From Octopus vulgaris (Eukaryota), in assembly GCA_951406725.2 (NCBI GenBank), contig OX597818.1, positions 24,242,001-24,306,000 on the forward strand: a DNA stretch of 64,000 nt, in the 5' to 3' direction. This document shows positions 1 to 64,000 of the stretch, piece by piece. Positions within the stretch are counted from its first letter, which is position 1. The number at the start of each line of letters is the position of its first letter. Position numbers and translations under genes: made by a program. Under the pieces are notes generated by a model that was not told the DNA's origin, made no database searches, and saw only the letters and a program-made list of their open reading frames with translations.

Positions 1-921
1 ATATATAGAGAGAGAGAGAGAGATACATACATAGTATTGTGTGTCACAAAATCAAAATCCAAAAAAAAAAAAAATCCAGCTTGACCATAGCCGCATGGCT
101 AAAATGAGTAAAAGAGTAAAAGAATATATATTTGTAATAGAAAAGTTAGCAAGAGAATTACTTTCACTATTGCAGTGAGTGAATTCTCATTAAAGATGAA
201 GGAAACAAAATATTACAATGCTCGATGAAGATTTTTATGTTGACATTTGTAGAACTTTGGTAGTCAACAATAATTCCACATCAACCGATTTTATCTCATT
301 AAAGTTCACATAGCATTTTTCTTACATAATTTCAGTTCTGCCTATGAGCTAACAAACCTATACTTGCATAGGTGGGTAGGTAGATCTTCTTGAGCACTGT
401 AAATTACCAATCATCTCAGTCCTTTGTCATCTCCTCTGTGAGGCTCACCATCCCGAGATCCATCCCCACCATTCCATTCCACAAATTCCTGGCAGCCCCA
501 AAATAAACAAATTGTAAAAGATCATACTAATGGATATCTCACATATTTTACATATGTTCCTCAGTTTTATTATGAATTTTATAAAAGGGAATTCTTTCTT
601 AACACTCAAATAGAAATTTTTCCAAAATGATTAAATCTTTAGATGCAAAAAACTTGTCCCTTGATGCCTTTGGTTGAGACTGGAGTGCACCTTGTACAAA
701 TTAAAGGAAGGGCAAAATAAAATGATAATGATAAATAAATTAATAAATTGAAACATCTCAATCCTTGAGAGGAAATGCTTGGATATTCTTAAAAATCTCA
801 ATAATCCAAACTATAAATAAATCCTATTAAACTAGAAATTATTGAAATTGTAAATTGGTACACTCTTATAAAGAAAAATAATGAATTCTCTTTGGCAATG
901 TGGTTAAAGTAAAGCCCAAAA

Positions 922-1162
922 CTTTCTTCAACTAGGCATGGGTCTCTTGTCTTGAAATCAGTTCTTTTCGGTGTTAAGATGGTTTACACGTGAACTATGT
1001 GCTACAGATTTGCCATCTGCTCAAAAAGCAATACAAATAGGTTTAGATAGTGTCTACTAGACAATGGACTTAACTGATATGGGTAAATTAGCTTTTAATA
1101 CATAGTAAAATCTGAAGAAAATAATTTTTGTACAAAATTATATCAGAAACAGTTTAATTGAT
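922..1162 (+). repeat. Direct duplication of 3803-4115 lacking ~74 bp
   Basis: Near-identical text from ctttcttcaa..aggcatg to cagaaacagtttaattgat. Confidence 0.9.
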
Positions 1163-2077
1163 GTGAGCACAACCAAAACCTTTAGCCAAACTGCTAATTT
1201 ACATTGCATTTACACTTTTAAAAATTTCATTGAATTTTTCACATATATGAACATAGACACACACATATATACACAATTACAGCCATTACAATCATTATCA
1301 TCATTTCAAATTACATCTGCTTTCCATGCTGGCATGGGCTGGATGGGCTATCTCAGTTGAAGTCAGTCCATATGTGGAGTTACTGTCTTTGTAAATGAGC
1401 TACAGGAACACATCATGCTCATATATACTATTTTTGGCACAGTTTCTATGGCTAGGTGCATTTTCTCATTCCGCAGAATACAAAGCAATGTTACTCTCAC
1501 TCTTGCAAGGCAAACACAATTGAGGGGTGCAACAGGAGAGAATGACATATCATCAGCTGAAGCACCATTTTAACCCTTAAAGATTTAAACAGGCCATATC
1601 AGGCTCAAATATTCTACCTATTTAATACTCAAATTGGCCAGATTCAGCTTCTCAAACTTACCCTATAATGTCATTTTAAAAATAAATAACCACATCATCA
1701 AAATCTCAAAGCTATAGGATTAGTTCAAAACAATGTGAATATTTATTTATTATTATCATTTTGACAAAGTAATCTGAATTCTAAAGGATTAAGTTTCACT
1801 TTTCTATGTTTCTACAAATCAGATGGAATTCATTGAGACAGACATTTTATAGCTGGATGCCCTTCCTGTTGCTGGCCCTGACCTGTTTCCAAGAAATATT
1901 TCCTCATGGCCAATCAGGATTTCATGGGAGATTGGAAATGAAGGACACCATTTGCCAACTATCATGCAATGGCAAGACTAAGACACACACACACACACAC
2001 GTTTGATTGAAAGTAACTATGGAAGCCTGTCATATGTATGTGTGTGCACGTGTGTGTGAATCTATCTACCTATCTAG

Positions 2078-2462
2078 AAGTGGATGTTGTAAGAAGCTTG
2101 CTTCCCAACCACATGGTTCTGGGTTCGGCCCCACTGTATGACACTTTAGGCAAGTGTCTTCTATAGTCTTGGGCCAACCAAAGCCTTGTAGTGGATTTGG
2201 TAGAAGGAAACTGAAAGAAGCCTGTCATATGTGTGCGTGTGTGAACGAGTGCCTGTCTTTGTGTCTGTCCCCCACCACTGCTTGACAACTGGTATTGGTG
2301 TGTTTATGTTCCTGTAATTTAGTGGCTTGGCAAAAAAGACTGATAGAATATATACTAGGCTTAAAAAAAAGTGCTGAGGTCAATTCATCCAATTAAAAAT
2401 TCTTCAAAGTGGTGCACCAGCATGGTTGCAGTCTAATGACTGAAACAAGTAAAAGATAAAAG
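2078..2462 (+). mobile_element. Older family A SINE (further partial copies at ~13165, 14215, 26550-26930, 32395, 35745, 36150, 44005, 45705, 55718)
   Basis: Same head, body and tail motifs with more substitutions. Confidence 0.75.
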
Positions 2463-2862
2463 GTACACACACACACACATATATATGGTAGCTTTTAGAT
2501 ACTTTCTCTAAACCAGATTCCACTCACAAGGTATTGGTCAACTGATCAGTGGTATTGAACTCAGAATCATGTGGTTTTGATGTGAACTTCATAACCATAC
2601 AGCCATGTTCACATCCAGATATAACAGATATTTTTTCAAGGTAAACAAAGATAATATTTAGTCATTAAAATAGCTCTTTGGTAAACATTACCATTCTCAT
2701 TGTAGCTTATCTTTTTTTATTGTAGTGTAAACTAGATGGGTCAGACAAATTATCTTCTAAATGAAAGTTTTTGTAGCAATATTTATATCCAATTAAACAA
2801 GTCATACAAGTAGCTAATGAGGAAGATACTATGACAAATGATACTCTCAAAGTAGCTTTAAC

Positions 2863-2909
<47 letters not shown>

Positions 2910-5479
2910 CAATCACTCACAGAAAGAAATGTCATTTCTATCTTAATGAAGTTAACATATATAGTTAATAAACAATGGTTAATTGAAATAATTATCATCT
3001 TCTCTATAAGACACACATGCACATAAGCACACAGAGTATTTCAGGAAAAATTCTTAAATCATACAATTTAAACAGCTAATGCTGTTGATAGTATTATAGT
3101 GAGAGTGAATATTTAGCATTCCTGCTCTTTACAGAATTGTGTATTCTGAGAGAGTGATAGAGAAAGAGAGAAAAGGGGAGGAAAGGAGAAAGAGAAAGAG
3201 AGAGAGATTTGATTTTCTGATGTCTAGTCACAGTTCATTGAAGAACTTAACCTCAACTTTGCAAAGTAGTAAAATAAAGGTAATTCTAGTTAAATATACA
3301 ATGCTCCCACTGCTTACAGCAATATACTGTACCTGTAGATAGAACTATATAAAACTAGGCTAAGAAAGGTACTATTTTAATATAACGGTTTTCTAACTTA
3401 TGAACAGTGTGAAATGACTGGATGTAAAACGTTGACCACAGCCTACATTCTATCAACTCAGCTTGCTGTGACTTTCTTCATACAACAACAACAACAACGA
3501 CATCAACATCATCATCATCATCAAACATTCTCATTCCATGCTGGCACAGGTAGAATAGATTGACTGGTCAACAGATCACATCTTTCTCCAATGTTTCATT
3601 TTTGGCATGATTTCTGCTGCTGGATGCCCTTCCCAATACCAACCAGTTATAAAGTGTATTTGGGTGCATTTCTTATGGCACCAGCACTATAGAAGCTGCT
3701 TTGTCATCGGCAACCTCTCTCTCAACCCATGCATTGTCAGTGTTTAAATTGATTACCAAATATAAAGTGAACTGGATGCTTTTTTTTGAAACCAGAAAAA
3801 GGCTTTCTTCAATTAGGCATGAGTCTCAAGTCTTGAAATCAGTTCTCTTCAGTGTTAAGATGGCTTGCATGTGAACTGTGCTACAGATCTGCCATCTGCT
3901 CAAAAAGCAATACAAATAAGTTTAGATAGTGTCCACTAGACAATGGACTTAACTGATATGGGTAAATTAGCTATAAAATTGTAAAAAGATTTTGTAGATG
4001 AATATGAATGAAAGCTATTTCAATATCTTGTATTTTAACAAATAATTTTAATACATAGTAAAATCTGCAGAAAATAATTTTTGTACAAAATTATATCAGA
4101 AACAGTTTAATTGATTAAAATCCATTGGGGGGACACCTTGTAGCTTGCAAAGTGAAAGAGAGCACCTCCAATATACTGAATACCTCTCTCATTAATAATC
4201 TCTGACATCATGGTATAAACTATGTCAAATTCTTCATTTCCTAAATAATCAAACTTAATATAATATGTAAAGTAAATTGTTGCAGATGATACTTTTTGGA
4301 GATTGGGCTATATATTAAATACATTTAATATTCAGTAGTGTTTGGTTAGTTTGAGATATCACAGATATCAATGGATTTAAACAACATAATCAGAGGTGTA
4401 GCAGTGGATAGAAAGTTACTAATTACTTGAAACCTGCATAGTCTGAAGTTTCTTTAAATTGTATGGGGTAATTATGCCTGTTTGTGTTACAATATTTTTA
4501 TTTATAACATTCTGATTGTGTGTGTGAGTGAGAGAGTGAGTGAGTGGAGAGTGAACAAGAGAGTAAGAATGAATTTTAGATATACAGGAAACATTTTAAA
4601 TAACAACAACCAGAATAATAGAAAAGCCAAGCAAACAGCACTTTTGGAGATTATTGAACTACAAAGAAAATTTCTAGCATCATGCTAACTTGTTTATGTC
4701 TGCTTCAGCATTTAACAGCTAATGAAGCGATATCTATTATACTTTTTTTATTCTTTATTTACTGTGTCCATTTTAAATAAATGTATCTAAAAAGAAATTC
4801 CTAGACAATGGAAAACTCAAATCACTAAGGTTACTGTTATTTAGGAAGTTTACTGTACATATGTCACTATTTCTGTATGTATAGTTTTGTTTATCTCACT
4901 AAGTGAATGACAAGAGAGCGGAATTTTCATGGAAGACCAAATATGCTTGAAATGTTATCATTTCTTAAGTATGCCATAAGAGAGTTGGAGCCTATTCAAT
5001 GAATCTATTTAGGAAGGGCTTTACTTTTAAGCTTTCGGTTGATTTAAGTTATCCAGTGAGAGCCCAGGATGTTTTAGTCAAGTAGGATTAAAGATGAAAA
5101 ATGGGTAAGTTGACCCCCCAAGGGATTTTCATAAAAAACGTTTATTTGTTTGCATTCAGCCTAAGATCGAATCATTTGCTACCTACACAGCAGGGGTATA
5201 GGGTTATCAGGGTGATCCTTTTGGTGCAAGAAATCTTAATTTGATTCTAGTTTACCAAAATTGCCAATCAATCAGTGGAAACTCAATAAAACTATTCCTT
5301 GTGGGTTTCTGCATTTAAATTGACTGCAACCTTTTCTTTTAGCCTTAACTTGAGGTACAAATGACCTAAGATACAAAGATTTTCTTAAGCGTAATTTCAT
5401 GCTTTTGTGTTTTGAGATACAACTGAAAATTGAGATGCTAATTAATTTCCAGTCACAATTTTCTGCTTGCTAGGAAATT

Positions 5480-5830
5480 TGAAAACTTTGTCAGCCCTGA
5501 TTATTCATTTCATTTTGTTGGTGAAGGTTTGCTTTCATGGTGGTCTTTATCGATTTTCTAACATCCGTCCCCTTCATCTTCAACAAAGCCGTCAAATTTG
5601 CGATGATTAATTACCCAGTGCAGCTGCACCTCTGGGTGGGCTCAGAATCTGCAGAGGCTCAGTCAAACGCATTAAAAAACATATGCAATAGAAAGGTGAA
5701 CATAATTTCCGAAAACAAAGAAAGGGATTTAGCACAAAACTAGCACTATGACCTGGCTTTTTTTTAATGAAATTTGAGATGTAGGTAAATTTTGTTATGG
5801 GGAGACAATGAAGGTGTTTAATTGAAAGGG
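5480..5830 (+). mobile_element. Highly decayed LINE RT remnant
   Basis: VVFIDF...YPVQLHLWV resembles RT motif 3 and its downstream segment; the rest is barely alignable. Confidence 0.35.
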
Positions 5831-6624
5831 GCTTGAAAAGGGAACAAATGCAAATAAGCATTTCCTTAGAGACATTCTTATCGATTTTTTAGAAATTTTA
5901 CATGTGATTACAGTCCATTAGTGGATGCCAGCATGAAGTGTTGAGAAAAAATTGATAATTGTGCATGAGCGGGGGATTTTAAGAAATAAATAGGCTTTTT
6001 GTATGCAATTACCCATAGCATTAATATTTTATGCTGTAAATTTTACAGAATTAATCTGATTTTGATAAATTTGACATTCAGGTAAAATTTATGGCCAGAG
6101 TCATGTAGTAGAATTAAAATTAAACTGGTGAAAGGCAGAAATCGTCAAAATTCACTCACAATAAAATAATGAACTGATTTTGAAGAAAATTGACCCATGA
6201 GTAAAATTAAGCACTTTGACATATGAAACATCGATTATTCATATAAAGTATTGGGATTTAAAAGTCAATGGGATATTTTCATGTAAATGGTCACATGGAT
6301 TCTATTTTATGACATAACCTTAACACTTTTCTTCAGATTTTGCTGAGATTGGACATGCTGATCAATTTTGTGCAGAGGGTGGCATTAAGAGGAGAGAAAT
6401 AAACAAATATCACTGTCACTGGGGCGAGGTACACCCAAACGTTTGACTACAATTTCAGACAGTCCAATATGTAGGAGTATGTCGAAGGCATTAACCAGGT
6501 AAAATCCCTGCTGAACCAGATATAACATCTTAATGGGTAATAGTTGGCACAGGGAATGTAGAAGATTTCAATACAATGTCAGAGGTGGGCTTAACTTCAA
6601 CACAGAAAACACGAGCAATTTAAT

Positions 6625-8070
6625 TTTTCTAATTGAAGTTCCAATAATAAGTAAATACCTACTAAGTCAGTCACCTGTGCAGAATAAGGTGCCCCCATAG
6701 GTATATCAAAATAATCTCCAGTATCCTTCCTAGCCCACAATTTATTACTATATCTAATCAATGATTTCCTAGCCGCTTTAACTACCTTAACTTCATCATA
6801 AGTCATTCCAACCTTATTCATTGCATAAATTAGGGCCTTATTTAGTACAGTCTCATTTATAGAACAATAATAATTACCTATATCTATTTGAATGAATTTA
6901 TATCTATTTTTATCTTTAGTATTATAAAACCATTTTAAAGTATCATTAGTACTACTCCAAAGTTTTAGATAATTAAGTTCATTTAATCTATTGATATATT
7001 TATCTAAAATGAGCTTACTTAATTTACCTAGATCTGATTTACATGGACAAATAAGTCTAACTTTTGGGTCAGAATAAAAATTATTTTTTGGTTTTTTAAA
7101 GTAATTCTAGGCGCAGGAGTGGCTGTGTGGTAAGTAGCTTGCTAACCAACCACATGATTCCGGGTTCAGTCCCACTGCGTGGCATCTTGGGCAAGTATCT
7201 TCTGCTATAGCCCCGGGCCGACCAATGCCTTGTGAGTGAATTTGGTAGACAGAAACTGAAAGAAGCCTGTCGTATATATGTATATATATACATATATGTG
7301 TGTGTGTATATGTTTGTGTTTCTGTGTTTCTCCCCCTAGCATTGCTTGACAACCGATGCTGGTGTGTTTACGTCCCCGTCACTTAGCGGTTCGGCAAAAG
7401 AGACCGATAGAATAAGTACTGGGCTTACAAAGAATAAGTCCCGGGGTCGATTTGCTCAACTAAAGGCGGTGCTCCAGCATGGCCGCAGTCAAATGACTGA
7501 AACAAGTAAAAGAGTAAAGAGTACATAGGTACATAAGGTTCAGTTTTATTGTCTAACTCATATTTCATCATGATTAATTTAGAGGCTTTATTTATATTAT
7601 TAAGAGTATTTTCAGGAACAATTTTATATTTTTTATTTATTTCTTTTTCCAATAAATTATCATATGATTTAACATCTAGTTTACACAGGTTCCTAGTTTT
7701 ATCTGATTGTACTATAATTCCATCCATACTTCTCATTTCTGTTATTTTTATAGCTAGATTTCTTAAATATTCATTGTGCCTATTTGGGTATCTATGAAAT
7801 TTAATATTTTTCACTACTTTCCAAATATTACCTTCTAAACCCTGTATTTCCCTATTATACGGGGGGTTAAAATAATATAATTAGTACTCTCAACATCGTT
7901 AATATTAGATATATTACAATTATTGTAGTAGGCTTTCCATTTAATCCTATTAATAAAATTTTTAACATTATTAATTAGTTTCAAAGTATATTCTTTTCTA
8001 GATGGTATAGGAACATCTTTCAAAGATGAATTCCAAAATAGCAGTTTTATCTTACCTGAAAGCTCCATAA
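6625..8070 (-). mobile_element. Penelope-like retroelement (PLE), degenerate N-terminal and RT region, interrupted by a SINE
   Basis: Minus-strand peptides SLKDVPIPSRKEYTLKLI...RIKWKAYY, IVQSDKTRNL, ITLKN..NNFYSDPKVRLICP, FIQIDIGNYYCSI and FDIPMGAPYSAQVTDLVGIYLL are typical PLE RT motifs. Frameshifts present. Confidence 0.85.
7110..7523 (+). mobile_element. Full-length tRNA-derived octopus-type SINE (family A)
   Basis: A/B boxes (tggctgtgtggtaag; gggttcagtccc), internal TA/TG microsatellite, tail gaaacaagtaaaagagta. Near-identical to 22597-23008. Confidence 0.9.
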
Positions 8071-8090
8071 CTAACGAAATGGAAAGTTAA

Positions 8091-8781
8091 ATATAACTGA
8101 CAAATTCAAGCTTCTCTACTTGTTCCTCAACAGTTATGGTGGGATTTATTCCACCAGGGTTTGCTGGAAGTCCTCGTTGAGTTCTACAGACCTTCCAGGA
8201 TGAAGCTCATCTAGGCTGTAGTTTCCGGCTCAGAATTTCTGGAACTACTGTTGACACTAGCTAACACTTATTGACTGAACCCCATATACTGCATTAATAT
8301 TCCTTGCACTTTCCATCGTGTTGTTGCCTTTATTGAACTCATAAAGCAAAATATGCCAAATATGCTCCTTTGTCACTTCCATTATAGCTTTGAAAAGCTA
8401 ACTGTTAAAATCGAACTGCACTCTTCAAAACTTGCACTAAGAGTAAGGACAAGGTAAAATTACTACCTGCTTTTATAGCAAGTTGATGCAGGTAGTTTAT
8501 TCCATCTCCCTCCAACTTTTAGTTTATGACCCAATACAAAACAGTTAACAGAAATAGTTAGAACTAGTAACCAGCGATTGCAAATAAACAAACTATAACA
8601 GGTAACAAGATGTAATCCAAATTATAAGACTAGGTATCATTGGTACAGCTGCAATAGGAAATGATTCTTAAATAGGGTGGCAGAGTAAATTACACAAATG
8701 CTAAGTGAAGAAGATAAACCCAAAACAAAATTGAATAAAACCAAAAGCAAAACAAAAGCAAGAAAAATGAAAACAAAAAAT

Positions 8782-8821
<40 letters not shown>

Positions 8822-9321
8822 ATAATATTAGGGAGTATATCCAAACTTACAGGGAAAAATTAGATTTAGGAATGAATTTGAATTAATCTTTTGTGCTAGC
8901 AGTTTTGAAACTTCATATGGTTTTCTTACAAAATTTACAAGGCCATTGTGTTATATATATCATCCTCCTCCTCCTCATCATCATTTAATGTCCGCTTTCC
9001 ATGTAGTATATCTCTAATTTAATATATATAACTGACAAATTCAAGCTTCTCTACTTGTTCCTCAACAGTTATGATGGGATTTATTCCACCAGGGTTTGCT
9101 GGAAGTCCTCGTTGAGTTCTACAGACCTTCCAGGATGAAGCTCATCTAGGCTGTAGTTTCCGACTCAGAATTTCTAGAACCACTGTTGACACTAGCTAAC
9201 ACTTATTGCCCAAACCCCATATACTGCATTAATATTCCTTGCACTTTCCATCGTGTTGTTGCCTTTATTGAACTCATAAAGCAAAATATGCCAAATATGC
9301 TCCTTTGTCACTTCCATTATA
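8091..9321 (+). repeat. 296-bp direct repeat (8091-8386 / 9026-9321)
   Basis: atataactgacaaattcaagc...cacttccattata occurs twice with only a few substitutions. Confidence 0.95.
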
Positions 9322-9365
9322 TCGAACCGTCCAACCCATGCTAGCATGGAAAGCGGACGTTAAAC

Positions 9366-9404
<39 letters not shown>

Positions 9405-11229
9405 ATATATATATATATATATATGGAGCCTGGTGCAGCCATCTGGTTCGCCAGCCCTCAGTCAAATCGTCCAACCCATGCTAGCATGGAAAGCAGATAT
9501 TAAATGATGATGATGATGAGGAGGAGGATGATATATATAACACAATGGCCTTGTAAATTTTGTAAGAAAACCATATAAAGTTTCAAAACTGCTAGCACAA
9601 AAGATTAATTCAGTTCATTCTTTTTCTATGATTATAGCATATTAACAATTGAAACTAGTATGATCTTTTGACAAAAATGTAAATATTTTGTCCTTTTTTT
9701 TCCTGATAACATTTTCAAAACTTTTGCTTCATTTATTTCTAATATAAATTTTCTCATGTGAAACTTTTTGACTACTTCAATGCACATACAATTATATATA
9801 ATTACACACACACACATGTTTATATATATATAAAATGATATATTCATAATACACACACACACATGTTTATGTATAAAATTATATGTGCAACTTCTACTTG
9901 CCCTCCCTAATTATGTCACCATACTCCCTTGGACACATTACCTTGGGGATATGCCCTAGTCCCTCATCATCGTCTTATCTATCTCTCTACCACACCAGTC
10001 TGTCTACCCATATATAGCATGGAGTAGCATTGCATCTCTTCCTACGTTATATGAAATATAAGCATTAAACAATATTCCAACACTTTTTGAATATACTCTT
10101 GAATCAATACTTTACAAGTGAAAAATGGAGTTGCTATACATGAACGGGCAAACAATCTCAAACTACGTAACACTCTCTTGAAGATGAGGATCAGATGTTT
10201 ACATCCTACATTTTCAGACATCATGCTAACAATAAATTCAAGATGGCAATGTCTAGAGTACTGATCAAACAATTCTTTTGATCAGCTATTTTTCTTTAAT
10301 AGATCTACTTGATCAGAGCTGACCAGGATCATTCAACAATAATAAGTTCCAATTAACAGAGGAGAAAAAAAAAAACATAAATTATACAAACCATGCTGTA
10401 CTTTCTTGAATCTTTTGAATTGATCAATACAGAAGTTAATTGAAAGACTATATAGTTTTATTTTTCAATTTTTGTCTTACTTCACAAATTTGTTACCTAG
10501 ATACAAGTTCAGAAATTTTTCTTTTGGGTGAGAACAGTTGATCATGTCAACCCTTTAACTTGACTGGTATTTTAATTCTAGTATATCAATCCCTGAAGGA
10601 TGAAAGACAAAACTGACCTCAATGGGATTGGAATGCAAAATGTAAAGAGCCATAACAAATACTGTATGACATTTTTTTTTATACTCTAATGATTCTGCCA
10701 ACTCATCACACTAGATAAAGTAGATGATGATGATGAGGACAGATAATACAAAACAAATGAAAATATGTGAGAAATATTCATGCGCCCAATTTTATCATCA
10801 ATTATTCATTTGTCAATCTGCATGTATTGAGAATTTTACCATCCCCACACTTATCCATTTATATCCACTATTAATCTGGTGAACTGGATCATAAATTATG
10901 TTAATGAAATATAAATGTTATTTATTTTTGAGAAAACATTAACCATGCCACATTATATAAAAAGAACATGTGACTTTACAGGACCTTCCACTACACATAT
11001 TTGTCTCAAATATCACAATCAGAATTTACGTGGTTAACATAATTAAATCATGTAGTATATTTGAAATCTCATTCAAAATTATTAATAGTTTTTAATTCTG
11101 TACAGTTCTAAAATCTAATAAGAGTAAATATTTCTAATAGTTTGGTGTAGAGAAAGAGACTGTACCCACGGCTTTTGTAAGACAGGTAAGCTCTTAAAAG
11201 ATATTCAGTAACACTCATTTGGAACCAAT

Positions 11230-12240
11230 CACTATAGAAAAAAACATGAGCAGGAAGGGACATCTGAGGAGCTAACATTCTGGGCAGAAAGGACTGGGAA
11301 TAATGGTTTGTTCAGACCCTAACAATGCAGATGCATTTTTAATGATAAGAAAGACAAGTTGAGTAGGTTTGAATGGAAGTGGTTTGAGACCATCAAACTA
11401 TGGAGGAGGAAATATCACTATAACTGTGATAAAGAAAGCAAGAGTAGGAGACAGCAAATCTGTGTAGAAGAGGTAACAGTTTGTTGGTGAACAACTTCAT
11501 ACCAATCAAAAAAGTGCTTTTTCTAGATGTAATCTATGTGTGTAGCAACAGTACAATCCCAGATGCAGGAACAGTATTTCATTGAAGGTTAACTCAAGTT
11601 ATGTAGAGAATTACTAAAGGTTAGAAGCTGAAGTATTTTCTGGCTCTCAAGTGGAATTCAGTTTTTGTTATACTCAGGATATGAGATTGCCAGGATAAAT
11701 GATGAATTGGTTATAAGATTTAGAATTTCTAAAGATTTTGGCGGTTTTAATTTTGTAATGTCCCTGACTAGGGGTACAAGAGTGTTTCCTTACTATTGCA
11801 ATGATTGTATCATTATGCTGTTGAAGATGATAAGGTTCAAACAATCTGATTGGAAAATAGTTTCGAGGTCTCTGTTCATAGAGGCAGTGCATTATCCACA
11901 TGAGGTGCTTTGGTTGCATGTGGATAATGCTTATGTGTGGAGGCTTATGGAGTAATGAAAGTTGGTATCATCTGCATAGGAGTGGGTGTCTTTAGAGGTG
12001 ATGGCAAGTAAATTATTGATGTACAAGAAAAAGAGTGTGAGAATAAAACTGATCCTTGGGCCACACTAGAGTTGATAGAGTGGTCAGAAAAATCTCTACA
12101 CAATGAGAGTTTCCAATCTGCCAGGAAGCTTCTGAACTAAGGAACAAGAGATGGATGGAGTCAATATGCTGACAGTTTGGATAAGAAATATGCATTCTAA
12201 GCATGATCAAATACTCTGCTGATATCAAGTGTACTGACAG
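11230..12240 (-). mobile_element. Degenerate LINE (CR1/Jockey group) RT fragment
   Basis: Minus strand VAQGS (~12052-12066), THSYADDTNF (~11957-11988), PSMKYCSCIWD. Confidence 0.75.
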
Positions 12241-12553
12241 TGTTTATGCTAAATTTCTCAAGGAAGAGGGCCTTCTAATGAATGCAGTAGAAGCACAGGT
12301 TTCCATAGGAAATTATGTACTTTACTCTTGGTATTATTAACTATACTTTGTTTGAGATGCTTTATATGTCAGATTACTTGGTACTAGTAGATATGAAAGG
12401 GACAAAGAATATCTCTGAAACAAATTTTGGTTAGACTGTTGTTCTATGAAGCTGAACTCATTCAAAGAAATTACAAAATAAAAGTATTATTAAGTAAAAG
12501 TTATAGGGACATACATGTTGAAAATTTTCTATAAAAAGATTTAATGTAAGAAC

Positions 12554-12855
12554 AACAATTGCAGCATGGAAGGTGTTTATAAGCCATTAAAAACACACAC
12601 ACACACAAACTGTTAGATTCACTTCAACATTTAAATTTAATTTGTCGAAATATTTTCCTCACTTTGAGACTGTGACCTGTGCACTGACCAAATTCCAAAA
12701 TGCAGCACAAATTTTATCAGTAAACTGGTTAAAGTCTCAAAGCAATGAAAATATTTTGACAAATTAAATTTAAATGTTGAAGTGAATCTAACAGTTTTTG
12801 TGCATGTGTGTTTTTTTTTTAATGCCTTATAAACACCTTCAATGCTGCAATTGTT
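12554..12855. repeat. ~300-bp palindromic (fold-back) element
   Basis: Arms of ~140 bp are reverse complements (aacaattgcagcat.gaaggtgtttataag...aaactgttagattcacttcaacatttaaatttaatttgtc) around a ~15-nt loop. Confidence 0.9.
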
Positions 12856-15476
12856 TTTGTTTCAGTACATGATCTCAGATCAGATCACTTGCTATGCTAG
12901 AAAATCTCTGTAAAATTTAACGTAAGATTTATAAATCTATTTGTTTTGGTAATAAACATAAAATTCTGTCAATTTTTTAAAAATTTTCTCAATTTCATTG
13001 AAACAGATAGTTAATTCTGGAAATCCCTGTTTGGTGTAACATTGTGAGTCATTGCATTGCTCAGGTAAATATTAAAATCAAAGGTCTTCTCGCTGTAAAC
13101 ATCCCATCTTTTTATTAAGCATACTGTATCAAGGAGTATATTATCCAAAACGTATCTCTCCTTTATAGGCATGGCTGTGTGGTTGAGAAGCTTGTTTTCC
13201 AACCATGTCATCTTGGGTTTAGTTTCACTGTGTGGCACATTGGGCAATTCTCTTTCATTACAGCTCTGTGCTGACTAAAGCCTTGTGTATTATATAATTG
13301 CCATTACTGTATTGATATATAAAATAACACATACAGCTCACTTATTATTGTCATATCATAAACAAACAGAAGTTAGTGTATGAAATTAATCTTTTTTCTA
13401 CTTCAATTATTATATGATTTTTTTCTTATAAAATACACACATACAGGAGAAGTAAATCTCTCTATATAATGACACTTTGAATGTGGCCTCCTAGTAAAAG
13501 TAAAAATAATTACCCAATCAACGATGGGTACTACTGCTAGTTGTAAATAAAAGTGCTTCACCAGGAACTGTCTGTTTTCACAGTTTCATTGTTTTCCCTA
13601 AAAAATTCTATAGAAATTTTTGCCATATGATTTGTAATTAAATGGTTTTAAAGATAGGCTAGAATAAATAATAATGGGGTAAAAAGTGGTTAATGGATAA
13701 AATACCCCAAAATCTAATTTGGACTATTATAGATATCACAGGGTGGTTTATTCACTATTGAAACTAAAAACAAAACATGGATGGACTGAGATCAATATTA
13801 AGCTAAACAAAAGCATCATTCGATTTATACAGTCCTTCTGCTTTATAGAGATGTAATGCATGTCATAAAAACAGCTGTTTACATCTCGGTGAATTGTATT
13901 ATATAGAGCACAGTACTGGTGTTAGAACACTACAAATTTGTCAAAAATCCTTAGATGTGGTAATAATTTTTGGACTATTAAAGTACATCATCATTGTCAT
14001 CATCATCCGTGTTTTAATGCTCACTTCTCTATGCTTACATGGGTTGCATGGAATTCATTGTAGCAGATTTTCTACATCTGAATGCTCTCTCTGTTGCCAA
14101 CTCTCACCTGTCTTCAAGCAATGTAATATTTCCCCATGGCTGGACATGCTTTCATAGAAAAACTGGAAATGAATGACACTGCTTGTAAGATGATGACACA
14201 CGCACACACACATGGCAGGCTTCTTTCAGTTTCTGTCTTCCAGATCCACTCACATGGCAATGATCAGTGTGAGGCTATTGTAGAAGAGACTTGGATAAGG
14301 CATTGTGCAATCAGACTGAACCTAAAACCACATAGGTGGAAAGTGAACTTCTTATCCATACAGCCACATCTGTGCTTGTTATGCATATTTACAATATCTA
14401 TATATCCATAATCATAATCCTGTGTCTGTTCCTGGATTAAACCCATAAAAAACACAGTAAATACAGAAAGCATGCACTCAAAAGATGATGATAGACCAGA
14501 AAATTGCAATCTTAATAACAACTCATCTCAAACAATAAGATATTTATCGTCCTTTTACCCAGCACCTTTTTAACCCAGGCTATGGTACTTCTCAGCGTGA
14601 GTGGAAAAACATCATATATACTTATACTTTGAGAATGATAAAATTAAATAGTTAATTTTTTAAATACCATAAATAATATAGTAGGAACCATAAATAGTAT
14701 GCTAGGAATACACTGTTGCAATACTGCTTGATTTTAAAACAGAAATTTAAAAGACAAGTGATTTCTAGAAAACTCTAAATCCTAAAACAACAGTATTTTG
14801 AGGAATATTGATATACTGCTAATCATCCAGACTAGTTACCGTACTATTAAAGATTAGGTTCACTTAGCACTGCAGTCCATATTTAATTAATATTAACTAA
14901 TTAAAGTTTTGGAATTATCCCTCACAGCTTTTTTTTTCATATCAGAAATGATTGTTTTCATCATAAAGGCTATATAATATAAATTAATTAAAATTTCTTT
15001 GCTCACTTATTTACTAACACTCACTTCACCTATAATAGTGTTTATTGACAATCTATAGATGTTGACTGTTTAAGTTTCATTTTCATCCAACAGTGAGGGG
15101 GGAAGATTCAATCTTATTCTATGAGTTTATTAGTCACAATACATTAGTAGTACAATTTCATCAACCCAGGAAATTTAGAAAAGTATTTTGAGAGAAAATA
15201 TATGAACATAGGATATTTCTATGATTAACACAATGTTGCCAATCTGTCTTTAATAAAATACAATATATTTATTTATATAAAATTTGGTCAAGTATTTTAT
15301 TGATAAGAGAAGAAATAGTCTTTTGATTAATCTAATGCTATGAAATCAAAAAAAGACATTGCAAGTTTCTAATAAGGAGATCATGTACATGTGTGGGTGT
15401 GTATGTATGTATGTAAACATATATATATATATACATACATATATATATGTATATATGTGTGTGTGTATGTATGTGT

Positions 15477-15517
<41 letters not shown>

Positions 15518-16279
15518 AAAACCAACAATTTTCCATATGAATCAATAAATATTATTAAACATACAAAATACTTATTTTAAATTAATGTTAGGACTTAATG
15601 TTTTTATCCATGAGGATATACTTATACATATATGTGGAAAAATGAAAATTCAAAATTCATATGTGGATATGTGTACGTGTTTCACTGTGTACATGCATAT
15701 GCAGATGATAATATAGTATTATATAAGTGTGCATCAGCAATTATTTAGTGTGTGTGTGTGTGTTTATTTGGTTAAGCATGTTTAAAGTTGTATGGGAAAA
15801 ATGCTTAATGTAAACATGTAAACATATTGTATGCATTAGGCAAACATATAGTTAACACAAATAAAAATAATACATGCATGTTTTCTTATCATAATGATTC
15901 TGGTCAACTTTTGCAAATATAAGTTGTCGAGGTAATAAACAACAAAATAGATAACTACAATAATTAGAGTAAGAGTATACAATTACAGAGGTGGAAGAAA
16001 TATGAAGAAGAAAATGGATTGTAAGAAGTGGGAAGTGTTTGGGAAGTGAGAGAAAGATGGAGGAAGATTAAAAATCACAGATAAATGTGCAGGAGGAGAA
16101 AAAGAAGAGCAATTGATGCTTCATCCAAAGAAAGAGGAGGGACAGAAGGTATAGAGGAGGGAATTATATGATTGGCACTGTTTCAATCATTGTGGTAAGG
16201 CTAGCTTGGAAATTGTTGCTGTTACTGCTGCTGTTGTAGATTCTATGGATATTGCTCAAAAGAAATTAACTTATTTGTC

Positions 16280-16460
16280 ATTGTAGAAGTAGTCACAAGA
16301 GGTGGGGACAAATGAACAGAAAATAAAATATATTTCCACATGTCTGCAAGAGTTATAGCCAGGCAATAGAGGGGGCGGCTGTAATAGAAGAAGTAATCCA
16401 TAGTGAAGGCGTATGCTGATACAGATGTGTATAAATATCAGCTATGTTGGAACCTTCATT
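16280..16460 (+). promoter_or_regulatory. Core promoter of the NKY-2-like gene (TATAAAT 16430-16436, Inr-like TCATT with +1 near 16458)
   Basis: TATA box about 28 nt before an Inr-like TCATT. The whole block is conserved at 50115-50296, upstream of the paralog. Confidence 0.7.
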
Positions 16461-16580
16461 AAAAGCTCCCACACAATCTAGTAGAAAAGGGGAAAATTGC
16501 TGCAACATTGTAACAGGCATAGAAAGAAAAAAGTAACAAATTTCTGCAGTTTGATCTTAGCATCACTTCGCCTCCAATCA
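16458..16580 (+). other. Putative non-coding exon 1 (5'UTR) of the NKY-2-like gene; intron 16581-23997
   Basis: Ends at donor CA|GTAAGT (16581). A homologous exon with donor CA|GTAAGC precedes paralog copy 2. Confidence 0.68.
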
Positions 16581-17065
16581 GTAAGTTAACTTTTATTTAT
16601 TATTGAATTCAACTTGAGTTACAACAAAAACATTGCTTTCACAATTTATAACTAACATCTAGTTTTCTAGCCTGTGACTTAACAACATTTATCTCAGATA
16701 TATAAATAGCAGGATAGTTTGAAGAAAATAAGAGTAAAAAAATAAAGAGTTCAGAAAGTTGAATAGATGGAAGTTTTAGGTTATTTAGGTGACTAATTTC
16801 ATTTTGCAGTCTAGCATTTGCAGGAAAAATATCTAAACACATTTTATTATTTTTGCTACATCAAATTTTAATACAGTAAGTTTATTAAATTTTCCTAATT
16901 CAATAATGTATAAATAGTATTAAATAACTTTTTAATGAGATATGAAAAAATAAATTTACATGAATAAAATAAAAGATACATGTTTTTCTGATATACATTT
17001 AGTAAATTAATAATTTATGAGATCGCAAATATTCAATTATATGCTGCTTTCATTTTTACCTTAGG

Positions 17066-17069
<4 letters not shown>

Positions 17070-17150
<81 letters not shown>
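17070..17150. repeat. (GA)n microsatellite (many other CA, TA, GA, GAT, TAA and TATC arrays, e.g. 2868-2906, 34021-34177, 53120-53277, 59400-59458)
   Basis: Direct inspection. Confidence 0.95.
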
Positions 17151-17152
<2 letters not shown>

Positions 17153-17358
17153 TGGTTAAAAATTTAAAAACTTCCTTACAATTAAAAAAAAGTTAAAAAG
17201 CCAAAAAGAAAATTGAAACTTGGCACTTGGTATTGGATGGGTGGCTTATAACTCATTAAGTCACTGAGGCACTTCTAAGACCTGGACAACTGATCCTTAA
17301 GCTGGTAACTGACATAAACTTTGCCAAGAGCAACTCTTATCCTAAATTTATCCCCAAC

Positions 17359-17398
<40 letters not shown>

Positions 17399-19917
17399 TT
17401 TGTACACATAATATTGTTTCTAGAAAGATGAGGGGAAAGATTTAACTTGTAAGATTTCAATATGGAAGTTTTGCAGCAAGTCTTCAACTTAACATCACTC
17501 TGTTTCTTTTAATATAAAGGTTATGATAACATGGAAATGTATAAAACTTACAGCATCCATTGATACCCTACTTCAAACATATAACATCATACAAATCCAT
17601 GCACATTAAGATATTTACATTAAATGCAACTTGAATAACAATTAAAAAATAAATCCTGTTGCATATTGAGTAATAACATCTACCTAGTGACCTTTCATAT
17701 ATTGTATAACCAATAAATTTCAAATGTCTTGAAAATTAGGATAATTTGTTTCAGAAATGGACCATTACAAAAATAATTACCATTTTAAGCAATAAAGTAA
17801 TTTATCTAATTACTTTGAAATTACCTCCTTAAATAGTTTTTGACTGATCACAACAGAGTAAACAACAATATATATCATTGGTAATTATTTTAGCCACTTT
17901 AATAATCAACACATGAACTAAAAACAAATGAAGATTAAATAAAACACTGTAATGTATATGTCTATTGTTCAGCTGTTTCTGCCAGCTCACTGCTCTTCAT
18001 TACAGCAGATCAAAAAATATTAATCTTAACTCAGAATATAATACACAATAGAAAGTACATCAAAAGTAAACACTTCAAAAATATGGGCAAGAATTTTAAA
18101 GACTAAATAGAAGAGAGCTCAGGTTTGGTTGTTATGGAGAGGCATAAATCACAGCTGACTAGAAGGGAACATCAATATACAATTAATGAATAGATAATGA
18201 AAACCAGAGTATTAATTAATTGGTTAAGTACTTTAGTTTAATCATCAGACATTATCACTTAATTCACCATTAGGTATTGACAACATTGTTAATTAATCAT
18301 ACAACATTCTGTGATAATTGTGAAATATGCTTAAATTGAAATGATTGACATTTCTATAAATTCTTTCTGTCTAAAAATTCACTTATAGTGAATTTATTTA
18401 AAAATTTTAATTAGTTTTCAAGTTACAGATGGAAATATAATTTAATTTATATTGCTAACTGAAACCCCACCCTCATTCTTGGAAACACATGGACTATATT
18501 TATTGTATTTTTATCATGACTTCATGTTGACTGTGTTCTACTATAATCTCTCTCTCTCACACACATGTCCAACCCAGAGTAGGCATAAAATTAAGATGAT
18601 GAGAATAATGTGTGTGTGTGTGTATGTGTGTGTATATAGATAGATAGATAAATAGATAGAAAATTTAGATAGATAGATATACAGGTGAGTGTAGTTTATT
18701 TAAGGTTGCCAAGTACAACACACCAGCTAAATTATTGCACTCTATGCTTGTATCCAATACTTCACTAGACTATTTCACAACAATATATATACATATATTT
18801 GCTTGTGTATATGTGTGCATACACATGCACACTAGCACACACACACACAGATTTTGTGTGCATATATGAAACAAAGCAATCTAATAATTGATCACCACCA
18901 TCTGAAAGAACATGTTTGCCAATCATGTAAACTACATCTATTGATGATCTATAAATCACTGCATTTTGAGAAGAAAGTTGTGTAATAGTTGTCATAAAAG
19001 TTGCATATCTCTGGCTCCTTCAAGTCAGTTTCTGAGTTTTAGAACCTTTTCAGCTGCAAACAAATACAATCCAAACTCCGTCACACACAAAAAAAAATAC
19101 AAATATATAAAAAAAATGCATTCATATACCATAGGTTTTACTGAAGATGTAACAATTTATTTTCAGACAATAGTAGTGATTATTTAACCATAAATTAATC
19201 CTGGATGCACATGGCTTAGTGGTTAGGGTGTTGATTGTGGTTTCAATTCCTGTATTGGGTGATGCATTATGTTCTTGAGTAAAACACTTCATTTCACATA
19301 ACTCCAGTCCACCCAGTTGGCAAAAGTGAATAATCATGTGATGGACCAGCATCCCATTCAGAAGGGGAGTGCATGCACCACAGAATCTGGGAAACCAGCC
19401 TAATGAACCTATGGCTTGGGAAGGTCCTTTGAGCCTTTTTTTTTCTTTTCAGTTCTGATCAAAGACACTCCAGCTATGAACATCATGTCTTTGTATTTTC
19501 AGATCAAAAATATCTAGGACTACATTTATCCAATGTTTTCTTTTTCACTTTAAGGTAGGAAAGAGTAACTTGTAGGAAACTTTTGCTTTTATTTCTTGCA
19601 AGTGAATAGCTACATAAAATTTACATTGTTGGCTTGTAGTGATCAGTGGGTTAGCTGGTTGAAAACATTAACTTCATGGACAAAATTATAAACAGAAATA
19701 AAAATATAAGCTGCCACAAATTAAAAAAAGTAAATAGTTTCTCATTTGCATTGTTGCAGGGCCCCCAAAATTGCTTGCATAACATTTCTGGTAAACAAAC
19801 TCTATGTATTCCTGCAAAACCTCCATAAATGTTATTGGACAAAAGAAAATTTTGTAGTTTAGTGACAGAATTTCCTAGCTGCTACGATACTAAAAGGACA
19901 ATAGAAGTAAAATGTGT

Positions 19918-20151
19918 TAAGGTGGCAAATTGGCAGAAACATTAGCGCACCAGGCAAAATGCTTAGCGGTATTTCATCTGTCGCTATGTTCTGGGTTCAA
20001 ATTCCTCCGGGGTCGACTTTACCTTTCATCCTTTCAGGGTTGATTAAATAAGTACCAGTTATGCACTTGGGTCAATATAATCAACTTAATCCGTTTGTCT
20101 GTCCTTGTTTGTCCCCTCTATGTGTAGCCCCTTGTGGGCAGTAAAGAAATA
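19918..20151 (+). mobile_element. tRNA-derived SINE family C with 15-bp TSD (related copies 10530-10710, 49665-49880, 56195-56600, 58935-59148, 59458-59665)
   Basis: Boxes tggcagaaacattagc and gggttcaaattcc; core ggtcgactttacctttcatcctttcagggttgattaaataagtaccag. TSD agaagtaaaatgtgt at 19903-19917 and 20152-20166. Confidence 0.85.
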
Positions 20152-22596
20152 AGAAGTAAAATGTGTCATGTAACTCAACAAAATAAACTTTCTAAATAAG
20201 AACAAAAAATAGCTTTGACTTTCAGTGTTGTAAACAATTCAATTATTTACCTAGTACTCTTGAGAAGGGCATGAAGATTACAAACTATTTCCTTCATTTA
20301 TAAATGCTTGGCTTTGTTTCTCATAATTTATTTGCATGTAACAGCTAAGCTTGATGGTTGCAAGTTTGAAGTTCTCAACTACTAAGTGATACTTCAAAGC
20401 TTGCTACTTCCAGCTGTATTATTTCATGAAAGAACACACAGTAACAATAATTAATTCAAAATTCCAATCAACAAAGATTGCTTTATTGTTGCCATCATAG
20501 AAAAATGGATTATAAACCAAGTTGTTTGAAAAAAAACCCTTCAGCCAGTGATTCATAAAATTATTATGCAGAAAATACTCAAAATACACATCCTCAATAA
20601 AACATACAGTATTTGAACACATATGAATATCTGTTATATATTTGCAATGGTGTGTTTGATTTTTGTCAAAATTACTATCTGTATGTAGCAAAAAAGGCTC
20701 TCATAGCAAAATGAATTCAATAAATAGGACTAAACATGAAAAAAAGTACAATTCAGTCATTAGGAAGGTACACAAGAAGGCAGATTAATTTGCAATGCCT
20801 TATTTCAAATCCACAATCAGCTTACTTATTCCTCACCTAAGTAAAGGAATTAAGAAGTGATCATATTAGAGTAGACAGTGTTAGAAATACATATAAGGAA
20901 CTCCAAATGTCCAACAGAATTTATAGCCACATTCAAATATTAATCTAAAATGATTTTTCACAGGTAGTAATATTTAGTTTTGTAAACTGAAGATTTACCA
21001 GGATTGCTTAACTTCCTAGATGGATTGCATTTGCTAAGGCTGCAAAGCCACATCTCTCCCCAAACTGTTGTCTGGATTACTTAGTTTCTAAGAGAGATTA
21101 GCTTTACTATAGATGTGAAGTTACATTGATCTAAAAACTATTGGGTTTGTTTGGATTGTTCAGATTCTTAGCTGGATTAACCCTACCCACTATAGCTTTG
21201 TGTGCGTGGGGCAGAAAGTCACTACATTTATCAGGCAGTCTTCATAGCCTGAGACAAATGAGCAAAAAGTCCTCTCCAAAAGAGAGGGGAGGGTTGTTTA
21301 TGGCTAGTACATTGTGTATTAAGGCAATATTCAACAGAATAAGAGACCGAGGCAGGGCTTCACTAGTCAAAACTTCAAAGTCACTGTCAATACTATTTTT
21401 GTTGGAGAATAATAAATTTGTACTCTACAAAAAGTATTGAGTGGTCCTTCAGTTTAATGTAAAATTATTTTATCATAACTTCAAACAACAACAAACATTA
21501 ATATTATATATATATATATATAAATATACACATGTATCAATATACAAATATATAAATGTATAAGCAATGTTGGCATGAAGCTAACTGGCTTAGTTGTAGT
21601 CTGTAATTGAAAGATCAATTATTGAGTTAATGATTAACACTGTTTAAATTCAAGTATTTGTTAAAGATATTATTCTTATGCATATGTCATACAGTTTTCA
21701 GAATAAACATTATTCTATTTAATATAAAATGTGCTTTGAAACTCTTCAGATGTCCTACCAGTTGGAATCAATGATTTTATTGAATAGAATTTAATTCTAC
21801 CTTCATAAATATTTTACTAATTGGTTTAGATTATTACTAATACTTGTGTTATCATAAACGTAAATTTATTTCATTATTTATATTTATTTACTTTATTTTA
21901 CTATATACTTTATTTTAACATTGCTCCACCCCCAGCCAAAATAAAGCAGTAGTTATAAATTACTCAATAGTTATAATCAACTTTAATGACAAAATTCATT
22001 AAATACCTTAAAAAAAAAATTAGTCAACCTAAAGAAAGTTCAATAATGAAACATGCATGTAAAAAATTGCATATTTTCAGAGAATTCTCTACATTCATCT
22101 CTCTCTCTAGATTTCATAAGTTTGAATTATATGGTTTTAATGTTTTTTGTTTTTTTTTAATTAAAAATTATCTGGTGTTATGTGGTACTTGAGAAGACAG
22201 CCATCTAAAAAAACTGAGGTTCTGAAAGCAAAATGTCTATATACACAATTGAGCCTTCACCAAATTTTCTCATTTTATCTTTCCTTTAGCACCTCATTCT
22301 CTATCACTGATCTCTACATTTGCCAACAGCAGTATTCTGCTGCTGGGATCAAATGAGGGTAGAACAACATATTTCATCATCTTTCTGTGAAACCAGTTAT
22401 CTTTCTCTTCATCATTTTTACATTGTCCCTTTTCACTCACATTTTATACAGGTCACTCCATCCTTCTATACTACCAATTATCTCTCCCCCTTCACTGAAT
22501 ATGCACAAAAACACACACAAATAAACCTGATCAAATGATTGAAATACTTCATAATTAAAAAGAAACAACTGATTGGTAAAATTTGTGAAGAAACGA

Positions 22597-23008
22597 GGCG
22601 CAGGAGTGGCTGTGTGGTAAGTAGCTTGCTAACCAACCACATGGTTCCGGGTTCAGTCCCACTGCGTGGCATCTTGGGCAAGTGTCTTCTGCTATAGCCC
22701 CGGGCCGACCAATGCCTTGTGAGTGGATTTGGTAGACGGAAACTGAAAGAAGCCTGTCGTATATATGTATATATATGTATGTGTATATGTTTGTGTGTCT
22801 GTGTTTTTCCCCCTAGCATTGCTTGACAACCGATGCTGGTGTGTTTATGTCCCCATCACGTAGCGGTTCGGCAAAAGAGACCGATAGAATAAGTACTGGG
22901 CTTACAAAGAATAAGTCCTGGGGTCGATTTGCCCGACTAAAGGCGGTGCTCCAGCATGGCCGCAGTCAAATGACTGAAACAAGTAAAAGAGTAAAGAGTA
23001 AAGAGTAA
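22597..23008 (+). mobile_element. Full-length family A SINE in intron 1 of the NKY-2-like gene
   Basis: Near-identical to 7110-7523; (aagagta)n tail. Confidence 0.9.
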
Positions 23009-24015
23009 AACAATATGCATGTATGTGTGAATTATATGTATACATAAATGCGTGTGTATATGTATACATGGATGTATATATGCCTAACCCATGACAGTAG
23101 TCCCACTAATGATAGCATGGAAAATGGATGTTAAGTGATGATGATGATGATATATATATATGTGTGTGTGTGTGTGTATATATATATAAACATAAAGGCA
23201 CGTCTAGATTCATTATGAACAAGAATTGTGTACTGATGTACAGTTGATATAGTTGCAATAGAACCAGATTATAGAATAAGATGAGTATAGCTAACACGAG
23301 AGGGATAAACTGAAGTTGAGGAAAGAAGATGGATACAACATTGTCACTGTCCCAAGAGGATTCAACATGTTAGAAACTTCTTTCAGTCACTGGTGAAGTT
23401 TCTGCAGAAGGTTTCAACCCAAGTGACACACCTATACAATTAGTGCTGGTTGTCAGTTTTCCATGGGTTATTTTGACTTCAATGCACATAGCCTAATGTA
23501 TGATGTCTTGATAGCTCCAGTGCTGATCCAGTGGTTGTAGTGATGGCTGTAACTGCCAAGCAATTGTTTTATTACCAGAACGTTCCAGTCAATAAAATCC
23601 ACTACGTAAAGAACAAGAAAGATAATTAAAAATAAAGAGAAAAAATACGAGTGATAAATGATTATTTTGAAGAACGATAGCAGCAATAACTTTGGGACTG
23701 TAAATCAAAATGATAAAGCAATGGTCAAGATATATGTTTTATGAAGAAATCTGTAATAGTTTCTTTTAATTTTCCTTCCCATATTTTTTTTATTCTCTAA
23801 AACTAAAGAATAGCAGTGAGTTCAAAGTCAATTTTTTCCAACTGAAATGTCATAGTAATAAAAACACGTTTAAAAACATCACGTAAACAGAATTTTCTAG
23901 ATTCATGTTGAATCATTCCAAATTATATAATGTAATATTCAGTAATAGTTAAAATGTATGTATATATATATATATATATTTTTTTTTATATTTTCAGTTT
24001 TTATCAAAATACAAC

Positions 24016-24354
24016 ATGAAGCAGTATTTCAGCAGCCAGTTAATAATTTTCACCTTTTGTTGTATTGGAGTGATATTGTCTGGAGGAATTTGGGAAGGGA
24101 ATCATGAAAATTCTGACAAGAACTTACTATCATTGATCACCAGAGCTGCAGTAGCAACACGAGACAATGCACTTATGGCACCACCAAGTGGATATCAAGG
24201 TCGAATGCCATCATATTATATACGAACCCAAAGAGAACTCAAAAGAGAACCAAACTGGATATGGATGCCATCCCATGGCTATGTTCCTGTCCCAGAGCCT
24301 TCCAATGTTAGAAGTTCTGAAAGTCGTGGTAGCACTATTCTGAGATATGGTTAA
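24016..24354 (+). CDS. Neuropeptide precursor, NKY-2-like (neuropeptide KY / RYamide-type); predicted 34-aa amidated peptide EPNWIWMPSHGYVPVPEPSNVRSSESRGSTILRYamide
   Basis: Intact 112-aa ORF. Hydrophobic N-terminal signal (LIIFTFCCIGVILS), dibasic KR at aa 76-77 (24241-24246), C-terminal LRY-G-stop amidation signal. The WIWMP-x-x-GYV-x-VP...RYG pattern matches my recollection of annelid/mollusc NKY-2 precursors. Splice acceptor (ttttcag, 23991-23997) lies just upstream and AATAAA at 24474. Confidence 0.9.
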   Translation: MKQYFSSQLIIFTFCCIGVILSGGIWEGNHENSDKNLLSLITRAAVATRDNALMAPPSGYQGRMPSYYIRTQRELKREPNWIWMPSHGYVPVPEPSNVRSSESRGSTILRYG

Positions 24355-24473
24355 ATATGAAATCATCTTGGAATAACATGAACATTTAAGTAACTGCTAA
24401 CATTGGATAACTCTGTATTTCTCTTGTTTCTTACAATGACACATACATTTTGGATTTCACATTCTCACATAAA

Positions 24474-24479
24474 AATAAA
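24474..24479 (+). terminator. Polyadenylation signal of the NKY-2-like gene
   Basis: AATAAA 120 nt after the stop codon. The homologous position is AATAGA in copy 2 (52180) and AATAAA in copy 3 (60638). Confidence 0.55.
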
Positions 24480-27400
24480 TTTACAATACCTCTATAACAA
24501 TTTGTCTGATTCTTATTATGGCCATAAAGCAAGGTTCTTAGTTTTGTATTTGATAAATGCCATATAAGCAATTTAAAGCAAATAAACATTGTAATGAAGC
24601 TTATTTTTTAACAACAGGTTGAAAATAATAAAACTTAAAACAGAAGGTATAAATTTTGTATTTCTGTACAAAATAAGAATTATTCTTGATGTATGTGTAT
24701 ATAAAGAATTTTGCAGATATTGCATTAAAATAAACACCTAATGTGTCTCATATGCTGAAGTTTGACCACTAACATGATTTACTGAAGACAAATTGGTGCA
24801 GAAAAATAGATAAGATTTAAGTTGTCTTCAATGTGATATAGTAACACAAATAGTAGGCTGGGGTACAGTATGGATGACATGTATTGAAGATTGAAAAAAA
24901 AAAAAAAAGGTTTTTCTTTCCATACAAAAGATAGATTGATGTGTTTTCTAACACATTAAATTATTGAAAGAAGATTGAGAACTAGTTCATATTCATATGA
25001 ATTAAGATAAATATGATTGATAGTTTGTAATAGAAACTGATCTCAAGTTAAACTATACTGTGAGAATGGCTAAGAATTAGAAGCAGTAGAAGTTTTGCTC
25101 CAAGTGAAAATTGATGGAATGACTCTATGATAGTAATTGATGACTTGTTACTTGTTTTAAAAACTGAAGAAAACTGGAGGAAGAGAATGACATAGACAGA
25201 GAATAAATAGTATAACAAAAATGAGGGTGATTGTAACAAAGTGTAGCAATTATAAATAGATAATATTGAAAAATTCTTATTTCTACTGTATTCAACAATT
25301 ACCAAAAGTAAATTATTTGGAATTTGAAATTTACATTTTTTCCTGGATGTTTCTGCAAATCCACATTTATTGATAAATTTTTAAAAATAATGATAATGTA
25401 GCTCAACTAATAACATGTGAAGTAGAAGAGATGTCAATTTTCCAATAAAGACAAGTAAAACAAGAGAACTGAATGAAAGCATTTTGAATCACAATCAATT
25501 TTAGCATATTTTTAATAACAATAACTAGGGATGATCTTGCCTACCATCTATTTTCTCAGTAAACAACAAATTCAACTAGAAGGAATATATGAAGCTAAGC
25601 CAATGTCATTATATTGAAAGAAAAACATTCATTTTAAAACTTTTCTGTATTGAATGATGGTCATTATAGTGAATTCCACAATTCACTAGAATTTTAATAA
25701 AGACTTTGTGTAATTTCAGGATATTTGGGATAAGCACACTAGACTAGCAATTGACAGAAAACTAATCAATTCTTTGATCAACTACTTTTCTTTAATGATT
25801 CTTACTTCATTTGGTCTGACCAGAGTCACTCAACAATAAGCTCCAATTAACCGAAGAAAGAATTGTAAATTATATATATATCATGCTGCTCTTTTTTGAA
25901 TCATTTAAATTAATACTAAAGTTAATTGAAAGGCTATCTATTTTACAATTTCTATCTTACTTCAGAAATGTTTTCTTCTCTACCAAAGAGATTTAGAATA
26001 AATCAAAGCTGGGGTTCCCTTCTCTTCCTGTAACAGAGTTAGTTATGAATTAAGTGGCAAATAACAGTTGCAAACTACAGACTGCAAAGGTTTCCATCTT
26101 CTTCCTTAAAATTTACAGATAATATTTTTCAATACTTTTGAATAACATTACATATTATTTCACCAGTTCCTTTAAGATACTCAGCCTATTTCTAAAATTT
26201 CAATCATGCAAAAAGATATTTTTGCAAGACATGTAACCCTTAATCTTGTCCCCACTAGTTGGTTTTGGACTCTTGGTAAAAATAAAATGATTTCACTGAA
26301 TATCATTAGTTTCACACTAAAAATAAGCATTGGGGTTATTCAATAAACTATATGGCTTCCCAACAAATTTATGGCTTTGTGTCAAGGATGTGAAAAATTA
26401 GGTAAACTGATAAATTATTTCTTCAGTTCTATATTAACAATATTCATTTGAGGGAGAAGCAGTGGTGCATCAGACTAAATGCTATACAATACTACATGCA
26501 GTATCCTGTGATATTGTGTCATGAATTAGGTAAACTGACAATATCTTTCAAAATATTCTTTTACTCTTTTACTGGGGTCTGTCATTGGACTGCAACCATG
26601 CTAAGGTTCAAATTTAAGGGTTTCAGTATTTATTTCAGCTTGGTACTTATTCTATTGATCTCTGTTTGTCAACACATTAAGTTATATGAGACATAAGAGA
26701 CATAACATAAATATGCACATGCACACTTGCAATTGCAGACACATGCACACATGCATACATACATACACACACTGGACTTTTGCAGTTTCAAGCAACTGAA
26801 TTCCACTCACAAGGCACTGCTTAATAAAGTTTATAGTAAAAGACATCTGCTCATAGTGCTCTGAAGTAGGGGTGAATCCAAAACCAAAATGTTTGTGAAG
26901 CAAACTTCTTAACTACACAGCTGTGCATGCATCAATATATCAAGGAAGAAATTTAGTTAAACATTATTTGCTTCATTATTCATTATGGATGGTATCCATC
27001 AATGGGTAATTAAGCTTTATTAGTTTCCTGAAAGAAAGGAAATGTTAGATGTTGCATTCATACTTCTGAAAACAACAGTATTAGTATGTAAAGTAAAAAG
27101 GCTCAAAGTGGGAATCAAACTCAGTCGTGAGACTTACCATCTACTTTACAATGCACATTAGGTTCACCTCATTTTGTACAAAAGCTGTAGCTGAGACTCA
27201 AACTCATTCATTATATCAGTAATTTCTTCTAATTTACAATACCTACCAGGCCCATGAACCACACCCAGTAACAGCTTTTTTCACTTTTATACAGGACTCA
27301 TACTATACAATACTCATAGAGCTCATCACTTATTTGATCTTATTAACTACCTTCTTACCAACATACACTATACTTTAGTAAACTAAATAGTAGATGGGAT

Positions 27401-27639
27401 AAAAGTAAGCTAAAGAAGATAATAGATAAATAGAGATTGAAAATCTCCAATCTTACAGGTGAGCTGATGTTGCGCAGATAAATAACATAAAAATTATAAT
27501 TATAATGATCATCTTTCAATTGATACCTTTCACATTATCTTTACCCAGTAAGTTTCAACTGTACTAAGAGAAGTTTAATAAGAATTAACAGTTATTTGAG
27601 TGAACAGGGACACAAACACATCTCCAAACCAGTCACTGG

Positions 27640-28700
27640 TGACTGTTAATCATAATAACAACAGTGATGAAGTGGAAAACTTAGAGAATGGCTCTTTGAC
27701 TTTCTACATGGTAGGAGTCAATCTGTGGCTGCAAATGGTTTTCTCTCTGCTAAGCCACCTACAATAAATGGTATACTTCAGGGCACAGTTCTAGGACCAT
27801 TATTATTTATCTTTACCCTATCAGGTATAGGGTCACAAGTGCACTCTGCCAACCTAATGAGTTACATGATGACACAAAAATATCAATGACCATCCAAACT
27901 CCAGAAGATACTGTCACATTCCAAAATGAGCTGAACCTCATTTATCAATGGGCAGATTAGGTTAATATGAAATTTGATTTATCAAAATTTCAGGGCCTCA
28001 TTATGGAGGGAATACACGCAAATCACAATATTTGGAACTAGATAATTATTCAGCACTTTAATGACATATACATGACTTAAGAGTAATTATGTCAAATGAT
28101 GTGTCTGTCATCAGCCATGTCAACAAACTGAGCTCTAAATGCAGACATCTCATAGAATGGATCCTATGAACCTTCATGACAAAAGAGCCAGTAGCGATGC
28201 TAACTCTATGGAAAACCTTAGTTCTGAGCAGTTTGGATTACTGCTCATAGCTTAGGTTTCCTAGTTCATCTGGTCTCATAGATGAAATTGAAAGGTTACA
28301 AAGAATGTTCACCCATAAAATAATGTTAGTTAAAAGACTTAATAACTGAGAATATCTGAAAGCTCTGTATGTCTACTCTCTTGAATGTTGAAGAGAGAGA
28401 CATACTATCATATACAGGAAAATCCTGCAGGAGCATGTTACAAATTTTGGCATTAGAGAGAATTTTAATGCAGAAACTGGGAGATACTGTCAGCTTCCAA
28501 ATATACCACCTTTGAAATCATGAGTGAAAACACTCTATTGTACCAGTCTGATATTTAGAGGTCCCCAAATTGTTCAACTGCCTACCTAAAGAAATCAGGA
28601 ATATAAAGGGACCTCTATTGAAACATTAAAAAAACATTGGATAAACTCCTAATGATGATACCATATCATTCAACCATTCAAGGATACACTCAGGGAAGAT
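27640..28700 (+). mobile_element. Degenerate LINE (CR1/Jockey group) RT and 3' region
   Basis: GILQGTVLGPLLFI (~27770), Y.DDTK, SSLDYCS, SLE..RERH, FRGP.LFNCLPKEIRNI. Confidence 0.8.
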
Positions 28701-29745
28701 CAGCAGCTATAAACCCAATCATAGATCAACTTCCAGCCATAAAGTGACAACAAAACTGATAGAAAATAAATTAAGGCAGTGCTTAAGCATGGCCACAGTC
28801 CTGCAACTGAAACCGTTAAAAGAATAAAAGTAAAGAAAGGCTGATGATGATAGGTAATATAGGATAAATTTAAATTTGTGGACACTTCCATTACTTATAT
28901 TTGATCTAGAATTTCTCAAATTTCAAAATTTGCTTTGAGAATTTATCCCTAACACCTGTGAAGTAGGTCATACATTATAATGATAAAAGCAAATATTGTT
29001 TATCATAAAGCAAACACTTTGTGCTATAATGTTTAAATAACATACATATGAGTATAGAACTTTAAAGAATCTTTCACTAAGGGCACTATCAAAATCCATG
29101 TGCTTGCACTATACTTGAATACATAGAACAGTACTAAATTTATCTAACAACAGTAATGTTTCCTTATAAAGCCATATTGTTGGTTTTCTGTATTTTTAAC
29201 TATATTTTGTTTAAAAGATTAATGACATACTACTTTGCTTTAAGCCAACTGAATATGTCACGAAGGTTGCTCCCATGAAGGTGAACCCATATAAAGAGAT
29301 TGTAAAACAATAGCACTAAATAAAAGAGCTCAATTAAGAACTGTTTGTTTTTATAATTTCATTATTTTCTATAAAAACATTTCATAAGAACTACAAGGAT
29401 TTATTCATTTGTTTTATGTTCATTCTCCTTGCTAACAAGAGCATGTATTAACAAGAGACATTGCCTTACAGCCATATGCACCTCCAAGCATTTAATACTT
29501 AACTGTTTTTCAAGTAAGGAATCTTTTATTTCACACACCTCTGAAGGTATTTGTTGATAGGAGAAATACTAACAACAATGAATAACTTTTGGTAAATACA
29601 GTTCTATATTTAAGAGAAGCACAGGCTACAAACCGCAAGATTCCGACTTTGATTCCAGGCAGTAACCTGAATAATAATAATAATAATAATAATAACATCA
29701 AAAAATACCTTAGGAATGAGAACCCAGGTTCAAAATTTCCCCCAA

Positions 29746-29790
29746 GACACCTGATGAAGGCTGGAGGGTATATCAGCCGAAACATTGTGC
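29746..29790 (+). ncRNA. Minimal type I hammerhead ribozyme motif (degenerate copy) in a PLE-type repeat
   Basis: cac-CTGATGA-A-ggctg[gagggtatat]cagcc-GAAA-catt-gtg. Conserved core and 5-bp stem II; CGTT appears here as CATT. Confidence 0.7.
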
Positions 29791-29982
29791 TAACGACAAA
29801 CAAGATGAGGACAAATATCCGTCTAATGTAAATAATGTTTCAGTAAATAATTTTCATAGAGTGAAAATATAAACACACAGAAACACACACACACATGCAT
29901 AAACAAGAGAGTGAATTTGGTAGAAGGAAACTGAAAAATGCTCATCTTTATGTATATAAACATCTGTGTGTGTGTGTGTGAG

Positions 29983-30029
<47 letters not shown>

Positions 30030-30998
30030 GGTGTCGCCTTGGCTTGATATTGTGTAGTTGTTGTGAGTATCACTGTCATACAAGTACTGCTCTTAGTTGC
30101 CAATCTTTTGTGAAAACATGTCTGGTCATGGGGGAAATGTTACCTTACTTGGACACAAATGAGAGTTAGCAACAGGAAGTGCATCCAGCTATAGAAAAGC
30201 TACCTCAACAAATTCAATCTAACCTATGCAAGCATGGAAAAGTGGATGGTAAAATGATGAAGATGATGATGATTACACACAAACACAACAGGTTTATTTC
30301 AGTTTCTACCAAATTCACTCACAAGGCTTTGGCTGGCCTGAGGCTACAGTAGAAGACACTTGCCCAAAGTGTTGTACTGCTATCATTAGCAGGGAATAAA
30401 TAATAATGGAAAAAGAAGCAATTAACAAATAGCACTCACTGTAACATGTTGAAATTTTAGGAATTAGTGTTGATGATGGTGTATTTACAGCCTATTCAAT
30501 CTTTAAATCTTTTAAACACAGAAAGATCAATATTAATTGAAATTAAGCATCAGTTATTTTATACAGTTATTGTTTGTCGCAGTGATGAAATGAACATTGC
30601 AAAAGTAACATTTTACTTCTAGGGCATGACGTTTTTAAAGATTTTGTTTAATAAATAGTCAAATATTTAAATACAATTATAGTTCACTAGATTAGTTAAG
30701 TTAAGAAAAGCTATATTTACAATATCTGTATCTCTACAATCACAATCAGTTGTCTATTCCAATTCTGGATTAACTATTAAGAAAATAAACTTGTGCTTAG
30801 GGCATCAAGGGAAGTGGGGCACCACTGAAATGGTAAATGGCTTATGGTACAAAAGAAATCACTTTAAACTTGCTAAAATAATATTTGAAGTCATATATAT
30901 GACTGGAAATATAATTTCTAAGTGTTCATTATGTCATAGTCTGAAGCTGATCAAAGACTTCACAATTAAAAATAGTATGAGAAAACTTTCCAAATATA

Positions 30999-31718
30999 AA
31001 CTAGAAAAGCACTCGGAGAGCGCAGACCTCCACCAAGCAGCTAATTTCCACCCATAGACACGCATGCTGAATATTGCCCAATTTCCCAAACCAACGCCAG
31101 CAAAATGATAACCTCCTTACAGGGTTAAAAAAAAAATAACAGCCATATGATTAAAAAAACATAACCTCCTTACAGGGTTAAAAAAAAATAAAATAACACA
31201 GCCATATGATTAAAAAAAAAAACCTTTAAAAACAGGAATCATCTGAAGCAGTTATAATACATCATTGACAACAGCAAGCTAGTTTCATAGCAGTGGTGGA
31301 GGGAGCAAAGCCTGAGCTTTTTGAGTCTTGTTATGTCATCCTCTGCAGACCTCCGCCAAGCAGCTCATTTTAAAATAGATACGGGAGTAAAATTACTAAT
31401 AGAGAAATGAAAATAAACTTTGGAAACAGCAATGCCACCATAGGTTAAGTGGAAACGATGAACGTGTTTTCAAAGGAGATAATCAAAGAACATAACATAA
31501 TACTTCATATAAAGTAAATATAACAAATGAAAAATCCTTCAAGAATCCATAAAAATTCCCAGATCACTACCAAACTATCATCATCTGTTCCTTGTGTCAT
31601 TACCAACTTTTCCTGCAAGTTTCATAAAATACTGTTCACAACTTTTTGAGTTATTTTGCATGCAGACGGACAAACTAACACAGATGAAAACATAACCCCT
31701 TTCCTTGGTGGAGGTAAT
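30999..31718 (-). mobile_element. Helentron-associated (HINE/DINE-1-like) non-autonomous element
   Basis: Sub-terminal inverted repeats acctccaccaag (31026) / cttggtggaggt (31704), GTCC/GTCT motif (rc of gcagacggac), terminal hairpin gcactc-gga-gagcgc beside CTAG. Confidence 0.6.
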
Positions 31719-33574
31719 AAAGTACAAGTATACAAAAATAGACATTATCTTCCAGTTTACCGTTAGTTTTGTTTCATTTTGAAAAATATAAAATAATTTT
31801 ATGGTTTATTATTGCTTATATTTTGAATTATATATATATATATATATATATATATGGGGGCACCAAAATCTTTAAGTGCTGAGGGCTTCTATGGGTCTTA
31901 ATCTGGTCTATTCCTAGGTATATACATAATCAAATTTGTTTGAACTATGAATCATAATTTCTAAAGTAAAAATAGTAATGCTCTTATTCACAAAGTTACC
32001 GATAATTGTGAAAGTACGTAGTGGTTTAAGCACATTATTACTCTTAGCTTTGTTCTATTTCAGCCTGGGAAATAAAACATTTAATAAAGATATGAGATTA
32101 AACCAATAAAAACAATTTAGATATAAATTTTGTTATAGCATTTCATGTCAGGTATAAAAACAACTGTCATTACCTAGACCAGCATTGCACTGACTTGTTT
32201 TTACTACATCAAATCTCAAGTGTAATGGAAAAAAGGCTACAGATGTATTTTGAGAATGATAAAAAGGAATAAAAGGTTTTCTAAATACACCACAAATAGT
32301 AAGTTGTGGTATTCCTTAATTTTTAAAAAAATTAAGAAAAGAAAAAAGAAAAACCTACTAAAAGATTCATATTAAGTAAAAATATATACAAATTCAGGAA
32401 TGGCTGTGTGATAAGCAGTTCATTTCCCCACCACATGAATCTAGGTTCAGTCCCACTACATGGCACCACCTTGGGCAAGTGTCTTCAGTAAGGGTGATCA
32501 AAGCCTTGAAAGTGCATTTGGATTGTATTTTGCCATCGTGCGTGCGTGCGTGCGTGCGTGTGTGTGTGCATGCATGCTCTTTCAGTCTTAACATCACATC
32601 ATAGGTGTAAAAGAGTGTTACAGTCATGCAAGCAGTGTCATTTGGTTCCGATCATCCATAAAACGTGGTCAGCAGGGAAATATTACCTCACTTGGAAACA
32701 GGTGGGGGTTGGTAACAGGAAGGGCATCCAACCACAGTAAATCTGCCTCATCAAATTCTGCCTGACCCATACAAGCATGGAAAAGTGGACATTAAAATGA
32801 TGAAGAAGAAGAATTCATTTGCCCCAAAATTAATATGATACTGCCTAACAAATAAAAACTATGAAAGCATCCACAATAGCATTTAACCCTTTTGATATCA
32901 AATCATCTCAGATTACTCAAAGTCCTATCATACAAAACTCTCACTTTTAAAGGATTTGTATTTAAATTAAAACACTCCCTTAGATTTTCGTATAAGAATC
33001 CCTTAAGATATGTTAATTGTTTCTATTGACATTTAAGATAAAAACTGGAAGGGGCTTAATAAAATAAGCAACTTTTGCATTATGAAAATTTTGGAACATA
33101 ATTAAAAAAATATTCTTACATGAAATTCTAAGGGAAAGTACTCAAGAAATATAAACATGAATGAGTTAATAGTGTTTCTATTAACTCATTCATCACCCTA
33201 AAGAAGCTGGGTGATTCATTTTCCATTTAAAATCCAACAGTGAGGCTAAAAAATTAACCTTTCTCTATAACTTGAATTATTTATCACATGTTAATGGTAT
33301 TTATTTCAGTAGTCTCATAAATTTCAAGGAGTATTTTGAGATTTAAAGAAATTGAAAGGGAGAACTCATTAGTATCATTCTGTCTAACAAAACATGTTGA
33401 TATTGTACCTGTCCCTTCAATTTTATATTTAAAAATTGCCACTTCAAATCGGAGAATAAATATCATTATGATACATATTATATACAGTTATTATACTATG
33501 AGCCTTCCATAGTAGCTTTCTCTCCGTAACTCGCAAAGCTTTTTGGGTTTGTTTATAAAAATATAATTTATGTA

Positions 33575-33613
<39 letters not shown>

Positions 33614-33616
<3 letters not shown>

Positions 33617-34020
33617 TCTTTTACTTGTTTCAGTCATTTGACTGTGGCCATGCTGGAGCACCGCCTTTAGTCAAGCAAATCCACCCCAAGACTTATTCTT
33701 CGTAAGCCCAGTACTTATTCTATTGGTCTCTTTTGCCAAACAGCTAAGTAATGGGAACGTAAACACACCAGCAATGGTTGTCAAGCAATGTTGGGGGGAG
33801 AAACACAGACAAACACAGACACACAAACATATACACATATATATATATACATATATACGACAGGCTTCTTTCAGTTTCTGTCTACCAAATCCACTCACAA
33901 GGCTTTGGTTGGCCCGAGGCTATAGTAGAAGACACTTGCTCAAGGTGCCACGCAGTGGGACTGAACCCAGAACCATGTGGTTGGTAAGCAAGCTACTTAC
34001 CACGCAGGCATTCCTGTGCC
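33614..34020 (-). mobile_element. Family A SINE
   Basis: Reverse complement of the 7110-7523 sequence. Confidence 0.88.
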
Positions 34021-34027
34021 TATATAT

Positions 34028-34120
<93 letters not shown>

Positions 34121-34128
34121 CATATATA

Positions 34129-34159
<31 letters not shown>

Positions 34160-34859
34160 CATCATCATCATCATCATCGTTTAATGTCCGTTTTCCGCGC
34201 TAGCACGGGTTGGACGGTTTGACCAGGGTCTGGGAAGCCAGGGGCTGCATCAGGCTCCAGTCTGATCTGGCAGTGTTTCTACAGCTGGATGCCCTTCCTA
34301 ACGCCAACCACTCCGCGAGTGTAGTGGGTGCTTTTTACGTGCCAGGGGAGTCTATATATATATATATAGGATCAAAGATCCTTCCTGAGCCATAGGCTCA
34401 TAGGGCTGGTTTCCCAGATTATGTGGCAGACATATTACCCCTTGGACAGGATGCTGGTTTTTTGTAGGCTTACTCACTTTGTCAGTGGACTGCAGCAATG
34501 TGAAACGAAGTGTTTTGCTTGAGAACACAATGCATCGCCTGGTCCACGAATCAATACCACAAGCTTACAATCACAAGTGTAACACCCTAACCACTAATAC
34601 CTTCACACACACACATACATTTTTATATAAAAAAAGGATAAGACCGTTATTCAAAATAACGATCAAATCAAGTGGCCAGCATGGGAAGAAAAACCTTATC
34701 GGTAATAATTATTATTGAAATTACAATTGAGGTTATCCAAGATACCATCATGCTCGAGATGGCAGCCAAATCCTGGCTCCAAGACTATGTCAAGTACTTG
34801 ATGTGGTTTTGGAGTCAGGCTATTCGTGGTGGTATCCTGAATAGCCTCAATTATAATAT

Positions 34860-35224
34860 AAGCACCATTCGAGCATGGTTGATACCAGTGCTGGCTGACT
34901 AGTCCCATGCCAATGGCACGTAAAAAGCACCATTTCAGTGTGGTCATTGCCAGTGCCACCTGACTGACTCCTGTGCTGGTGGTACATAAAAAGCACCATT
35001 CAAGCATGGTTGATGCCAGTACCACCTGACTAGCCCTCTAGCCGGTGGCACATAAAAAGCAACCACTACACTCTCAAAGTGGTTGGTGTTAGGAAAGGCA
35101 TCCAGCTGTAGAAACTTTGCTAGATCAGGTTGGAGCCTGGTGCATCCTTCTGGCTTGCCAGCCCTCAGTCAAACTGTGCAACCCATGCCAGCATGGAAAG
35201 GGGATGTTAAATGATGATGATGAT
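34860..35224 (+). mobile_element. (GAT)n-tailed SINE/RTE-tail family B with internal tandem units (other copies 9325-9515, 34160-34345, 41190-41400, 44510-44820, 48660-48830, 49090-49400)
   Basis: Repeated ggcacgtaaaaagcaccatt units followed by aaggcatccagctgtagaaac...caacccatgccagcatggaaag...ttaaatgatgatgat. Confidence 0.75.
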
Positions 35225-35697
35225 ACACACACACACACACACACATATATATAGAAAGAGAGAGAAAGAGAGAGCATGATTGAGACAGAAAGAGATGAAA
35301 TGAAAATTTGCAGATAAAAATATGATGTTGCACATGTTTCAATTTTGGTCTTTCAAGCGCAGCATGATGTAAGTTTAAGAAGTAGTAGTGATGATGATGA
35401 TGATAATGATGATGATGATGATGATGACAATGGTGACAAGGACAATGATGAGGACAAAAATAATAATTTTGGTTGTATTAAATACTTATTAACTGGCACT
35501 ATTCAACTGAATATCCATTAAATATCAGGATTTCATCTGAATCCTATTATAATCACCTTAAGAATATTTGAGATTATTTATGAATAGTTTTCTTTGGAAT
35601 TCAGACATGCTATTATTATGCCTATTCAGTGCTGGAAACAATTTCAGCCTTTGGATTCTAAAAAGTGGGTGTATTCAAGTGTGTGTGTGTGTGTGTG

Positions 35698-35747
<50 letters not shown>

Positions 35748-35800
35748 TTTATCTTTTACTTGTTTCAGTCATTTGACTGTGGCCATGCTGGAGCACCGCC

Positions 35801-35831
<31 letters not shown>

Positions 35832-36735
35832 TAATATATTATCCTTTGTTCGCCTTTCACTTGTTTCAGACCTTGGACTGTGGTCATGCTGGAGCACTGC
35901 CTTCATGAGTTTAGTTGAACTCAGTACTTATTTTTAAGCCTGGTATTCTTTCAGTTTCATTTGCCAAACTGCTAAATTATAGAGATGTAAAGAAACTAAT
36001 ACCAGTTGCCATGCAGTGGTAGGTAACAGGCACGCACACACCATCATCATCATTTAATGTCTGCCTTCCATGCTAGCATGGGTTGGATGGTTTGACAGGA
36101 GCTGGCCAAGCAGAAGCCTGCACTATGCCTACTGTGTCTGAGAAATTTCTTTCAGCTTCTTTCTATTAAATACTCTGAAGGCTTTGGTCAGCCTGAGGTT
36201 ATAGTAGAAGACACTTGTCCAAGTTGCCACACAGTGGGACTGAACCCGGAGCGATGTGGTTGGGAAGCAAACTTCTTACCACACCTGTATATATCTTATG
36301 CAACAAAATCTTCATAAACTAGAAACCCCTAAACAAGTATTATCCTTACTAAAATTAAAATCCCTATGGAAGACAATTACAATATTACTGTATGATATAT
36401 ATACCAAACCAATATATATATATAACATATGTGCTGTATCAAACAGTCAGACTATCAGCTGATGCTATATACCTCTGGTCACAATGTGTTTCCTCACATT
36501 ATTGTAGCTTTCAAATGATGCCACCCCTGACTAGGCAAGTAAGCCAAACATTTTATCTTCAATGGAACACCAATTCGTTGTAGGATTTCCCATTTACAGC
36601 TGAGTAGACAGGAGCAAATTGAAATGAAGTACTTTACTCAATATATGGCTTGTCTAGGAATAGAAACCATGATCTTGCAATTATGTGTGCAACGCCCTAA
36701 CCACTAGGTCATGTGCTATATATGTGCTCCCTTTG

Positions 36736-36770
<35 letters not shown>

Positions 36771-39700
36771 CCTACTGGGACAGAAAGAAGTTATTGTAAG
36801 GGCTCAACAGTCTCTACTAACTGATACATATTTAATCAAATTATAAATACATATATATAAGGATATCTGTTAAGCAACAAATTGTGCTGGTGCCATACAA
36901 AAAAGCACTCATGCCCGCACACACTGTAAAGTTGTTGGCATTAGGAAAGGCATCCAGTCATAGAAACTTTTATATCCTTCTAAACATTGGATATACAGAT
37001 TTCACAAAGCGAGGATAGACACAATTTAAAAATTTTATGGTGATTGCCAGAATTTCTTTTATTATAGGTCTATTCAATCATTGTAGACCTGGGGTTAAAC
37101 AATAACAATTAGGATTAACCAAATGTTCAATAAATGTACCATATGCCAGACAATAAACTTAACTATTACATATGGGTAGATTAAATCTAAGATTAAGATA
37201 AAATTTTGTAGATAAAAATGAATAAAAGCAATTTCAGTATCTTGCATTTTTTGTTTACAAATTACTTTCTATATTTAATAATTATATGAAGTATAAAAAA
37301 ATAATTTGTACAAAATTATATGAAAGAAAATTAGACAATATAAATTATTGCATACAATAAGCTCTTGATATTATACATTCAAAACCCTAAGAGAAAACAA
37401 TGAAGAAAAATTATATGAACATTTCAAAATCTAAAAGAGGAAAATTGCCAAAATAAACATGTAACGCTTTTCTGTTTGTTCTGTACATAAATATTATTTA
37501 GTTTTCTCAATTAAGAAAAATAATATAATACTCCTAACTAAAAAAATTTAATCATGCATCATGATCTCACATAGTGTCAATATTTTGATGCCTAAATTTC
37601 TGTGATTAGTTATTATACTGATTAGCCTAGTGGATAAGAACATCTTTAGCCAGCATGAAGAATAAAAGATAAGGGTTTGTGTGTTCAATCTCACCATGAG
37701 TACATGTATGTAAGAAAGTATAGCATTGGTAATGACTGGAAATCAAAACCATAAGAAATGTAGCATTTTACAAAAGAAAATGGTTAACAGTCTGAAAATG
37801 TTTTCAATCATTATCAATATATTTGTTTTTTGATATATCAAACTTTTGTTATATAAAATCTCACTTCCTGAAATGGTCAAGAAAATATTTAGTAGTAAAT
37901 GTTCTAGCCATAAGTTATGATGCTTATTCAGTATTTGTGCAATATATGTTTTTTTTTTCAAGGTAAATAAAGCAAATGATAAGTCAGGAAAATAGCTTTG
38001 CTAAACATTATCATTGTAGTTAGTTTTCTATTGTGAGGGAGACTAGATAGGTTTGACAAATTATCTGCTAAATGAAAGCTTTTGTGGAAAAACTTGTCTG
38101 ATTAAACAAGTCATAGGAATAGTTAATGAGTAAGATACTATGACAAATAATATTCTCAAAGCAATTTCTCATATATGACAGTAAAATCAACACATAGTTG
38201 ATAAACAATGTTATGTCTGAAATGATTGCTACCTGTTGTAGAAAATATGTACATATGTATATATACAAACATGCACGAGCATGCAAAATAATGTTATTTG
38301 CCTAAGTTTTCTTTATACAAATTATTTGAAGAAAAATTCTTAAATCTTACTGGTTAACAGTCTAGTGGTATTGAAGATAGTGTGGAGACAGTGAACTTTC
38401 AGTATTCCAGTTGTTTTCATAATCTTGTGTGTGTCAGAGAAAGGGGGAATAGAAAGACATTGCTTCTTGACATTAACTCTTCCATTGATTGAAGAATTTA
38501 AACTCAACATTGTGAATTAACAAATTGAAAGCAATTCTTATTAATTATACAACATTTCTGCTGTTAACTGCAGTAAACTGCTACAGGGGATACTGTTATA
38601 ACACACAGGTTGTCTTAACTTTTAATATAGTGCCTCAAGTGGATGAAAAATGTTGATGTTATGGCTTACTATCAATCAACTCTGCTGTGACACTATACAT
38701 GCAAAATATCCCTCTCTCATCAGCAATCTTTGAAATCATAGTAAACTAGGTAAAATTCTTCTTTTCTAAATTTTCAACTTAATAATTACAAAATAAATTC
38801 TATATGATCTTGTAAAAAAGAAAACTATTAACTATAAATTTGGAAATATGTGAAACACAATTATGTATCCATGTTATTTCCAAGTGAATTTTTTATTACG
38901 TAAATAACTTCAACTGGAATTGAAAACAAGATTGTTATTGTTTAGATTCAAGTTAACCTTGAAAGTGCAAACCTATAATCAAAGGCATTTTAGTCTTGGC
39001 TAGTAGACTTTTTCTTTATAAGCATAGTCTATCCATGACTACATTATCCAATGTGCCTTTTCTTTTTGAAAATGGCAGGGTGTAATTTCAAGGATATTTG
39101 ACTGCTAGTTCTAGTAAGTCCATTGACTACATAGAAAGGCTTCCTTGTTTTGCTATAAACATAGATTACTTGGAGTATCTCTTTCTTTAAGGTACTTACC
39201 ATAATAAATGCTAATGTTTTTATCCTATGATAAAATAATTGCTTGGCAAATAGACATCACTTCCTTGTTGGCTTTCTAGAATGCAAATAGTTGTACCAAC
39301 TGAACCTACCTCTTATAGGTTCTGCCTATAACATTTAAAATTTCTTTCTTTCTTAGCCTATGAACTTATTGCAAATACCAACTACTTCAAATTCTAACTT
39401 TCATTAGTTGCCCCTATTCTGAATCTTTAACTGATACTTCTTTACTCAAAATTTCTTACCTCTCCTTCTTACTCTCATAACACCTGACGGTTAAATTTTG
39501 GGTTTTTAGCTTCCATAAACTCTATTTAAATTACATTTCTAGGAATTCCTTCTAATAAATCAGTCATATCTAGTCATTCCAAATAATCTATCTTTATTTC
39601 TCAATGTTTTTCCTTCTTATGTATACAAAAAAATAGCTGTTTCAAGATTTCTATACCAAGGCCACTATATCAACTCCTAGGTACCCAAGTAATATTGCTT

Positions 39701-40279
39701 AAAATATTTAAAGTAAAATTTTTGGAGGTTGGGCTAAATACTAAATTCATTTAGTATACTGCAATAGTTTGGTTATTGTGAAACATTAAAGTCAACGTTC
39801 AAAAGATTTGAATAACATATTCAAAGAATGGTTAGAATTACTATTAGTGGGCTACCAATCAAATGGATTGACAGTGTTGACTAGAACCTGCATTGTCTCA
39901 AGTTTCTCACTATCTTTTCTAAAACTGCCTCTGGTTTTATGAAACAAAACTTTTTTTAAAGTGTCCATATTTAAACTCTTCTGTCATGCTTTTATGAAAA
40001 GACCTTTCTTTCAGTTACATTTTAAACTCCAGTTTAATGATGAAATGTTATTTTACTAAATTCCTCCAAAATCTTGTATGTGTTCACAATTAATCAAATC
40101 CTTTAGACAGGAAATTTCGTTAGAAATATAGTCAAAGAATAATCAAGACATTTGGGGAAATTATTCATATCTATTTTACAATAGTTTTATACATACTATT
40201 CTGAAATTTTGCCCAAAATAGAAAGAGTGGAAAGTAAGAGAGAGCTGGAAGACAGTGAATAAACATATATCATTATTTA

Positions 40280-41070
40280 GGACCATGCCCACTTCAGGTA
40301 AATGGCTCTGCTTGATATGTAGGAAAGGTGTAGGCAGAAATTCCATTTTATGTACCCATTGCAAGCTCTGGATGCACAAGAGGTGCAGTGGAATAGAAGG
40401 AAGGTTAACAGATATAGTGTTTGTAAGTGGAAGATGTACAGGAGTCATAAAGACTACAGATATATGGGAAACTGATTTCGTAAGATGCCTCAGAGGCAGT
40501 AGTATATAATTTCTGCTACTTAAGTGACCTAATTAGCAGTGGAGGAGGTACAATTGCTATAAGAAGTACAATTGCAATAAGAAGAATAAGATGGAGAAAG
40601 TTCAGAAAACTTTTACCTCTGTTGGCAACCAAAGGTCCCTCTTCCCAAATGAAAGGAAAATTGTATGATGTGAACGAACTGCAATGCTGCATGGTGGTGA
40701 GATGTAGGCCATGAATGCAGAGGACATGTGAAAACTATAGAAGAATGAAGTTGGTATGTTCCACTTGATGTACAATGTCAGTGTACATGTGCAACAAAGT
40801 GCTACTGCATTGGATACAAAGTTAGCCACAGGAGGAATTTGATGCAGCGTGCAAGAGAGAAGATTGCACTGGTTTGATCATATGATCCATATGGATGAGG
40901 ACAGTTGCATAAAGAAGTACTGATCACTTAAAGTGGATGGAAGTTGTGGAAGAAGGAAACTCAGGAAAACATGGGATGAAGTATTGAAAGCCGATTTCAA
41001 AACACTGAGCCTTATGAAAATGACAAAGGGCTGAGATATATGGTGCATTGTTGTACCCAAGTAGACCTGC
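40280..41070 (+). mobile_element. RTE-clade LINE 3' fragment
   Basis: SGKWLCLICRKGVGRNSILCTHCKLWMHKRCSGI zinc-finger insert, RWRKFRKLLP, MLHGGE, ERRLHWFDH, GSCGRRKLRKTW. Confidence 0.85.
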
Positions 41071-41619
41071 CCACCACAACAGAATTGATATTTTAAGACC
41101 ATCTTTATAATGTTTGTTCACAAGGGACTTTACCCTGTCAACCTTCTCCCCCATCCCTCCCCACATTTCATCCCCTAACACCCAAAAAACAGTAGTAATG
41201 GTGCCACATAAAAAGCACTGGTGATGGAGCCATGTAAAAAGCATCCAGTATACTCTGTAAAATGGTTGGCATTAAGAAGGGCATCCAGCTGTAGACACCA
41301 AGCCAAAACAGACTATGGAACCTGGTGTGGCTCCTGGCCTTGCCAGCTCCTGTCAAACCCAAACTAGCTTGCAAATGGATGTTAATGATGATGGTGATGA
41401 TCAACCATCACCACCATATAAATGTTACTATTTACAAGATCTGTTCAAAAAAAACAAACCAAACTTTTAAATCAGTGTGCCAACAAGTCAGGACAACATG
41501 TTCACAACAACAATAGTATGTATGGGTGATCTTAACTTTCAGCTTAATAATAACCACATTACACCATGCAATTTAGTCATTGATCTACATGTACTAGATT
41601 GACTGCATGTCTAGTGCAC

Positions 41620-42470
41620 TTAGTGATTTTCAGAAACGGAACAATGAAAGATTTGAAAAGTAACATATTTGTGTGAAATTCTGCTTCAAATTAAGAAAAC
41701 CTTTTTACAAAAGTTTAACTAATATCACAACAGGCTTATGGTGGGGATTATTTGAGTCATGTGCACTGTCATGAGTGGTTCCAGCATTTCAAATTCAGAA
41801 GAATGTCTACTGAAGACAATCCCAAATCTAGATGACCTTCCATGGGATCAGATGATTACAACATGAAAGTGCATGTAATCCATGAAAATCATTACCTGAC
41901 TGTCCATAAAATTTCCAAAGAAACAGTCATCTGTAAAAGCTTGTGCCATAGGATTTTAAAATAAAAATTGAAGATGTTTTGTGTTGTTGCAAAATTTGTG
42001 AACAAAAGAGAACCAAATTACAAATGCTTGAGCATTCAAATGCTTATGAAAACTCTCTGGAAAGTGTCATAGCAGGTGATGAAATATGTGTATGGCTATG
42101 ATGTTGATATTGCTCATGCTCATGTGTTCTCCTTATCTGTAAATTTTAGGAAAGCACAAGATAACTTTCATTCTCCCAGTCACATTACTCTACATTTTGG
42201 GATCTGCAGACTTTTATTTATTCCTAAAGCTGAAATCAACTCTGAAAGGCTGCTGATTTTAGATGACAGAAAAGTTTGAAGAGAATTCACTATGAGAAAC
42301 ATATTCCAAGAGGCATTAAAAAACTGGAAGAAATGTTGGAAGTAGTGTACCAACAGTAGAGGGTGACTATTCTGAAGGAGACAAGGGATTTTTTGAAATT
42401 GAGTAAAGCAGTAGCTTTGTTTTTTTGAAAAGTTTGTTTTGTTTTGGGACAGTTCTCATATGCACATTTT
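41620..42470 (+). mobile_element. Degenerate mariner transposase remnant
   Basis: ICVKFCFKL, QAYGGDYLS..HEWFQHFK, AGDE..VYGYD and C-terminal ..GDYSEGDK motifs, with stops and frameshifts. Confidence 0.8.
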
Positions 42471-44174
42471 AAATTTTGTTTGTTACACCAGTGTAGTTTA
42501 TTTTTGTCAAGAAGTGTAAGTGATATATTAAAAAAAATTTTTTTATGTAAGTGGAACAAGTGATGAGAGAGTATGACCCTTGAAATGATTAATCAATTAA
42601 ATTAGCTTTTGCATTGATGCATCCACTTCTCTCAAATTTTCAATCAACTGTCTCTTGCAATTATTCTTTCCAAAGATTTTAAAAAGCATTGTTTTAGCAA
42701 TTGTGTCATTATTCACAATAGATTGCATAAACTTTCTTGTTTCTTGGTTTCTGCTTGGTTGCTTTAAGGTATGTCTACCCTTATTTTTGCCTTTATATTT
42801 CTTGTAGCTTCTTGGATTTTTGTGTCTCATTATTTTTTATCATTTGTCACATAATCTGTTTCTTCTCTCATATTAACTTTACATCTTATTTGTTCTCTAA
42901 GGCATTTTATTCACTCCATCTTATTTAACATTATATCCTATACAGCCTGTGTTGATGAGAATTCCCTCAAAAGGGAATATTGTACAGGAATTATTACATT
43001 ACAAAATTGACAACTGCTTAATGAACACATATCATTTAAATCATTCATTTCTTTTTAAAAAAGAAACATACGCTTCTTTTCTTTGTTTCTCTGCCTGCAT
43101 TTATCTGGTTTTGTATAAATGATATCCCATAGTAGTTTTTACGGAATTAATATCAACAAAAAATAAGAAAGAGATAGAAAGGTAGAGAAAAAGACAGCAT
43201 TCATAATCTTTATATCAACTATCAGTGATTGTAGAAATAGAGAAAAGGCACTGGAACTATAGTTTTACAGCAGAAAATATAGCACATGATATTAACTGAA
43301 ATGTTCAGAAACTATTGGTATTAGCAAGAATATTTAATAAGATATGGTCTACTTTGGTACATATAATGTTAACTTTCACCATGCTAATTTATCTGCTTCA
43401 TTAATCAGTATCAGTTATCACGATAATCATTGCTAGCATTATTTCAACATTTGTTTTTGATTTTTTCTCTTCCTTTGTGTCATGAGTTAGATGCTTCTTT
43501 CCAAACATCTCAAAGAAATCCAATTTTCTCACATTTTATTCATTTCATATTTTCTTTGGCTGACTTAAACTGTGAATACTTACCGTTAGAAGTACTTTTT
43601 TACTCAGCATGTGATATCCATTTACATTTTTTTTATATAACTTTGTTTAAAGCAATAGCTAATATGAGCAAATACACAAGTTCAACCTATACCAACATGA
43701 ATTAATAGAATGAGAAGATGTATGTTTATTTTAAACTGTTTTCCAGTTAATCTTTAGAAGTCTTTATGCCTAAAAATTTTGATGTGTGTTTTCTTAATGT
43801 TTATTAACAGTTTACATAACAAAGTGTGGATATGGAAATTTAAACACTTGAAACAAGATTCTGACTAGTAGGCAACAAATCTAAATATTTTATGCAACTG
43901 TAATTTAAATATTCATCAAATCTAAGTAATTCTTGTACACTTCCGTTTGGTTAATTATATGCATTGAAAATTACAATGATTTTATTCATAAAAGATAAAG
44001 AAGTTACAGGTGTGGTTGTGTGATAAGAAGCTTGCTTCACAATTACATGGTTCTGGTTTCAGTCCCACTGCACAACACCTTGAGAAAATATCTTCTACTA
44101 CAGCCTTAAGCTGACCAAAGTTTTGTGAGTGGACTTGGCAGACAGAAACAGAAAGAAGCCTGTTGCATATATAT

Positions 44175-44216
<42 letters not shown>

Positions 44217-44822
44217 ATAAAAAAAGTGGAGAAAAAAGGCAAGAAAAACAACACAAAAAAATAATTAACCGATGTTGGTCAATTTGTTTGTTGGTCAAAC
44301 GCTTTCTCCATTTTCTGCTTATTTAAATTTGATTCCTGATAAACTTTTGTTTATTGTGTTATTACCTGTATCCTATGAGTATAATGTCCTTGCATACCCA
44401 TGCCCAGGGTTAACATAGGTAAATTATACTGGTAGTAAGAATAGATATTCTTATCCCTTAGATGCTTATTCCAATTGCTAACTCTGCTTACCATATACAC
44501 ACATATATATCATGTTTAACGTTTATTTTCCATGCTGGCATGGGTTGGATGGTTCGAATGGGATCTGGGAAGCCAGGAGGCTGCACCAGGCTCCAATCTG
44601 ATCTGGCAGTGTTTCTACAGCTGGATGCCCTTCCTAACACCAATCACTCTGAGAGTGTAGTGGGTGCTTTTTACGTACCACTGGTACAAGAAGCCACAGG
44701 AGCTGGCATTGACCACGATCTGATGGTGCTTTTTACAAGCCACCGGCATGGAAACCAGTCAAGGCGGCACTGGCATCAGCTATGTATGGATGGTGCTTTT
44801 TACGTGCTACTGGCACGGGGCT

Positions 44823-44862
<40 letters not shown>

Positions 44863-47644
44863 CCTGTGAATGTGTGTGTGCATTTTATTTCAGAGATTTA
44901 TATTACATATAATAAAGCACGTATGTTTGAAGCAGGATAGAAACCAATATTCCAAGTTTTAATACATTTCTGTATGTTATTGTAATTATTAAAATAATTC
45001 AGAATAATTCTGAATAAAACTTTGAGAGATGTCAGGCTGATGACTTACTGGCAAACTTTTATATTAAAATCTTATAAGGTAAATCTTTCCAATCTTTCTA
45101 GAAGCAATAAGTAAATATTAAAATATGTAATCTGGGATGAGAGTTGTTTCAAGCAATCTTTAACGTGTCAGTCACACTACTTACAGATCACTCATTCATC
45201 ATTGTATAATATCACTGTCAATTATACTGTTTCTTTAAAAAATTATTTTCCATTAAGTGTGGTGTTTCTTGTTCAATAATGGTATACAACCAAAAAAAAA
45301 AAAAAAGACATTAGTAGGGATATAGCAATGTATGTTATTAGTGGGTTTAAAAACAATCCTGTAAAAATCAGCAGTAGGTTAATGAACATTTTGTATCTGT
45401 ATACTATGCTCGGGGAGAAAATAACATGAAGGAAAAGGGTTATTTTGTTTTAATGTGAGCATCATCTTCATTGTTTTAATATCTACTTTTCTGTGATTGC
45501 ATGAATCAGATAGAATTCATCGAGCCAGGTTTTCTATAGCTGGGTTCCATTCCTATCACCAAACCTTAAATGCTTCTAAGAAAGGTAACTTTTTCCCATG
45601 GATACAGGTTAACACAGAAGTTTGGAAATGAATTACATTGCTTGCATGACAGTGACTCTTACTTAGAGGCATCATGTAGTGTTAAGACAAGGAGACAAAA
45701 ACACACCCCACTCACAAGGCTTTGGTTGGCCTGAAGCTATAATAGAAGGTACTTGTCCAGGGTGCCATGCAGTGGGGCTGAAACCAGAACCATGTAACTG
45801 GGAAGTAAACTTCTTAACTACACAGCCAAGCATGATCAAGTTGATAAACAATCAAAATAAATGTTGCTTGTGTTCAAACTGATTCAATTATTTCAAATCC
45901 CTGAATGAAAAAACTAAAAGTGGATTATGAATACATCAGTTTTGGTTTCACTATGTGAAAACAAGTTGGGACAGAAAGACTCCAATAATGCACAGTTCAC
46001 AATTTGGTATTGAACAGTGGATATTGCAACAGAAATTAGATGATTGCTGATGCAATCAGTAGTGATTACAGTTGTTTAGCCTCAAGTCATCCATGACCAA
46101 GCAGTGTTAATGATATCATCTTATTCTCAGACAATGTACATGTAGGACCACATTATACAATATGACTATCTCTTTTAAGAAGGTAGGAGGTAATATGTGA
46201 GATATTTGGCTGCTATTTCAGCAATTTGAACAACAATGCAATTTGAACAACAATGCAGAGGTTCTCTGTATTGGTTTATTCAAGTAATTGAGTAAGTTTC
46301 TGAATTTTAATAATGGATTCTGCTATGAGAACCATTTTAGTTGAAAACAAATATTATCTCAGACAAAACCTAAATAAATGATTACAAAATATATAACAAA
46401 TATTTATATACATTCATATGCCATAGAGGATGTAGCAATTAAGTTTTAGTCATCAGTAGTTGATATTGATGTTGTTCATAAGATCTGGATCAGCCTAGAT
46501 CAAATAAACCAAACAATCAAAGATTCAAGATTTCTTCTTAATGAAGACAAACAATATCTAGGATTATTTTATCCAGCATGAGATTATTCATTTCAATTTG
46601 GAAGACTATGACAAGGAAGATTTGGCTGCTATTTTAGTAAATTGAGTAACCATAAGAACACAGAGGAATCCTTGATTGTTCATAACCATCAACACTTCTG
46701 CTAAGTGGCTGATGGTGTGAAAATACTAATTCTGTGCAGAAAAATTGAAAGAAGGTACCATAAAAGATAGAAATATAAAAAATTTAGAAGTTTGAAAGGA
46801 AATGAACAAGAGATAAATCTATATTTATACCAACTTAAAAGGTAAATGCATAGCTTGTTTTTGTTGTGGGATCCAACAGTGGATTTTGAGGTTAGCTTGA
46901 GCTATATTCTGAGTAACTGGTTGGACCAAACAAACAAAAGCAATCAACCAAAAAAGCAAGCATGCTCAGACATTCACTCATAAGCATACACATACATTAT
47001 TATTATAATCACTGCTGTAAAATGTAATTTGCTGCATGTGAAGCGCAAATGGAGTCACAAGGGAAGTAGAATAAAAATAGAAGCTGTTAGCCAGAGAGAT
47101 GCCTAAGACAGATAAGAAATAAGCAAGAAGTAATAAAAATGTGAGAAAAATTGTTGAGAAATAACAAAGGTAGACAACAAAACTTAAAAAAGAAAGAAAT
47201 GAACCAAAAGAGTTAGTATTAATGAAATAAATAACAAGAAAACATGTTAAAATAGATAGAATATAAGAGGAAAGTAAATTTTGAAAATAAAGTTTTCAAC
47301 ATTATTTACTATCTTCATTCATGGTTGCAAAAACAGATTAAACACTTCATTAATATATATCTATCTATATACATATAAGAGATAATGGTGTCATTGAGAC
47401 CCAAAGGTGTCAGATAATGCTGAATAAGTGCTATAGACAGACCATAGTTAAGTTCCAGATTCATTCATGTATGCATGTATCTATATACATACACATGCAT
47501 ACACACAAATGTGCATACATTATGATCATTGTTATTAAACCATGACTACATCATATAGGGTTAAGTTTTGGATTTGGCTATGGCAGCGTGACTGAACCCA
47601 AGACCATATGGTTGAGAAGCAATCTTCTAACCACACAGCCACAC

Positions 47645-48275
47645 CTGTACTTTATCTGTCTGTCTGAGTCTATCATGAATATTGTCACATTTCCTTCCTT
47701 GAAATGGGAAGGAAGTGCCATTTTCATCGTACTTGTGGCTATGGCGAAAGAATGTGTATGGTGGATTCGTCTGAAAGGTCTAGAGACAAACACTTCCCTC
47801 TCTGGTGAATCTCTCATCAACTTCTTCAAGTATCACTTGAAGAGGAAGGTGAGAGTAGAGAGGGAAGTTTTGTCTAGTGAATGTTTCAAAAAAAGATGGG
47901 TGAATGTAGCAAGGATGGCACATGTGAATGATGGAACCACCTTGAGCATAATCCTATGAACCAGAAAAAGAAAGGAAAAAAGAGAGTCACTTACTGCAAT
48001 GTGTTTTTTTGTATAACATTATTGCCCGCGGTTACCGTGGTCTTTTCTGTAAGTTTTTCTTTCCACAGATAAACCTAATCTGTTTTCCATTTTACACTCT
48101 GACATTTCTGTGATACACAATCCCTATTGATCGGCGTCCCCCCATTTTTTTTTTTTTTCACAATCCCTTTTGATCGAAATTCAACAAACCCTTTTTTTTT
48201 CCTTCCCAAAAAGAAAAGCTCTACTTAGTATTTTGTCCCCTCTGTGTTCAGCCCTGTGTGGCCAATAAAGAAACA
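47645..48275 (+). mobile_element. Tx1/L1-like LINE 3' end (ORF2 C-terminus, 3'UTR, AATAAA) followed by a (TATC)n tail
   Basis: ORF 47588-47959 ends AMAKECVWWIR...FKYHLKRKVRVERE...FKKRW, resembling Tx1 ORF2 C-termini; aataaa at 48264. Confidence 0.6.
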
Positions 48276-48312
<37 letters not shown>

Positions 48313-50114
48313 CTCTATCTATTTTTCTACCTACCTACCTACCTACCTACCTACCTAGCAACCCTAAATGAGTAATATCATGACTATATCATACAGTTTT
48401 GGATTTGGCTATGGCACATTCTTGACATTGATGGATTTCCTTTGGGACTTCATTTAATTGAAGACAGAATGAAAACAACAGACATTTTTGTGCTAAGATA
48501 TAAAGTTACTGTGTGTGCATATATCTCTTTCACAAGCATATATATAAACAGATATACACATATTTGCATGTGTGTGTGTGAGCATGTGCATAAATGTACA
48601 TAAGCGTTTGTGTGAATACATGCATGTGTGTGTATATTCACACACACATACACACATACATCATCATCATCATTTAACGTCTGCCCTCCATGCTGGCATG
48701 GGTTGGATGGTTTGACAGGAGCCAGCCAAGCAGAAACTACACCAGGCTACTGTGTCTGTTTTGGCATGGTTTTTATGGCTGGATGCCCTTCCTAACACCA
48801 ACCACCTCACAGAGTGAATTGAGTGCGTTTGTGTGTGTGTGTGTATGTATACACACATGTACTAAGCAGGTTTACATATAAAATATTGAACTCTTATAGC
48901 AAGAAAATTAGTAGTTCCAGTTTTCTGGAGCTACAAGATTTGATGTATTTATAAATACTGTAATCCCTTGACTATCGCAGGTGTTACATTCCAAGATCAC
49001 CCCGCATTAGGCAAAAATTCGGGAAATAGAAACAGTACTGTACTGTATATATTTTTAAAATTATTTTTATAGCTTGTATATATTATTTCATCATCATTGT
49101 TTAATGTCCGCTTGTCTGCTTTCCATGCTGGCATGGGTTAGACGGTTTGACTGAGGACTGGTGAGATATAAAGCTGCACCAGGCTCCAATCTGATCTGGC
49201 AAAGTTTCTACAGCTGGATGCCCTTCCTAATGCTAACCAATCCGAGAGTATAGTGGGTGCTTTTACATGTCACCAGCACAAGGGCCAGTCAGGCAGTTCT
49301 GGCAACGACCATGCTCAAAAGGTGTTTTTTACGTGCTACCTGCATGGGAGCCAGTCTGGCGGCACTGGCAATGACCACACTTGAATGTTGTTTGTCATGA
49401 GCCAATCCGTGTAAGCAGTGTAAGCATAAACACAGACATGACATAGACACATGTACACACATGACAGCTACCTGCATAGTTTAGATATACCAAATTCTAC
49501 TCACTCAGTATTGGTTAACCTAAGGATAGAAAATACTTGCCCCAGGTACTATATATTAGGATCAAACTCAGAACCAGATACATACAAAAAGAACTTCTAA
49601 ATTACACAGTCATATTTTGTTATTTGAAAACCTGCATTTTTTAAAATTATTATTTTAGAGTCTAAGGTGGTGAGCTGGCAGAATTGTTAACATGCTGGAT
49701 GAAATGCTTAGCAGTATTTTGCCTGTCACTACATTCTGAGTTCAAATTCTGCTGAGATCGACTGCCTTTCACCCTTTCAGAGTCAATAAAATAAGTACTT
49801 GTTGAACAATGGGATCGATGTAATGAACTCGTCCTTACCTCCCCCAAGCTGCCCTCGTGGCCAAAAATTGAAATAATTATAATTTTAGAGTCTAATCAAA
49901 AAAGCTTGATTTAAAAAGACTTTATTTTTATGACACTAATAAATTCCTTTAATTTTATTGGTGTCATAAAATATTGCTGGTGTCAAGAAAAGTCATTAAT
50001 AGCATTAAAAAATTAAGTCTTTCAGTGAACTTAAGTTTACTAAAAAAGATTTAATAAAATCAGCATATCACATTGTAGGTTTCTAATAAAGGGAACGTAG
50101 ACTGTGAAGTTTAT

Positions 50115-50402
50115 AATAGTAGTCACAACAGGTGAGGACAAATGAAGAAAAGGAAAATATTTCTTTGCATGTCTACAAGAGTTACAGCTACGCAGTGGAG
50201 TGGCTAGATGTGATGGAATACTTAAAATAAATCCAAAGAATTTATATACATCTGGTACAGATGTATATAAATATCAGTTATGTTAGAAACTTCATTAAAG
50301 GCTCTCACATAATTTCAAAGAATAAAAGAAAATTACTGTAATTTTGCAACAAAAACGTAACAATCTTTGCAGGTTGATTTTAGCATCTCTCCACTTCAAT
50401 CA
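50115..50402 (+). promoter_or_regulatory. Duplicated promoter and non-coding exon 1 of paralog copy 2 (TATAAAT 50266, TSS ~50294, donor 50403)
   Basis: Clear alignment with 16280-16580, e.g. agtagtcacaa-aggtg-ggacaaatgaa, cagatgt-tataaatatcag-tatgtt-gaa-cttcattaaa and caatcagtaag. Confidence 0.75.
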
Positions 50403-50679
50403 GTAAGCTAACTTTTATTTAATATTGAATTCAACTTTGGTTGAAACAACAAAAATGTTATGGTTTTCATAAAAGCTCATCAAAAGCATTTACATTTTAT
50501 TATGTGATTTAAAAAAATATTTGATATATATATGTAATGATGTTCAAATAGCATAAAACTGAGAAAAAAATAATCCAGAAAGTTGAATAAGTAATAGTTC
50601 TAGATTGTGATTAATTTCATTTTGAATCTGTCATAATTATGATAATATCTTTTACTTTTTTCTTTTTTACTTATTAGAT

Positions 50680-51110
50680 CTGGAGGATGGAGTCCTGGCA
50701 TGTCCTTTGAGATTGATATGTTAACACATGCAGAAAAGATATGTGGGAAGAGAGTTGCAGAGAGTTGATGTTCAAGGAAGGAAGGAGTAGTGTGGGAGAT
50801 GAGAGGAGATGAGCAGGTCGGTAATGCCTGAGTAGAGATAACACTAACACATCATGCTCCAAGGAATAGAGGACATTATAGTAATAGAAGAAAAAACAAA
50901 GAGAAGAGACAGGAAACCTGTGAAGCAGAGGCTGGAATATACCTGAATGACTTTATGCTAGTTAATTAGGTGGCTCTTTTCTGGATGTGGTTTAGTCTGC
51001 AACACTATCCCAGAAGTGGGAGCAACATTCTATTGTGGGCATTACCTGAAATTCTTAGAGTCTCAATAATTGTTAGGGGCTGAAGGGGAGGTCAAGACAT
51101 TGAGATATGA
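50680..51110 (-). mobile_element. LINE 3' fragment inside the intron of paralog copy 2
   Basis: Minus strand QVMPTIECCSHFW; same type as 11230-12240. Confidence 0.5.
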
Positions 51111-51803
51111 TCCTAACTATCAATAGATAACAAAGATGTATTTGTTTAAAATATGCAGTGGAAAATCTTTTTGCAAGATAAAGTTTGGCACTGTCAAGAA
51201 TTTTATTACTTCATATTATTTTGCTTTCAATGAATCATGGCAAAGTATATTTGCATGACTTAAATAACAAAATATTATGTAATCATTTTCTAATATATTC
51301 ATTAAGCTTTCTATATACTGATCTAGCAAGAGGGGCCTCATATCAGTGAGGTGGGCCTGTGCACATTAATGCTGTTGAGAGGTAGGCTCCGAAACGGCAC
51401 GCATTCTCTCCTGATGACCCCATACACTTGCTGGCTTCTGGTATACAGAGTTCTCAACTGGTAGCACTTGCATGTGTAAGTTGTTTGCAAGACATCTAAG
51501 ACCTTGTGGTAGGTAGCTACAAGATGGTTAGGCATCTTGGAAAGACAAGAGGACTGCTTGGAAAGACGAGCAGACAATAGGAAAGACTATCGACACCAGG
51601 AAACACTGACAGAGGCTGCAGACTTACAATCCTTGCCTTTGTAATATATTGTAACAGATACAAATGAGAATGACAGCCCCATGATTGACCGAGAGGGGGG
51701 AGTCGAGAATCAATCAAGCTTGTTAAATAATACTGAATTATGTAATCTAATTTTAAATGATAGTTACTAAGATGTTTCTTTTTTTGTTTTTGCAATCTTT
51801 TAG

Positions 51804-52225
51804 ATCTTATCAAAGGAAATACAATATGAAGCAGTATTTGAGTAACTTGTTAATGATATTTGTCTTCTGTTGTATTGGAGTGATACTAACTGCAGAATCT
51901 TCAAATGAAGTAGAAAACTCATTGCAAAACAATGTATTTAAGGCCTAACCATTTGGATCCTACAGTCAACTGTCACCTTATTTATGAAAGTACAGAAGAG
52001 CAAAGAAGCAATCTGGTGGAGATAAAACGAAAGAATATTATTTCGTCTCAGATCCATTCCCTCAAATGGATATTTCTTGAAAAATAGACATTTAAGTAAC
52101 TGCTATCAATGGATAACTATATATTTCTCTTGATTCTTACAATGACACATACTTTTTAGATCTGACATTTCTATGTAAAAATAGAATTATAATTGCTCTA
52201 TAAAAATTTGTCTTATTTTTATTGT
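51804..52225 (+). pseudogene. NKY-2-like paralog copy 2, exon 2: truncated ORF 51826-51948 (40 aa, MKQYLSNLLMIFVFCCIGVILTAESSNEVENSLQNNVFKA*)
   Basis: AG acceptor at 51802-51803; signal peptide homologous to copy 1. TAA at 51946 and TGA at 51985, frameshifted EAIW (~EPNW), YFVSDP (~YVPVPEP), LRYG region deleted. The 3'UTR (acatttaagtaactgcta...cttacaatgacacatac) aligns with 24382-24530. Confidence 0.85.
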
Positions 52226-52935
52226 AAAGCTGTAAAGCTTGGATTTATTTATGTTATTTTACACTTATTTCATGCCATTTTGTGAGCAATAGGGGTCTTT
52301 GGTTACATGTTTCCAACAGGCCAATTACTGGTTCATTTCATTTAAGATATCAACGGTAACAAAGGGGTGTGTGTGCAATATGAAGGGAAAAAATATTACC
52401 GGTTTTCATTTAAAAGAATCAGCTTTTAGTTTTCCTTGCCAACATTCACAATATTTGCTGATATACATCAGTATAATGCACATATGGACAGGGACACACA
52501 CATACACTACAGATTTCCATACAGTTTTCATGCATCAATGTTACTGACAAATGTTATATAAATAATTTAAAATCAACCCTTTAGCATTCAGATTACTCTG
52601 TCAAATGTAATGCTTATTTATTCACATTGTTATGAATTAATCAGGTATTATCTCATAGCTTTGAGATTTTGATGATACGATTGTTGATTTTTTAGAATGA
52701 CATTGTAAGGTAGGTGTGAGAGGCTGGATGAGGCTGGCTTGAACATAAAACAAGTAGAATATTTGGATTAGGTGTGGTTGTTTAACTGCTAAAAGGGTTT
52801 GTAAATATACTTAATAAAGCATGAGAAAAAGATCACAACAAAAACAATAGAAGAAAAATTAAAACAAGAAGTATAAAATTTGATTTGCTGTCCCAAAATG
52901 AAATGTGAAGTATACTCTTTCTCTCTTTCTATTAG

Positions 52936-52967
<32 letters not shown>

Positions 52968-52993
52968 CGTGTGTATATGCATACATATATATG

Positions 52994-53033
<40 letters not shown>

Positions 53034-53224
53034 TATATGTAAATAATAAATTAAATAGAGAGATTCAATTGACAATCCAATAATTTATTTATATTTCCTT
53101 AGTTTGTTACTTTATGCACATATATGTATATGTGTGTGTGTATGTATATGTGTGTATATATATATATATACATATATATGTATATATATGTATATATATA
53201 TGTGTGTATATATGTGTGTGCATG

Positions 53225-53275
<51 letters not shown>

Positions 53276-53280
<5 letters not shown>

Positions 53281-53977
53281 GGCTGGACAAAATAATGGAA
53301 ATACCTTAAGATTTCAAACAAATTAATTTTAATATGGGGTAGGACTGCCTTTGGCAGTAATTAAAACTTGAATTCTATGAGGTACAGACTTGTACAAAGG
53401 TTGAATTGTTTCCAAGGAATTTTTGTCCATTCTTCAGCTAAAGCAGTCTCCAGTTCTTGTAGTGATGATGGTGGAGGATATCGACTCCTTACCTGCTTTT
53501 TGCACCATAATTGTTCAATAATATCGAGATCTGTGGACTGTGGTGGCCAGATTAGATATTCAACTTCACAAGAATGTTTCTCGTGCCATTCAGTAACAAA
53601 TTTAGCTGAGTGAATTGGTGTATTATCATCCTGAAAGATTGCATTTTCCTCCGGAAACAGTTCCGCAACCATAGGATAAATTTGATCAGATAGAATGCTT
53701 AAATAGTCTTCACTATTAATTCTGCCATGAAGGGAAACCATTGCCTCCCCCACCCCTGATCATCACAGATTCTCCTCTATGTTTAACAGTTGGAAGAAGG
53801 CAGTCTGGGCCAAATGCTTCTTTTAGCTGTCTCAGCCGATGGTCGGAAATAAGGTAAATGATGACTCATCTGAGAAAATAACATTCTTCCACTGCTCTAG
53901 GGACCAATTCTATAGGTTTTTACTCCACTCTAAATGCTTTGCAACATTTGTTTTTTAAAATAGCGATTTTCTGATTG
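53276..53977 (-). mobile_element. Tc1-like transposon 3' remnant (DD34E transposase fragment, ORF 53361-53753)
   Basis: WKNVIFSDESSF, IFQDDNTPIH and WPPQSTDLDIIEQLW motifs; terminal caggggctggacaaaataatggaaatacc. Confidence 0.9.
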
Positions 53978-54275
53978 CATACTATGCAAGCAGGAGAACC
54001 CAGTCATAGCTGTCAGACAATTTCTGTGGCCACATCACCCCTAACATCTGGCCACAGAAATTGTCTGACAGCCATGACTAGGTTCTCCTGCTTGCATGGT
54101 ATGGTGCAGAGTCCTGTTACTAAACATAGGGTCTTCCAGCAGCCACCCTTTTGACCCAGAGCAGCACTGCCTCCTCTAAGCACTTAATGTAGCCTCTGTG
54201 TTAAGTCTGAGACCATGTGGGAAGATGAATGGAAGTATAACATTGCCATCACTAGTGGTCATTCCAAACACAATG
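53978..54275 (-). mobile_element. Fragment of a second Tc1/mariner-superfamily (DD37D/maT-like) transposase with fold-back
   Basis: Minus strand ..SDGNVILPFIFPHGLRLNTEA..RPYV*QQDSAPYHASRRT..WLSDNF; plus strand DNFCGHITPNIWP. Confidence 0.7.
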
Positions 54276-55066
54276 TGTGTGTATGTGAGAGAAGGGAGAG
54301 AGAGAGAATGTAAACAACCAGTTTAGCACTGGCAATTTGGCATGGCAGTTTTCATGCTAAGCCCTTATGGCTTCAAAGATTTTGATGGTAGGATATCTAT
54401 TGTTGATCAGTTGAGTCTAGGAATTTAGCAAAAAAAAAAAAAAAAAAAAAAAAGAAGAAGAAGAGAAAATCTAGAAAAGTAGTTTTCCAATGAGTCCAGT
54501 CTCTGTTTGTGTCTGATAAGATGCTGTCAAACTCATATGGCTAGAAAAAGGGTTTCCCATAGTTGCTGCCATTTTCCAAGTTTGAGTGAAATAGATTGTT
54601 CTAACAAGAAACAGTAGTTAATGAATTAATAATTTTATTTGTTTAAAATACTGAAATTCAGTATGACAAGAAAAGAATATGTTCCCATATTTATTATAAA
54701 TGGCTGTGTACATGGTTATGTAGCAGTTTTCAACAAAGGCATCCCATAATATATCTGGATCAGAATAACAACTACCACTGTCTATAGTTATATTGTACAC
54801 ATAGCCACTATTATATAGTCAGTGAATAAGTATTGTTCATTTTAACATATTTCTGTTGTGCATGATGGTGGTGATTGTCAAAAGATAAATTGTAAGCATA
54901 TTTGAACTTATCATAGTATGAAAACTGAAAGAACAATGATCAAACAACTCTTTGATCAGCTACTTTTGTCTAATAGATCTATTTCATCAAGCTGACTGGC
55001 AGTATTTTTTAATTCAGTTAATTAGAATAATAATAAGATGAAATTCACTAAAGTAAAATATGTAAA

Positions 55067-55299
55067 TTAACCCTTTCGTTACCAACCCGGCTGAAACCGG
55101 CTCTGGCTCTTTAGTTTAAATGTCTTGTTTACATAAGTTTTGAATTCAAATCTTCCACTAAACAAACCTTAGTCACAATTTATGTTCCTAACACTAGCTT
55201 AATGATAACGAAGATACTATACTAAATTCTTTGTTATATTTAAAATAATTCGAAGAAACACAGAACATCTCAAAATAAATACAATAATTAAAGGGTTAA
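55067..55299. mobile_element. piggyBac-type MITE with perfect TTAA TSDs
   Basis: TTAA-CCCTTT...AAAGGG-TTAA. The empty site is visible in the paralogous segments near 10380 and 25870. Confidence 0.85.
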
Positions 55300-55879
55300 A
55301 CAAGTCATGCTGCACTTTCTTGAATCTCTCGACCAAAACTGGATGGCCCTTGTATTCCCAAGATAAGATGTCTATGAGTTAAGTGGAATATAATAATATC
55401 GGTCTCTCTATTGTTGCTAGTGTAAGAGAGTCTTGCTATCAATTTCACTATTGCTTAGACATAACACTTATCAACAATTTTCTAATCACAGCTCCAATAT
55501 AACACTAATTCCTTTAACACTCAGCATCTTTCTAAAGTTTCAATAACACTAAAAGATATTTTTTAACTCTTCTACTATATTTGACTTTGAACATTAGCTA
55601 AATATTATATAATTTTAAGGAATATCATTAGTTCTGCAATAATAATAAGCACCAACTTTATACTGGAGTCAATTTCATCAACTGCCTCTCACAAATTTTT
55701 GACCTTGTGTCATAAATATGACTCTTTTACTCTTTAACTTGTTTTAGTCATTTGACTGTGGCCATGCTGGAGCACCGCCTTTAGTCAAGCAAATTGACCC
55801 TAGGACTTATTCTTTGTAAGCCTAGTACTTATACTCTCAGTCTTTTTGCCAAAACGCTAAGTTACTTAACCCTCTTAAT

Positions 55880-56200
55880 TATGAAATAGACTGGCTATGG
55901 AAAATGAAGAAGGTGAAGATAGTGCCAATTATTGTTGGGGGCCCTTAGGAACAGTATCAGAAGGCATCAAGGGGAATGTAAAGGAAATTGGAATAGAGTG
56001 CCCAGTAGAACTGTTACAAAACGTTTGCCACCTTGGCAGAGCCAGAATAATTAGAAAAGTATTAGATAGCTGAAAAGAGACGGATAGCACAGAACTGTAG
56101 GCTGCAGGTAGCAAGCCTGTTATGCATGCAAGAATCCAGGAGCTCAAAAAAAACTTGTGATAAAGAGAAATAATAATAATTATTATAATTATAATAATTC
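55880..56200 (+). mobile_element. R4/Dong-like non-LTR element 3' end (restriction-like endonuclease C-terminus)
   Basis: EIDWLWKMKKVKIVPIIVG-LGTV...LLQNVCHLGRARIIRKVLDS*, followed by a (TAA)n tail. A second RLE fragment (..IAIPSE..KIKYAELKVEIPRMWG) lies at 56630-56780. Confidence 0.7.
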
Positions 56201-57335
56201 TTTCCACTACAGGCACAAGGCCTGGAATTTTGGGGGAGGGGTGATCTATTACACTGACCCCCAAAGAGAGGCAAAGTTGATTTTACTAAAATTTGAGCTC
56301 AGAATGTAAAATTAAAAAAAATGTTGCTCATCATTTTTCTTAATACACTAACGATTCCACCAGCTCCCTACTTTACATAATTCTTTCTAATTTTACAACA
56401 GGCCAGCAACTTTGAGGGAAGTGGGCAAGATGATTACATCAACCCTAGTACTTGAGTGGTACCTTATTTTTTTGATTCCCATGGAGTGAAAAAGAGAGTT
56501 GACCTCAGCGGAATTTTGAACCAAGAACGTAAAATGCCAGAAGAAATGTTGTTAAGCATTTTGTCTGATACAGTGATAATTCTATCAGCTCACCATCTTA
56601 ATAATAACAACAAATAGAATAATTGCATACTACAGACCTAGTTTTAATAATGACATGGAAAATGAGAATGCCTTATAAGAAACATTGCAATTCCTTCAGA
56701 GAATATCATTGCAGACAAAGCAGTAAAAAAAAGATAAAATATGCTGAATTAAAAGTAGAAATACCAAGAATGTGGGGTTGCTCACCATCAAAAGTGAAAG
56801 ATATATGAGCTATCATCAGAAAATTTGAGTCAATTATGAAAAACACTATCTATCAGAACAGACATAAGTGAGCTCCAAAAATATACCATCCTTGAACAAT
56901 TCATATTCCAAGTGGAAAGAACTTGAAGGAGAGGAAGAAATGGAAAGAAGTAGTGAAGACGAATTTCAAGAGGCCAAGTTTCATGTATGAGATGACAAAG
57001 GGTTATGACAAGTGGCAAAACATTCAAGCATGGAAAAGTAAACATAAAATAATGATGACAATAGCAGTAGTGAGGAAGATCTCTACCCTTATTCTATCTC
57101 TCTCCTATCACATTACCTTTATGTTAAGACCCCCTACAATCACCTTTATTGCAACTTGGCACTCTCTCTCTCTCTCCCATTTTTGCTCCCCTATTGCTCA
57201 TTTCTCTTTCTTTCTTACTTCTCATTTCCAGTACTCTCCCTTCCATTAGTCTGTTAATCATCTATCATTATTTACATCAACAACAACATCAAAAAATACC
57301 ATAGTATTGAGAACCCAGGTTTGAAATTTCCCCAA

Positions 57336-57381
57336 GATACCTGATGAAGGCTGGAGAGTATATCAGCCGAAACGTTGTGTT
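57336..57381 (+). ncRNA. Minimal type I hammerhead ribozyme motif in a PLE-type repeat
   Basis: gatac-CTGATGA-A-ggctg[gagagtatat]cagcc-GAAA-CGTT-gtgtt. Palindromic AACGTT replaces stem III, as in PLE minimal hammerheads. Confidence 0.8.
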
Positions 57382-59422
57382 AACAACAAAGAAGATGAGG
57401 ACAAATATCCATCAAATGTAAATAATGTACATAATTCCTCATCTCTTAAATATAGAACTGAATCATCTATCAGTCTTTCTCTTTCTCTCCCCCACTCCCT
57501 ATACCACTCATGGTGCTTGTATTCAACACAGTGTTGTAGTCTATCATTCTTTTTCTCTCCTATAACTCATTCTTCTATCACTCTCCCACTCTAGTTCTCT
57601 CTCTTTGATCACCTCCTTAGTCATGTAATTTCTATCCAACCCACTTACCAACAACCACCATACAACTGTCTACTACTATCGCTATCACCCACACTCCTAT
57701 TACTCTGGTTCTCTTCTGATACTCTTCCTTCTATTGCTTTCTTGCTTTAACTCTCTTCCCACTGAGTTGAATGAGTAAGAAAGGAATGAAGAAACAGATA
57801 ATACAGAGAATAACAACTCTTTAATCTTGCCAGAGATGCAACAGACTACTGGTGCCAGTGAACAACTACATGGAAATGATGTAATGTAACAAGGACTGTT
57901 TAGTCTTGCTGGGGACAAGACAACCTCCCAAGTGCTGGTCAGTTATTGTTATATTTGTCTTTGGTTACATTAGAATAACCATCTGCTCTGGTACATAAAA
58001 ACCAACAAAGAAGTTGTGAACTGAGATTATCTGCCTGTTTCTTTTTATAGCTGCATTACCTAAATGGATGATAATTGAAATCTAGTTGGGCAATGCTGCT
58101 TCAGTTGTATCAGTGAGTAAATTACAAAACCATTATGATCATAGACCATATAGACAGTCAAGAAGCTCTATAGTCAAAATGTTTAGTTTCAAAAACTCAG
58201 TGTAAAAGACATAGGTTAAATAGAAGGGATTGACCAGATCATGCTTCAATGGATGGCCATACTAAGAGCTTGACTGCATGACTGTAAACATAATGGAATT
58301 TGATAAAGGATTCTGATGTAGAAAAGTGTGAATATATAATGTATAATGCTTTTTGTTTATCGTTTACTGGGTAGCATTAATCACTGCTATGTGATCATTA
58401 GTTAGTATCATTAAAGATAACACTTTTAGGATTGGACAGACTTAGAGTAGACACCTCAAAAAAAGTATTAGAAGTAGTAGTAGTAACAGAAATATATGAG
58501 CAAATGCTACTCATTGGTTGTCCATACATTAAAAAAATTTAAGAAAAAAAGAACTTACACATACTATCATACATACTGCTGTTAATAATATTTTCTTTTT
58601 GATTTTCAAAACACAAGTATTATCTATATATACAAACAACATCATGAATACTTCAATCAAAGATACCTTTAATGATAGCAATTATTGATGTGAGAAAAGT
58701 ACTGTTTCTTTTCTGAAGTAGTTTTAGTCTTTTATTCAAACTGGCTTTGCTAAAAAACCCAGTTTTCTCTTCATTGTTGACTTCCATCTTTTTTTTTTTT
58801 CATTAGTGATACACCTTCCCTTTAAATCTTAATCCTTAGTATTTATCTTAAACTTCAACTTCATATAAGTGAAACAGTACTGTGAACTCCAGAAGTTATT
58901 CACATGATAATTTACAATAATGATAATAATAATACTGGTTTCAAATTCTGGCGCCAGGCCAGCAATTCCAGCAGAGTGGGTAAGTCAATTACATCAACCT
59001 CAGTGCTTAACTTGTACTTATTTTATTGACCCTGAAAGGATGAAAGGCAAAGTCAACCTTGGCAGAATTTGAGCTCAGAATGTCAAGATGGATGAAATGC
59101 CGCTAAGTATTTTATCCAGTACACCAACGATTCCAGTTCACCACCTTTATAATGATATCAGAATTATTATTGTACTAAGCTCTCTTCATTTCTTTTCTTT
59201 CATTTTTCTTTATCATCTGATAGTTATAGTGTCTGAAGACAACTTTTTCAAATAAAATATTCTCTTAATAAAACATATACAACAATACAAGAAAATAATT
59301 TTCTCATTTTTTGTTGAATGATTTAAAAGCATATAATTTAAAAGTAATAATTATTTATAATTATTATTATAATAAATAGATATTTATTTAATGGCAATGG
59401 ATTATTATTATTATTATTATTA

Positions 59423-59459
<37 letters not shown>

Positions 59460-59690
59460 GGTGGTAGAATCATTAACATGATAGACAAAAAGCTTTGCAA
59501 CATTTCTTCTAGCTTTACATTTTGGGTTCAAACTTTGCCTTTCATATTTTTTTGCGGGGGGGGGGGGGGTGCAATGAAATAAATACCAGTTGAATACTAG
59601 GGTCAATGTAATCAGCTAACTCCCTTCCTTTAAAATTTCAGGCCTTTTGCCTATAGTAGAAAGGATAATAATAATAATAATAATAATAAT

Positions 59691-59729
<39 letters not shown>

Positions 59730-59802
59730 TTCCACTCTTTATCAAAATATATGAAGCAGCATTTGAGCAGCAAGTTGACAATTGTTGTTGTTTTTAGTTA
59801 TG

Positions 59803-60027
59803 TTAGCCCTTTAGCATTTAAACTGGCTGCATATGGCCAAAATATACTACCTGTTTTATGTTAAAATAGGCCAGATCTGGCCTCTTACACCTACACTACA
59901 ATGTCATTCTAATACTAAACAATCATATTGAAATACTGAAGCCAATAGATAATGCATTGTTAATTCAAAACAATGTGAGTAAATAAGCATTACATTTGAC
60001 AGAATAATCTGAATGCCTAAAGGTTAA
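59803..60027 (+). mobile_element. piggyBac-type MITE inserted in paralog copy 3 (family copies at 1570-1792 and, inverted, 52573-52800)
   Basis: tta(g)-ccctttagcatt ... aatgcctaaagg-ttaa termini; internal sequence shared with the other two copies. Confidence 0.8.
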
Positions 60028-60291
60028 TGGAAACCAATTCTTACAACAGAATCTTCAGATAAAGCTACAAAAAAACTTACTATTAAATCACAAAACAATG
60101 CACTTATCATACCATCAAGTAGATATCAATGCTGTGTGTCAGCTTATCTTTTACGTATCCAAAATAACAACAGAAAAACAAAACTTGGATGGCAATCCAT
60201 GTGATTATTATCATTCTATATGAGAGCCAAATCCTAATAGACATCATTACAGAAAAACATTTTTAAATATTTAAAAATATTTTTAAATTGT

Positions 60292-60588
60292 GGAGGCGCA
60301 ATGGCCCAGTGACTCGCAGTCGGAGAATTGTGGTTTCGATTCCCAGACTGGGAGTTGTGTGTGTTTATTGAGCGAAAACACCTAAAGCTCCACGAGGCTC
60401 TGGCAGGGGGTGGTGGCGACCCCTGTTGTACTCTTTCGCCCCAACTTTCTCTCACTCTTTCTTCCTGTTTCTTGAGTAATACTGCGATGGACTGGCAACC
60501 AGTCCAGCTCGGGGGAATGCATACACCACGGAAACCGGGCCCATGAGAGCCTGGCTAGGCTTGAAAAGGGCGCATAAATAAAAAAAAA
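60292..60588 (+). mobile_element. tRNA-derived SINE inserted in paralog copy 3
   Basis: ggaggcgcaatggcccagtg...ggtttcgattccc head, A-rich tail, and TSD-like aaaaatatttt(t)aaa at 60273-60287 and 60584-60598. Confidence 0.8.
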
Positions 60589-63074
60589 TATTTTAAAATA
60601 ACTACTGACAATGGAGGATTCCACCTTTCTGCATAGAAATAAATTTACAATACTTCTATGAAAATTTGTTTCTTATTAAGGCTGTAATCTTTCCTTTCCT
60701 CATCAACACTATTTCCACCAATCACCTTTTCTTTGTGTTTTCAGTTATTGCTCTCCTTTCTCACACTCTATTTTAACACCTCACACATCATCTTTCTCTA
60801 GATCCTCTCATATCTGCAATGATGCCCCACTCACTATATTTACCATTATGCCACTATACAATTACCTTCTCATTACTCCTACATCTTGCTCATCAAACCT
60901 TTATCTTATGGTCTATTCTTTCTGAGCTATTTTTATTTCTTCCACTTTACATCTCTCCAACTGCACCACCTTTGTTCATCACTCACTATATTCACCTATA
61001 CCCCATTTCTAACTATCTGTTACTTTCCCTTCAGAATCTTATGAAAGTATTCACTCTCTCTTCCCATCCCATGACCTACTGCTCATATCCTTGTGTTGTA
61101 TAGTGAAAATATACACCCTCTCCAGGTAAAAAGTGGTGGTAGCCAGCCATTATTTAGATGACAGAAGAAAGTTATAAGGTCGAGATGATGTGCAGAATGT
61201 GTTGATAGTCGTGTCTGTGCTGATACAGTAATTATATTGTGATATTGTGTGGTTGTTATAATGATCTAACTTGAGGATAATAACACTGTACAACTGGGGG
61301 TCATACAGTGCCAAATAGAACCATTCTATCAATGACTTCAGAATATAATAATATCTGTCAGAGTGACAACTGTCATCAAAAGACAGATACAACGATGGCA
61401 AAAGGCTGCTTTACAACACCCATTACAACCTTCTTTTTTCTCCTCCTCAGTTACACCCGGCTAACCCCATATAAAGTTGGGTAGCCATGTATTTGCTTTA
61501 CAACAAGACACCTGTGCTTGTTCCATCATACTTTAGCCTTTTGACACCTGGCACAAAGCCATCTCTTGTACAAGCAACAAGTGATTATGACAAAGAAGTG
61601 CAAGGGACATCCAGGTAGTCTGCTCAAACAGCTGTCCTTATTAGTACTTGGTGCTTTTAGATATCAGTGAATGCTTGATATAAAATGGTAACTGACAGCC
61701 ATGAAGACAATCTAGCCATTATTCCTGGTGGGATGACCAAGAGCCACGAGATGCCAGCATAAACAAGCTGTTCAAGCTGCATATTCATGCTGAGTGGAGG
61801 CTGGTAGAGGGGTACAAACCTACCACTCCAACAAGCTACATTCACTGACCAGAGTTCTCTTATGTGTACATAGATACTTGAAGCCTACCTGAGCTACCTT
61901 GAAGCCATTGAGGCAAAAATCTTCCAAAAAGAATACAGTATCACAGACACAGGATAGCAGTAAAGAAATCATATTTTTACTCTGTGGACAGTGACATTAA
62001 AGGTGAGCAAGATATTATCTACATTGACAATGTAGCTGATGATATCATGACATCCATTTTTGACACAGACAGCAATGAAACAAATTTTCCTGGTGAGTGG
62101 CTTGTATTTGAAACATGGCCTATTAAATTTCTAAATGAAAATTGTATATTGAAAGTATAAACCTTATATTTCAATTATATTTGGAAAATTGAAATACCTA
62201 CTTAAAAAAAATTGAAAATAACATGTTTAAATGTGCTTAATGACATTACTTTACATCGTTACTTTATTATTGCTGCATTATTAAAATTAATATGTAATTA
62301 AAACATTTTAAACCTTTCTAGTCTTTCATTACTTACTTCCTGCAAATATAATTTAGTGGGACATAAATTTGTTGACACCATTAATAAAATAGACAGTATT
62401 TGTTTATAGTATGAAATCACACTTCCCTTTGTGTGAATTTTCAGATAAAAACAAACATTCCTACCTCTGTCACTTAATTTTCTGATTACTTTTGTAGCAA
62501 CAATTCATGAGCAAAATTTTACTGCTTCTAGTTGGACATTAATTGATATAATCTCTGATGTAGGCGGCTGTGCATGGTAACCATTACTTATAAGCATGAT
62601 GCAACATGTATCAATATTTGGCCAACAACATGAAATCTACATCCCTAATGCAATCTAGCAAGTGTAATGAAGAGTTAATACCACAATTACAGAAAAATGT
62701 AACAACATTATAGTAATTTAAACGCTTCACAAGACATCATTACACTTGGACAATAGATAAAACTCACTTCCAGTTATGCCTTCTCAAATATACACACACA
62801 TATTTGGCTGAATCAAAAACATTAATATTTAAGTCTTTTGTATAATGTGCACAGGTAATTTTCAAGTTTAAAAGGGCTTTCTCACCAATGTTTAAATCAG
62901 GTTAGACCATGAATCAGTAGAAAAAAAATTTAGCTCTTCTACTGATTATGAAATAGGAGATAACTCTTACAGTCTTTGGGTTAAAAGGGAAGAAGAGTAA
63001 TGGGCAAGAGAAAAATATAATCAACAACTTGATAGATTACAGAATTGTGGGTAGAGGAATACATTGTTGATGGA

Positions 63075-64000
63075 CAGAACATCATAGTACCATCAAAAAT
63101 CTTTACACAAATTAATTAAATGAAGACTGAATATGTACTTAGACAAATGAAATGGAAGGCATGTATCATCAGCAGATATCTTATCTTTTACATGTTTCAG
63201 TCATTAGATTGCAGCCATGTTAGGGCCCCATTTTGCAAATGTTTACAGCACCAAGGTTTCTCAAGTGGTCACCTATCTAAGTACTAGCTAAGCTTGATGT
63301 TACTAAACTTAGGTGACCAGATGAGAACTGGTATTTTCAACGTGATATGAATAAGTTCTGTTTCAAAACCATCAAAAGAACCATGGTGAGATCTGAATAA
63401 GATTCAATATCATAAAAAGAAATGGATGAATAGAACATCAAAACTAGAGAAATCTGTAGTTCAATGCTATTAAAACCCATGACAGCATTGCTACATTTCT
63501 ATTCAATTAATTTCATAAATAACCTAATACTTATGTTTATGGAGTCAAGTATATTTTTGCTATGCCTAATTCTTTTCATTTTATTATTAGGGGTTCTCTA
63601 TAAGGTTATCTTTGTGGTCTTTCAGCATTATGTATGGTTTATATTGATTAAAGTGTTCTACACAGTCTTGTATTTCTAATTGTGTGAAATTCACTAATCA
63701 TATCAAATTTCTAAAATGAGTTAAGAGGGGATTTATTATTCCTCCAGAATTCTAATAATCTATTTATGCAGGCTGATAAGACTAAAAAATTGTATGAACT
63801 TGATGCAAATGCATATAGCACACATGAATACATATAAAGTCCACTGCAGGTCCAATACCCAGAGTACAATAAATGATAAGGTAAAAACATTAGCTACACA
63901 ATTAGAAATAGAAGACTGCGATAGAACATCTTAATCAATATAAACCAAACATAATGCTGAAGGACAACAAAGACAACTTTAAAGAGAATCCCCAGTAATC
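63075..64000 (+). mobile_element. Second Penelope-like element remnant (runs off the window end)
   Basis: Fragments ..VLRQMKWKA (~63130-63162), FMQADKTKKLYELD (~63763-63804) and LKDNKDNFKENP (~63957-63992) parallel the PLE at 6.6-8.1 kb. Confidence 0.7.
63241..63349 (-). pseudogene. Degenerate 5S rRNA-derived sequence
   Basis: Plus strand tacagcacc...gtggtcacctatctaagtactagc...gatgagaactgg...tcaacgtgatatg aligns along its length with the reverse complement of metazoan 5S rRNA, with many substitutions. Confidence 0.8.

Follow-up and report, generated by a model that had tools for sequence, protein, structure and literature searches.

In the accessible part of the molluscan neuropeptide survey (PMC6425005) the central consensus of NKY-2 is given as G[YF]WIWMPAQG, and cephalopods are described as having no lineage-specific expansion of a neuropeptide family, with the proviso that divergent homologs could escape. 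NKY weakly activates sNPF-type receptors, with an EC50 of 420 nM in Platynereis and 3.02 uM in oyster, and the available sections of that study tie the activation to the amidated C-terminus and leave the physiological NKY receptor open (bioRxiv 10.1101/712687). Most Conus venom recruits carry a conotoxin 5'UTR, and their 5'UTRs average 31% identity to that of the parent, according to the portion of PMC13542836 at hand. The octopod SF1 family occurs in 1-10 copies per genome, in an array flanked by FABP and NR-GRF genes; in the same five-octopod salivary-gland survey NKY was among 33 molluscan neuropeptide queries, and its main text, as available, holds no NKY-related match (bioRxiv 10.64898/2026.02.02.703354).

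The window analysed here, a stretch of 64,000 nucleotides of Octopus vulgaris DNA, carries one intact NKY-2 gene (copy 1) and two broken, derived copies (copies 2 and 3). The derived members have the signal peptide, pro-region and gene structure in common with the NKY-2 of Lophotrochozoa (PMC6425005) but lack its core and its amidation signal, and Octopus has two intact NKY-2 paralogs. They are like the Conus doppelganger toxins, which include NKY recruits (PMC13542836, accessible part), in same-chromosome duplication near the parent, local expansion, gain and loss, and divergence centred on the peptide region; however, the Conus recruits still resemble the neuropeptide, whereas copy 2 still has its parent's promoter and its parent's exon 1 (the latter 109/137 identical) and has lost the resemblance. 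With SF1 (tachykinin mimics, octotensins) they share an octopod-restricted tandem array, short secreted precursors and variable mature peptides; according to its description, SF1 bears no relation to endogenous neuropeptides and has RRPYIL-type ends, while the offshoot family is of NKY-2 descent and lacks that motif. Judged from sequence, the offshoots constitute an undescribed octopod family in birth-and-death turnover, whose products are most likely secreted signalling peptides. The fuller reading, which takes copies 2 and 3, beside the intact NKY-2 gene of copy 1, for disrupted representatives of an octopod NKY-2 offshoot whose short acidic, non-amidated peptide would act on another target, we regard as evenly balanced between right and wrong. 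The features of the locus are as follows.

16288..16580, + strand: promoter of copy 1, with a TATA-like box at 16430, followed by non-coding exon 1; the donor GT lies at 16581; 77-80% identical to 50118-50402
16581..23997, + strand: copy 1 intron, 7.4 kb, repeat-rich, with GT...AG ends
24016..24354, + strand: coding sequence of copy 1 for an intact 112-aa NKY-2 precursor (predicted signal and cleavage sites assigned by inspection)
24355..24632, + strand: copy 1 3'UTR, AATAAA at 24474, 24581 and 24627 (homology to copy 2)
50118..50402, + strand: promoter of copy 2, with a TATA-like box at 50266, followed by the exon 1 homologue; the donor GT at 50403 is intact (homology to copy 1)
50403..51803, + strand: copy 2 intron, 1.4 kb, AG acceptor intact (alignment to copy 1)
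51826..52080, + strand: copy 2 coding remnant, offshoot family, 84 codons in one frame (frame reading and tree)
52088..52223, + strand: copy 2 3'UTR homologue (alignment to copy 1)
59728..60682, + strand: copy 3 exon-2 remnant, ATG at 59751, without promoter, exon 1 or acceptor (alignment to copy 1)
59807..60023, no strand assigned: MITE within the signal codons of copy 3, with inverted ends and TTAG/TTAA flanks
60290..60588, + strand: SINE-like insertion in the copy 3 3'UTR, with an A-rich tail and an AT-rich target-site duplication

The three copies described in the earlier note hold: the sequence ATGAAGCAG starts at 24016, 51826 and 59751, all on the + strand and corresponding to copies 1, 2 and 3, and the peptide motifs quoted for them were all found. 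A fourth start, at 43401 on the - strand, is without homology, and searches of the window by blastn (word size 6) and by tblastn with five proteins revealed no copy beyond the three. Copies 1 and 2 were aligned globally region by region, with 200 shuffles each. None of the shuffles reached the score of the promoter (116/150 identical), exon 1 (109/137), the 5' and 3' ends of the intron (160/210 and 56/84), the signal codons (54/69), the pro-region (52/75) or the 3'UTR (114/136 over 24382-24517), and 3/200 reached that of the mature region (40/65). Three distinct blocks of copy 3 aligned to copy 1 (E 1e-8, 1e-7 and 2e-11). The shared features extend to an upstream promoter and exon 1 in copies 1 and 2; none was found for copy 3. 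The copies cannot be taken for an assembly artefact since they diverge from each other by 16-33% even in their best-kept parts and since 0.84-1.00 of the words of the copy 2 stretch occurred in nine of the 24 sequencing runs listed, six of which (from four studies) were not flagged as a possible source. No RNA run was among those listed for this stretch, a point given no weight here.

Copy 1 is a two-exon gene whose protein has the same sequence as a 'hypothetical protein' annotated in Octopus vulgaris. The public model P0002 splices the end of its exon 1 to 23998, and the Logan protein P0016, from a related NKY-2 gene, reads across the exon junction. The predicted precursor consists of a signal peptide (about residues 1-22), a pro-region, a KR site and a 34-residue amidated peptide ending in LRY-G; as had been claimed, the KR...LRYG arrangement is kept in copy 1 only. 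A Pfam search with the copy 1 protein returned no family. The central core WIWMP..G is present, with SH in place of AQ and PN in place of G[YF], as also in the O. bimaculoides protein Ocbimv22002636 (P0014), and the C-terminus LRYG-stop gives Tyr followed by the amide-donor Gly, as in NKY-2. The N-terminal Lys diagnostic of NKY-2 belongs in copy 1 to the KR site, and a cut after KR would leave Glu first; the oyster NKY of the receptor assays also begins without Lys in the available text (bioRxiv 10.1101/712687). Copy 1 and P0014 are identical at 103/112 positions, and P0014 stands beside Platynereis NKY-2 in the supplement of De Oliveira et al. 2019 (PMC6425005), as far as accessible. The core, the RYG end and this identity bear out the assignment of copy 1 to NKY-2. 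A second intact NKY-2 paralog is present in Octopus.

Copy 2 is a duplicate of the whole of copy 1, including promoter, exon 1, splice sites and 3'UTR, at 67-84% identity, and this DNA homology bears out the proposed tandem duplication. Two stops, at 51946 (codon 41) and 51985 (codon 54), interrupt its frame, so that the product is at most 40 residues, and neither AATAAA nor ATTAAA occurs in 52080-52400. The closest relative of copy 2 is P0020 (sister, 100/99; 56/81 identical), which is open across both stops. Rescue of the stops by A-to-I editing was rejected, as both would require editing and no supporting evidence was obtained. A protein search with copy 2 alone (X at the stops) gave no candidates, a negative that is uninformative because the same search also missed the relatives later found with other queries.

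In copy 3 the equivalent of the acceptor reads CAC instead of CAG, and the remnant is broken by the MITE, which we take to be piggyBac-like, a frameshift near 60172, a stop at 60221 and the SINE-like insertion. The label SINE is inferred from anatomy; no tRNA match and no Rfam match were obtained for this insertion. More copies of the MITE lie near 1570-1790 and 52577-52800. The decay noted earlier for copies 2 and 3 was thus verified, and both derived copies in the window (2/2) are broken. That they are decaying NKY-2 genes was right as to the decay only: neither the NKY-2 core nor RYG occurs in their open-frame relatives either, which indicates that the lineage already encoded a different peptide before copies 2 and 3 broke.

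Five open-frame derived members were identified, namely P0010 (O. bimaculoides), P0019 (O. vulgaris, on the same 147.5-Mb contig), P0022 (O. sinensis, a RefSeq model) and, from two more assemblies, P0020 and P0021 (Logan), which confirms the expectation that more copies, intact ones among them, exist beyond the window and in sister species. P0010 was found with copy 1 as query (E 2.9e-4) among 1.84 billion proteins. A third O. vulgaris derived copy (the N-terminus of P0013) departs from the family alignment after RR. CAI9722527.1 is a fused gene model. The phylogenetic tree showed that copies 2 and 3 group with the open-frame proteins, a single branch (99/97, stem 0.67) setting all eight derived rows apart from the rest, and that the derived family comprises four lineages, with open frames in three separate sub-lineages. 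Copies 2 and 3, suggested earlier to be closer to each other, do share a clade, but their sisterhood is neither supported nor rejected (AU p 0.227); over the distal 3'UTR copy 3 shares more positions with copy 1 (56/67) than with copy 2 (46/67). The AU test likewise does not reject (p 0.217) a topology that places the derived clade outside all cephalopod NKY-2, and long branches meet in the tree. DNA homology that runs from the promoter and exon 1 through the intron to the signal, the pro-region and the 3'UTR supports descent of the derived members from an NKY-2 gene. The gene models of P0019 and P0022 have upstream pieces unlike NKY-2 exon 1, so promoter retention may fail for some members. 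The birth-and-death expansion of NKY-2 that had been postulated stands as turnover; what expanded is mostly the derived family, together with one extra true NKY-2 paralog. No description of the family was found in the literature covered, from which subscription papers, including the cuttlefish neuropeptidome, were mostly absent, and its motifs had no match in the accessible supplements of PMC9712504, PMC12607849 (393 characters) and PMC9815951.

The WIWMP core is absent from copies 2 and 3 and from P0010, P0019, P0020, P0021 and P0022, as is the C-terminal RY-G amide signal, and the frames end 10-15 residues earlier. In each of the five derived signal peptides compared, 14-17 of 22 positions agree with octopod NKY-2 but 8-9 with decapodiform-like P0004. 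The RR site occurs in 5/5 open-frame members and in copy 2, and the pro-region is shortened across the family. The predicted product after RR has 24-30 residues, with 6-8 acidic versus 1-4 basic residues in the five open-frame members. Several of the derived peptides carry one cysteine, which could pair chains, or a Tyr in an acidic context that could undergo sulfation. No RRPYIL-type or tachykinin motif was detected in any derived member examined. In the ESM Atlas, P0010 retrieved assorted neuropeptide precursors, every match below 0.9, and its model had a pLDDT of 0.39.

We propose that a single tandem duplication of NKY-2 in octopods founded the family, whose members would arise and vanish species by species. 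The signal peptide would send the derived precursor to secretion, and a convertase may cleave after RR and release the 24-30 residues. Expression would probably be neurosecretory rather than in the venom gland, because copy 2 retains the NKY-2 promoter and first exon. The peptide would probably signal through a target other than the NKY-2 receptor; without an amidated C-terminus, cross-talk with sNPF receptors would likely be lost. A bolder version, in which an octopod-only family of acidic, non-amidated ligands has its own receptor, evolves under positive selection and carries species-specific signals in the brain, in reproduction or in venom, appears rather doubtful to us. The derived family changes much faster than NKY-2, mainly in the part behind RR. 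P0019 and P0010 are identical at 67/91 positions versus 218/224 for two NKY-2 pairs of the same two species (p 1e-9), the orthology of P0019 and P0010 being assumed from a tree in which their support (92/92) is not starred. By part, they share 21/23 positions of the signal, 30/38 of the pro-region and 16/30 of the mature peptide (signal versus mature, p 0.003); for copy 2 and P0020 the signal (19/23) and mature (14/23) values give p 0.19. The mature proteins of copies 1 and 2 are identical at 25/57 positions versus 499/633 (79%) in the non-coding BLAST blocks (p 5e-8), though this 79% overstates the neutral background because pS in the signal and pro-region is 0.42. In the mature region pN (0.53) is below pS (0.68). 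Positive selection on the mature region (dN/dS above 1) was therefore not accepted as demonstrated, as synonymous sites are equally diverged.

Mature and pro regions with a pN that lies near pS or falls below it would also be expected if the derived copies were all non-functional or barely constrained, their open frames being survivors of neutral decay taken up by gene predictors. Both window copies are broken, the five open-frame matches are unnamed predictions, and protein searches yield open frames only, which biases towards apparent function. In a neutral simulation with substitutions only, which overstates the survival of open frames as indels are ignored, the frame stayed open in 44/300 runs at 24 residue changes, the level of P0019 and P0010, and in 10/300 at 40. 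On the other side, open frames of similar length in three sub-lineages retain RR, the signal peptide and a comparable pattern at the C-terminus, the signal codons of copies 1 and 2 have pN 0.14 versus pS 0.54, and the plain decay of copy 3 has left it with two insertions as well as a frameshift and a stop. We consider neutral decay of the whole family unlikely.

Reproductive secretions often evolve fast and species-specifically. A fast, species-specific predicted mature part behind a kept signal peptide, and turnover in close species (copy 2 broken versus P0020 open), would also fit exocrine reproductive peptides or pheromones of the testis, spermatophore or oviducal gland that change quickly between species, but the neuropeptide-gene promoter still lies on copy 2, and we consider this origin improbable. 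Equally improbable is recruitment as salivary-gland (venom) peptides, like that of NKY in some cone snails: the kept signal and UTR, variable mature part, closeness to the parent and local duplication are as in Conus recruits including NKY (PMC13542836, accessible part), and 27 of the 44 salivary superfamilies of cephalopods lack a known function, yet the mimics named in the available text of that salivary survey are stanniocalcin, luqin, myosuppressin, tachykinin and neurotensin, with none for NKY despite BLASTp with known neuropeptides (bioRxiv 10.64898/2026.02.02.703354), the family motifs are absent from the supplements, where accessible, of two salivary proteome and peptide papers (PMC7693380, PMC11525497), and the 5' exon of copy 2 was not swapped.

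For an undescribed offshoot family, this locus is a case of the divergent homologs missed by the standard molluscan neuropeptide survey, which concluded that cephalopod complexity arose without expansions of this kind (PMC6425005). DNA comparison traces the parent gene together with its extra paralog, the open-frame offshoots and the pseudogenes; LOC118763463, CAI9722653.1 and A0A0L8HDN1 are named candidates, and the locus shows a route from an ancient neuropeptide to an orphan secreted peptide. If the offshoots are silent, the locus would be an ordinary birth-and-death cluster; if they form a new ligand family, it would be a direct instance of lineage-specific neuropeptide innovation in cephalopods.

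Analysis of copy 1, the intact NKY-2 precursor gene, indicated that its coding frame of 112 codons (24016-24354) is open and that a non-coding first exon ending at 16580 is joined to 23998, with canonical donor and acceptor; the same join is made by its public model, P0002. Upstream of the signal peptide, this model (151 aa) adds 39 residues to the precursor through an in-frame exon 1 (16539-16580 and 23998-24015); its start was probably misassigned. An O. vulgaris 'hypothetical protein' from a 147.5-Mb contig was a 100% match to the copy 1 protein, an Argonauta protein was 85% identical to it, and its bivalve and limpet relatives carry the WIWMPAQG core. NKY-2 is defined by G[YF]WIWMPAQG in the available text of De Oliveira et al. 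(PMC6425005); the accessible part of the supplement places O. bimaculoides Ocbimv22002636 (P0014) beside Platynereis NKY-2, and octopus NKY-2 itself is already on record there. P0014 was identical to copy 1 at 103/112 positions and a second O. bimaculoides protein, P0015, at 111/112, the latter being its sister in the tree (97/97); judged from sequence, the true O. bimaculoides ortholog of copy 1 is P0015 rather than P0014. Cleavage after KR is predicted to yield a 34-residue amidated peptide from copy 1. sNPF-type receptors respond weakly to NKY, whose physiological receptor is described as unsettled in the part of the preprint available (bioRxiv 10.1101/712687).

The C-terminal half of a fused O. 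vulgaris model, P0013, is a second NKY-2 gene, identical at 107/112 positions to copy 1 and likewise at 107/112 to its counterpart P0014. From the pairs copy 1/P0015 and P0013 C-terminal half/P0014 it follows that both species carry two intact NKY-2 paralogs. P0013 (CAI9722527.1, 209 aa, outside the window) comprises a derived member (residues 1-63, P0013-N), a translated NKY-2 exon 1 and the intact paralog, and is probably an annotation error merging two genes.

Alignment by region, with 200 shuffles each, revealed that copy 2 duplicates the entire copy 1 unit. The promoter (116/150 identical bases), exon 1 (109/137), the intron ends (160/210 and 56/84), the signal codons (54/69), the pro-region (52/75) and the 3'UTR (114/136; 24382-24517 / 52088-52223) all gave scores that 0/200 shuffles reached; the mature-region score was reached by 3/200. 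Two stops, at codons 41 and 54, interrupt the 84-codon frame of copy 2, which is not followed by a canonical poly(A) signal. The 3'UTR is the best-kept block of the two copies, exceeding synonymous-site identity, and may contain a regulatory element or owe its likeness to gene conversion.

Copy 3 consists of exon 2 only, with the acceptor lost; a search of the window found no promoter or exon 1 for it, nor any fourth copy within the 64 kb. Its signal codons are interrupted by a 217-bp MITE, downstream of which lie a frameshift, a stop codon and a SINE-like insertion. The three starts, the motifs and the 3'UTR likeness reported in the earlier note were all found in the sequence. Assembly duplication was ruled out, the divergence among copies being too large. 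In 9 of the 24 sequencing runs listed, 0.84-1.00 of the words of the copy 2 stretch were present; six of these nine, from four studies, are not marked as a possible source. The other features of the window were:

~1570-1790, 52577-52800 and 59807-60023 (the copy 3 insertion): 220-bp MITE in three copies, with inverted ends between TTAA-like flanks
7109-7523, 22596-23000 and 33614-34022: 410-bp dispersed repeat, young copies 89-94% identical, one within the copy 1 intron; many older fragments
8088-8386 and 9023-9321: 299-bp near-perfect direct repeat (97%)
12539-12870: 330-bp imperfect palindrome
6597-7880 (-), 11632-11967 and 53361-53759 (-): short open frames, presumably resembling decayed retroelement and Tc1/mariner transposase pieces
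63240-63358 (-): 5S rRNA-like sequence (full model length, 51.9 bits), which may be a pseudogene or 5S-derived repeat because some of its segments match other repeat fragments of the window

An exhaustive protein search with copy 1 retrieved nine proteins, among them the uncharacterised P0010 (O. bimaculoides, 91 aa), which has a copy 2-type signal peptide and lacks the NKY-2 core. A profile built from P0010, P0013-N, part of copy 3 and copy 2 with its stops written as X identified four proteins among 14 candidates: P0010, P0019 (O. vulgaris CAI9722653.1, on the same contig as the copy 1 'hypothetical protein') and the Logan proteins P0020 and P0021. The P0019 cluster includes P0022 (O. sinensis LOC118763463). 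P0020 was identical to copy 2 at 56/81 positions, is its sister in the tree (100/99) and is open at both positions where copy 2 has stops. The aligned derived members have a pro-region ~12-15 residues shorter, lack the WIWMP core and RYG, and end 10-15 residues earlier; they fall outside NKY-2 though their descent from it is plain. RR occurs in all five open-frame members and in copy 2, with 24-30 residues remaining after it; in the open-frame members this part carries 6-8 Asp/Glu versus 1-4 Lys/Arg and, in four of the five, one Cys. Copies 2 and 3, previously described as decaying NKY-2-like genes, are indeed broken but group with these open-frame proteins rather than with NKY-2 proper. The further, intact copies anticipated outside the window or in sister species were recovered as open-frame P0010, P0019 and P0022 and the second NKY-2 paralogs. 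Judging by the order of accessions (CAI9722525, CAI9722527), the array may extend beside the window.

In the 19-row tree a single branch (99/97, stem 0.67) separated all eight derived rows from the rest, with a tool warning that long branches meet. The derived rows formed four lineages: copy 3; copy 2 and P0020; P0021 and P0013-N; and P0010, P0019 and P0022. Constraining copies 2 and 3 as sisters gave an AU p of 0.227, so that this grouping is neither rejected nor shown by the tree, which does not fix the place of the derived clade within NKY-2 either (p 0.217). The derived signal peptides match octopod NKY-2 at 14-17/22 positions versus 8-9 for the decapodiform-like P0004, and point to an octopod origin of the family.

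Between O. vulgaris and O. bimaculoides, identity was 218/224 over the two NKY-2 pairs versus 67/91 for the derived P0019/P0010 (p 1e-9), the latter made up of 21/23 signal, 30/38 pro-region and 16/30 post-RR residues. For copies 1 and 2, DNA identity was 25/57 in the mature region versus 499/633 in non-coding blocks, and pS was 0.42 in signal plus pro-region; for the mature part, pS was 0.68 and pN 0.53. The DNA identities have the look of accelerated evolution in the mature region, but omega > 1 was not established, because synonymous sites are equally diverged. The signal is under constraint (pN 0.14 versus pS 0.54), and pN/pS detected none on the old peptide region. Neutral simulation without indels left the frame open in 44/300 cases at 24 residue changes and 10/300 at 40. 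The existence of several open derived lineages therefore favours function, although protein databases contain open frames only. Neutral decay of all the derived copies is judged improbable.

We propose that an NKY-2 tandem duplicate in an octopod ancestor would have kept its promoter, exon structure and signal peptide, and would then have lost the receptor-facing amidated end, an acidic peptide being released at the RR site; the derived copies would have multiplied, some staying open and others dying species by species. Neurosecretory signalling via another target may be the role of the derived members, a reading given an even chance and placed first because copy 2 retains the parent promoter and exon 1 and because a salivary survey of five octopods, with NKY among the queries, reports no NKY-related match in the part available (bioRxiv 10.64898/2026.02.02.703354). 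The same two observations count against venom, for which Conus provides a precedent of NKY recruitment; in the accessible text, however, the Conus recruits usually have the 5'UTR swapped (PMC13542836), whereas copy 2 retains the parent's first exon. Venom seems less probable still than decay, and reproductive secretion equally so. The anatomy and descent of the copies are much surer than the neurosecretory or any other function, and we hold them with high confidence.

In the literature searched by name, accession and motif, mostly open-access, and in five supplements, no description of the second paralog, the array or the derived family was found; the available portions of a venom-mimicry review and of a second cephalopod venom preprint make no mention of NKY. 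The route, neuropeptide gene duplication followed by peptide divergence, is known from other animals, and the derived family is a further variant. The family is real, undescribed in the literature searched and directly testable, its proposed function being read from sequence, and it qualifies the view, stated in the available text of PMC6425005, that cephalopods are without lineage-specific neuropeptide expansions.
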